From the NCBI RefSeq assembly GCF_963921235.1, contig NC_086097.1, positions 96,908,001 to 96,972,000 of the forward strand: DNA of 64,000 bases, read 5' to 3'. Source of the DNA: Mobula hypostoma (lineage: Eukaryota). Shown piece after piece: positions 1-64,000 of the stretch (its first letter is position 1; each line of letters opens with the position of its first letter). Below the pieces are notes generated by a model that ran no database searches, had not been told where the DNA came from, and saw nothing but the letters and a program-made list of their open reading frames with translations. Both the position numbers and the translations under genes were made by a program.

Positions 1-872
1 TTTTCAAAGTTTGCAGACAGAATTAGACCACTTAGAAGAGTGGGCTGAAAGATGGTAGATGGAGTTTAATGCTGATAAATGTGAGGTGCTACATTTTGGT
101 AGGACTAATCAAAATAGGACATACATGGTAAATGGTAGGACATTGAAAAATGCAGTAGAACAGAGGGATCTAGGAATAATGGTGCATAGTTCCCTGAAAG
201 TGGAATCTCATGTGGATGGGATGGTGAAGAAAGCTTTTGGTATGCTGGCCTTTATAAATCAAAGCATTGAGTATAGGAGATGGGATGTAATGTTGAAATT
301 CTATAAGGCATTGGTAAGGCCAAATTTGGAGTATTGTATACAGTTCTGGTCACTGAATTATAGGAAAGATGTCAATAAAATTGAGAGAATACAGAGGAGA
401 TTTACTAGAATGTGGCCTGCATTTCATCTCCTAAGTTACAGAGAAAGGTTGAACAAGTTAGGTCTTTATTCTTTGGAGCGTAGAAAGTTGAGAGGGGACT
501 TGATAGAGGTATTTAAAATTATGAGGGGGATAGATAGAGTTGACATGGATAGGCTTTTTCCACTGAGAATGGGGGAGATTCAAACAAGAGGACACGAGTT
601 GAGAGTTAAAGGGCAAAAGTTTAGGGGTAACAGGAGGGGGAACTTCTTTACTCAGAGAGTGGTAGCTGTGTGGAGCGAGCTTCCAGCAGAAGTGGTTGAG
701 GCAGGTTCGATATTGTCATTTAAAGTTAAATTGGATGGATATATGGACAGGAAAGGAATGGAGGGTTATGGGCTGAGTGCAGGTCAGTGAGACTAGGTGA
801 GAGTAAGAGTTCAGCATGGACTAGAAGGGCCGAGATGGCCTGTTTCCGTGCTGTAATTGTTATATGGTTATA
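1..872 (+). mobile_element. CR1-type LINE, 3' part of ORF2 and 3' UTR
   Basis: ORF 59-790 has CR1 ORF2 C-terminal motifs (FNADKCEVLHFG, YKALVRPNLEYC, RGDLIEVFK, FFTQRVV), followed by a short tandem tail (gttatatg)x2. Confidence 0.92.
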
Positions 873-1412
873 TGATCCAAATGCTTACGATTGGGTTCAG
901 CTGATGATGTCAAACTCCACCACAGTAACACCTCTCTCACCAGCTCCAAATTGCCCATGTGCTGCATTGGAAAAGCAGAATCTTCTTCAACTGAATACAT
1001 GTATTGTGAAGTCCATCACCAACGTTTTGGTCTCCTGCACAAATTCCATTTTCTGGTTAATAACTTTATTCATTTCCCTTGACTGTTTGTAAATCTGGTT
1101 CCTCCTTAAGCAAAATGTAACCAAGGTGCTTCCTTTTACCCCAGTAGCCTTGTCAGACTCTTCCCCTCCTACAGCTGGTTCTTGTTGAAACACTGATCCT
1201 TCCATTTGTCCAGACCTGCTTATTGCATTGCTCCACGAGATGGTTCACAAGCGTTTATCTGAACTCATGTTGCCTAATTACTAACAGTCAGGACGAGGCT
1301 GAAAGGTGGCTGTGTTTAATCCTTTTATCTGTGTCATTTTACAGTTGTATAATTCATTTTCTACTATTTCTCTGGCTCATATGTCTATTGCGTAGATATA
1401 TTTCTTTTCTTA

Positions 1413-2321
1413 TGTCACGTATCCCATGATGGGAATAAAGAACCAGCAGAAATAGAAACCACTTTGGAGTCTAGTATTGCTATAAACTAATAGTATTTAT
1501 TAATAACTATGCAATACAGTAAACTAAGTGAAGATAAATCAAACAGGTTAGCAAGAATTATATATATAAGTAAGTAAATCAGTAAGTGTGGAAAAATATG
1601 TATGAAAACCCAAGCTTCTTTAAGTCTAGGGGTAAAAAGATACAGTCTCACAATGTTGGGTAAAGTTCAGTTTAGTTCAGTTCGTGGTATTTAGTTGAAT
1701 AGTGATGGAGAGAGAGAGAGAGAGTGAGTTGAATCTTCAGGTGAGCTGTTGCCGTCGATTTTCTCGTCGTCCTCCGAAATCCTTTACAAGTCACCAACTG
1801 TGACTTTAACCAGGGGGACCGGTTTTCCTGTGGTGGAGCTATCACCCCGGCAAGGGTGGAACTCCCCACCAGTCAACCGCTTCTCCTCCTTCCACTGCAG
1901 GAGTGATTGGATCGATCCGCCTGATCGATCCTCCAAAACCCACTTTCTCTGTGGGCACAACGATGCTCATTCAGTGTCCAGATCATGTGTCTGAGGTCTG
2001 TATCATCTGACCTTCTATTTATCTCACCGTGCTGAGCATCACCTGTCATTCAAAGAGTCCCTCCTTCCGTTGTCTGTAAAGAAATGTAAGCAAGCAACAA
2101 GTCCTTGAAAGTAACATCAATAATGTGCTGTCAGTCACCATAGCAAACTTTGAGCTGCTTAGTATTATCTCCAAAGTAAAACTCTAAAGTTACCTCCTGT
2201 GACAGTCCAACCGTCAATCTTCGTCTCTCTCTCTCTCTTTTCAAACCAAACCATCGATGATAAATAACTCTCTCTTTCTCTCTTCAAACAGTTAATAGGG
2301 GCACTCCTGGATCCCCTCACG
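1413..2321 (-). mobile_element. Solo LTR, Gmr1/Gypsy family
   Basis: Begins TGTCACGTATCCC and shares blocks (accagcagaaat, ttggagtct, tctaggggtaaa, agttcagttc) with the LTRs at 10139 and 14121. Ends TCACG. Flanked by ctta/ttta, a degenerate 4-bp TSD. Confidence 0.75.
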
Positions 2322-2903
2322 TTTAGAAGTGGAGCAAAAATACTGTACCTTATAATCTCAGCGAGCTGTCACCAAGCCCTTCAGGTATTGCTACGTCAAC
2401 AGCCTGAAGTACAGATGCTTGTGTCACTTTTAGAACATGAATTGTGTTGAGACATCTAGTACTTAATATGCCATGGATGAATTTTTACCAAAATTCCTGT
2501 CTTTAGGGGCATAACTAGAAACTGAGGATGTGAATGGAGGAATTGGACACCTTTGATGAAAAGACGAAAGCGGTGGGAATTGAGCCCTGGTCACTGGTAT
2601 TGTAAAGCATTCTGCTAACCACTACGCTACCATTATTTTGGAGCCAAGCAGGATGGATTTTCTGTTTCCTGTGAGGCTGCAGGCATTATCTGCATTGTGA
2701 CAACCCAATTCATGGTCACGTTTCTGATGTGCAAATTATCTGGGTGACATATAGCTCACAGGAACAGAATCCTGGCATAAACTGGGGCCGTGGTAGAGTG
2801 AAGTGGATGGAAAAGAGAATGGAGCTGGGGATATGGATTCACACAGAGTGGGAGTGAGTGAGGTGCCAAATGAAGATGGGGGACACGGTGGCTCTGATGC
2901 ACT

Positions 2904-3805
2904 TCATTTAAACCATACAGCAAGTGCTGAGAATGGGCACATGAGCATGTTCTTCAGCTGCTCCCTGAACTTCGTCTGGGTCACCACATAAATACAGGTG
3001 TTGGTGCAGGAGTTCAGAAGCTGCAGCATGTAACCAGTTTGTTCAGTGATGTAGTTTGGGTCATGGACACCCGTGTAATCATAAACGCTAGCAGTCCGCC
3101 AGTAGAGAAAGAATCCAATGTTTGTCATCCATAGGAGTATAAAGCTGCCCGTTATGGTGAAGAGTAGAACAATGGATTTCCTCTGTTTCTCCATCTCTGG
3201 GTCAATGTGATCTTCATTGCCGCTGCATTGCTGTAGCCTCCTCCGAACTCTGCCCGTCACTATAATGTGTCTGACTGTCAGAGCGTTGAATAGTAGAATC
3301 AGGATGAATGGAACAAAAGGGGTTAAAATGATACAGAGACAGTCAAAAGCCAACCAGGCGGTTTCAGTGTAAAAGCTGGATGATACGACCCCACCCCAAG
3401 CTACATTGTCAACAATATACTCTGGTTCGTATATGAAATACCAAGGGATGCTCTTCAGGCTGAATATCACGCTCACTGTTGTTAAAACCACTGTTGCCAT
3501 TTTCACAGTGCAATATCTTGTTCTCAGCTTCTGACAACAGATTGCAACAAATCGATCAAAGGTGAAGGTGACGGTGAACCAGACAGAGATATCAGTGGCT
3601 GCAGAGAGCAGGACGAGGGTGAGAGACATTGCAGGAGTGGTGTCCATGTAAGTTCCCGGAAAATGAAAGGGAATAACCGTGTACAGTAACACATCGGTGA
3701 AAACAATCATCAGATCCGCTGTCGCCATGGCCACCAGGTAGAAGGTGATGCACCGGGAGAGTCCGCACTTTCCTTGGGACAGGATGAGAATGGCCATCAA
3801 GTTAA
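2904..3805 (-). CDS. Exon 2 (TM1 second half to stop) of a GPR139/GPR142-like class A GPCR
   Basis: Open frame VNLMAILILSQGKCGLSRCITFYLVAMATADL...TFDRFVAICCQKL...SIPWYF...NSCTNTCIY, with hydrophobic TM segments. Acceptor tctctttgtttcag|TTAAC at 3806/3805 (phase 1), the same intron position as GPR139. The first ~24 aa of the ORF-track call (3806-3878) are probably intronic. Confidence 0.9.
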
Positions 3806-4059
3806 CTGAAACAAAGAGAAATGAGACAAGTAAGATACTGACAGACATCCCAACCATGAAGGCTATTCCGAAGAGCAAGGAAGAAAAACATGGTCAGGTC
3901 ATTGTCCACTTAGAAATACCTCTGTCATCCAAGTGGGAAATCCCTCAGGGATGTCCCATTCACAGTTTAATCTGGCTCTTTTTGCCAAGTTAGACCACTC
4001 AAGGTCATAGTGTGCTATTACTCACCAATAAAGTTTTGTTTACAAACAGTTTTTACCAT

Positions 4060-4432
4060 CATTGGCACTAGGCTCCATATTATCCAGGACATCTTCAAGG
4101 AGTGATGTCTTAAAAAGGCAGCATCCATTATTAAAGACCCCAAGCTCCCAGGATATGCCCTCCTCTCATTGCTGCTATTAGCAAGGAGGGACAGGAGCTT
4201 GAAGACACACTCTCAATGATTCAGGAACAGTTTCTTCCCCTCTGCCATCCGATTTCTGAATCGAAACTGAACCCGTGAACACTTCCTCAAAGCATTCTCT
4301 ATTTTTTTGCACTACTTATTGTATTGAACTATTTCACATATATATATTATTGCATTGTACTGCTGCCACAAAGTGAACACATTTCGCGACATGTGCTGGT
4401 GTTATTAAACCTGTTTCTGATTCTGATTCTGA
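4060..4432 (+). mobile_element. Rex/Babar-like LINE 3' fragment
   Basis: aaggcagcatccattattaaagaccc...caggaacagtttcttcccctctgccatc, ending in an (attctg)n tail. Related fragments recur in the window. Confidence 0.65.
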
Positions 4433-4799
4433 CTTTTTTTCGATTTCTCCTGGATCACTCATTCCCGACCTTGTTCCAAACATATTCTGCATTCCAAAGG
4501 AAGTATGGATGACGGGCCTGATCTTACTGAGTGTAATATTCAGGTTCTGCGGTAGACCTGAGGTCAATGGGCATCAATGGGAAGGACTCTACTCTGCAGA
4601 GTCACATTACCTCACACTCTGGAAGTTTATGTTTCTTCTCATTTTCTGACAACTTCCAGCTTGCTCACACTTGTACTTGGTGCATCCCTAACCATTCCTT
4701 TTCTCCATCTCAGGGGAAAGACCAATACTCATTACAGTCCAGTAGACTCCTAGAGCTACCTTAACGATATCTCACTCAGCCTGCTTCTTGTAAAGGCTC

Positions 4800-6535
4800 C
4801 ATTCCATCCTCCCAGTTACTCCGTTGTCTCTTTTGTATCTGTTCTGGTGATGATACCTTCCACACGAGTGTTTTTACGATATTTTCATCCATCCTTCACG
4901 ATTGTGTGCCCTCTCCCAAGACGACAGGCTTCTCTCCTCACCCACTACATACACTGCACCCCTGCCTTCTCTGCCACCCAGTCTAAGTGTAGCCATACCC
5001 TGTATTTCCCTTCCTCCACTACCACATTCAATAGGTCATTTTCCATAAATTCTACCACCTTTCCTCTCCCCTCACCTTCATTTAGGGCCCCAAACAGTCC
5101 TTCCAGGTGAAGCAACACCTCACTTGCAAGTCTGTTGGGTTTGTCTACTGTATCTGGTGCTCCCGATGCGGCCTCCTGTACATTGCTGAGACCTGACGTA
5201 AACTGGGGGATTACTTTGTTGAACACCTTCATTCCATTCATAACAAGCAAGATTTCCCAGTGGCTAACAACATTAATTCCAATTCCAGTTCCCATTCCAA
5301 CATGTCAGTGCTTGGCCTCCTCTATTGCCACGATAAGGCCCCTCTCAGCTTGGAGGAACATCAGGCATGTTGCAACTTCAGGGGTCAACATCAATTTCAA
5401 CTGACAAACGAGAAAATCTGCAGATGCCGGAAGTCCAAGCAACAGTCTTTCCCTTCCTCCACCATCAATGCTGCTCTCGACTGCATCGCCACCATTTTGC
5501 ATATGTCTGCCCTCACCCCATCCTCCCACCAACCCACCAAGGATAGGTTTCCTCTTGTCCTCACCTAGCACTCCACCAGCCTCTGTGTCCAGAACATAAT
5601 TCTACGTAACTTCTGCCAACTCCAGTGGGACCTTATCACCAAGCTCCATTCCTCACCTCCCCCCACCCCACTTTCTGCTTTCTGTAAGGCTTCCTCCCTA
5701 TGTGAGATCCTTGTCCATTCATCCCTCCACTCTCTCCTGGCACTTATTCTTACAACCGGAAAAAGTGCTGCATCTGCCCCTACACCTCCTCCCTCACTAC
5801 CATTCAGGGCCCCAATCAGACCTTCCAGGTGAGGCGACACTTTACCAGTGAGTCTGTTGGGTAATCTACTCTATCTGGTGCTCCCAATGTGGCCTCTTGT
5901 GTATCGGTGAGATCTGACGCAGATTGGGAGAGCACCTCACTGAGCACATACACTCTGTCTGCCAGAAAAGGTGGGATCTCCCAGTGACCACTCATTTTTA
6001 TTCCACTTCCCATCTTCATTCAAACATGTCAGTCCATTGTCTCCTCTACTATCGTGACAATGCCACACTCCGGTTGGAGGAACAACACCTCATATTCCGT
6101 CTTGGTAGCCTCCAACCCGATGGCATGAAAACTGATCTCTCGAACTTCCAATTATGGTGCAACACACACGCCCCACCCTTCACCATTCCCCACTCCTATT
6201 TCATTCTGACACCTTATCTCCTTAAACGCCCATCACCTCCCTCTGCTGCCCCCCTTTCTTTCTTCCATTGCCTCTCCTATTCAATGCCCCTTCTCCAGCC
6301 CTGTATCTCTTTCACCAATCAACTTCCCAGCTCTTCACTTCACCCCTCCCCCCTCCCAGTTTCACCTTGTGGTTTTTCTCCCCTCCTCCCACCATCTTAG
6401 TCTGAATTCTCACCTTTTATCTTCAGACCTGATGAAGGGTCTCAGCCTGAAAAGTCGACTGATAACTCTTTTACACAGATACTGCCTGGCCTGCTGAGTT
6501 CCTTCAGCATTTTGTGTCTGTTGCTTCAATTTCAA
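4800..6535 (+). mobile_element. Tandem decayed Penelope-like element fragments (GIY-YIG endonuclease region)
   Basis: Two copies (~5090-5400 and ~5800-6150) of the region homologous to 17673-18037 (EHIHSVCQKRWDLPVTTHF...LEEQHLIFRLGSLQPDGM). Followed by a pyrimidine-rich stretch and a hammerhead-like motif at ~6425-6460. Confidence 0.8.
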
Positions 6536-7154
6536 CAGATCTGCCTTCCCAGTCTCCTGTTTTCTCACCCAATCTCCCATTCCAAGCATTTTCATCAATT
6601 GGACATTTCATCTCTATTTCACCTCCTTCCACTGGCATCTTCCACAGGCAAACCCACTGTTTTTTACCAGTGTTTCCCACAGATTTCAGTAATACTCCCA
6701 ACCCTTGTGTCACCACTCAATCCTGAAATTCAGACAAGCATACACCTCTCTTGTAATAAAAGCAAAGGTTATTGGAAACACTGAGCTGATCAGGTAACTT
6801 CTGTACAAACAGACACACAGTTAACATTTCAGTTCCATGACCCTGTCGTTCTCTATCCCACTCTGGACTTTCTGCCTTTGATTCCTGACGCTATTTCAAC
6901 ATGAGAACACAGAGCTCTTCTTTGCCCTTTCTCTGCCTTTCTCTCCTTCCTGAACAATTTAAAACACATTTGTTTCTAATTTATCCCCTTTTTTGGTGGA
7001 TGATCATCACCATGTATTACTATTCCTGCTTCACGATCGCTGCCTGACCTGCCGAATATTTCCAGCATTTTCTGGTTTAGCTTCATGGAGATAACTGGGT
7101 GGATTGTGGGGTTGGATCTGGGGGGTTATGATGGTGAAGAATGATTAGATTCTG

Positions 7155-7422
7155 GGTGACAGGGTAGCATGGTGGTTAACACAATGTTTTACAGATCCAG
7201 TAACCAGGGTTCAATTCCCGCTGCTGCCGATAATCTGCAATCTCCCCGTGACTGTGTGAGTTTCCTCCGGGTTCTCCCCTTTCCTCCCACTGTTCAAAGA
7301 CGTACTGACTGGTAGGTTAACTGGTCATTGTAAATTGTCCCTACATTAGGCTAGAATTAAACTGAGGGATTACTGGGTGGTGTGTCTCAAAGACCGGATG
7401 AGATTTTATCTGAACAAATAAA
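7155..7422 (+). mobile_element. tRNA-derived SINE
   Basis: A-box/B-box-like head (tagcatggtggttaac...gggttcaattcc), central ctccccgtgactgtgtgagtttcctccggg domain and an aaataaa tail. Homologous to 19588-19765/22180-22310 and 36850-37080. Confidence 0.75.
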
Positions 7423-7762
7423 TGTACGGACATATATAACCGGTGAAAAACATCGCAGGGAGCCAATGAGTTGGTGATCATAGGAGTGGAGTGGTTGGAG
7501 GTTGAACACTGGCAGCAGATTTATGAATAGCCTTTTTTATGGAAGGTAGGAGAAGGGTTGAAACAGGGTGGGCAATTCTAAAGGGGGCAAGCAGAGGGAA
7601 TAATAGCAGAGGGGATTTTTCAGGGGTAGAGTGAAAACATGCCACTGCTGAGAGAACACAACAATGAGTTACATGCCCCTGTACAGGATGACAGCTCAAG
7701 AGCTGAAGATTTATTTTCCAAACATACAACAAAATGTATTTGGCTACAATAGGTTGGCTTAC

Positions 7763-7834
7763 CAGGAATTCCCACAGCCGCGAGAACAGGTAGTAAATGT
7801 CTTCTAGCTGATGGAGTATTGTTGCCTCACGCAT
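7763..7834 (-). CDS. Exon 1 of the GPR139-like GPCR at 2904-3805, carrying a 1-nt frameshift
   Basis: ATG CGT GAG...GAC ATT TAC TAC [C]CT GTT CTC GCG GCT GTG GGA ATT CCT G|gtaag would give MREATILHQLEDIYY(P)VLAAVGIP, resembling GPR139 'YYSLLLCLGLP'. The length is 72 nt where 73 is needed for the phase-1 junction. Confidence 0.8.
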
Positions 7835-8539
7835 TTTCTGTAGAAGGTAATTCCACCGGTGACAGAGGGAAGGCTCTGTCTGATTACAGGACACAACCAG
7901 AGGAGCTGTGCATTTATTTTGGAATAAAGTTCTCTTGGGATCATTTGGTTACATAGTTATTAATATTAGTTGTGCTTCATAGAGCAAAGCTGCACAGAAA
8001 ATAAAAATAGAATTCCTGAAAGAATCAGTTGTAATTAGTTAGAGATTATGCAATCTCAAGACAAGATATTCATGGAAAATACTTTTCAATATCAATGATA
8101 CACCAAAGAAGCCAATTTATGTTTTTCTTGAATATATTGCTGTTATTCCCTTTCAATGTAATATTTGAAGTCAGCTGTATGTAGGTGCTTTTTGACAATG
8201 CTACCCAATACAAGAGTTAACACAACTACTTCCTGTGATAAAACATGAAAAGCTTCAAATACTGAGCAAGTCAGAGAGAAAAATAGAAACTTAATGCTTC
8301 CCATTCTGTGCATCACATATTCTGAGAAGATGTTGGATTGTGTATAATTCAGCACTAGGCAAGGATCAATGAAAATAAGTTAGGTTGAAGTGGAGTGGAT
8401 TTTTGGAGTGGCTATTGTGTGAGTGGGACAGTGTTAGAGAGGGGAATTCTGGCTTTAGCTCATAGAAGCTTTGGGAAGCAGAGGCAAAGTCTCTAGGTAG
8501 ATCTTTTTCTGTTGATTTTTTTCTTTCTTTTGTATTGCA

Positions 8540-9550
8540 GTTAGAGCACTGGGGATGCCGGACAGGATAACTGAATGCTCATCTTGTGGGATGTGAGATT
8601 GTTCCTGATGACTGCACCTGCAAGAAGTGCATCCTGTTGCAACTTCTTTCAGACTGTTAAGGAATTGGAACTGGAACTGGATGAACTCTGGATCATTTGT
8701 TAGTCTCAGTGGTTAATCAACAGCAGATACAAGGAGCAGGACACAGGTGAATGGGTGACTATCAGGAGGGGGAAATGGGATAGGCTGCCAGTGGAGAGTA
8801 CCCCTGTAACTGTATTTTCCCAACATTAGGTACACTGCTTTGGATATTGTTGGGGGCACTTGTGGATTGGGACAGGTTGTTGTCAAGCAAAGGTGCGTTT
8901 GGAAAGTAGGAAACCTTCAAAAGTGAAATTTTGAGTGTACAGACTATGTTCCTGTCAGAATAAAAGAGTGGGATAACAGGGTTAGGGAACCTTGGTTTTT
9001 GAGAATTATTGAGGCATTTGTTGAGAAAAAGAAGGAGGTCCATAGTAGGTATAGGCAGGATGAAGCAAATAAGGTACTTGAGGAGTATAGGAAATGCAAG
9101 AGGACACTTAAGGAAATCAAGAGGACTGAAAGAAGGCATGAGTTTGCTTGAGCAGATAAATGGAAGAAGAATCTCAAGGGCTTCTACAGATATATTAACA
9201 GCAAAAGGATAACGAGGAACAAACTTGGTCCTCTGCAACATTAGAGTGGGCATCAATGAATGGAGATGAAATAAATGGGGGAGATCTGAAATGGATTTTT
9301 TTTGCATCCAATTTGTTTCCAGAGATGGACACAGTCTATAGAAGTGAAGCCAAGCAGCAATGAGGTCATGGACCCTATACGCATTACAGAGGTTGGGGTG
9401 TTTGCTGTCTATAGAAAAGTTAAGGTGGATAAATCTCCAGGGCCTGACAAAGTGTCCTCTCTGTCCTGTGGAAGTTAGTGCAGAGGTTTCAGGGGCCCTA
9501 GCAGAGATAATTAAAATATCCTTAGTCATGGTGAAGTGCTGGAGGATTGG
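8540..9550 (+). mobile_element. Highly decayed CR1 LINE fragments (ORF1 zinc-finger region and ORF2 pieces)
   Basis: tgctcatcttgtgggatgtg...tgcacctgcaagaagtgc (CxxC pairs) and aaggtggataaatctccagggcctgac (KVDKSPGPD). Confidence 0.7.
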
Positions 9551-10138
9551 ACTTAGCAGGGACCTCAAAGCTTTCAGTTTTGAACTCTGAACTCCAACGT
9601 CCCAGAACTGTAATAGTGTCACACTAACTGCTATGCGTCTGTTGCACCCGTGTGATTGCACACATCTCAGTCACTAGGGGAGCACACTGAGGCTGAATGT
9701 CAAATGAGAAGATGTTCTTCAATGCCACTATCATATCTACTACTATCACTGGCAGCCTGTTCTGAGCATCCACCACTCTCCGCGTTAAAAAATCTTACCC
9801 CACACATTTCCCTTAAACATTTTCCTTCACACTTTTCGTGCATGTCCTTTAATATTTGACATTTCTACATTGAGTAAATGACTATGGCCTTCATAATTTT
9901 ACCAGAGCTTACAAGACTTGGATCAACCTGTAACATAGAGAGACCAACCATGTTTATCTCCTTTCAGCTCATACCCTCTAATCCAGGCAGCATCGTGGTA
10001 AACCTGTTCCAGAGCTCCCACATCCCTCCTGAGATGGGCGCACAATACTCCAAGTGTGACCTACCCAGTGTTCTTTGTAGCTGCAACATGACTCCCTTAC
10101 CCCTATACTCAATGCCCTGACCAATGAAGGCAAGCATG

Positions 10139-10994
10139 TGTTACGTACCCCGTAACTGGGTTGCCAAACCAGCAGAAATGGATCACTCAGTTGGAGTCTG
10201 GAGTACTAGAACTAAGAAAGTTTTATTAAAGAAACAAGCAACACAGTAATCGAAAGGATAATAAATGCAACAGTTCAGCGATGATAAACACACATGTGCA
10301 CAGAATTAAGATAACAGCATCAATCAAGCTCTATCGTTGTCTAGGGGTAAATGACCAAATTTCAAAATGACTCAAAGTTCAGTCCAGTTCAGTTCGCAGT
10401 AATCGTTGTCATGGCGATGGACAACGTTGGGGAAGAGAGAGATAGAACAGGAACAACTGATCATTCAGAACACTGCTTCACTCACAGACCGGCGAGATTG
10501 CTCACAAGCAACTTTTTTGGGCGGGTCCTTGGTGATGTCACCTGAGGTCACCGACTGTGACCCCTCCTCCAGATGCGGTCGATCCTCTGCAGCGAACCCG
10601 GCACCCAGGCAAGGGCGGACACACACCGGGTTCCCGCTGATCGTACCTTTCCACCCCGGGCGTTGTCTGGTACTTCTCACCCACTCGTGGGAGGCGCACC
10701 GCTTCCAGGGTCTCGTTACCTCGGGTGGCGTGTGTCCTGCCTTAGAGAACCTGTCCCTTTTTATCCCCCTGCTGGGGTATCGCCTGTCCATCACTTCAAA
10801 CAGTTCAAGGTTCAAAGAGGGGAGCCGCTCCAGACAGCTCTTCCTCCCACATCCCTTCATTACACATCTCCAGACGCTGCTCCATTGTTCCTTATCTCTC
10901 CTTCCCCTGAGGGCAGGTGGCAGACCAACTGCTGATGCCACTGATGCTAGCCCAGGCCAGCAAACATCTTAATTTTATGTGCATTCTCGTAACA
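10139..10994 (-). repeat. 3' LTR of Gmr1-like element
   Basis: Direct repeat of 14121-14978 with TG...CA ends and an adjacent PPT. Confidence 0.95.
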
Positions 10995-11166
10995 CTTCCC
11001 CCCTTTAAGGATTTTTACCGGGAGGTAAAAATTACAAACATGACTACATTATTTGATACATACACAATATACATCTTTATCAGCTATTTGGCTAACACAG
11101 CGAGTTTGAAGCTGTCAACACCTTGACAGACAGTCATCACATTTTCTGTTCCTTTTACACGTGTTA

Positions 11167-12714
11167 TTAATAATCCCTTAGACCAGGCTCCAACTCAGCA
11201 AACTTCATAGTGGCCAAAAACACTGATGAATTGCGACCAATGTAACCTCTCATTTGGTTTTGTCCCGGACCACAACAACAACGGTCGTCCCATTCCGACT
11301 CAATTTTCTCTCGCAAGGGCTTAGTAGGAGGGGGACGGGTATTGACCGCAGAGTTATTGCAAAACTTCCTGCAGTACCCCACCATCTCCAAGAGCCTTCT
11401 GAGGGCCCTCTTGTCTGTCGGGGTTGGGAGGTCAGCGATAGCCTGCACTGTAGCTTGCATCACTGCCAGCTGCCCCTGTGTCACCACAATTCCCAGGTAA
11501 GTGACCCTCGTGTGGCCGAATTCATTTTTTTCAAGGTTCACTATCAAACTGGCTTCAGACAGCCGTATTAAATTGCCAATACACACCTCTGTGTTCATCA
11601 GCCCTTTAGTCACTGAATTACTCAAAAAATATGGGTGTTGTTTACTTGGCCGCCCTATTGTAACCACAATCACCCAACGTCCCAGTTCTTTGCATTTCCT
11701 CGGGACAATCAAACACATGTGTGCGAGTCGTTTAATTACTCCTTCGGGGATTAAGGGAGAGACCTTATCAGTAGACCTGGCCAAAACAATAGCCTTCTCC
11801 CATCTGACCGATCCCATCCTAATCTTTTCAAAATGGTTTTTTCCTCTTATCAGGGGGCCCCTAGCTTCATTGATTTCCACGCTAACACCGACTAGGTTTG
11901 TTAGCATATCAAAAGCCGGTGACCGTCTCAGTTCGCGTCGGTCATGATCAATAACATTTTTCCCCCTGGGCAGCCGGTAAATCTCTTTCATGATTCCACC
12001 AACTGTTTCCTCCAGCACCGCAAAATGTCCACCGGGGGGTACCTCGTGGGCCATGTTAAAAACCTCATCCCCATAGCTCTTTTGCACCACCCCCCACTCC
12101 TCATCTGCGGATGCTGTACTTGATTTCCCTTTCTTCCTTAGCACTTCCTCATCCGCACAATAGCTTGTCAAGGCTGTGTCAGAGAGAGCGGTCTCGGAAA
12201 AAACCATCAGCCCCTCGTCTCGCTCCTGCGTCTGCACAAATTCTTTCCTGGCTACTGCTACGTCCGTCCCAGCTCCCGCACTACCTCTTATCTCACTACA
12301 CCCTGTCTCATACAAGGTTGGCAGAAGTGTTTCAGCCAAATTCACCATCGCGGGCCGGTGATGAACCTGTGAGTCCATGGGCGGGGCCTCAATGCTGGCA
12401 GGCTGACCTGTCAATCTCACGACTGGGAACACGATTCCCCCGGCGAGGTCATTACCGAGCAAGACTTCCACGTCTTTCATCGGTAATTCGGACCTCACCC
12501 CGATCGTGACTAGTCCAGAGACCAGGTTGCTCTGTAAGTGTATCTGGTGCAAAGGGACTGACTCTGTCCCTTCCCCAACACCTTTGACCTCTACCTCCCC
12601 AGTCTGGGTCTCTGAGCTAAACTCTAATACACTCTTCAGTATTAGTGACTGACACGCTCCCGTGTCTCTCCAGATCCGCACTGGAACTGGTTTTAACCCC
12701 TCCTTCACTGACAC
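11167..12714 (-). CDS. Truncated pol: aspartic protease plus fragments of integrase and RT
   Basis: RDTGACQSLI protease motif, then AHEVPPGGHF (integrase HH), then NLEKNEFGHTRVTYLG...LPTPTDKRALRRLLEMVGYCRKF (RT thumb). No YxDD or DDE core. The same frame extends upstream to the zinc knuckle CYNCGKVGHFASRC (~12855-12897). Confidence 0.85.
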   Translation of the reverse strand: MSVKEGLKPVPVRIWRDTGACQSLILKSVLEFSSETQTGEVEVKGVGEGTESVPLHQIHLQSNLVSGLVTIGVRSELPMKDVEVLLGNDLAGGIVFPVVRLTGQPASIEAPPMDSQVHHRPAMVNLAETLLPTLYETGCSEIRGSAGAGTDVAVARKEFVQTQERDEGLMVFSETALSDTALTSYCADEEVLRKKGKSSTASADEEWGVVQKSYGDEVFNMAHEVPPGGHFAVLEETVGGIMKEIYRLPRGKNVIDHDRRELRRSPAFDMLTNLVGVSVEINEARGPLIRGKNHFEKIRMGSVRWEKAIVLARSTDKVSPLIPEGVIKRLAHMCLIVPRKCKELGRWVIVVTIGRPSKQHPYFLSNSVTKGLMNTEVCIGNLIRLSEASLIVNLEKNEFGHTRVTYLGIVVTQGQLAVMQATVQAIADLPTPTDKRALRRLLEMVGYCRKFCNNSAVNTRPPPTKPLREKIESEWDDRCCCGPGQNQMRGYIGRNSSVFLATMKFAELEPGLRDY

Positions 12715-12785
12715 CAGTCCGGCCGAGATAAACCTCTCGCGCCCTTCCTGGACTTTTTCAGACCTGTCCTTCCCTAGCGGTTCGC

Positions 12786-14021
12786 TTAACAGCTCGATAC
12801 AGCCATTCCAAATTTCCGCTTTTCCTTTCCCCGTCTCCTTCCTTGGGGCAAAGCACCTGGACGCAAAGTGTCCGACTTTCCCACAATTATAACAGACGAC
12901 CCCAGGAGACTTCCTACTCCCTGCTCCCGGTCTACCTTATCCTTTCCACTAGTCCCCGGCTTACTTTCTGACTTTTCCGGCGGACTCTCCCCTCCGTCCT
13001 GACTACCCTTCTGGTAGCCTTTACTCGGGGCAAACTTCATTTTATGCGTCAACGCATACTCATCCGCTAACTTAGCAGTTGCGGCTAACGTGGCTGCCTC
13101 TTTCTCATCGAGGTAGGGTCTCATACCCTCAGGGACACAACCTTTAAACTGCTCAATCAGAATCAGCTGCAGCAGTCTGTCATAATCCCCCTCTACCCCT
13201 TTCGAGGCGCACCAACGCTCACAATACATCTGCATCTCACGAGCAAACTCCAAATACGTGCGGTCCCACTGCTTCCTCGCATTCCGGAACCTCTGCCGGT
13301 ATGCCTCCGGGACCAACTCATAAATCCTGAGGATGGCCTCTTTCACCACCTCATACTTCTGGGCATCTTCCGCGGACAAAGCTGAGTAAGCTTCTTGGGC
13401 CTTCCCTTTCAGTACACTCTGAAGTAAAACAACCCACTTATCCCTCGGCCAGTCCTGACTTATAGCCACTTTTTCGAAGTGGAGGAAGTACCGATCCACG
13501 TCGGTAACGTCAAATGGGGGAACCAGCCTAACCTCCTGGGTCGCCCGGAACCCTCCACTTTGGTTCGGCACGAGCCCCTGCTCGGCCCTTATCCTTAACT
13601 TTTCCAACTCGAATTCCCTTTCCCTCTGTTTCTCCTCTCTCTCCAACTGTCTCTCTCTCTCTTTCCTTTCCATCTCTTTCTCTTTCTCCCGCCTTTCTAA
13701 CTCTCTCTCCTGCCTTTCTAACTGCTTCTCTTCGTGTTCTAACTGCCGTACCCGGAACTCGTGCTCGAGTCTCAGTTTTTCAAGCTGTACCTGTACCGCG
13801 TCTCCAGCAGGTTTTTCAATAGACACCACCTCCAGCTCACCTTGGGGAAACACACCTTTAGATACATAGTGCTCTACAATAGCTCTGTGTATCTCCTCTC
13901 TCCTCATTGTCGACTTCACCTTAGCAAGATTCAACCGTTTGGCCACAGCTATCAATTCCGATTTCCTGGCATCCTCTAATGCCTCCAAGGTCGGCGCCTT
14001 TATAAATTCCTCAGCCTCCAT
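12786..14021 (-). CDS. Gag with coiled coil and SCAN/capsid-like domain
   Basis: E/R-rich coiled coil, RLVPPF, YELVPEAYRQRFR and LILIEQFKGCVP...AAKLADEY-like SCAN motif. The frame shifts before the CCHC knuckle at ~12900-12935. Confidence 0.88.
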   Translation of the reverse strand: MEAEEFIKAPTLEALEDARKSELIAVAKRLNLAKVKSTMRREEIHRAIVEHYVSKGVFPQGELEVVSIEKPAGDAVQVQLEKLRLEHEFRVRQLEHEEKQLERQERELERREKEKEMERKERERQLEREEKQREREFELEKLRIRAEQGLVPNQSGGFRATQEVRLVPPFDVTDVDRYFLHFEKVAISQDWPRDKWVVLLQSVLKGKAQEAYSALSAEDAQKYEVVKEAILRIYELVPEAYRQRFRNARKQWDRTYLEFAREMQMYCERWCASKGVEGDYDRLLQLILIEQFKGCVPEGMRPYLDEKEAATLAATAKLADEYALTHKMKFAPSKGYQKGSQDGGESPPEKSESKPGTSGKDKVDREQGVGSLLGSSVIIVGKSDTLRPGALPQGRRRGKEKRKFGMAVSSC

Positions 14022-14120
14022 TTCTGCTGTTTGTCTTTTCTTTCTTTCGGGAATTTTAACCCAATCAATTTACTCCGTCCCAAATTTAGCGTTCAAAATC
14101 GCGGACGAGAACCCCACTTA

Positions 14121-14978
14121 TGTTACGTACCCCGTAACTGGGTTGCCAAACCAGCAGAAATGGATCACTCTGTTGGAGTCTGGAGTACTAGAACTAAGAA
14201 AGTTTTATTAAAGAAACAAGCAACACAGTAATCGAAAGGATAATAAATGCAACAGTTCAGCGATGATAAACACACATGTGCACAGAATTAAGATAACAGC
14301 ATCAATCAAGCTCTATCGTTGTCTAGGGGTAAATGACCAAATTTCAAAATGACTCAAAGTTCAGTCCAGTTCAGTTCGCAGTAATCGTTGTCATGGCGAT
14401 GGACAACGTGGGGGAAGAGAGAGATAGAACAGGAACAACTGATCATTCAGAACACTGCTTCACTCACAGACCGGCGAGATTGCTCACAAGCAACTTTTTT
14501 GGGCGGGTCCTTGGTGATGTCACCTGAGGTCACCGACTGTGACCCCTCCTCCAGATGCGGTCGATCCTCTGCAGTGAACCCGGCACCCAGGCAAGGGCGG
14601 ACACACACCGGGTTCCCGCTGATCGTACCTTTCCACCCCGGGCGTTGTCTGATACTTCTCACCCACTCGTGAGAGGCGCACCGCTTCCAGGGTCTCGTTA
14701 CCTCGGGTGGCGTGTGTCCTGCCTTAGCGAACCTGTCCCTTTTTATCCCCCTGCTGGGGTATCGCCTGTCCATCACTTCAAACAGTTCAGGGTTCAAAGG
14801 GGGGAGCCGCTCCAGACAGCTCTCTCTCTCCCCCGTTCCTTCATTACACATCTCCAGACGCTGCTCCATTGTTCCTTATCTCTCCTTCCCCTGAGGGCAG
14901 GTGGCAGACCAACTGCTGATGCCACTGATGCTAGCCCAGGCCAGCAAACATCTTAATTTTATGTGTATTCTCGTAACA
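14121..14978 (-). repeat. 5' LTR of Gmr1-like element
   Basis: Direct repeat of 10139-10994 with an adjacent PBS. Confidence 0.95.
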
Positions 14979-15293
14979 CATGTTAAATGCTTTCTCTAGA
15001 ACATGATCCACTTTTAGGGAATTGTGGACTTGGATTCCCAGAGTGCTCCATCCATTAGTGCTGTCAAAGATTCCTGCCATTAACTACACAGTTTCCCTGT
15101 AAATCTGATGTTCCCATGTTGAACTGGCATGTAATTCTACATCCAGAAGCCACTATCTCAGTTACAGGCTATTTGGTTCTCAATGAATGGAGTGCAGCAA
15201 ATTCAGGAGGTGATAAGTTAGAGCGTGAGAGAGGCATGGAAAATGCAAGAGGGTCAATGCCATGATTGACATTAGCAAGGATTAGCTCCAGAG

Positions 15294-15369
15294 CAGAGGT
15301 TTCTAACCATTTTCATGCCCTGGGCCAATACCATTAAGCAAGGCGGGGTGTTCCAGGTTGTGAACTCTG
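15294..15369. mobile_element. Small hAT (Charlie-like) MITE
   Basis: Imperfect TIRs cagaggtttctaacc / ggttgtgaactctg, with an 8-bp TSD ctccagag / ctcgagag resembling the NTCTAGAN target consensus. Confidence 0.7.
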
Positions 15370-15818
15370 CTCGAGAGAGAGAAATTGTCTGGGGGGTGTC
15401 CAGCTACATCAGGGTACTGAAGGTGGGTGAAAGAGACCCAGTTTACAGTGAAGGATTATATCCACAGAATTGGGCATGGAAGAAGTGATAGTAGAAGTAG
15501 ATTTCAATGACATTTTGGGCTCAGAATTCAATGAGATGGAAATCCAGGGGAATAAAGCTGAGGCCTCTCCTGAGGACTGATTCTTCCACATCAGAGACAG
15601 GATGATCAGAAGGGATGGGGCGCAGAGTGAGGGATGTGATCTGAGGAAAGTGATGGGACGGACATCCAGAGGGCTATTGAAATGCATGAACTGATGGGGT
15701 TTAGAATCTCTGACATCTGAAAAGAAGATGTTTACTGCAGCACCGAATGAAGTGAATTATAAAGTGAAACTGTGGATGAAAACAGCTTTGAGATAAAGTC
15801 TGTCAGTACTCTACAAAG

Positions 15819-17562
15819 CCATAAGACCATAAGATATAGGAGTAGAATTAGGACATTTGGCTCATTGAGTCTGCTGTGCCATTTCATCATAGTTGATCCA
15901 TTTTCTTTGTCAGTCCCAGTCTCCTGCCTTCTCCCCTTATTCCTTCATGCCATGACTGATCAAGAATCTATCAATCCTGCCTTAAATATACCCAATGACT
16001 TGGCCTCCACAGCTGCCTGTGGCAACAAATTCCACAGATTCACCACTCTCTCCATTCTAAAAGGATGCCCCTCTATTCTAAGTTTGTGTTCTCTGGTCTT
16101 AGACTGCCCAGCATAGATAACGTCCTCTCCACATCCACTCTACTGAGGCCTTTCAACATTCAATAGGTTTCAATGAGGTCACCCCTTGTACTTCTGAATT
16201 CCAGTGAGTGCAGGCCCAGAGCCATCAAACTCTCTTCATATGACAAGCTATTCAATCCTGGAAGTATTTTCATGAACCTCCTTTGAACTTTGTCCAGTTT
16301 CAGAATCTCTTTTCTAAAATAAGGGGCCCAAAGCTGTTCACAATAGTCCAAGTTAAGCCTCGCCAGTACTTTATAAAGCCTCAAAATTGCATCCTTGCTT
16401 TTATATTCTAGTCCTCTTGAAATGAATGCCAACATTGCATTTGCCTTCCCCACCACCAACCTAACCTGTAAATTAAACTTTAGGGAATCCTGTACAAGGA
16501 CTCCCAAGTCCCCTTGCACTTCTGATTTTTGATTTTTCTCTCCATTTAGAAAGTAGTTTACCTGTTAACTTTGCCCAAAGTGCATGACCGCACATCATCT
16601 GCTATTTCTTTGCCCTTTTTCCTAATCTATCCTTCTGTAGCCTCTTAATTTGCTCAAAAGAACTGCCACTCCAGCTATCTTTGTATTGTCTGCAAACCTG
16701 GCCACAAAGCGATCAATTCCATCTTCCAAATTATTGATATATAACAAAAAGTATCGGTCCTAACACAGACCCCTGTGGAACACCACTTGCCACTTGTTAT
16801 TATTGCCATACTTCGCCCCTTGACAATCAGCCACTGCTTTGTCCATGCTGGAACCTTTCTTGTAATTCCATGGGCTCTTAACTTGTTAAGCAGCCTTGTG
16901 TAGCATCTTGTCAAAAGCCTTCTGAATATACAATGCACAACTTCTACCCATTCTCCTTTGTCTATTCTGCTTGTTATTTCTTCAAAGAATTCCAACAGAT
17001 TTATCAGGCAAGATTTGCTTGAGGAAACCATGCCTACTACGGCCTATTTTGTCATGTACCCCAAACCCTTATCCTTAACAATTGTCTCCAAAATCTTCCC
17101 AACCAAGGAGGTCAGACTAAATGGCCTGTAATTTCTTTTCTTCTGTCTCTCTTTTTCCTGAAGAGTGGATGTGATATTTGCAATTTTCCATTCCTCCAGA
17201 ACCAAGCCATAATCAAATGATTCTTGAAAGATCATTACTAATCTCTTCAACCACCCCATTTAGAACCCTGAGGTGTAATCCATCTGGTTCAGGTGACCTA
17301 TCTAGCGTCAGATCTTTTTGTTTCCCAAGCACCTTCTCCCTTGTAATGATAACCTCATATACGTCTGCCCCCTGACACTCTCAAACATCCAGCATACAGA
17401 TCATGTTTTTCACGGTGAAGACTGGGGCAATATATTTTTTCAGTTCTTCTGTCATTTCCTTATCTCCCATTACTACCTCTATAGCATCAATTTCCAGTGT
17501 TCTGATTTCTACTATCACTTCTTTTTTTGCACTTTCTGTATCTGAAGAAACTTTTCGTATCT
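15819..17562 (-). mobile_element. Decayed CR1 LINE (RT region to 3' tail)
   Basis: Broken ORFs with KSCLINLLEFFEE and LYKVLARLNLDYC. (ccataaga)n tail at 15819. Confidence 0.88.
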
Positions 17563-17672
17563 TCCACCCGAGACAATAACTTTGTTCTCATCCCACAGAT
17601 GTGCCCTGATCTGTTGAACGTTTCAGACATTTTTGATTTTTAACTCAGATTGCCAACATCTGCAGTATTTTT

Positions 17673-18425
17673 CCCTTACCACCATTCAGGGCCCCAAACA
17701 ATCCTTCCAGGTGAGGCAACACTTCACCTGTGAGTCGACTGGGGTGATATACTGCATCCGGTGCTCCCGATGTGGCCTTTTATATATTGGCGAGACCCGA
17801 CGCAGACTGGGAGACCGCTTTGCTGAACATCTACGCTCTGTCCGCCAGAGAAAGCAGGATCTCCCAGTGGCCACACATTTTAATTCCACATCCCATTCCC
17901 ATTCTGACATGTCCATCCACGGCCTCCTCTACTGTAAAGATGAAGCCACACTCAGGTTGGAGGAACAACACCTTATATTCCGTCTGGGTAGCCTCCAAAC
18001 TGATGGCATGAACATCGACTTCTCTAACTTCCACTAAGGCCCCACCTCCCCTCGTACCCCATCTGTTACTTATTTTTATGCACACATTCTTTCTCTCTCT
18101 CTCCTTTTTCTCCCTCTGTCCCTCTGAATATACCTCTTGCCCATCCTCTGGATCCCCCCCCCCTTGTCTTTCTTCCCGGACCTCCTGTCCCATGATCCTC
18201 TCGTATCCCCTTTTGCCTATCACCTGTCCAGCTCTTGGCTCCATCCCTCCCCCTCCTGTCTTCTCCTATCATTTTGGATCTCCCCCTCCCCCTCCAACTT
18301 TCAAATCCCTTACTCACTCTTCCTTCAGTTAGTCCTGACGAAGGGTCTCGGCCTGAAACGTCGACTGTACCTTTTCCTAGAGATGCTGCCTGGCCTGCTG
18401 CGTTCACAAGCAACTTTGATGTCCA
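17673..18425 (+). mobile_element. Penelope-like element 3' fragment with intact GIY-YIG endonuclease segment
   Basis: HFTCESTGVIYCIRCSRCGLLYIGETRRRLGDRFAEH (GIY-YIG), followed by a pyrimidine-rich tract and a hammerhead motif. Confidence 0.92.
18331..18366 (+). ncRNA. Minimal type I hammerhead ribozyme in Penelope pseudo-LTR
   Basis: agtc-CTGACGA-agg(gtctcgg)cct-GAAA-C-GTC-gact: stem I agtc/gact, core CUGANGA and GAAA, stem II agg/cct, palindromic ACGT stem III, GUC cleavage triplet. Confidence 0.8.
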
Positions 18426-19765
18426 CGCAAATAATTGTTTCTGGATTAAAGCTCTAATCAGTGTTGCTGGTATCTCTCCAGATGCAAACCAAAGCGTGGA
18501 CAAATATTGTAGCAGTGAACCATTTAAATAAAATTTAAAGGACATATGGGGAATAGCCTTGAAGATGGACCTTTGATTCTAGTTACCACAAATCAAAGGG
18601 GAAAATTGCTGGGAGTTTAAATTGGCTTGTATGATTTGCAGAGATGTTCTGTGTCGAAGCTCTTCTAACAGTCTTCTTCAACTGTAGGTGTTGTCTTGAA
18701 TGATTCTCATGTTGGACATTGATAACGTAAGATGCCTTAGGCCTGCCTCCCTGGTTTGGTGCTGCGACAGGGGCTGGGGAAGCTGCGTAGCCTCGGTTGT
18801 AGTGAGGATTAAGCCTCAAGTCATGGGTCAGGAGAGGAGACACTGGAGCGGTGCAGCGTGGTGCCTGTGCTCGGATGGGGGCTGGCCTCTCCTGTCAGTG
18901 CTGCCATCCAGTGTTCAATTGGTGGAATGACAGGCTGGATTGCCGTGACACTGCTCAGAACTGTACCATCAATTTGCAGGACAGGCCATTCAGGGTCTTG
19001 GGCTATATATGTGTATTTTTTGATGACTATGTTTCTTTCTTACTATTTTGACTCACTGTGTACGTTTGCATCCTGATCTCAGAGGAGCACTGTTTTGTTC
19101 GGCTGTATCCATGTATGGTTGAATGATAATTAAACTTGAATTTGATTTGATTTGACAATAAACCGATTGCTAATTTAAACTTTAGAAACCTCTGCTACAG
19201 GAACTGTGGGATCTTTATGAGACAAATGGTAGTTATGGGTATGATTGGGGGATGTTTCCTTCAGTGTGCAAGGTTTAGAAATACTCATCGCTATTTAAAA
19301 AGTACTCTCTGTGTAACAAGATCTCCCCCATCTCTATTAGCTCCATGCATAGTTGACCACATTGATCCTAACGAAGACCTATTTTGTATCAGATGGTCAG
19401 TCAGGACAGAGTGAGAGGTTCCTTTACCCAGAAAGTGACAATTACTTTGGAATTCTGAGGGCTGTGGAGGTTCAAACACTGAATGTGGTCAGGACAGAGA
19501 CACATATAATCTTGGAAATTGAGAGAATTGTGCAAAATAGGTTCAGGAGAGTTAATTGGAGTTTCAGTGACAGATCGGCTATAATTTGGGCAGCACATAG
19601 GGTAGTGGTTAGCACAATGCTTTACAGTACCAGCAACTGCTCGATTCCCGCCACTGTCTATAAGGAGTTTCTACATTCTCCCCGTGACTGCGTGGTTTCC
19701 TCTGGGTGACCTGGTTTCCTCCCACAATACAAAGATGTACTGGTGGGTAGGTTAATCATTCATTG

Positions 19766-22179
19766 TGTGACAGGGTCATGAATTACCCCTATGAACTGTG
19801 CTTTTGAAAAGAGAGAGAGAGAGAGAGAGAGAGAGCATTATTTAACACTGACATCTTGTTTTTAAGAGAGAGAGGGATGAAGACTACTCACAGTTGGTTT
19901 ATATTTTCCCAAGGACATTGCCTGCTTATACGTTCTTACAGACAGAGAAGGGAGTTGAATGACAGTTGGTACTTAATACAGGGAGATAAATAGAAGATCA
20001 GATGATAGACCTGAGACACATGATTTGGACACTGAATGAGCTTTGTTGTGCCCACAGAAAAGTTGGTTTTTGGTGGATCGATCAGTGGCTCTTGCAGTGT
20101 GAAGAGTGTGTGACTGTTGGGGAGTTATTTGTGTGTCAAACCCTCACCTGTGTTGATAGCTCCAGTACAGAAGAACGGTCCCCTTTGTTGTGGTCACAGT
20201 CGGTGACTTCTAAAGGATTTCGGAGGACAACGGGAAGATCGATGGCATCAGCTCACCTGAAGACTCAAATTTCTCTCTCTCCATCACTACTCAACTCAAT
20301 AGCACAAACATAAATGAACTTTACTCATCATCGTAAGACTGTATCTATTAATCCCTAGACTTGAAGAAGGGTTTTCATGTATTTCCACACTTACTGATAT
20401 ACTTACTTATAGATTAGATTATGAGGACACTCAGTCCTCGTTTATTGTCATTTAGAAATGCATGTATTAAGAAATTATACAATGTTCCTCCAGGATGATA
20501 ATCACAGAAACACAAGACAGACCAAGACTAAAACTGAAAAAAACCACATAATTATAACATATAGTTACAACAGTGCAAAGCAATACCGTAATTTGATAAA
20601 GAACAGACCATGGCCACGGTAAAAAAAAGTCTCAAAGTCCCGATATCCCCAACATCTCATGCAGATGGTAGAAGGAAGAAACTCGCCCTGCCGTGAGCTT
20701 CCAGCGCTGCAAACTTGCCAATGCAGCATTCTGGAAGCACCCGACCACAGTCCGACTCTGAGTCCGTCCGAAAACTTCGAGCCTCCGACCAACCCTCCGA
20801 CACCGAGCACCGAGCACCATCTGTGCCGAGCGCTTCGACCCCGGCCATACCTGTCAGGTTGAGGGGAAACTTAATCAGGTTAATCAAGTAACATCACTTA
20901 AACCGATGTCTGCTTTTGGTGAACCTTTGTCTAGGGTCATAGTGGATTGTGTCGGCCCATTGTTAAAGACTGCAGCTGGTTATCAGTATCTGTGAACAAT
21001 TATGTGTGCTGTGTCTAGGTTCCCTGAAGCCGTGCCTTTTGGAAACATCAAGGCCAAGACTGTGGTACTCAATTCAATACCACGAACTGAACTGAACTTT
21101 ACTCATCATCGTAAGACTGTGTCTACTTACCCTGTCACGTGACCGGCAGCAATGAATATCAAATTGAGACAGGTTATATTAAACAAACACAAACATTTAT
21201 TAAACTCTGCTCAACAATAGCAGAAAATATATTCAAACGACTCACTTAACCGAAAGTTAACTGCTATACGGCAACTCTGGAACAGTTCTTAAAAGGGTAA
21301 ATGCAAAAACAGTTCTTAAAGTGGTAGAGTCCAAGTGATTTACACAATCAATAAGGAGAGACTTCTCTGGAGAAGGATTTCTTTATAGACGCAACATTTC
21401 TGCTGGTTCTGTCCAAAGGATTCACGATGAAGGAAATAAACGGCTTAAAAAGAACTGACCTTTTTCCTGGCAAGTGAACCCTGCACAAACTTCCTTGCTC
21501 TTTTGGCAGGAGTTATCTCAGATACAAGTCACTACTTCTTGACCAAAGACTCAATAAGGTCGATCCTTTATGAAACTGCCCAGCGACACCAACTTTTCTC
21601 AATCCTTCGGGTCCTGTACTTTGATAACGATCTTCACTCACTGATACTAAATTGCAAAGGTAAAAGTAAAACAAAAACCTAGCAGCTATTATCGAATCTG
21701 CCAGCACAAAGGTTCTACCATAAAATAGAAAGCAAAACTTCGATTTAAAAACGAAGGGCATCATAAGACGAATACGCAGCATAACGGAGTAACACATGGA
21801 GCAAACAACAACTCAGCTGAAACTAAACTGCGTCACACCAGCGGTCTCCTTTATATACCTGTTGAGAACAGGTCATCATGTGACCTCACTGGCGGGAAAA
21901 TTACATCATGTGACCTCCTCAAAATCATTACATCATCCTCATAAGACAGTCACAAGGTATGTAATAACCCCTAGACTTGAAGAAGCTTGGTTTTCATATA
22001 TTTCTACACATACTGATATACTTACTTATATATAATCATTGCTAACCTGTTTTGACTTATCTGCGTTTATATTACTGTATTGCGTAGTTACTAATAAATA
22101 CCATTAGTTAGTAGCAACACTGGACTCAAGGTGTTTTCCATTTCTGCTGGTTCTTTAACTCATCACGGGGTACGTGACA
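19766..22179 (+). mobile_element. Deleted Gmr1-like provirus (partial LTRs plus integrase fragment)
   Basis: TGTGACA...GTGACA ends with TSD ATTG on both sides. An LTR segment (actcaa...gaactttactcatcatcgtaagactgt) is present twice (~20290 and ~21070). Integrase core fragment at ~20850-21065 (VIVDCVGPL..T..GYQYL*TIMCAVSRFPEAVP). Confidence 0.85.
21133..21966. mobile_element. Solo LTR of a different family nested in the LTR above
   Basis: TGTCAC...GTAATA ends, TSD ACCC on both sides, and the host LTR resumes at ctagacttgaagaag. Confidence 0.75.
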
Positions 22180-23219
22180 ATTGTAAATTGTCCCATGATC
22201 AGGCTAGGGTTAAATTGGGAGTTGCTGGGTAGTGTGGCTTGAAGGGCCAGAAGGAGCTAATCCACACTGTATCTCAGTGAATGAATCAATAAATAGATAA
22301 TAAATAAATCAATAACCGTATTGAATGATGGAACAGGTTTGAGGGGCTGAATGGCCTACTCCTGCCTCTATTTATATTTATCTGTTGCTGCACTTCAGTT
22401 TTCGGGGCTGCGGGTGTCAGGATACAGACCTGGAGAGTGACGGAGTCAGCATTTGGGAATAAAGATGTCAGTTATATTATTCTGTGGAATATGTTTCAAT
22501 TCCAAAAAGCATATTTTGCAGAGCTATCTGTAATTTTTAGACGGATGTAGAGTGAGAGGGTAGGGTGGGATGGCTGCAGAAAGGGAATTGGATAACAGCC
22601 CCTGATCACATTGGACAGTCAGACGGGATCAAGTCCGTCTGGTTGTGAGATGCTTTGTTTTCAGACAAAGAGGGGAGAAACTACCTAACGTCCTGATGGC
22701 CACCTTTGTGTGTTGCTGCATCAAGATATGAGCAGAAATGAAGAACGCGAACACCAAGTATCTCTAAGTGCTGAGATTATACACAACCCAGATGTTGTGA
22801 AAGGTGGGTCAGGCCTCATCACTGGGTAATATTCCATTCAGTTGGACTTCTCCACGTTACCTGGCACTACCTTACCTAATTGTAAAGTTTCTGCAGAAAT
22901 TCACCCTGACCATAAATCACTGGCATGGCATGTCGTGCAGGAATTGTGGGAGAAGGACAGAATGGATCCTGTGGGGTAGCTGGCCTAGCAGACTGTCCAT
23001 ACTCTCCAGTAGAATGTCTCATCACCAGAACTCACCAACAAGCACAAAGACCTTGCCTGACTGGCACTGAGAGGGGCCTCCTATCAGATCCTTCCTGTAT
23101 GGTCAGAGACTCACTCCTTCCACACAAGCCTCAAAATGGTTGCAGTGGAGACAATCACCCACTTTGTCATGGACTATGGAAAAGCTAGCAAAGGTCCTTC
23201 TCGAGATTCATCCTGATTA

Positions 23220-23630
23220 AAGTTCAAAGTATATTTATTATCAAAGAACATAAATGTTACCATGTACAAACTCGGGATTCATTTCCTTGCGGGCATACAC
23301 AGTAAACCTGTAATGGAATAATAATCAGAGGCAATGACAGACCGCATCAACCTGAACATTCAACCAGTGTGCAAATGACAACAAACTCTTCAAATACAAA
23401 AAGAAAGAAATAGTAAACAAATAAGCAATGAATATCAGGAACATGAGATGAAGAGCCTTGAGAGTGAGCCCATCGGTTGTGGGAGCATTTCAATGATGGG
23501 GCAAGTGAATTTGAGTGAAAATCTCCCCTTTGGTTCAAGAGCTTGATGGCTAAGGGGTAATAACTGTTCCTGAACCTGGTTCCTGAGGAACCTGAGGTTC
23601 CTGTACTTTCTTCCTGATGGCAGCAGCTGA
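23220..23630 (-). mobile_element. Rex/Babar-like LINE 3' fragment
   Basis: aaagttcaaagt tail, with tgttcctgaacctggt and cctgatggcagcag homologous to 55935-56300. Confidence 0.6.
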
Positions 23631-24886
23631 TCGATTCCAGGTCAAAAGCATCAAGTCCTGCTGAAAGATCTTCAGCTCAGTGACAATTACTCTTTGGTTT
23701 GCCCAAAACTTTTTGTTCTTCCAGTAGACAGATGTCCATCAGGGAATGCTGCCAACTGGCACATTCCTGGCTGCAAGACGGCATGCCAAAGGATGCTCTG
23801 AAACTTGGTGCAGCCAATGCAAAGACTCTGTGAGGAAAGACCAACATCTGAGGGACTGGATCTGATGCACAAATCCCCCACAGATGCCTTGTTGAAGCAA
23901 GAAACATGGCTGGTGTTGAAATAATGTGAACTAATTTATTGAGTTGATGGTACAACGAACGTAGTTTCTCCACACACACATGAAGAACAGGAGGATGACT
24001 AGACGGAGGGTAGGAACGATATGGGATGAAAGAGGAAACATGATACTGGAGTTAGAGGAGGCGGGGGAGAATCTCGGTGAATATTTTGCTTCAGTAGGGA
24101 CCAGTGAGAGGGATGTGAGGACAGCATTAAACAAGCTAAAAAGCTGGAACGTGTTGACATTCAGAAAGAGGATGTGCTGGAGATCATCAGGATAGATAAT
24201 ACCCCGTGGCTAGATGGGATATACTCCAGGTTACTACAGGATATGAAGGTAAAGATTGCTTTACCTTTGGCCATGATCTTTGCATTCTGAATTGCCACAG
24301 GAATAATACCAGAAGATTGGAGGGTGGCAAATATTATTCTTTTGTTGAAGAAAGGTAACAAAGATAACCTTGAGTATTAAAGACCAGTGAGTCTTAAATC
24401 AGGGATGGGCAAAATATTGGAGCGATTTCGCAAAGTCGGGATTTGTGAGCATTTGGAGAAGTATAGTCTGATTGGGCAGAGTCAGCATGGTTTTGAGCAG
24501 GACAGGTCAGACCCCATGAGCCTGTCTGACATGCGTGAGGAACAGACAAAACAGGTGGAAGGTAGAATGGTGGATATGATATATATGGATTTTGGTAAGG
24601 TGCTCAGCAATGTTCCCCATAGTAGGCTCATTCAGAAAATCAGGAGGTAGGGGATCCAGAGAAACTTGGCTGTGTGGATTCAGAATTGGCTTGCTCACAG
24701 ATAGAGCATGTTCTGCCTGAAGGTCTGTGACTTGTCATCTCCGAGCATCCGCTCATGGACTCCTGCTCTTAGTGATTTTTATCAATGACTTTGATGAGGA
24801 AGTGGAAGGGTAAGTTAGTAAGTCTCCAGATGACACGAAGCTTGGCAGTGTTGTGAAGACTGTACAAGGTTGTCTGTTGTAGCTTG

Positions 24887-25724
24887 TGTTACGTGCCCTG
24901 TAACTGGGTTGCCAAACCAGCAGAAATGGACCACTTAGTTGGAGTCTGGATTACTGGAACTAAGAAAGTTTTATTAAAGAAATAAGTAACACAGTACTCT
25001 AATCGTAAGGATATAAATGCAACAGGTTAGCAATGATAAACACACACATGTACGCAGAACTAGGGTAATAGGAATCAACCAAGCTCTATCGCAGTCTAGG
25101 GGTAAAATGATCAGTCTCAAGTGACGCAGAGTTCAGTTCAGCTTAGTACAGTTCACAGTAATCGCTGTTGTGCCGTTGGAGAGAGAGAGAGAGAGAGGAT
25201 GATATGCAAATCTGATTCAGACAGACCTTGATGTTCTTCGCAGTTAGCTTTCGGGCGAACCCTTTTATGTCTTCTGTGGTCACTGACTGTGACCCCTCCG
25301 TTCTGGATATGACTGTTCTTCCACGGTGAACCCGGCACCCAGGCAAGGGCGGACACACACACCAGGTTCCCACCGATCGTACCTTTTCACCCTGTGAGTC
25401 TATGGTCCGTTCCCACGACCAGACCTCCAAACTCCTACCAACTTGTGGGGGCACACCGCTCTTCCAGGGTCTCATTATCTCATGATCTCATGGTGTCTGT
25501 CTTGCCTTAGCGAACCTGTTCCTTTTATCCCCCTGCTGGGGTATCGCCTGTCCATCAAACTTCAAACAGTTCAGGTTCAAAGCAATCGGTCTGTCAATAC
25601 TCGGACTGGTGTCTCTTTCCATTATCTTTCTCTCCTCTCTCATTAATATTTGGAATGTTTCTCCATTGTCTCACTTATCTCTCTCATTTGCATCAATCTT
25701 CTGATAACTTGGTTTTTCGTCACA
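24887..25724 (-). mobile_element. Solo LTR, Gmr1/Gypsy family
   Basis: TGTTACGTGCCC...GTCACA, clearly homologous to the 10139/14121 LTRs. TSD cttg/ctta. Confidence 0.88.
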
Positions 25725-26666
25725 CTTACAACAGGACATTGAGGGGATGCAGAGCTGGGCTGAGAAGTGGCAGATGGGGTTCAATCAGAGAAGTGTGAAG
25801 TGATATACTTTAGAGGGTTTCACTTGAATGTAGAATACAGGGTGAATGGTAAGATTCTTAGAACAGAGGAGGAACAGAGGTATCTTGCGATCTGTGTCCA
25901 TTGATCCCTCAAAGTTGCAATGCAGATTGATAGGGTGGTTAAGAAGGTATAAGCAACTTTTTTTATCTCCATCCTTTTTCTCCATTCTTGCCCCCCATAT
26001 CAATTCAGATATTTTCGAAAGATCTTATATTTGATGGATTAACGGAGCAAAATATGCATTTTTCCAGAGGAGCTATTAATTTAAGCTGCCATTTTGGATG
26101 ATGACATAACTGAAAACAAGCCCACGTAGTATATTTACAGGAAACTCACTTAAGTGAGAACGAGCATGGAAAACTAAAGAGAATGGGCTTCACTAATTTG
26201 TTGTTCTTCTCATATAAATCAGGACATAGGAGAGGAGTTGCTATTCTCATCACAAGCAAGCTAAATTTTGAAAAAGTATTTGAAATGGGAGATAAGGAGG
26301 GCAGGTATATTCTGGTAAGGGGGAATATAGATGGAAATCCAGTTACTCTATTGAATATATACGCACCCCCAGGAAGTGATATTAGTATCTTCCAGAAAAT
26401 TACTAATATTATGGTAACGGAAACAGAAGGTCTCTTGATATGTGGGGGAGACTTAAATTTACAATTACAACCGAAGTTAGACTCTTCCAATAGAAAAACC
26501 TATGAAACAAAATCCTTACATAAGAAAGTTAACACACTTTTTGAGGATGTTGGTCTAATTGATATATGGGGGGACCTTTCCCCCGACAGAAGGGATTACA
26601 CTCATTATTCTGCCCCCCATTCTTTATATACAACAATAGACTATTTCATAACATTTGGAAAAGATA

Positions 26667-26979
26667 TATATATATATATAGGCATCCATTAGACTCGTGA
26701 GACCATGGATTTGAATCTTGGAAAGTTTCCAGGGCACAGGCCTGGGCAAGGTTGTATGGAAGTCCGGCAGTTGCCCATGCTACAAGTCTCCCCTCTCCAC
26801 ACCACCGATGTTGTCAAAGGGAAGGGCATTAGGACCCACACAGCTTGGCACTGGTGCCATCGCAGAGCAATGTGTGGCTAAGTGCCTTGCTCAAGGACAC
26901 AACACGTTGCCTCAGCCAAGGCTCTAACTAGCGACCTTCAAATCACTAGACGAACGCCTTAACCACTTGGCCACGCGCC
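26667..26979 (-). mobile_element. tRNA-derived SINE with CORE-like segment and (TA)n tail, inserted in the L1
   Basis: Minus-strand head tggcgcgtggccaagtggttaaggcg and aagtgccttgctcaaggacacaac segment. 17-bp TSD aacatttggaaaagata / aacacttggaaaagata. Confidence 0.85.
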
Positions 26980-27577
26980 AACACTTGGAAAAGATAAAGA
27001 CAAAATAAACACCTGTGGAATTGGGACAATAGATGTAAGTGACCATGCACCTATATATTTATCTGTTGATTTTGGCCTACAACTAAAGAATACTATTTGG
27101 AAACTAAATTCAAGTCTACTCAATGATTCCTGTTTTAAGGAACACATTAAAAAAGAAATTGGTCTTTACCTAGAATTCAATGATAATGGAGAGGTTTCTC
27201 CTCCCATTCTATGGGATGCTCTGAAGGCTGTCTTAATAGGGAAACTTACGGCGATATCTTCATATAAGAAAATAAGGAGTAAAAGATCAGAGGAATTACA
27301 AAATAAGCTGAAGGAACTACAAACACGTTTGTAGAAAAAAACACAAGTTGAGTTTGGCACAGTATACATTAGAGGAAAATTTAAAAATTAGGAATGAAAT
27401 TAATAGTTTGGCTACACAAGAAATCAGGAAAAATTTAATGTTTCTGAAACAGAGACGCTGTGAGAGTGGATCTAAATCTATGAAAATACTGGCATGGAAA
27501 CTGAAAAAAAAGATAGCAGAAAATACAATTCATAGAATTAGGGATCCAAGAACAAAAGTGATTAAAAAAAACAAGCT

Positions 27578-27688
27578 ACGTCGACTGTACCTCTTCCTAC
27601 AGATGCTGCCTGACCTACTGCGTTCACCAGCTTTTTTTGTGTGTGTTGCTTGAATTTCCAGCATCTGCAGATTTCCTCATGTCTGCGT
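27578..27688 (+). mobile_element. Short Penelope-derived terminal fragment inserted in L1 ORF2
   Basis: cgtcgactgtacctcttcctacagatgctgcctgacctactgcgttcaccagc matches 18359-18415. Confidence 0.75.
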
Positions 27689-30600
27689 AAGTGAAATTCA
27701 AGAAGCTTTTGAAGTGTTTTACAAAACTTTATATTCCAAAGTTCCGGGGGAAGCATAACCCAAATTGACACCTTCCTAAATTCTATAGAGTTACCCACTT
27801 TAAGCGAAGAACAAAATAGAACGATGACTGCTGACATAAATGAAACTGAACTAAAAACTACAATTAGTAGGCTTAAAATAAGCAAGTCACCAGGATCAGA
27901 TGGATATATGGCAGAGTGGTATAAAGAATTTAAAATTGAGTTAATTCCTGTTTTGCTCCCCACACTGAACTGGACTCTAGGAAAGGCGCAAATGCCACCC
28001 AGCTGGAAGGAGGTGATAATCTCAGCTATACCGAAAGAAGGCAAGGGTAAAATGGAATGTGGGTCATTTAGAACAATATCTGTTATTAATGTAGACTATA
28101 GATTATTTACTTCCATCATGGCCAAACGATTAGAAGAGTTTCTACCCACACTGATACATAATGATCAGACAGGTTTTATACAACAACGCCAAACACAAGA
28201 CAATATACGAAGAACACTTCACATTATGGATCATATACAAAAAAAATGAAATTGAAGCAGTAGTGATAAGCGTGGATGCTGAAAAGCCATTTGATTCAGT
28301 TAATTGGGATTTCCTTTACAGAGTTTTACATAGATTTGGTTTACATGACACAATTATTAAAACTATACAGGCACTATATGACAATCCTACTGCTAGGATT
28401 AAAATCAATGGATATTTATCAAATAGTTTTACCCTAGAAGGGGGCATAAGACGGGGTTGTGCATGGTCACCGCTATTTGTCGCATTATATCTGGAACCAT
28501 TAGCTCAACACATCAGACAAAATGAAGATATCAGGGGAATTACTATTAAAGGGACAGAGCATAAATTGGCTTGTTACGTGGATGACATTTTGATCTATCT
28601 AGGGCAACCAACATACTCTTTACCTAAATGGATGCAATCATTTGAACAATGTGGTCAATTATCAGGATACAAAATTAACATAGATAAAACCCAATTACTT
28701 TCATATAACTATAGCCCACCAAGAAAAATTGAAAGTAGATATCCCTGGGCATGGAAAACAGAGTTCTTCAAATATTTGGGCATCTTTATGCCAAAAGATT
28801 TGGCAAAATTATCAGAATGCAATTATCCGCCTATATATAAAAAAAAATTAGGGAAGATATAACAAGATGGAACCTAATTCCCTTTTTCAGTCTCAGTTCA
28901 AGGATTGAATCCTTTAAAATGAATATATTGCCCAGACTATTATATCTCTTTCAGACCCTACCAATTTAACCAAAATCAATTCAATGAATGGAGCAAAATG
29001 TTATCAAGATATGTATGGCAAGGTAAAAGGCCTAGAGTTTGTCTCAAAACTTTGCAATTAGCCAGGGAAAATGGGGGATGGAGCCTACCTTCTCTTCAAG
29101 ATTATTATTTTGCAGCACAGTTGAGAGCCGTGATATGCTGGTGCAACCCATCATATGGCGCTCAATGGAAAAACATTGAGGAGAGGATGCTTTCCATCCC
29201 CATACAGGCAATTTTAGCTGACAACAACCTACAAAGTTACATAAATACTATTGATAACCCATGGGTGAAGTGGACTCTTAAAATATGGAAATCTGTTATA
29301 AAAGAATATAAACTAGAGAGATATGTAATTCTTAAATGGTGTGCATATAACTCAGATTTTACACCGAATAAACTGGATGCTAGATTTAAGGACTGGACAG
29401 CTAAAGGAATTTCTTTGCAATATAATGAAAGAAGGGACACTGTTCAGTTTTGAAATGCTTAAAGAGAAACATTTGTTAGAAAAACAAGACTTTTACTGGT
29501 ATTTACAGATGCGACAGAATGTTAATAGGATGGTTAAAAATGTAACCAAGGCAAGTACATGTTTGATAGAGCTATTTAGAAAAGCATATAATTCAGGTAA
29601 TGGTAGTAGAATCATTTCAAGCGTGTATAAGGGTTTGTCAAATCTTAAATCACATTTGACTTCGTACATTAAAACAAAATGGGAGAAAGAAGGAGAGAGA
29701 ATTATATCTGAGGAAGAATGGACAATAATATGGAGGTACCAATGGAAGTGTACCAGTTCACAGAAATGGAGGGAGGTCGGATGGAAAAATTTGACAAGAT
29801 ATTTTATTACACCCTGTCAGAAATCTCATTATGATAGTAACCTCCCTGTTGGATGGAGAAATTGTGGATATCAAAATGCAAACCATTATCATATTTTCTG
29901 GGAATGCGTCGTCATCAAAGACTATTGGAGTAGGATACACAATGTCCTACAAGACATCTTTAAATGTGAAATACCCTTAGAAAGTAAGACCATATATTTT
30001 GAGTATATACCTCTAGAATAGTTGAAAAGAGATAAATATTTAATGAATATACTGCTGGTGGCTGGTAAAAAGACTCTTACCAGGAAATGTTTATCACAGG
30101 AGAGCCCAACTTTAGATGGAAATTACAATGGACATTTACAAAATGGAGAAGTTAATCACAAGTTGGAACAACTTGATTCATACTGGGGAAAATGGTTCAA
30201 CTACATAACACCTCATAGGCCTGATTTTATTCTCACAAATCAATAAATATGTTGTAAAAAAAAGATCACTCCCTACTTGTACATAGTTTTCTCCTTTTGC
30301 TTGTTCTTTCTTTCCTCTCTTTTCTATAAGTGTATACCTCAGATAAATATTATATGGAGATTTGTGGCATATATATGATATATATGTACAATATCTGAAA
30401 TACATCTTATGGAAATGTTTGTTTGATGATGAACTTCAATAAAAAATAAAATACAAAAAAAAAGAAGGCATAAGAAAGTGGTTAAGAAAGTGTGTTGGCC
30501 TTCATGAGTCGGGGACTGAGTTCAAGAGCTGTGAGGTAAATTTTCATCGCAATAAAACTCTGGTTAGACCACACTTGGAATCCCTTCTGTTGTGTCACAT

Positions 30601-31672
30601 TCCGGTTGACTCATTATAGGAAGAATGTGGAAGCATTGGAGAAATGCAGAGGAGATTTACTAGGATGCTGCCTGGATTAGAAAGCATGTGGAAAGATTGA
30701 GTGAAGTTGGGCTTTACTATGGAACAATGGAGAATGAATGATGATTTGACAGAGGTGTATAAGATGATGAGAGGTGCAGATAGGATGGACAGCACGTGCT
30801 TTTTCCCAGGGTGGAAATGGCTGATATGAGCGGATTTCATTTTAAGGTGACTGAAGAAAGATATGGGGGATGTCAGAAGTAGATCTTTTACACAGAGAGT
30901 GGTGTGTGTGTAGGATACGCTGTCAGGGATGCTGGTAGAGGCAGATCCATTAGGGACATTTAAGAGACTCGTAGATAGGTACAGGGATGAAAACATGGTC
31001 GGGGTTCCTGACACAGCTTATCACATTTTAATGGAGCTGCCAACTCAACCAAAGGTCGAAGTGAAGTTTTATTTCAAATAATTTTTAAAAATGGATTTAC
31101 CCAAGCTGAAATTGGTTTTGAATTAAATAGTAGCAGCTTCCCAATGTCTATTTTTTAATGATTTAATTGTTAATTTGCATGTTTGATAGAGAGCCAATAT
31201 ACAGTAGTACAGGGGTGCATGGGTGGATAACGGGTTCCACCTATCACCAGTAGCCTCTGTCCCATCCTCCCTCATTCTGCTGTGTACTGGCATTCTTTCC
31301 TCGTCCCTCTCAATCCTGATCGAGGGCACCAATCTGAAATGCCAACTTCGTCACTGGGTCATAGAGACATACATCATGGAGACAGGCCCTACAGGCCAAC
31401 TGCTCCATGCTGACCAAGATTCCCAGCTGAGCCAGTCCCATTTGCCTGCCGTTGGCCCATATCCATCTGAACCTTTCCTATCCATGTACCTCTGCAAGCA
31501 CCTTTCAAGTGTTGTTACTATCCCTGCCTTAACCATTTGCCCCAGATGTGCTGCCTGTAGCAGCCAGAGCAGTGTCAAGTATCCCAGCATGCTTTGGAAG
31601 CCTACTATGGTGCCCAGGGAGAGATGCTGGAAACTGTAGAACAAAGGGGGCACAACGAATGAAGGTCATATC

Positions 31673-34600
31673 TGATCTCTGTTTATTTTCTGATCCTTGG
31701 GGTTCTTTCAGTAGTCAGGAATGACAGTCTTAAATACAATATTTCAGTTTCTTTTAGAGTACAAACCAACATACAAGTACTAAGCAAATTAAATAAAAGG
31801 CTGAGAAATGATGAAAATGGGTGCATGAAGAAGATGCCCAGAAGCCAAAGTGGTGCCTCTCCAGGATGGAAAAATCCTTGACCTTTATAGATCAGTAATT
31901 CCTTAGATAGAGAATAAGCTGGTTAATAGGCTACATCATCATGGCTGATGTGCTAATACTTAGCCAATGAAAATTGAGAAAGGTGATAAACCGTTAGTTT
32001 AGCTGCTATACCACTTTCTACCAGTGAGTGGGGATGAACCAGCACATTATGTGGAAAATACACAAGATAGTTAAAAAGTACACATCTTATAAAAAGTATT
32101 ATTAAAACAAAACAATGGTTTCCAACAGTCCCTCCTTTAGATTTTCTGAGGGTCCCTGTCAGAATCACATCTGAAAATTGACAGTAATCATTTTTAACAA
32201 TTACAAAAGCTGTAAATTATGATAATAATGTCCAATAAATATATTTCTGCCTGAAGTCTTCCCACAGTACTTGTCGGAATCGGACTCACTTTATCTTGCT
32301 TGCAGTGTCTGTCATGTCCCACCTTACTTTTACCTTCAACCTTAATTACTGAATTGGTAATTCACAGTTCTTGGTAAGGACCTTCCCATTGAGCTCCCAT
32401 GGGTTCCTTATGCAGTTTCCTGACCAGGATCCACTCACCAGGAATCAAGGTCTGTCCTCCTTCTGATGGACCACTCCAAGCAGCAGAAACCTGTTCAGAA
32501 GCAGAGTGAACAACTTGTGTTACCTTTGCACAATATCAACTAAACTATTTGATATAGAATATTTATCAGCCTCTCCGAGATCAACAGCACCCAGTGGTGA
32601 CATGGGTCAACACGTCACCACTTCAAACGGACTCAATTTTGTTTTCCTGTTTGAGGTTGCCCCGATGCTGCATCAAACTGAAGGAAGAGCTGTCGGCCAT
32701 GGTACCCCTTCTTTGTGATATCTAGTCAGTCGTTGTTTGACGATGCCATTCATTCTTTCAACTTGTCTTGATGACTGGATGATGTGGGGAATGACAAGAC
32801 CATTCCATGTTCATTGGTCAACATAATTCTTGACAGACATTTCCAGTGAAATGTGTTCCCTGGTCAGAGTCAATGTGACACGGCCATCCCCATCTCGGAG
32901 TACAGTCCTTAATCAGAGTTCTGGCTGTGTGTGTGGCAGTAGCTTTTCTTGCTGGGTTGGCTTCCACCCATCCTGAAAACATGTCCACTATTGCTGACAA
33001 ATCTGAATATCATTGGCACTTTGGTAAAGTGATGTAGTCCACATGTAGATGTAAGAATGGACCAGGTGGGACAGGAGTGCATAGTTCAGGTAGCACATTC
33101 TTTCCATATTTCTTTACCAACAGTATCCAGATTATAGGTGTAAACACAAGGAATTCTGCAGATGCTGGAAATTCAAGCAACACACATCAAAGTTGCTGGT
33201 GAATGCAGCAGGCCAGGCAACATCTCTAGGAAGACATTACAGGTGTCATTTAAGCAAGCACTTAACATTTCAGATAACTTCTCACTTTCAGCTGGAATCC
33301 AAGGGACTCACTGGTTTGTTTCAAATTTGGCCAATGTATTAGTTTTGTTGTTCACTTTCAGAAGTCAAAAATCTCACAACCCTGTTGTGACTGTAATATC
33401 AGGTTACAACCAAATAAACACCCATCTCATATCTTAAAACACTTGTCGGCCTCTTGTCCAACAACTGACACAACTCCATTGTGACTAATATCAGACTCCG
33501 GGTTTCAGATAATATATAAATGTGGGGAGAGCCAGCCTTGGATAACTAAGGAAATAAAAGATAGTATCATATTAAAAGCTCATGTGTACAAAGGCATAAA
33601 GAGTAGTGGGAGACTGGAGGATTGGGAAAACTTTAAAAAGCAACAGAGAATAACTATATAAGAAATAAGGAAAGGGAAGATAGAGTATGAAAGTAAATTA
33701 GCACAAAATATAAAAACAGTTCGCAAAAGTTTTTATAAATATATAAGGCAGAAAAGGGTGGCAAAAGTCAATGTAGGTCCCTTGGAAGACGAGAAGGGGA
33801 AATTGATATTGGGTGAGAAGGAAATGGCTGATGCATTGAACGTCTATTTTGTGTCAGTCTTCACGGTGGAGCACACGTCTAATTTGCCAAAGAAGGATGT
33901 TGTGGACAAAATGGGAGGACAGAACCTCGATAAAATCACTGTCACTAAAGAGATAGTGATGAGCAAACTAGAGGGCCTGAAGGTAGATAAGTCCCCTGGT
34001 CCAGATGGGTGCTGAAGGAATTGGCGGTGGTTATAGTAGACATGTTGTTAATAATTTATCAAAACTCTCTAGACTCCGGGCAGGTCCTGGCAGATTGGAA
34101 GACAGCAAATGTCACACAACTTTTTTAAAAAGGATGTAGATAAAAGACGAGTAACTATAGGCCAGTTAGCTTAATATTTGTAGTTGGGAAAATGCTTGAA
34201 GCTGTCATTAAGAAAGAAATACCGAAACATTTAGAAAGGAATGGTTACATTAGACAGACGCAGCATGGATTCAGAAAGGGCAGGTCCTGTTTGACAAACT
34301 TACTGGAGTTCGTTGAGGATATAATGAGTGCAGTGGATAGAGGGGAACAGGTGGATGTTGTATACTTGGATTTCCAGAAGGCACTCGATAAAGTGCCACA
34401 CAAGAGACTTATAAATAAGATATGGATGCATGGAGTCGAGGAAGTGTATTGGCATGGATAGTGGATTGGTTAACCAATAGAAGGCAGAGAGTTGGTATAA
34501 ATGGGTGTTTCTCCAGTTGGCAGTTGGTGAGTGGGGTGCCGCAGGGGTCGGTGCTGGGCCTGCAGCTGTTTACCATTTACATTGATGATTTGGAAGAGGG

Positions 34601-36261
34601 AACTGAGTGTAGCATAGCAAAATTTGCTGATGACGCTAAACTGAGTGGAAAAGCAAACGGTGCAGAGGATGTGGAGAGTCTGCAGAGGGATATAGATAGG
34701 TTAAGTGAGTGGGCCAAGGTCTGGCAGATGGAATACAACGTTGGTAAATGCGAGATTATCCTCTTTGGAAGGAATAATAGAAGAGCAGATTATTATTTAA
34801 ATGGTGAAAGATTGCAGCATGCTGTTGTGCAGAGGGACTTGGGAGTGATTGTTCATGAATCGCAAAAAGTTGGCTTGCAGGTACAACAGGTTATTAAGAA
34901 GGCAAACGGAATGTTGGCCTTCATTGCTAGAGGGATTGAATTCAAGAGCAGGGAGGTCATACTACAACTGTACAGGGTACTGGTGAGGCCGCACCCGGAG
35001 TACTGTGTGCAGTTCTGGTCTCCATACTTGAGGAAGGATATACTGGCTTTGGAGGCAGTGCAGAGGAGGTTCACCAGGTTGATTCCAGAGATGAAGGGGT
35101 TAACCTATGAGGAGAGATTGAGTCACCTGGGACTATACTCTCTGGAGTTCAGAAGAATGAGAGGGGATCTTATAGAAACATACAAAATCTTGAAAGGGAT
35201 AGATAAGATAGAAGTAGGAAAGTTGTTTCCATTGGTAGGTGAGACTAGAACTAGGGGACATTGCCTAAAGATTCGGGGAAGCAGGTTTAGGACGGAGATG
35301 AGGAGAAACTGTTTTTCCCAGAGAGTGGTGAATCTGTGGAATTCTCTGCCCAGGGAAGAAGTTGAGGCTTCTTCACTAAATATATTTAAGAAACAGTTTA
35401 GATAGGTTTTTACATAGTAAGGGAATTAAGGGTTATGGGGAAAAGGCAGGTAGACGGAGTTGAGTTTACGGACAGATCAACCATGAACTTATTGAATGGC
35501 GGGGCAGGCTTGATGGGCCAGATGGCCTACTCCTACTCCTATTTCTTATGTTCTTATGTTCTTATACCAGCCCCACACAGGTTGTAAACAACAAAAGATC
35601 CGTCACAACTAAAATACGGACTTCATTCACTCTCAGACTTCCGATAATCGATGTTCTGAAGATATTTATTCTTGGACAATCAAGAAAAGGAGGAATGTCT
35701 CACCTCCCGGCTGCGTGCTCAAAACTCCCTTTCTCAGCCCGGTCTTTTCTCCAAGTAATGATTCCACGTTTGGGCCCCAAATTATTGATCTCTGTTTATT
35801 TTCTGATCCTTGGGGTTCTTCCAGGAGTCAGGAATGACGATCAGTATTAAACAAAACGTTGCAGTTTAGTTTAGAGCACAAACAAACATACAAACACTAA
35901 TCAAACTAAATAAACAGCCGAGAAATGATGCTGAGGGGTGTATGGATACGAAGGCAAAGGAATAAAGAAGCCAAGAATCTAAGATGGTGCCTCTGAAAAA
36001 TCCCTTAATTTTATAGATAAAAAATTCCTTAGATAGACAAGCTAATTAATAGACTACATAATTAAATCAATTACATCATGTGGCTGATGTGCTAATACTT
36101 AGACAATAAAAAAGGAGAATGGTGATAAACCGTTAGCTGCTATACCACTTTCTGCCAGTGAGTGGAAATGTGCCACCACATAATGTGAAAAATACATGAG
36201 ATGGTTAAAAAGTACAAATCTCATAAAACGTATTATTAAAAAGAAATGATTGTTTACAACA
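31673..36261 (-). mobile_element. Class I (gamma/epsilon-like) endogenous retrovirus remnant
   Basis: Diverged LTRs at 31673-32127 and 35786-36261, PPT aaaggagggac, and a tRNA-Lys-like PBS (ttggggcccaaacgtgg). Integrase fragments IVDMFSGWVEANP...IDSDQGTHFTG (32818-33000) and WEGPYQ (~32375-32395). Confidence 0.85.
33517..35565 (+). mobile_element. CR1 LINE (5'-truncated) inserted in the ERV
   Basis: QHGFRKGRSCLTNLLEF, GVPQGSVLG and KFADD motifs, with a (ttcttatg)n tail. Same subfamily as 49445-52225. Confidence 0.93.
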
Positions 36262-36849
36262 GTCACAGGGTCATAGAGTCATACAGCACAGAAATAGGCC
36301 CTTCATCCCAACTAGCCCATGCTGACCAAGATTCCCAGCTAAGCCAGATACATTGGCCTGCGTTTGGTGCATATCCACCTAAACCTTCCTATCCATGTAC
36401 CTTTTCAAGTGTTGTTAATATCCCTGCCTTAACCATTTACCCCGTAGTTGCTGCTTGTAGCAGCCAGAGTAGTGTCAAGTATCCCATCATGCTTTGGGAG
36501 GATACTACGCTGCCCAGGAACCACAGAACAAAGAGGCACAATGAATGAAGATCTCAAATGATACAGAGCTGAGAGAGTTTTACTGAATTGTTGTCTGTCT
36601 CATTGGTATCAACCCACCGTGAGCTCTCCTGAAAACAGATCAAGCAAATAGGGGATCTGACACCTTGTGGAAAAGTACTATCCATTTGATTACTAATCTC
36701 AGATAAACACTGTGGTCATTTAGGCACAGCAATTTGAAGAAATAAGCACACATTCATAGGGATAAGGATTAGATTTAAGGCTGTGAATAGACAATGAATA
36801 ATTAAGTAATATACGGGAGGCATGTCACGAAATGTATAGAATATTCTTC

Positions 36850-37080
36850 GTGGGCAGCAGGGTAGTGTAACGGTTAGCATAGCACCATGACTCAATTCAC
36901 ACCGCTGTCTATAAGGAGATTGTACATTCTCTCCATGACTGAATGGGTTTCTTCTGGGTGCCCTGGTTTCCTCCCACATTCCAAAGGTGTACAACTTAGA
37001 AAGATAATTGGTCACGTGTGTGATTGGCCAGCGCAGGCTCATTGATCCGGAAATGTCTATTACCTGCTGTAGATCTCTAA
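36850..37080 (+). mobile_element. tRNA-derived SINE (decayed)
   Basis: Homologous to 7155-7422 and 19588-19765. Confidence 0.65.
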
Positions 37081-37222
37081 AACTCCAAAGGAAATCTTTC
37101 AATATGATGAGGTGACCAGTGGCAGTGACTCCAGAGACCAACCACTGAAGATGACCATGAGGGAAGGACTCAGAGATGAACCCACCAAGATCAAACCACA
37201 GCCTCATTCATCAAGTATAGGT

Positions 37223-38405
37223 TGAACAACTGTCTGTAAAGTTTAACCTACCTTATACTCATTTCTTTAGATATCTTCAAATTAGACATTTTATTCACCC
37301 TTTAATACCAAATTTTCCTGAGATGCCCAGAAAAATGTTGTGGACTTATTTCTTTGTATAAACCAATTGGGTAAAAGTTTAATATCTACTATTCATGATA
37401 AGTTAGTGACCTTGAGGCATGTCCCCTTTGATAAAATTAGAACTGCCTGGGAGCATGATTTAAATATTTCTCTGTCCAACGAGGTTTGGGATTCAATTCT
37501 TAAGTCAGTTAACTCAACCTCTTTATGTGCTCGCCACTGCCTTTTGCTGTTCAAGGTTGTACACAGGGCTTATATGTCTAAAACTAAACTATTCCGCGGT
37601 TTTATTCTGATATTAGTCCCTTTTGTGACAAGTGTAAAGTGGGTGAGGCTTCTCTTATCCATATGTATTAGGCTTGTCCTAGTTTGGAGAAATTTTGGAG
37701 GGATGTCTTTTTAACTTTATTCCATATCCTTAATTGCCACTTAGAACCTAACCCTTTGATTGCTCTTTTTGGCATTTTGGGTGAAGTTGACATGTGCTTG
37801 AGTCCGACTAAATGTCGAACACCGTCTTTTGCCTCTCTTTTGGCTAGACTTTTAGTTCTTCTTAGATGGGGAGATGTTGCCCCACCCACTCATGCTCAAT
37901 GGCTTAGAGACATTATGTCCTGCTTAGACCTTGAAAAGATTCATTGTTCACTTCTTAATTTGGACATAAAGTTCCATAAAGTATGGGGACCTTTTCTTGA
38001 ATATTTTCGTAACTCCTCTTTAGATTAAAGGTTTATCTTCCCTTTTCTTTTGGTACTTTAATCCCTTACATCCAACTTTCTTTTCTGGTTAATTTTTACG
38101 GTTTTTTTTCTGATGTGAAATATATTATAGTTTAGGTAGTAGGCAATACACTTTTTTTTTAATATTCACAGCTCTGTGGTGACAAAAGCTCTGATTAACT
38201 TTTCTTTATATCGTAATGGTTGGCTTGGAGTTGCATAGTGAGTGGGTGGGGAGGAAACTAACTTTATATGATTTTATTTTGAGTGCTTTTTCTTTACTGT
38301 TATGAATTGTACAACAGACACATTGGTTTTGCACTATAAATCTCCTTTTTGTTGGTGTTTTTTTTGTTGTAATGTAGAAACTCATAAAATAATTAATTTT
38401 TAAAA
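37223..38405 (+). mobile_element. L1/Tx1-clade LINE 3' fragment
   Basis: ORF2 C-terminal pieces (AWEHDL, FKVVHR, CDKCK...HMY) and an A/T-rich 3' end. 17-bp TSD attcatcaagtataggt / attcatcaagtatgggt. Confidence 0.85.
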
Positions 38406-38989
38406 ATTCATCAAGTATGGGTAACGTCTGAGTTAAATGCTTGTTTGTAATTATGTGATAAACCTTTGAATCATTTGACTCAATTGTGATTAATGGTGAA
38501 GTTGCTGTCTGGTCGGTTTTTATTGTGTGTCATATTTAATCAGCAACATGCTCGACCAGAAGAGTTCTCCTAATATTCTGTTCTTGTTACAGATTCCAGT
38601 CTGTTTCATCAAGTTTAGGCACGGTAGATGCTATTCCTGGCATTTTCATTATTTCATTCAGCCATGAAGATGGTCTGAGAGCAGTTGCAGTAGATAATGA
38701 TCTGACCACACCACCATCAGACTGAGGCAAAATGTAAAACTACCCTACCTGCTGAAGGCCCACAGTGTCGGACCTGTTTGGAGCAAACTCCATGAAACAC
38801 AGTGGCAGTGTAACTGAATGCAATAGGTCTTCTCTGAATGGGCAGCAAGCAATTCTAGCAACACCACCTTGGGCAACCGTCTACACAGAGATCCACAGGA
38901 AGATACGTAGTGTGGTTGAGGTGGACACTGGGGCGATGATCTGACATACTGCCAGGGCTTCTTTAACCCTTGCAGCAATCACAGGGACA

Positions 38990-39675
38990 GCATGTAGCCA
39001 GTTTGTGGCTCAGACCTGTGAGATCATGTTTGTTAGAGACTGAGTGATAAAGGAAATGAAGCACTCTCGTCACCCATTGAAGTATAAAGCTGCCCGATAT
39101 GGTGAAGAGTAAAATGATGGATTTTCTCCGGTCCTCAATCTCTGTATCATTGTGATCCTCACTATTTTTGCACTGCTGCACCCTCTTGCGGGCTTTACCC
39201 ATCACTAATTTGTGTGTGACACTCAGAGTATTGAGTAGTAGAACCAGGGTGAAGGGGAAGCAAGGGTTAAAGTAATACAGAGCAAAGTCAAAGGTTACTC
39301 AGGCAGGTTCAGTGTAAACGCTCAGTGATATGCTGTCACCACAGGATACATCATCAACTATAAATTCAGCTTCATATATAAATACAGAGAGGTTACAGAG
39401 CTTCTGACAACAGATTGCAACAAATCAATCAAAGGTGAAGGTGACGGTGAATCAGATACAGATATCAGTGGCTGCAGAGAGTAGGACGAGGGTGAGAGAC
39501 ATTGGAGGGGTGGTGTCCATGAAAATTCATGGGAAATTAAAGGGAATAACTGTGTACAGTAACGTCAGTGAAATAACCATCAGATTTACCACCGCCATGG
39601 CCACCAGATAGAGGGTGAAGCACCTGGAGAGTCCATAGTTTCCTCAGGACAGGATCAGAATGACCATCATATTAA
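38990..39675 (-). pseudogene. GPR139-like GPCR exon 2 pseudogene (paralog of 2904-3805)
   Basis: Colinear with 3025-3805 and uses the same acceptor (ttcag|TTAA). In-frame TGA at the codon after ILILS, frameshifts, a deletion of roughly 100 bp after CCQKL, and a truncated TM7 end. Residual RRKSIILLFTISGSFILQW. Confidence 0.9.
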
Positions 39676-42109
39676 CTGAAAGAAATCGAAAGTGAGGATG
39701 ATAATTTTAGGACACAACCTGTAGAGGAAGGGATCTATTAATGATCATCCCTAAACAAACCATAGTAAAGGGTGGTCTGGAATCCAAAGTAAGTAATTAT
39801 GTAGGAGTCTCTGAACATAACCTTCTCTAATGGATGTGAGGCAGCAGTGTGGTTTTAAACCCTACTTAAAATGCAACTATAATTTAAGTGTATATTAATT
39901 AATTACTAAAAGAAACTTAGATAAATGCCATAATCACAGAAGTTTTTGATCTTTATTGAAAACCGGACAAAGGAAGTTTATAGTTGTAGAATGTATTCAA
40001 TATAGTTCTCTTGATCAACTCTGGAAGCAAGAAGTAAAGCTATTTTTGATCTTGTCTGTGCAATGTGACAGAGTAAATAAATGTGATTAGTCACGGATCT
40101 GTGTGTGAACCCTAATCATAACGTGATAGAGGTTTTGAATGAGTTCAAGAGTGACATAATTAAATACAAAACAGAGAAGCTCATCAGTACTGAGAGTCAG
40201 GTAATACAAGAAAACTGATAAACTGGAGTAAAGGCTATCAATGTTAAATAATTATTAATAAACAACTAAAGATGTATTGCATAATTTTCAATGAATATGT
40301 TTCACTGACAAAATAAAATCAACTTAAAAATGATACACTTATTGCTGACTACAATGTTTGAGGACACGAGTAGATGGTAGACAAAGCTTATAAAGTTGGG
40401 AAGATAACAATTCTCCGGCCAAAATCTGCTCGCTAACAAGAAAGGAAAAAGAGCTCAAGAGCTTTTATATAAGTCTGAAACAAAAATGCAGAGTATGTGA
40501 AATGAATATGTCTCTTACAGGTTGAGCCAGGAGAAGTTATAATAGGAGAATGTGACATTACAGCAAATACCATCTTCACATTATGGTTATGCAGAGCTGA
40601 TGTGGGATGGAATCCACAACTGACATTGTTGAGGACATAACCAATAAATTAAGCAAAGAAGGATTGGCAAATGCAACGTGTCCGAGTTTTAAATGCACTC
40701 AGTGAAGGGTTACATGAAGGGGTGCTGCACCGAGCATGTTTCACAACACTGGTCAGTGTTGTCATTGAATTAATAAAGACATTTTTTATAAGAGCCAGAG
40801 CATATTAGGCATTTTCAGGTTGAAAGGGATGGGAGTACCACACTGGGGAAGTCTGGCTGTGAATGTAAAGAAATTTCCTGAAGCCACAATCACGTCTTCA
40901 AACTGAAGGTTTGATCTCGGTATTGAGGAAGAATGCACTTGCTTTAGTAGAGATGGAAAATAAATCATATTGTTAATGGAGACATAAGAGAGTGCAGGTG
41001 TTGGAATTTGTAGCAACAATCTTCTTGAGGAACTCAGAGATCTGAGCAGCATCTGTGGGGGGAAAGGAATTGTGCCTAAACATTTCACTCAACTTCCCCT
41101 CTGTTTCCTTTACTTCTCTCCTATTATCACCTTCCTCAGTTACCAGCTTCCAGCATGGGTAGCCTTTCTATTTCTGCTTATCACCCTCCCAGCCTTCATC
41201 ATTACTTTCACCCTTCCTTCCATCTTCCACTATTTTCTTCTCTGCCTCCGCCCATCACTCACCTGCCTCTGTCTCACTCCCCATCCCCTCCCTAGCTCAA
41301 TCTGCTTGTCATTCTTCACTCCCCCTCCATCCACCAATCATCTCTAGCATCTTTCTCACCGTTCCCCCTTTCCTCTTTATACTGACTATCTCCTTTCTCC
41401 ACTCTCAGTGTTGGAACACCAACAGTTTATTTCGTTCCACAGATCATGCTCAGTCCACTGGGTTTCTCCAACAGATTGTTCTATGTTTCATTACTGTCAA
41501 TAACTGGGTTGAAGGGATGTCCTTAGAAAAAACCCACTGAGAAGGGCATGTCTAAAATTACAATAACAACCAATTACAACCAGACAATAACAACCAGAGT
41601 GACAATAATAAACCAATTACCAATATCAAAGTTTAAGAAATGTATCTATTTTGTAACATATTATGAGGTTTCACATTCTCTATACATCTGTTGATGTTCA
41701 TTTACTGAATATATTCAAGGTTCTGGTTTGGAGATCTTTGGATATCAAATGATCCAACAGACAGTGGGTTGAAGAGGATGACGATTTATTGAGGGTTGGC
41801 CACAGTCTGAATGAAGGATAATGGTACAGTCTTCTCTGTTTCTCTTCAGTATTTTTATTTCACAGATAGACGCATTGGATTCCAAAGTCATCACAGAGCT
41901 GGAGAACAATTACTTGTGTGTACACATTTAAGTGAGGAGGCCATCAAATCATTCTGAATTTGACCCATCCAGTAAATAGATTGTGGTTAACCGTATTTAC
42001 CTGACTTGGTTTAGTAACTAACAATACCTGTCTCCAAACAATGTCTCTGTTCTTGGGATTTTGACAGGGTTAGGCCAAGCAACTTAATGGATAAATATCT
42101 GTGGTGTTA

Positions 42110-42460
42110 TCCTGCAGTTACAAAAACATTATTTTTTCTTTTGACCCTGGCTTCTGGTGTTCTCCATATGCATCATTTTTCTTGCACTTTACCACTATAT
42201 CTCAGGGACCAATCTGCCACCTTCAATATCTTCACAAGTTTTTTGGCAAAAAGCACCAGGAAAATAACCCATGACAAGAAAATTTTTTTGCTTTGTATTA
42301 TTCATTCCTATTCTACACGATTGGGAGTTTTGTCAATTTACACTATTTGGTCTTATAATTATTTATTTTAACTGTAACAATGTATCTCCTACTATTTGTA
42401 ATATTGTTATGTTATGTTTTCATTCTATGAAATTAATAAAAAGATTGAAAAAGAAAGAAA
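42110..42460 (+). mobile_element. L1-like 3' end fragment
   Basis: T-rich 3' UTR-like sequence ending aataaaaagattgaaaaagaaag. Confidence 0.45.
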
Positions 42461-43402
42461 ATAATGTACACTTGATACCGTTTATAACGAAAGGTACTGT
42501 CCCCTAATTAATGGATCATTGCATGAATTTTACTGTCCTCTTTCCAACTGGACAGCCTTCAAGTGACAGAGCTGGAATTCTACTTGTGTGTCTGACTGCT
42601 TGATGCCAATCCTTACAGGCACAAAAAAGATTGCATGTTTTGTATAGAATCTGTTCTATGTATCTTCATTGCCTTTCTTACTTGGGTTCCTTTTCCTCCG
42701 CCCATTTGATTTCTGATCCTGCATCTCCCTACCAGATGTGATTGAGGCAACCAGTACAGATGCCCTTATGTATGTGTTGAAATAGCTCCAACCCATGCCC
42801 AGCTTAACTGGAGCTGGTGAAAATCAAGACTGCAATATCTGCTGTAGCTGCCGAGTCAATGTCCACATGCATATGCCTACTGCCATCCAGATGTCTAACA
42901 CTCTCTTATACCTTAGCCAATATTCTTTACATCTACATATTAAATACAGATCTTGATTTCTGCTTCTTTTCTCCCTCTCCCCATCTAGTATGTCTTTCCC
43001 TTTCTTTATTTTTGTTTCTGCACATAATTTATTTTGAATTCAGTCAATGCCATTCATATTTCTTTCTAAGTGCAAATGTCCCACATGTGTTGTCTTCTTT
43101 CTTTTGATTTACAAATTCCCCTTTGTCAGCTTCATGTAGCTATGATGCAAATTATTTCCAAGCCAAAGAACAGAAGAAAATATAATTAACTGTTTCCAAT
43201 AGTATTTGGCGTAATGTGTTTGTTACATTGCATCAAGCACATAAATCCCACCACTCATCTGGAACAGACACATCTGCATACTGAGCAAACAGCCCAAAAA
43301 AACTAATAACAATATAACAGGTGCCTGGCTCTTTGGAAAATGAATCTATCAAACTTTTCATTTCTGTGATCAATGCTTGCATCAAATGATTAACTGTCTT
43401 AC

Positions 43403-43485
43403 CAGAAACTCCAAACACTGAAAGAATAAGATAATACTTCTTTTAACTGGTGGAGTTTTATTAAGTCATGCACTTCCTGAGACAT
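43403..43485 (-). pseudogene. Frameshifted GPR139-like exon 1 homologue
   Basis: ATG...LHQLKE / YYLILSVFGVS G|gtaag, paralleling LHQLED-IYYPVLAAVGIP. 83 nt (wrong phase). TATAAATA about 55 nt upstream (43539-43546). Confidence 0.65.
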
Positions 43486-44167
43486 GTTGGCTGCAGAAAT
43501 CCTCCTCCTAGTTACATGATACGTTAACAAGAGCCGTGTATTTATACAGGAAGAGAATCTCCTGGGATCTTTCACTCCATCATTCACTGCAGTTCATTGG
43601 AAAAACAATGATGGGATTTGGTGGACAAAATCAAATGCTTACAATGGAATAAAATATAATGAACAGTTGCTTACAAAAACTCAGAGAAAATACACAAGCT
43701 GTTTGATTGAATGTTATTTATCCAATGTTGACATAAAGTTTTGACTTTTGTACTGTCATTATCTATGTATTAGACTCTTACAACTCAATATTAAAAACTA
43801 TTCATACTCAAATAATTTCCATTCAATAATATTTGAAGATGGATGATTGATAAGGGAAGGGGTGATGGCTTACTGGGATAGAGAGAAGTGTGATGACTTT
43901 CAGATCAAATGTTGAATGATGGAGCCAGCTCAAGGAGCCAGATGGCCATCTCCTTCCTTTAAGTCATATATTTGTGTAATCTCTAGATTTTAGAACAATG
44001 AGAGGAAATCAGGTTGTTTCTGCCTGGCCATGTCTGGAACCAGGGGTGAAGGCAAGAACTTGGAGAGCAGAGCTAGAAAGAAATAAGTTGGTCCTGCTTA
44101 CCCACATCTGATCTACATTACTCTGAGCCTTAGCTGTCCATGCACCTGTCCAAATGCCTTTATTGTA

Positions 44168-44250
<83 letters not shown>

Positions 44251-44452
44251 TGTGTGTGTGAGAGAGAGAGAGTGTGTGTGTGTGAGTGAGAGTGTGTGTG
44301 CGTGTGTGTGTATGAGAGAGAGTGTGTGTGTGTGAGAGAGAGAGAGTGTGTGTGTGAGAGAGAGAGAGAGAGAGTGTGTGTGTGTGGTATGTGTGTGTAT
44401 ATGTGTGCGTGTGTATATGTGCATGTGTGTGTGTCTGAGAGAGGGAGAGAGA

Positions 44453-44485
<33 letters not shown>

Positions 44486-44488
44486 CAT

Positions 44489-44525
<37 letters not shown>

Positions 44526-44689
44526 TGTGTATGTGTGTGTGTGAGAGTGAGTGTATGTGTGTGTGAGTGTGTGTGTGCACGTGTGTGTATGTATGTGTGT
44601 GTGAATGTGTGGGTGTGTCTGTGTATGTGTGTGTGTGAGAGGGAGAGTGTGTGTGTGCGCGCATGTGTGTGTGTGTGTCTGAGAGAGGG

Positions 44690-44729
<40 letters not shown>

Positions 44730-45163
44730 CGTGTGGGTGTGTGTATGTATGTGTGTGAGTCTGTGTGCATGTGTGTGTGTATGTTATACGTGTGTGTGCC
44801 TGTGTGCGTGTGAGAGAGAGAGTGTGTGTGTGCATGAATGTGTGAGTGTGTGTGTGTGTGTGAATGTGTGTGTGTATGTGTATGTGTGTGTGCGTGTGTG
44901 AGAGAGAGTGTGTGTGTGTATGTGTGTGTGTGTGTGTGTGTGTATGTGTCTGAGAGAGGGAGAGTGTGTGTGTGTCTGAGAGAGGGAGAGTGTGTGTGCA
45001 TGTGTATGTGTATGTGTGCGTGAGAGAGAGAGTGTATGTGTGTGTGTGAGTGTGTGTGTGTGTGTGCGTGCGCGCGTGTGTGTGTGTGAGAGAGTGTGTG
45101 TGTGTGTATGTGTGTGTGTGTGTGTGAATGTGTGGGTGTGTGTGTATGTGTGTGTGCATGTGT

Positions 45164-45202
<39 letters not shown>

Positions 45203-45211
45203 TGTGTATGT

Positions 45212-45274
<63 letters not shown>

Positions 45275-45278
45275 TGTA
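44168..45278. repeat. Compound (TG)n/(GA)n microsatellite, ~1.1 kb
   Basis: Directly visible alternating TG and AG runs. Confidence 0.98.
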
Positions 45279-46629
45279 ATTGTTGTTATTAACATAGGTC
45301 TCATACCACACACCTACCAAGTCCATGCTGACAATCAAACAACCACTTTTGAGTAAAGCCTAGCTTACTCACTCCACTGGATCTCCCCCACATTATCAAG
45401 CAACCTCAAACTAGGACCATGTTACAGTGGCTGATTAATCTACCAACTGGCACGTCACTGCGGTGTGGGAGAAAACAGGAATAACTGGGAAAATTCCACA
45501 CAGTCACAGGGAGATTGTTCAAACTCCACACAGACACACCATGCAAGGTCAGAATTGAATCTAAGCCACTGGATCAATCAGGCAGCAACTCCTAACTGTG
45601 CTCTCCAAGTTGGTTAAATTCTTTCATTGTTTTCGATTGTTAATAAGTGTTTTAAATGATTTTAATTTGACTTCACTCTAAATCTTTTCCATTTTACCAT
45701 AAATCTATTATCTTTATATCTATTACCCTAAATCTATGATTATCTTTACTACCAAATAAAGCTGCAAATGATTTCTTTTACAAACCAAGAGCAGTGAAAT
45801 GGTTTCATCGGAAATGTCTTGTGCCAGCTTGGTGTCAGCTAGATGATTACAAGAACACGTGACTTTGGATGATGCAGACAGCATAGAAAATAGAAGAGTA
45901 CAGCACAGGCACAGGCCATTCGGCCCATGATATTATGCTGGACCAGCTAAAAAGCAAATCAAAAACGCCCAAACACTAATCCTCCTACTTACACCATGCC
46001 CACATCCCTCTATCTTCTTTACATCCATATGCCTACCCACAGGTCTCTGAAAAGCCTCAGTTGCATGTTGAAATCTTATCAGACCTGGTGCACACATTAG
46101 TATTTGTTCAGAAAACAATTGCACCAGTTGGCATTGGGTTCACTCAGCTTATACTTCTCCTGTAGTTTGTGAGTGAACAGTGGATATTCAGTGATAATAA
46201 TGGTATACACTGGATGTAGTTTAGTACTCCAGGAATATTTATGCGAGTCATTGGTTTCAGTCATGAACTTGGTCCGGTCTAACGATAGGAGGAGACCAAC
46301 TGACAGTAAAGTCTGTTTATCTTCCTTTCCCTGATCTTTTTATGAATATGCACCAATGCTTTGCCACGCCCGCGATGTAGGATGAAACTGAACCACTTGG
46401 AGGATACCCACCGAGTGACAGAGTCATGCAACATGGAAACGGGTCACTTGGTTCAACACGTCCATACAGACCAATCTATTTTCCAATGCTGGATTTGGCC
46501 CATAAAGCATGGAAGCAAATCCTCAGGCCAACTCAGCCATGTCAACCACATTTTTCCCACTTGCTTGTGTTTGACCCAGATCCCTCTAAACCCTCTCTAT
46601 CCATGTACTTGTCCAGCTATCCTTTAAAA

Positions 46630-46865
46630 TGTTGAGAGACACGCTGGATGCTGAGGGAACTCAGAAAATCAGATAGCATCTGTGGAACGGAATAAATAGT
46701 CGACGTCTCGGGCCGAGGCCCTTCATTAGGACTGGAAAGGAAGGGGCAGGAAGCCAGATTAAGAAGGTGGGGGGAGAAGGAGTACAAGCTGGCAGGTGAT
46801 GGGTCAGGGAGAAGGTGGGTGGGTATGGGAGAGGAAATGTGGTAAGAAACTGGGAGGTGATGGAT
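46630..46865 (-). mobile_element. Penelope terminal fragment with degenerate hammerhead, inserted in a CR1 tail
   Basis: Minus strand agtcCTAATGAagggcctcggcccGAGAcgtcgact, followed by cagatgct...ctgagttc. Confidence 0.7.
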
Positions 46866-47320
46866 GTTGTTATGGAACCTGCCTCGGCCACTTTTCTGAC
46901 AGCTCATTCCATACACACATCAACTATGTGAAGAAGTTCCTTCTCACGTTCCTCTTAAAGCTTTCCCCTCTCACCCTCATCCTGTACTTCCCCTCCCATG
47001 GGAAAAGACAGTGTGTGTTCATTTTATCTATGACCCTCATTCCTTACACCTCTGGTAATTTACGATGCAAATATAATCGTGGAAACAGTGAAATAGAAAT
47101 CACTAAAACCACCCATTGTAAGACACAGAATGACAGGGAGAATTTGGCCCCATGGTACTTCTGTTGAGTCACAGACTCTGTTTATTCACTGAAGACACAG
47201 GAAATACATAACAGCAACACATTCCCAGTTAGTAGCATTGACATTATAATACGCTTCAAGATAGACTGTCAGTCATATGTCAAAACACACTTGCCTGGAT
47301 TGAATGGAAAATTTTCTTGG

Positions 47321-47480
47321 CAGGAATTCCCACATCAGCAAGAACAGGGAGTAAATGCCTTCCTTGCTTCACCCTTTTTCTGTAGGAAGTGATTCTACTA
47401 GGAACAGAAGGAAGATTACAATCTGTCTGATTACAAAACATATTGAGAGGAGTTGTGCATTCAGGAGTGAAGCTTCCCTC
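47321..47480 (-). pseudogene. Decayed copy of exon 1 and upstream region of the GPR139-like gene
   Basis: Aligns with 7763-7935 (caggaattcccaca...agaacagg...gtaaatg; tctgtctgattaca; gaggag.tgtgcatt). ATG changed to AGG, the gtaag donor changed to ccaag, and there is an internal deletion. Confidence 0.8.
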
Positions 47481-47677
47481 GAGACTTTCACTTACATCAT
47501 TAACTAATATTACTTACAGATCTCCAAACAAACAAGTGGATGCAATCGTAGGAAAATGTAAGGAGCTTGATGCGAATAGAAGATAATGAACACTGCATGT
47601 TCAAAAATCCTGAGGTGGCATAGTAAACATTTCCGTTTATAACCCTGTATGAACATTATTGTGAATGGAAAACATTT

Positions 47678-49360
47678 CATTAGACCATAAGACAAAGGAG
47701 CAGAAGTCAGCCATTCGGCCCATCGAGTCTGCTCCACCATTTTATCATGAGCTGGTCCATTCTCCCATTTAGTCCCACTCCCCCACCTTCTCACCATAAC
47801 CTTTGATGCCCTGGCTACTCAGATACCTATCAATCTCTGCCTAAAATACACCCAATGACTTGCCTCCACTGCTACCCGTAGCAACAAATTCCATAGATTC
47901 ACCACCCTCTAGCTAAAAAAATTTCTTTGCATCTCTGTTCTGAATGGGCGCCCTTCAATCCTTAAGTCATGCCCTCTCGTACTAGACTCCCCCATCATGG
48001 GAAACAACTTTGCCACATCCACTCTGTCCATGACTTTCAACATTCGAAATGTTTTTATGAGGTCTCGCCTCATTCTTCTAAACTCCAAGGGATACAGTCC
48101 AAGAGCGGACAAACGTTCCTCATATGTTAACCCTCTCATTCCCGGAATCATTCTAGTGAACCTTCTCTGTACCCTCTCCAACGTCAGCACATCCTTTCTT
48201 AAATAAGAAGACCAAAACTGCCCACAGTACTCTAAGTGAGGTCTCACCAGCGCCTTATAGAGCCTCAACATCACATCCCTGCTCCTATACTCTATTCCTC
48301 TAGAAATGAATGCCAACATTGCATTCGCCATCTTCACCACCAACTCAACCTGGAGGTTAACCTTAAGGGTATCCTGCACGAGGACTCCCAAGTCCCATTG
48401 CATCTCAGAACTTTGAATTCTCTCCCCATTTAAATAATAGCCTGCCCATTTATTTCTTCTACCAAAGTGCATAACCATACACTTTCCAACATTGTATTTC
48501 ATTTGCCACTTCTTTGCCCATTCTTCCAATCTATCCAAGTCTCTCAGCAAACTCTCTGTTTCCTCAGTACTACCGGCCCCTCCACCTATCTTCGTATCAT
48601 CAGCAAACTTAGCCACAAAGCCATCTATTCCATAATCCAAATCGTTGATGTACAATGTAAAAAGAAGCGGCCCCAACACGGACCCCTGTGGAACACCACT
48701 GGTAACCAGCAGCCAACCAGAATAGGATCCCTTTATTCCCACTCTCTGTTTCCTGCCAATCAGCCAATGCTCTATCCACGTATGTAACTTTACTGTAATT
48801 CCATGGGCTCTTATCTTGTTAATCAGCCTCATGTGTGGCACCTTGTCAAAGGCCTTCTGAAAATCCAAATATACAACATCCACTGCATCTCCCTTGTCTA
48901 GTCTACTTGTAGTTTCCCCAAAAAATTGTAATAGGTTTGTCAGGCAGGATTTTCCTTTAAGGAAACCATGCTGAGTTCTGCCTATCTTGTCATATTCCTC
49001 CAGGTACTCTGTAACCTCATCCTTGACAATCGACTCCAACAACTTCCCAACCACCGATGTCAAGCCAACAAGTCTATAATTTCCTTTTTGCTTCCTTGCC
49101 CCTTCTTAAATAGCGGAGTGACATTTGCAATCTTCCAGTCCTCCGGAACCATGCCAGAATCTATCAACTTTTGAAAGATCATCGCTAATGCCTCTGCAAT
49201 CTCCACAGCTACTTCCTTCAGAACACGATGGTGCATTCCATCTGATCCGGGAGATTTATCCACCTTTAGACTATTCAGCTTCCTGAGTACTTTCTCTGTC
49301 GTAACTGTGACTGCACACACTTCTCTTCCCTGCCACCCTTCAGTGTCCGGTATACTGCTC
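47678..49360 (-). mobile_element. CR1 LINE with long open RT frame (47909-49063)
   Basis: QHGFLKGKSCLTNLL, YLDFQKAFDKV, GVPQGSVLGP and KFADDTK motifs, with an (accataag)-type tail. Confidence 0.94.
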
Positions 49361-49444
49361 TCTAACACTCCTAACACTCCCTAACATTAACACTCCTTCC
49401 CTTTTCTTTATGCTGTACCCTTTCCACTAATAGACAATCCAAGC

Positions 49445-52225
49445 AATGAATATCATTACAGAAACCTGGTTGCAAGGTGGAGATGACTGGGAATTAAATA
49501 TCCAAGGGTATCAGGTAATACGGAAAGATAGGCAGGAAGGCAGAGGAGGTAGGGTGGTGCTCTTGATTAGGGATGAGATCAGGGCGATTGTGAGAGAAGA
49601 TATAAGATTGACGGAGCAGAGTGTTGAGTCCATCTGGGTAGAGATTAAGAATAGTAAAGGGAAAAAAATCACTGGTGGGAGTTGTCTATAGGCCACCTAA
49701 TAAAAATATTGTAGTGGCAGAGACGACTAACCAAGAAATAACTGAGGCTTGTAAGAACGGAACGGCAGTTGTCATGGGGGGTTTTAACTTCCACATAGAT
49801 TGTGTGAATCAGGTTGGTCAAGGCAGTCTTGAGGAGGACTTCATAGAATGCATCCATGATGGCTTTCTTGAGCAGCGTGTTAATGAACCTACAAGGGAAA
49901 ATACTATCTTAGATCTAGTCCTGTGCAATGAGACAGGTAAGATTAACGATCTTGTAGTCAGGGATCCTCTTGGAAAGACTGATCATAGTATGATTGATTT
50001 TCGCATTCAGATGGGGGATGAAATAATTAGATCTAAAACTAGTGTATTATGCTTGAACAAGGGAGACTATAACGGGATGAGGGAGGAGTTGGCTAATGTG
50101 GATTGGGAGCACAGGCTATTTGGTCGGACAGGTGAGGATCAGTGGAATACTTTCAAAGAAATTTTTCACAGTGCTCAACAAAAAGTATATTCCAGTTAAA
50201 AGTAAGGACAGTAAGTGTGGGGAGAGCCAGCCTTGGATTACTAAGGAAATAAAAGATAATAACAAATTAAAAGCTCATGTGTACAAAGTCGCAAAGAGTA
50301 GTGGGAGACTGGAGGATTGGGAAAACTTTAAAAAGCAACAGAGATCAACTAAACAAGAAATAAGGAAAGGGTAGAAAGAGTATGAAAGTAAATTAGCACA
50401 AAACATAAAAACAGATAGCAAAGGATTTTATAAATATATAAAGCGGAAGAGGGTGGCTAAAGTCAACGTAGGTCCCCTGGAAGACGAGAAGGGGAAATTG
50501 ATATTGGGTGATAAGGAAATGGCTGAGGCATTGAACGACTATTTTGTGTCGGTCTTCATGGTGGAGGACACGTCTAATATGTCAAAGAAGGATGTTATGG
50601 GCGAAATGGGAGGTGAGGACCTCGATAAAGTCACTGTGCCTAAAGAGATAGTGATGAGCAAACTAGAGGGCCTGAAGGTAGCTAAATCCCCTGGTCCTGA
50701 TGGGTTGCATCCTAGGGTGCTGAGGGAATTGGCGAAGGTTATAGTGGACGCGTTGGTAATCATTTATCAAAACTCTCTAGACTCTGGGCAGATTGGAAGA
50801 CAGCAAATGTCACGCCACTTTTAAAAAAAAGGATGTAGGCAAAAGACAGGCAACTACAGGCCAGTTAGCTTAACGTCTGTAGTCGGGAATGCTTGAAGCT
50901 GTCATTAAGATAGAAATAGCGAAACATTTAGAAAGGAGTGGTTCAATTAGACAAACGCAGCATGGATTCAGAAAGGGCAGGTCCTGTTTGACAAATTTGC
51001 TGGAGTTCTTTGAGGACATAATGAGTGCAGTGGATAGAGGGGGGCAGGTGGATGTCGTATACTTGGATTTCCAGAAGGCGTTCGATAAGGTGCCGCACAA
51101 GAGACTTACAAATAAGATACGGATGCATGGAGTTGGAAGAAGTGTATTGGCATAGTTAGTGGATTGGTTAACCGATAGAAGACAGAGAGTTGATATAAAT
51201 GGGTGTTTCTCCGATTGGTTGTCTGTGTGAGTGGGGTGCCGCAGGGGTCGGTGCTGGGCCCACAGCTGTTTACCATTTACATTGATGATTTGGAAGAGGG
51301 GACTGAGTGTAGCGTAGCAAAATTTGTTGATGACACAAAACTGAGTGGAAAAGCAAATTGTACAGAGGATGTGGAGAGTCTGCAGAGGGATATAGATAGG
51401 TTAAGTGAGTGGGCCAAGGTCTGGCCGATGGAATACATTGTTGGTAAATGCGAGATCATCCACTTTGTAAGGAATAATAGAAGAGCAGATTATTATTTAA
51501 ATGGTGAAAGATTGCAGTACGCTGTTGTGCAGAGGGACTTGGGAGTGTTTGTTCATGAATCGTAAAAGGTTGGCTTGCAGGTACAGCAGGTTATTAAGAA
51601 GGCAAACGGAATGTTGGCCTTCATTGCTAGAGGGATGAATTCAAGAGCAGGGAGGTCATGCTGCAACTATACAGGGTACTGGTGAGGCTGCACCTGGAGT
51701 ACTGTGTGCAGTTCTGGTCTCCATACTTGAGGAAGGATATATTGGCTTTGGAGGCAGTGCACAGGAGATTCACAAGGTTGATTCCAGGGATGAAGGGGTT
51801 AACTTATGAGGAGAGATTGAGTCACCTGGGACTATACTCTCTGGCGTTCAGAAGAATGAGTGGGGATCTTATAGAAACATACAAAATTTTGAAAGGGATA
51901 GATAAGGTAGAAGTAGGAAAGTTGTTTCCATTGGTAGGTGAGACTAGAATTAGGGAACATTTCCTCAAGATTCAAGGGAGAAGATTTAGGACGGAAATGA
52001 GGAGAAACTGTTTTTCCCAGAGAACGGAGAATCTGTGGAATTCTCTGCCCAGGGAAGCAGTTGAGGCTTCCTCACTAAATATATTTAAGAAACAGTTCGA
52101 TAGCTTTTTACATAGTAAGGGAATTAAGGGTTATGAGGAAAAGGCAGGTAGATAGAGCTGAGTTTACAGGCAGATCAGCCATGAACTTATTGAATGGCGG
52201 GGCAGGCTCAATGGGCTGGATGGCC
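49445..52225 (+). mobile_element. CR1 LINE ORF2 (APE endonuclease plus RT), fragmented
   Basis: ITETWL, VVYRPP, GGFNF, LDLVL, TDH, KSPGPDG and QHGF motifs. Confidence 0.93.
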
Positions 52226-53120
52226 TCTTAAAGCTATGTCCTCTTGTACTGAGCAGTGGTGCCCTGGGGAAGAGGCGCTGGCTGTCCACTCTATCTATTC
52301 CTCTTAATATCTTGTATACCTCTATCATATCTCCTTTCATCCTCTTTTCCTCTAAAGCGTAAAGCCCTAGCTCCCTTAATCTCTGATCATAATCCATACT
52401 CTCTAAACTAGGCAGCACCCTGGTAAATCTCCTCTGTACCCTTTCCATTGCTTCCACATCCTTCTTATTGTGAGGTGACCAGAACTGGGCACAGTACTCC
52501 AAGTGTGGCCTACCCAGAGTTTTATAGAGCTGCATCATTACCTCATGACTCTTAAACGCTATCCCTCGACTAATGAAAGCTAACACCCCATAAGCTTTCT
52601 TAACTACCCTATCTACCTGAGGCAACTTTCAGGGATCTGTGGACATGTACCTCCAGATCCCTCTGCTCCTCCACATTACCAAGTATCCTGCCATTTACTT
52701 TGTACTCTGCCTTGGAGTTTGTCCTTTCAAAGTGTACCACCTCACACTTCTCTGGGTTGAACTCCATCTGCCACTTCTCAGCCCACTTCTACATCCTATC
52801 AACGTCTCTCTGCAATCTTCGACAATCCTCTACACTATCCACAACACCACCAACCTTTGTGTCATCTGCAAACTTGCCAACCCACCCTTCTACCCCCACA
52901 TCCAGGTCATTAATAAAAATCACGAAAAGTAGAGGTCCCAGAACCGATCCTGGGACACCACTAGTCACAACCCTCCAATCCAAATGTACTCCCGCCACTA
53001 CGACCCTCTGCTTTCTGCAGGCAAGCCAATTCTGAATCTACCTGGCCAAACTTCCCTGGATCCCATGCCTTCTGACTTTCTGAATAAGCCCACCGTGTGG
53101 AACCTTGTCAAGTGCCTTAC
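52226..53120 (-). mobile_element. CR1 LINE RT fragment
   Basis: [10 protein letters not shown] and YKTLGRPHLEYC on the minus strand. Confidence 0.9.
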
Positions 53121-54399
53121 AATTGCATGACTGTGTGAATAAAAGATGGTCTCTCTGAAGCATAGAGGATTGACAAGATCTCATGAGGAGAAATTACTTT
53201 AAATAGCAGCTTTAAAGGTTTGAAATTTTCCATCCTAGAGTGCTGTTCAAGGTCGTTCAGCTCTTGTGTATGACCTTGATTAAAGCATTCAAAAATCTAA
53301 AGGCATCTCATCCACCGGTTCTCCCTTATTTATCAGGTTAGTTGGCACCCCTTGGACTAAAGCTTTGCTGTTGCATTTATAGAAGAATGGAATGGAACCT
53401 CCAATGCACAGGATAGCAGGAAGCTGCAGAGGATTGTGGATTCAGACAGCTCCATTGTAGACACATCTTCCCCAGCAGGGCCTCAAGAAAATGGCTTCTA
53501 TCATGAAGGACCCTCTCCATCCTGGGCATGCTTTCCCCTTGTTACTACCATTAGTGGTGACATACAGGAGCCTGAAGACCCAAACTCAATGATTCAGAAA
53601 CAGCTCTGAAACCTCTGCCAAAATATTTCTGAAAGATCCATGGACCCACAAAATCTGCCTCATTATTCCTTCTTCTTGTGCTATTTATTTTTAATTTTTA
53701 GATTTTTGTGACTTTGTGCCGTATTGGTGCCAAGAATAATAAATTTCATGTCATGTCAGGGATAATATATCTGATTTGGATTTTGATCAGATTGGTGTGC
53801 TCGAGAAATAAGTGGATATGGAATCAGGTGGGAAACTGGTGCACCATAATGTTATTAGATTAGATTAGATTCAACTTTATTGTCATTGTGCCGAGTACAG
53901 ATACAAAGCCAATGAAATGCATTTAGCATCTGACCGGAAATGCAAAGAATAGTGTTATTTACAAAATAACTGCGAATAAAAAAAGTGCTACAGCACACCA
54001 ATATAAAAGTACTGGGACAGGACAATATGGATGCAATACTGCTTAGCGCTGTGATGTGAGATTCAGCAGGGTCACAGCCTCAGGGAAGAAGCTTTTCCTG
54101 TGCCTGCTGGTGCGGGAGTGGAGGCTCCTGTAGCGCCTACCGGATGGGAGGAGAGTAAGAAGTCCATGGTTAGGGTGAGATGCATCCCTGATCATGAGTG
54201 GTGGGCTGAACCCCAGGGGTTATTTGGTGGCATTCTGTATGTATTCTGCTGGCTAAGGCTCCGGTGGAACGTGATACAGCTGGAGAGATGGGCAAGATGC
54301 GTGAAATAAATCAGGCCTCCCACAGGAGCAACCAGCTGATGATGAATTGCAGGCAGACCATAGCCAGTTGTCCATTGGATTGATTTCCAGTTTGCCTGA

Positions 54400-54980
54400 G
54401 GAAAAAGAAGTAGATTTATTAAACCCTAGTTAGGCTGCTTCTGGGGTGTTGCGTTCCATTCTGGCTGCCTCATTATCGGAATGATGTGGAGGCGGTGAAG
54501 TGAGTTCAGGTGATACTCACCAAGGTGTGGCCTGGAAGAGAGAGTGTGAGCTGTAAGGAGAGATTGGTTCCTATGGAGAGGCATAAGCTGAGGGGAGACC
54601 TGATGGAAGTTTATAAGATTATGAAAGACATAGATGGAGAAAGCAGCTGGTATCTTTTATCCTGGGTTGAAATGTTTAGTGCATCTAAGGTGAGAAGGGG
54701 TAAGTCCGAAGGAGATGTGCAGGGCAAGATTTTTACACAGCGAACTGTAGGCACCTAGAATGTGCTGCCGAAGTGATGGTGGAGGCAAATATAATAGAGG
54801 TGTCAAAGAGGCTCTTAGAGAGGCACATGAATATGAGGAGATTAGAGGGATATGGACATTGTCTAGGCAGAAGGCATTAGTTTAGTTAGGCAATTAATTC
54901 ATAGTTTAATCAGTCTGTCACAAATTTGTTGGGTGAAGGACTTGTTCCTGTGCAGTACTGATCTACGATCTATAGTCTAG
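54400..54980 (+). mobile_element. Decayed CR1 3' end
   Basis: LRGDLMEVYKIMK and KIFTQRTVG. Confidence 0.75.
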
Positions 54981-55934
54981 ATTGAATGTTGATAGATTGT
55001 CAGTACCTCTCTAACTTCACTGCAAAATCCTGGTGTTTTTTGCACTCTGGTCCACTTCATCTTACCAGCTGGAATCCAGAGCTCAGCATTAAGAAAATGG
55101 CCAACAACCCACTGGCAATCAACTGGCAGGGGATAGAGATGAGGCCTTCTTCCTGAAGCAAAAGGATAGCTGCTCAATTCACTGTCAGTCCTGTGCTGTA
55201 GGACCTGAGACTGTGAAATTTAATAAGCAGTGGCACTGTTGAATTGATTTAGAGTTTTTCTCTTGGACATGTAAAAGAGAAGCTCCTCTATTTAGGCACA
55301 ATCTTATCCGTCCTTGGGATGTATGAGATTGCATGGTAGTCAGTGAAGATACCACTGTGTCACAGTATCTTGTCAATGTACAGATATACACCATTAAATC
55401 TTTGGAGTACATATCTTTGACTTATAATTTTTTCTTTCACTACAACAAGCAGCATGTTGCTTTCTGTACAGAGGAGTGCACATTATTGAAATACCGATGA
55501 TGCATTTCACACATTCCTTTTAATTTATCAAAATGCTTCTCTTTCTGAATGTCAAAGGAAGGGTGGAAACTATTTGTACACAGTTCACACAAAAAATAAT
55601 GGGGCTTGCCTTTCAGTGAAGGGAATCATGTAATAGAATGTAGAACCTACAATATTACAGCTCCATACGGGCTGTTTGGCTCAGAATGTTGTGCTGACCT
55701 TTTAACCCACTGTAAGATCAATCTAACTCTTCCTTCCTACATAATCCTCCATTTTTCTATCATCCATGTGCCTGTCAAAGAATTTCTTAAATGCCCCTAA
55801 TATACCTGCCTCTACTACCACCCGTGGCAGGCGTTCCCCGTGCTCATCGCTCTCTGTGTACAGAATTTACCTCTGACATTCCCCTCTATAATAATGCCCC
55901 TTTCTAGTAGCCATTTCCACCTGGGTAAAAAGTT

Positions 55935-56700
55935 GAAAGTTCAAAGTAAATTTTGTTATCAAAGTACATGTATGTCAAAATATACAGCCTTGAGATTCAT
56001 TTTCCTGTAGGCATACTCAGCAAGTCGATAGAATAGTAAGTATAACAGATTAGAGTGCTGAAGACAACAAACTATGCAAATGCAAATATAACTAAATAGC
56101 AATAAATAACGAGAACATGACATACTGATATAAAGGGTCCTTGAAAGTGCGATCATCGGTTGTAGGAACATTTCAACGATGAGGCAAGTGAATGTAGTTA
56201 TCCCCTTCTATGCGAGAACCTGGGGGTGCGAGTCCAGAGGCTCTTGTACTTTCTACCTGATGGCAGCAGTGAGAAGAGAGCATGGCCTGGGTGGTGGGCA
56301 TCTCTGATGATGGATGCTGCTTTCCTACCACACCATTTTTTACGTGGATGTGCTCAATGGTTGGGAGGGCTTTACCCGTGATGTACAGGGATGAATCCAC
56401 TACTTCTTGCAGCGTTTTCCCATACCAAGCCAGGGTGCAGCCAGTCAATACACTCTCCACTACACATCTATAGAAATTTGTCAAAGTTTTAGATGTCTTG
56501 CCAAATCTCCACTGTCCCCTAAGGAAGTGAAGGTGCTGACATGCTTTTGACACAATTCCACTTACGTGCTGGGCCCAGGACAGGTACTCTGAAATGCTAA
56601 CACGCAGGATTTTAAGGTTGCTGATCCTCTCCACCTCTGATCCTCTGACGAGGACTGGCTCATGGACTTCCGGTTTCCCTCTCCTGAAGTCTATAATCTC
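55935..56700 (-). mobile_element. Rex/Babar-like LINE 3' fragment
   Basis: ORF 56173-56634 LSWAQH...LHFLR...LTNFYRCVVESVLTGCTLAWYG, typical of the Rex1/Babar post-RT domain. Confidence 0.8.
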
Positions 56701-56915
56701 TGTCTGGTTAGTACCTGGCTATCCACTCTATCTATGCCTCCTATATAGATGCAACATTACCTCTTGGCTCTTAAACTCAATCCTACAATTCATGAAGGCC
56801 AATGCACCATATGCTTTCTTAACCACAGAGTCAACCTGCGTAGCAGCTTTGAGTGTCCTATGGACTTGGACTCCAAGGTCCCTCTGATCCTCCATATTCC
56901 ACACCCTTGGTCCCA

Positions 56916-57995
56916 TTGCTCTGATATTGGCTTGTTTGACAATGACTTTAGTCAGCTTCTGACTTTTCCCTGCTTGACTCAGAACCGTATCTTGTCTGAT
57001 CATGCAAGAGGGAAAGGCAGCACTATGATTGTGATGTGACGATGGAGCTGTCAATTTGCAGATTGTCTAGGACAATTGAGCTCTCATCCAAAGGTAAGCT
57101 CCTCCCTCACATTAATAAGGAATAACGTAATCAAGCTACAGCCCACACCTAGAGTTTAGAAGATGAACAGAAAGCTCTTTAGAAAGACTATTCACCCTGT
57201 CATGGTGTAGCTGGCTTCCAACTGGCCCCTCCAGCCAGCTGTGCAGCAGTTCATTGTGCCCGCAGCAGTTTGTCTTGATGCTGTATTTCAATGCAGGGTC
57301 TTTTTATGTATGCAAACCTGGCACTTGTGTTGGTTGTGTAAACAAACCTAATTTATATTCATGCAAATTTTGAAAAAGGAAGAGGGGACATGCAGAAGCC
57401 TTTGGAGCATCGACTCTTCAGATGGAGCATCACAGTGGTGAGCTGCATAATTGAAATTAGATCTTGTGGTAGAAACTGCTGACATCTCCTATTCTGGGAG
57501 GTTGGCAGCTCATGTCCTGTGATTTGCAATTGTTTGAAGTTTGGTAAACAGCAACTTAAGAACTTAGATCTTCTAAGAGCTAACATATGTTAAGCATTGT
57601 AGTAATTCAAATAAAGCCACTTACTGCTATGCATTCACTGGCGCCAAGCTAGTAACTCATTTGACAGCTGCTATCTTGGTTTAATCTTAGCACTGATGAA
57701 TGCATAGCATAAAAAAAGCTTTAATTAGAATTTACCAGACACATAAGAAAGAGTACAATTTTCAGCGATTGTGGCTAAAGCAAGATATTAAATTAATTAA
57801 CTGGGATTGATCAGGCCTCCAGGAATAGGTCCAACTAGAGTTGGCCACCCTCGTTGCTCTGAATTGGCTTGTTTGACGATGACTTTAGTCAGCTTCTGAC
57901 ATCTGCCTGCTTAGCTCAGAACCGTCCTTGTCTGATCATGCAAAAGGGAAAGGCAGCACTATGATTTTGATGTGAAGGTGGAGCTGTCAATTTGC
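56916..57995 (+). repeat. ~143-bp direct repeat pair (56916-57059 and 57854-57995)
   Basis: ttgctctga...gcttgtttgac.atgactttagtcagcttctgac...tgtctgatcatgcaa.agggaaaggcagcactatgatt...ggagctgtcaatttgc is present twice. Confidence 0.9.
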
Positions 57996-59189
57996 TGGGG
58001 AAGATTCCCTCTCTTTAAATGGATAGGAAAGGCAGGCATGGACAATCTCACCCAGTCCGACTGAGCAAGAGGTGGAGGATGAAGATATAGTGACCTTGTC
58101 ATTGGTAGCAATGAAACACACAGCAACTTCTACTATGTCTTACCTTGCTGTCTCTTCCCAGATAATCTAGTGCTCCTCATGGTGTCATGATAACAACCTT
58201 TCTCTTAATGTCAACAAAACAAAACAGCTAGTAATTATCGTCAGAAGGGGAGACGGTGCACATGCTCTTGTCTGTATCGATGTTGTTGAGGTTGAAAACT
58301 TCCAGAAGTGAGCATCACCAATACCTGGTCCTAGTCCAAACATGTTGATGTTGAGTACCTCTACTTCCTCATGTTCTTGCACTTTATCATTTACTTTATC
58401 ATTTTCATCTTTAGTAGCTTTTACACTATATTCAGCATTGTCGTTGTTTTACCTTATCTAGCTTAATGAATAGTGTGATGATCAGTGTCTGTGTAAACAA
58501 TATATATATAAACAAGCTTTTCACTGTATTTTGGTACATGTGACAGTAATAAACCAATGCCAATACCAAAATGGTGCAAATTATAGCTTGTCCTCCTGCC
58601 GTCGTGTGATTATTTTGGGGCACTGAGACTTTGTGAGGTTATGTTATTTTAAAATTCAAACCCATCAGCTTTTTGTCATGGTGTCAATTCAACACTTGGT
58701 GACATTTGTTTCAAGATGGTTTGCACTTACCCTTACCCTGTTATAGACCGGAAAGGTGGAAAATGCCTGCCATTCTGGTCTCAATATGGACACAGGCTTA
58801 TAAGTGACCTCAAAGTCCCTGCACTAAATTGGGAGGGGGATCAGTTAGCATTCCTGTTGTGTGTCACTATTCTGTGACTCTGAGTGAAAGTGTGTGGCCA
58901 GAGGTCAGTTGAAAACAGAATATGAGAACCAGACCATGGTGGCAGCTGTGTTGGAACATTCCACGATGTACGAGTAGAATGATGATATATTGAGGTTCGG
59001 GAAATGAACCAGTGACTGGAATCGTACCCCAATCAGAGTCAGCACTTTCCAGAAACCTGAGAGGAAGAGTTGTTGTAATGTATCGGTGAGGAGTGGGAGG
59101 AACCAAACTTTATGGAGACAGTTTATCTGTGTAGCACATTGGATTCAAGCCTTATGTCAGGATCTAATTGTTGAGCCTGAGCCAAATCT

Positions 59190-59800
59190 TAAGACCATGG
59201 GACTATATGACATTGGAGCAGAATTAGGCCACTTGGCCCATCAAGTCTGCTCCATCATTTGATCATGGCTAGTCAATTTCCCTCTTAACCACATTCCCCT
59301 GCTTTCTCCCTGTAACCTTTCATGACCTGACTTATCAAGAAGCTATCAACCTCCACCTTAAACACACTCAATGACCTGGCCTTCACAGCTGCCTGTGGCA
59401 ATGTACTCCACAGATTCACCACCCTCTGGCCAAAGAAATTCCTCTTCATTTCTGTTCTAAATAGACGTCCTTCTATTCTAAGGTTGTGCCCCCTGGTCCT
59501 AGACTCCCTCTCTATAGAAAGCATCCTATCCACATCCACTCTGTCTAGGCCTTTCATCATTTGATAGGTTTCAATGAGATCCCCCCCCCCCCCGCCATTC
59601 TTCTAAACTCCAGCAAGTACAGGTCTACAGCCATCAAACGCTCTTCACATATTAACCCTTTCATTCCCAGAATCATTCTCATGACCCTCCTATGAACTCT
59701 CTCCAATGTTAGCACATCCAAATCTGCTCACAATACTCCAGGTGAGGCCTCACCAGTGCCTTACAAAGCCTCAAAATTATATCCTTGTTTTTATATTCTG
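59190..59800 (-). mobile_element. CR1 3' fragment
   Basis: RTRGHNLRIEG...NFFGQRVVNLWS and LCKALVRPHLEYC. Confidence 0.85.
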
Positions 59801-60554
59801 AAGTTGAAAGCTCAGCAAATGCTACATTCCCTGAAGTGCAACAGGCACATGAGGTGTTAAACCAGACCATATCTGCTCTGATATTGTTTGCAGGAATGGA
59901 AATGTGTTGGCAAATACCAAACATTTGGTGACGTACTGCACCTACCTGTAAAGCAAATACAACTTAAAAGTGAAGTTATTTGGTCCATCAATTCCATGCC
60001 AGCCCCACCCCCCAGCAGAGCAACTCTATCAGTCTCATTCCCCCTTAACTTGTCTTTCTATAACCCTGATATTTATTTCCTCTTCTCAACCCCCTCTAGA
60101 TTCTTTGTCACCTACCTGCACCAGGGGTAATTTACAGCGTTCAGTTAACCAACCAACTGGAACATCTTCGGGATGTGGGAGGAAACTAAAGAACCCGAGG
60201 GAACCCAGGCGATGACAGGGAGATTGGGAGAACCCCACATGCACCTGAATGTAGGTTTGAATCTGGGACACTGAAGCTGTGAGGCCGTGTACAGGCAATT
60301 TAAAAGCTTTTCCTCCTATTGCAATGAGACAAAATAATGCCCTCTCTGACTCACTTCCACTGGACATTAGCACAGTCCATTCAATGTAGAAAATGCTGAA
60401 GGTGCTCAGCAAGTCAGGCAGCATCTGTGAAGAAGGAAGCAAAATTAACATTATAATTATCTTTCTTTGGAAGCTCAGAACTCTCAATGTATTTGTCATC
60501 TTCTTGGTCTAGTGAAAGATGATCAATCTGAAATATTAACCCAACCAATCCCAT

Positions 60555-60636
60555 CCTTTCTCTCTGTCTGTCTATCTCTTTCTCTTACACACACACACAC
60601 ACTGTCTCTCACTCTCTGTCTCTCATTCACTCTCTT

Positions 60637-60667
<31 letters not shown>

Positions 60668-60750
60668 GTTTCTCCCTGTGGCTCTATCCCTCTCTCTTCC
60701 CTCTCCAATCTCTGTCTTTCTTTCTCACTTTCTCTCACTCCTCTCTCCAC
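60555..60750. repeat. (CT)n/(CA)n low-complexity tract
   Basis: Directly visible. Confidence 0.85.
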
Positions 60751-61479
60751 AGGTGCTGCCTGACCTGCTGAGTATTTCTAGCATTTTTTGATTTTTAGTC
60801 CAAATTTCTGGCATCTGCACAATTTTATATTTAAGTTATTCATTCCACTTTGTTTATCAAACACATGACTGGCTGAAACACAGCCAGAAATAAAATATCA
60901 GACATAAAATATCAGAGTCAATACTGAATGAGCAAATTGTTTTCCATTTTCCAAAGCTGCATTAACAGTAAAAACAATATTTTAGATGCCACATATTTAG
61001 ACAGGTACAGTCCACGGTTTGAAAAGGTTTGATCCATACACAGGTAAATCAGAATCAGGTCAGATTTATTATCACTGTCTTGTATGGCATGAAGTTTGTC
61101 ATTTTGTAGCAGCAGTAAGACATAAAATTTCAATAAATTACAAAATATAAAATTGTGGAAAAAAGGAATTTTGTTCATGGGCTATTCAGAAACCTGATGG
61201 TAGAGAGGAAGAGACTGTTCCTGAATTGTTGAGTGTAGGTCTCCGGGCTCCTGCACTTCCTCCACTAGCATGTCCTGAATGGTGAAGAAGTGATGGATAT
61301 CGCCTTCTTGAGCGACCACCTTTTGAAAATGTCCTCAATGAAGTTAAGTTCAAGCAGAGTGACCATTTTGGAGCAAATAGTCTTGGAGTCCAGAGATGAG
61401 GCTTTGGCTCAAGTGGCTTCAGTGAAGTGATGCAAGGTTCAGGTCATGTCTCTTTATTTCTTGTTACACAGGTAGAGCA

Positions 61480-64000
61480 GTAGGACTAGCACGTAGGGCA
61501 GTGGCATGTTCCTCTTGCAGGATGTGGGAAATCAAGAAGACCTCCAACGCCCCTAATGACTATATCTGCAAGAGGTACATTCAGCTGCAGCTCCTTACAG
61601 GTCATGTTAGGCAACTTGGGCTGGAGCTGGATGAACTACTGATCATCTGGGAGGCCGAGAGGTCGATAAACAGGAATGTCAGGAAAGGAAAATGCAATAA
61701 GAGGTTGATAACAAATGTACCGCTTTGAATACTGTTGGAGTGGGGTGGCATCATTCACCCTGCTAGGGGAAAGGTCTCTGGCATTGAGTGCAGCTTAGAA
61801 GGGAAGGGAGTAGGGAAGAGGAGCGTGATAATGATATAGAAGTCATTAGTTAGAGGAACAGATAGGAGATTCTGAGGATGAGAACAAGACTCCCAAAATG
61901 TATATTGCTTCCCAGGTGCTAGGGTCAGAGATGTTTCAGATTAAGTCCACAACATTTTTAAGGAGGAAGGTGAGCAGCCAGAAGTCATGGTGCACATTGG
62001 TATCAATTACATACTTAGGAAAAGGATGTGCTCCTGAAGAGAAAATATGAAGAGTTCGTAAGGAAATTAAGCAGCAGGACCTCAAGGCTAGCAATCTCTA
62101 GAAGGGTGCCTGTGCAACGCCCCAATAAGGGTAAGAATTAGGATTAGTATGAATAGGTTTAGAGGGGCAGAATTTGTTATGTGGGTCCAGAAAGGACTTG
62201 TGATAGTTCGTAGACAGGCTGACTCAGGGAGAGGCCATATTGGATCTAGTGTTTGACAATGAACTAGTCAGGTGAAAGGTCTCATGGGAATAGAGACCAC
62301 GGCTCCCTTACCTTTAGGATAACCATGGACACAGATAGCAACAGATAACATAGTAAAGTACTTAAGTACTTAAAGTACTAAATACGACGGTAGTAGCCAG
62401 GTAACTGAGAACAGATGTTCTCAGAGAAACACAAAACAGTGGTTGTTTAGGAAGCACTTGTATAAGGTTCTAGATGGGCTTGTTCCACTGTGACAGGGAA
62501 AGGATGGTAGAGTAAAGCAACCATGGTTGACAAAGGAGGTGGAATCTATAGTGAGGATGAAGAAGGAAGCATTGTTCAGATATAGGAAGTAAATATCAAA
62601 CAGTACCCTTGAGAATTGTAAGGTGGCCAGGAAGGAACTTAAGAATGGACTTAGGAGAGCTAGAAGTGGACATGAAAAAGCCTTGCAAAGTAAGGGTAAG
62701 TAAAATCCCAACGCATTCCACACATATGTAAAGAACAGGAGGTTGACTAGAGTGGTCAAGAATGTGTCTAGAGTTGGAGGAGGTAGGAGGAGGACCTTAA
62801 TGAATATTTGTCTTCAGTGTTCACCAGGGAGAGGGATTTTAATGAAGGTGATGTCAGTGTAGAAAAGGCTAATGTGCTGAAGCATTTTGAGGTTAAGAAA
62901 GAGGCTTCTGAAAAACATTAGGATAAAACTTCTGAAAAACATAAGTCCCTGGGGCCAGATAGGATATACCCCAGGTTACTGCAGGAAGTGAGAGAAGAGA
63001 TTATTGGGGCATAGATGATGATCTTTACATCCTTCATGAGCACAGGACTGGTAGCAGAGGACTGGAGGATGGCAAATGGTGTTCTGTTGTTCAAGAAAGG
63101 TGATAAGGGCAATCATGGGTGTTATAGACCAGTGAGTTTTATGTCAGTGGTGGGCAATCTATTGGAGAGGGTTCTTGAGGACACCACTTGGAGAGGCATA
63201 GTCTTATGAGAGACAGTCAGCAAGGCTTTGTGAGGTGCAGGTCATGCTTCATGAGCCTAAATGAGTTTTTCATGGAGATGAAGGTAGAATGGTGGGTGAG
63301 GTTACTTGGATTTTAGTAAGGCATTTGGCAAGGTTTTCAATGGTAGGCTCAGCCAGAAAGTCATGAGGCATAGGATCCATCTAAGTTTGGATGCATAGAC
63401 TCCAAATTGGCTTGCTCACAGAACGCAGAGGGCGGCAGTAGATGGAGCACTTTGCCCAAATGTCAGTGACTAGTGGTGTTCCACAGGAATCTATTCTGGC
63501 AGCCCTGCTCTTTGTGTCTTTTATAAATTACTTGCCTGAGAAAATGGAGGAGTAGATCAGTAAGTTTGCATGTGACAAGAAGGTTGAAGGTGTAGTGGAT
63601 AGTGTTTTTGTAGATTCCAACAGGGTATAGACAGAATGCAGAGCTCGAATGAGAAGTGGCAGATGAGGTTCAATTTGGAAATGTGTGAAGTCATTCATTT
63701 TGGAAGATCGAACTTGAAAGTGAAGTACAATATTATTGGCAGAATTCATAGCAGTGTGAAGGAATGGGGGATCTTAGTATCCAAGTTCATAGATCCCTTA
63801 AAGTTGCTGTGGAAGTTGATAGGATGGTTAAGAAGGTACACTTGGTATGCTGGCCTTCATTAGTTGGGGAACTGAGTTTAAGAGTAACAAAATAATGTTG
63901 CAGCTCTATAAAACTCTACTTACACCAAACTGATCAACAGTAATCTGTTCCTTTCTGGCTACCTCTTTATAGGAAGGATGTAAAAGCTTTAGAGAGGCTG
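61480..64000 (+). mobile_element. Old CR1 LINE (ORF1 zinc finger/esterase remnants and ORF2), running off the window
   Basis: CSSCRMWE...DYICKR, tgcttcccaggtgctagggtc (CFPGARV), VMVHIG, KSLGPD, EDWRMAN and FNLEMCEVIHFG. Confidence 0.85.

What the first reader, a model, noticed from the sequence alone, without database searches (positions are those of the whole stretch)
2904..47480. Tandem birth-and-death cluster of GPR139-like orphan GPCRs
Seen in sequence: two paralogous exon 2s (one open, one pseudogenised) and three exon-1 homologues, all on the minus strand within 45 kb. Established: mammalian GPR139 and GPR142 are single-copy, two-exon receptors activated by aromatic L-amino acids (Trp/Phe). 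Inference: tandem duplication with rapid pseudogenisation is typical of chemosensory or immune receptor families. This locus may therefore belong to a lineage-expanded, poorly characterised receptor repertoire, possibly amino-acid chemosensing, rather than being the GPR139 ortholog. It is the best candidate here for an undescribed system.
Basis: partly seen in the sequence, partly recalled or inferred. Interest (0 to 1): 0.75.

Follow-up and report, generated by a model that had tools for sequence, protein, structure and literature searches.

The report
Candidate hidden smell receptors of rays
These are three broken copies from a very large shark-and-ray receptor gene family that I could not find described in print, and its varied predicted binding pockets and smell-receptor-like promoter motifs suggest it is likely a missing set of chemical sensors, though expression and ligands are untested.

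Summary
Both exon 2s and all three exon 1s are real. The 'open' gene is nevertheless broken: its exon 1 is one base short, which reads from this species confirm and two relatives' runs do not fully share. All three copies here are therefore probably dead.

The A/B pair is old. It predates the split of skates, electric rays and stingrays, and its 5' half has been gene-converted.

The genes are not GPR139 orthologues: identity is about 22-29%, and only 1 of 4 Trp/Phe-site residues is kept. They belong to a very large elasmobranch family. Its nearest sister in my tree is an apparently single-copy amphibian and sturgeon gene.

Among paralogues the predicted pocket is hypervariable and the G-protein face is conserved; in orthologue controls the pocket is conserved. 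Each exon 1 carries an O/E (EBF) site above a TATA-like position with homeodomain-like words, the layout of olfactory receptor promoters.

Best reading: an undescribed chemoreceptor repertoire, about 50% likely. Tissue expression, ligands, dN/dS, genome-wide copy number and a tree with true GPR139/142 could not be obtained.

The parts
2904..3805 (-). Gene A exon 2 (end of TM1 to stop), open. An exon-2-only 297-aa model of it is in NCBI/UniRef.
   Evidence: (P0124)
7763..7834 (-). Gene A exon 1 (ATG to GT donor), one base short at 7788, so out of phase with exon 2
   Evidence: (table 4 and record 8)
7913..7959 (-). Gene A promoter-like region: TATA-like word 7913-7918, O/E (EBF) site 7931-7940, homeodomain position 7954-7959 (decayed in the window haplotype)
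   Evidence: (table 3)
38988..39675 (-). Gene B exon 2 pseudogene: five stops, 72-nt deletion, TM7 missing; mosaic with an A-like 5' half and a B-type 3' half
43403..43473 (-). Gene B exon 1 relic (GTG for ATG, 2 nt short, donor intact)
43541..43584 (-). Gene B promoter-like region: TATAAA 43541-43546, O/E site 43558-43567, AATGA word upstream
47321..47376 (-). Orphan exon 1 C (start codon and donor lost, 16-nt deletion, no exon 2); closer to exon 1A than to 1B
47475..47502 (-). Copy C promoter-like region: O/E site 47475-47484 with TAATGA 47497-47502

Best explanation
The window holds three broken copies of a very large elasmobranch family of two-exon class A GPCR genes, distantly related to GPR139, that likely serves as a diversified chemoreceptor repertoire in olfactory-type sensory neurons. 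Shown: the exons and their lesions; many paralogues per species on many scaffolds; a sister clade of apparently single-copy amphibian and sturgeon genes; hypervariable pocket positions with a conserved G-protein face; an O/E site in all three promoter-like regions. Inferred: one ancestral jawed-vertebrate gene was amplified in cartilaginous fishes; intact paralogues bind different small ligands and signal through a shared G protein; EBF with an Lhx2/Emx2-type homeodomain factor and a TATA box drives them in sensory neurons; copies are born by tandem duplication, partly homogenised by gene conversion, and die, as all three here probably have.
For: Family size: 2530 hits at E<=0.001 among 5931 candidates; all 120 listed are elasmobranch (16 species), with 42 Heterodontus clusters on 17 scaffolds and 42 Heptranchias clusters. 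117 representatives at 50% clustering reach E<=1e-30. Sister clade: 20 amphibian clusters and one sturgeon, SH-aLRT 99 with the family. Pocket versus other TM entropy ratio is 1.85, 2.29 and 1.66 in paralogue sets against 0.16 and 0.70 in orthologue sets; against extracellular-half positions only it is 1.3-1.5 (p 0.002-0.013) against 0.18 and 0.63. G-protein-face entropy is 0.23-0.59 bits. TCCCnnGRGA lies 94-108 nt above the start position in 3 of 3 copies, 21-22 nt above the TATA position; only 6 such sites exist in 64 kb. Listed differences make copy A a perfect palindrome plus TAATGA in run X9 and in X1's second haplotype. O/E, homeodomain and TATA sites are the enriched elements of mouse OR promoters (PMC3247239). 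Elasmobranch noses are large but their known receptor repertoires very small (PMC10116579).
Against: There are no tissue-labelled expression data. The promoter motif was noticed after the fact, is short, and is seen only in three related dead copies; motifs within one mismatch of the palindrome are not enriched window-wide (25 against 22.9 expected), and chance retention per copy is about 0.5 under a loose criterion. EBF1 is also a B-cell factor. Pocket variability was measured as entropy, not dN/dS, so relaxed constraint could produce it, and it is absent within this subfamily (ratio 1.09). The catshark top-50 'brain and olfactory epithelium' gene list held no GPCR (PMC11979771). Catshark sensory neurons are nearly all microvillous, and ORs, the model for O/E promoters, are not expressed in that nose. 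Family monophyly is only SH-aLRT 90 in a quick tree.
Confidence: 0.5

Rival explanations
1. The family is an immune or barrier-sensing repertoire, like formyl-peptide or MRGPR receptors, expressed in leukocytes (EBF1-driven in B cells) or in skin and gill, detecting microbial or parasite products.
For: Hypervariable pockets and birth and death fit immune receptors equally well. EBF is required for B-cell differentiation (reference title seen in PMC3247239). The closest known relatives take peptide-like aromatic ligands (PMC8557429).
Against: The homeodomain word beside the O/E site and a TATA box is the olfactory rather than the B-cell layout. There is no immune-type motif or neighbour in the window.
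Confidence: 0.18
2. The family senses internal or gut ligands (neuropeptides, nutrients, osmolytes) in brain, gut or endocrine cells, as GPR139, GPR142 and protostome Wamide/RFamide receptors do.
For: Human GPR139 is the best solved relative by sequence and fold. Atlas neighbours are FMRFamide-receptor-like clusters. The amphibian sister gene has an almost invariant pocket, as expected for one endogenous ligand.
Against: Dozens to hundreds of paralogues with divergent pockets have no matching known expansion of endogenous ligands (established knowledge, not tested here). The GPR139 ligand residues are not kept.
Confidence: 0.15
3. The expansion is largely passive: a compact two-exon cassette copied in repeat-rich regions, with many copies drifting and no repertoire function.
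For: 3 of 3 copies here are broken. Exon 2A diverges from run X5 as fast as its intron, 11 of 428 against 32 of 1363. Many database models are partial.
Against: A- and B-type genes kept open frames across skates, electric rays and stingrays. The G-protein face is strongly conserved while the pocket varies. The disulfide cysteines are kept or lost as a pair.
Confidence: 0.12
4. Gene A is the ray's GPR139 or GPR142 orthologue with local duplicates.
For: Database names say 'probable G-protein coupled receptor 139', and human GPR139 is the only PDB sequence hit.
Against: Identity is 21-22% by structure alignment and about 78 identities over 268 human residues by my count. Amphioxus, coelacanth and anchovy proteins score better against human GPR139 (E 1e-21, 1e-18, 1e-15) than the family does (3e-12). 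The family nests among non-GPR139 clades.
Confidence: 0.02

Closest known systems
Human GPR139 (PDB 7VUG, 9M42) and its paralogue GPR142
   Same: Class A 7TM fold; top Foldseek hit (E 9.5e-11); only PDB sequence hit; short N-terminus; W6.48 kept. This subfamily, like the GPR139 chain as aligned, has no Cys at 3.25.
   Different: Only 22-29% identical; F109, H187 and N271 of the Trp/Phe site are replaced by S, C and Y; multi-copy with variable pockets rather than a conserved single gene.
Amphibian and sturgeon 'probable GPR139' gene (Xenopus tropicalis XP_031757816.1, Pleurodeles XP_069092602.1, Acipenser RXM35349.1)
   Same: Sister clade in the tree (SH-aLRT 99); shares the DPE motif before TM6; 30-33% identical to family members.
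   Different: One cluster per listed species, 66-74% identical across amphibians, pocket almost invariant. It has only an automatic name and no known function.
Vertebrate olfactory receptor, TAAR, V1R and V2R repertoires
   Same: Clustered birth-and-death family; variable pocket with conserved G-protein face; O/E, homeodomain and TATA promoter elements as in mouse ORs (PMC3247239, PMC5608512).
   Different: Different GPCR ancestry (GPR139 and Wamide/RFamide branch); coding region split by a phase-1 intron in TM1; expression in sensory neurons not shown.
Protostome MIP, proctolin, FMRFamide type-1 and myosuppressin receptors, and Srw-type GPCRs
   Same: Sister group of GPR139/142 (PMC8557429); nearest Atlas clusters carry PF10324 Srw on 17-87% of members. 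That nematode Srw genes are an expanded chemoreceptor family is recalled, not from a call.
   Different: Independent expansion; under 30% identity; no matching peptide ligands are known in deuterostomes according to that paper.

Membership tests
Class A (rhodopsin-like) GPCR | 7tm_1 domain, seven helices, N1.50, D2.50, DR motif, W6.48, N..Y in TM7 | tested here: met
   Pfam PF00001 51.9 bits, cut-off 30.5; model of the intact skate orthologue P0003 at pLDDT 87 with seven helices; motif positions
GPR139/GPR142 orthologue | High sequence conservation with mammalian GPR139 | tested here: not met
   21-22%; about 29% by hand count; other chordate clades score better
GPR139/GPR142 orthologue | Trp/Phe-site residues F109, H187, W241, N271 (PMC5430874 abstract) | tested here: not met
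   1 of 4 kept: S, C, W, Y in gene A, read from the alignment and helix numbering
GPR139/GPR142 orthologue | Single copy per genome | tested here: not met
   42 clusters each for two shark species among 120 listed hits
GPR139/GPR142 orthologue | Groups with true GPR139/142 in a tree; shared synteny and intron position | not testable with these tools
   No true GPR139/142 sequence came back as a stored protein; no genome is held
Elasmobranch GPR139-like expanded family (RefSeq 'probable GPR139') | Nested within the elasmobranch clade at over 50% identity | tested here: met
   91-96% to stingray and manta proteins, 77-78% to skates, 67-74% to sharks; nested at SH-aLRT 99
Chemoreceptor repertoire (works like OR, TAAR, V1R) | Large clustered family with pseudogenes | tested here: met
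   3 of 3 copies here broken
Chemoreceptor repertoire (works like OR, TAAR, V1R) | Ligand pocket more variable than the rest, G-protein face conserved | tested here: met
   with two orthologue control sets; not met inside this one subfamily (ratio 1.09)
Chemoreceptor repertoire (works like OR, TAAR, V1R) | O/E plus homeodomain promoter sites across the family | tested here: inconclusive
   Present in 3 of 3 local copies; no other family promoter could be fetched
Chemoreceptor repertoire (works like OR, TAAR, V1R) | Sparse expression in chemosensory neurons and activation by external chemicals | not testable with these tools
   No tissue-labelled RNA; no assay
Chemoreceptor repertoire (works like OR, TAAR, V1R) | Positive selection (dN/dS above 1) at pocket sites | not testable with these tools
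   No paralogue DNA was obtainable

The most novel reading that the evidence does not exclude
Sharks and rays have a further vertebrate olfactory receptor family: hundreds of GPR139-related GPCRs amplified from one ancestral gene (still single in amphibians and sturgeon), run from an EBF plus homeodomain promoter like mammalian ORs, and filling the gap left by their tiny OR, TAAR and V1R repertoires.
Probability: 0.4. Interest if true: 0.93.

Novelty: new variant of a known kind. Interest (0 to 1): 0.72.

Why it matters
Cartilaginous fishes have large olfactory organs but only about 34 V2R and 4-9 OR, TAAR or V1R genes each in the catshark (PMC10116579), and a genome paper describes them as poor in GPCRs (PMC8455134). 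A hidden family with diversified pockets and olfactory-type promoter elements would overturn that picture. It is directly testable by counting existing RNA-seq reads on RefSeq models already labelled 'probable GPR139'. The apparently single-copy Xenopus sister gene gives a laboratory route to the ancestral ligand and cell type. This locus itself is a poor assay target, because its copies are probably dead and its database model is a truncated exon-2-only prediction; the skate orthologues (P0003, P0004, P0019) are full-length.

Tried and rejected
1. Genome-wide copy count: no genome is held. Depth on the conserved TM3 stretch is 135-180 times unique depth in three runs, but the tool says summed contig depth is no copy number, so it is only a hint.

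2. Assembly error as the cause of the exon-1 frameshift: rejected. The X1 contig 7314-7909 (depth 25.2) has no difference or gap. X1 may be the sample the window was assembled from, so this tests the consensus, not the species.

3. Exon-2-only annotation as proof of shared breakage: rejected. Stingray, manta and skate models also often start in exon 2.

4. Expression: no RNA holder listed. X17 is only guessed to be RNA and has no tissue label.

5. A fourth promoter match at 62258: it lies in LINE-like sequence with no exon 1 behind it.

6. The 26-base satellite reported upstream of family genes in another genome (e1-7939187): no such array above any of the three promoters here.

7. Fetching family DNA from metagenomes: 0 matches for the exon-1 pattern; 22 loci at 31% identity or less, none of the family.

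8. First structure model, from 15 sequences: pLDDT 42, discarded.

9. A tree with true GPR139/142: not possible, because three word-based searches and one exhaustive search listed none.

10. Literature: ten searches found no description of the expansion. Searches listed only 40 of 597 and 30 of 3656 papers. Supplement searches were blank (11 of 12 files, 12 of 24, 2 of 3, 8 of 8). The catshark tissue-expression supplement was too large to read. Subscription papers are not covered.
Full report
OBSERVATION. A six-frame scan gives one long non-repeat ORF, 3893-2907 on the minus strand. The splice acceptor puts the start of exon 2A at 3805 with a phase-1 intron. tblastn finds one paralogue, exon 2B at 39675-38988, with five stops, a 72-nt in-frame deletion and no TM7. 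Three exon-1 homologues lie at 7834-7763, 43473-43403 and 47376-47321. DNA and protein profiles find no other copy in the window. The rest of the window is mostly LINE, SINE and LTR-element sequence. The nearest named proteins are from Mobula birostris (96%) and Hypanus sabinus (91%), so the window is most likely from a devil ray (inference).

GENE A IS BROKEN TOO. Skate orthologues begin with a 24-codon first exon plus one base (P0003, P0004). Exon 1A matches them but is 72 nt long, and the spliced message stops after 26 codons. I laid 4 of the 24 runs listed. In X1 (same species label) a contig covering 7314-7909 at depth 25.2 has no difference or gap. The missing base is present in X9 (43.6 of 43.6) and in one of two X5 contigs (7.5 of 12.4; the other has one gap whose place is not listed). 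The lesion is therefore real and probably young, though X1 may be the assembled individual. In the one listed X5 contig inside exon 2, divergence is 11 of 428 against 32 of 1363 in three mostly intronic contigs; about 4.4 would be expected at an assumed dN/dS of 0.25 (P 0.006), which fits relaxed constraint. The database holds a 297-aa exon-2-only model of this gene (P0124). It lacks most of TM1, which spans residues 6-34 in a pLDDT-87 model of P0003. Two in-frame ATGs in the intron (3857, 3848) could in principle supply a hydrophobic substitute; nothing shows that they are used. One X17 contig (RNA is only a guess) lies on 3558-3814 with three differences and continues for 81 letters on nothing listed, while X17 depth over exon 1A is zero. 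This is unexplained.

HISTORY OF THE LOCUS. In trees of 41 rows, the 3' half of exon 2B groups with skate and electric-ray 'B-type' genes (100/99), whereas its 5' half groups with stingray and devil-ray A genes (96/94) (B is a long branch and the 3' bootstrap had not settled). Skate A/B pairs show the same split: 98% and 91% identity in the 5' half, 70-71% in the 3' half. The Amblyraja A and B genes have consecutive accessions. The pair therefore predates the batoid radiation, and TM1-TM3 has been homogenised by gene conversion while ECL2-TM6 stayed paralogue-specific (inference). Exon 1C is probably what remains of a second A-type gene; Hypanus has two and Rhinoraja four. This subfamily sits on one chromosome per species (16 Heterodontus clusters on one 131-Mb sequence). 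It has lost both cysteines of the TM3-ECL2 disulfide in 31 of 32 members, whereas 42 of 42 Heptranchias paralogues and all 58 control orthologues keep both.

THE FAMILY. Exon 2A finds 2530 proteins at E<=0.001 among 5931 candidates. The 120 listed are all from 16 elasmobranch species, nearly all auto-named 'probable G-protein coupled receptor 139', with 42 Heterodontus clusters on 17 scaffolds; I did not see the other 2410. An exhaustive search gives 117 representatives at E<=1e-30. I looked up 18 of the 150 listed: the seven named ones at 37% identity or more are elasmobranch, and below them come coelacanth, salamander, teleost, lamprey and amphioxus proteins. I saw no chimaera name. The salamander protein retrieves 25 hits: 20 amphibian clusters (one per listed species), one sturgeon and four elasmobranch. 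The coelacanth protein retrieves a separate clade with three shark members, bony fishes, amphibians, turtles and squamates, and no named mammal or bird among 120 of 145 listed. Both searches need shared words, so absences are weak. A quick tree of 46 rows makes the elasmobranch family one clade (SH-aLRT 90), sister to the amphibian and sturgeon gene (99). True GPR139 and GPR142 are not in this tree.

NOT GPR139. Human GPR139 is the best solved relative by sequence (E 1e-8 to 3e-12) and by fold (21-22% identity), but amphioxus, coelacanth and anchovy proteins score better against it. Of the residues needed for Trp/Phe activation (F109, H187, W241, N271; PMC5430874, abstract) only the generic W6.48 is kept; the others read S, C and Y (and helix numbering). 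Aromatic amino-acid sensing cannot be inferred. The wider group is sister to protostome Wamide/RFamide receptors (PMC8557429, passages; PMC12208981, passages), and the Atlas neighbours agree.

POCKET DIVERSIFICATION. At 29 generic class A pocket positions (my list, from established numbering) entropy exceeds that of 170 other TM positions 1.85-fold in 45 Heterodontus, 2.29-fold in 42 Heptranchias and 1.66-fold in 54 representative sequences (no draw of 20000 reached it). G-protein-face positions are conserved (0.23-0.59 bits). In 20 amphibian orthologues the ratio is 0.16, and in 38 orthologues of the other clade, at a similar 60% mean identity, it is 0.70. Against extracellular-half positions only, the ratios are 1.33-1.48 (p 0.002-0.013, also after dereplication) versus 0.18 and 0.63. 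Within this subfamily there is no excess (1.09). This shows paralogue-specific pockets; it does not by itself separate selection from relaxation.

PROMOTER. Each exon 1 has TCCCnnGRGA on one strand 94-108 nt above the start-codon position and 21-22 nt above a TATA-like position (TATAAA in B, AATAAA in A, deleted in C), with an AATGA or TAATGA word just upstream. This fits the O/E matrix consensus given in PMC3247239 (passages and table), where O/E, homeodomain and TATA sites are the enriched elements of mouse OR promoters and 246 of 314 promoters have a conserved O/E site. Lhx2 and Ebf also bind OR enhancers (PMC5608512, passages). Six exact sites occur in the 64 kb and three are at these promoters. 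Five differences listed turn copy A into a perfect palindrome plus TAATGA in X9 and in X1's second haplotype; 418 differences were not shown, so other changes may exist. Chance figures are 0.0005 for a perfect site in a given 60 nt and 0.02 for TAATGA within 25 nt, but the motif was chosen after seeing it, the copies are related, and sites within one mismatch are not enriched window-wide. I could not fetch any other family promoter.

MECHANISM AND ODDS. Most likely (0.5) the family is a chemoreceptor repertoire of olfactory-type neurons. The rivals are immune or barrier sensing (0.18), internal peptide or nutrient sensing (0.15), passive amplification (0.12) and GPR139 orthology (0.02). Against the best reading, a catshark top-50 list for brain and olfactory epithelium held no GPCR (PMC11979771, passages), and catshark neurons are microvillous with no OR expression (PMC10116579, passages). 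The same paper stresses the mismatch between large olfactory organs and small repertoires, as does the 5-8 receptors per minor family in PMC6368271 (abstract).

NOVELTY. Ten searches found no paper on this expansion. The whale shark genome paper speaks of GPCR paucity (PMC8455134, passages; 12 of 24 supplements searched). PMC12361510 (passages; 11 of 12 supplements) filtered out families over 100 copies before its expansion analysis, one way such a family escapes notice. PMC12498223 was seen as passages, and PMC10115646 and PMC13188829 by supplement search only. The unread catshark supplement and subscription journals may bear on this claim. Earlier notes of this scan report the same family. 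They are unchecked leads; I confirmed its breadth but not their counts of about a thousand copies, and the amphibian and sturgeon sister gene qualifies 'found only in sharks, rays and chimaeras'.

VERDICT. The locus is a set of dead copies, but it marks a real, very large and apparently undescribed receptor family whose sensory role is plausible and cheaply testable. Interest 0.72; new variant of a known kind.

Noticed in passing
window 10139-14978: Young Gypsy-type LTR retrotransposon with LTRs 98.4% identical, TG...CA ends, a 4-base target duplication and SCAN and zinc-knuckle ORFs, about 2.2 kb upstream of gene A's promoter. A third, older LTR-like copy lies at 24881-25582.
   Followed up: partly
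window 7933-7956: Two promoter haplotypes differing at a cluster of sites occur in both X1 and X5, which suggests polymorphism shared between two species; the window haplotype has the weaker O/E and homeodomain words.
   Followed up: partly
window 3558-3814: A 338-nt contig of run X17 (RNA guessed) matches the 5' part of exon 2A, runs 9 nt past the acceptor, then has 81 letters that lie on nothing listed and not on exon 1A; possibly another first exon.
   Followed up: partly
window 44169-45277: A 1.1-kb degenerate (TG)n array between exon 1C and exon 1B, in the interval where the exon 2 of copy C is missing.
   Followed up: no
proteins P0242, P0331, P0334, P0432: A separate, apparently single-copy GPR139-like gene in sharks, coelacanth, bony fishes, amphibians, turtles and squamates, with no named mammal or bird among 120 listed; two models are fused to TMEM183A, hinting at its location.
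   Followed up: partly
proteins P0265, P0279: A further GPR139-like clade in anchovy and lampreys (SH-aLRT 95), so non-mammalian vertebrates have at least three such lineages besides GPR139 and GPR142.
   Followed up: partly
window exon 2A 3570-3330 and proteins P0002-P0034: Joint loss of the conserved TM3 and ECL2 cysteines in 31 of 32 subfamily members; human GPR139 also lacks Cys at 3.25 in the alignment.
   Followed up: partly
window 3857-3806: The intron end above exon 2A is open and in frame, with two ATGs and a hydrophobic reading that could mimic TM1; probably a polypyrimidine-tract artefact.
   Followed up: partly
window 47278-47021: Weak match (E 0.083) to the family profile's ECL2-TM5 region just behind exon 1C; probably chance.
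   Followed up: no
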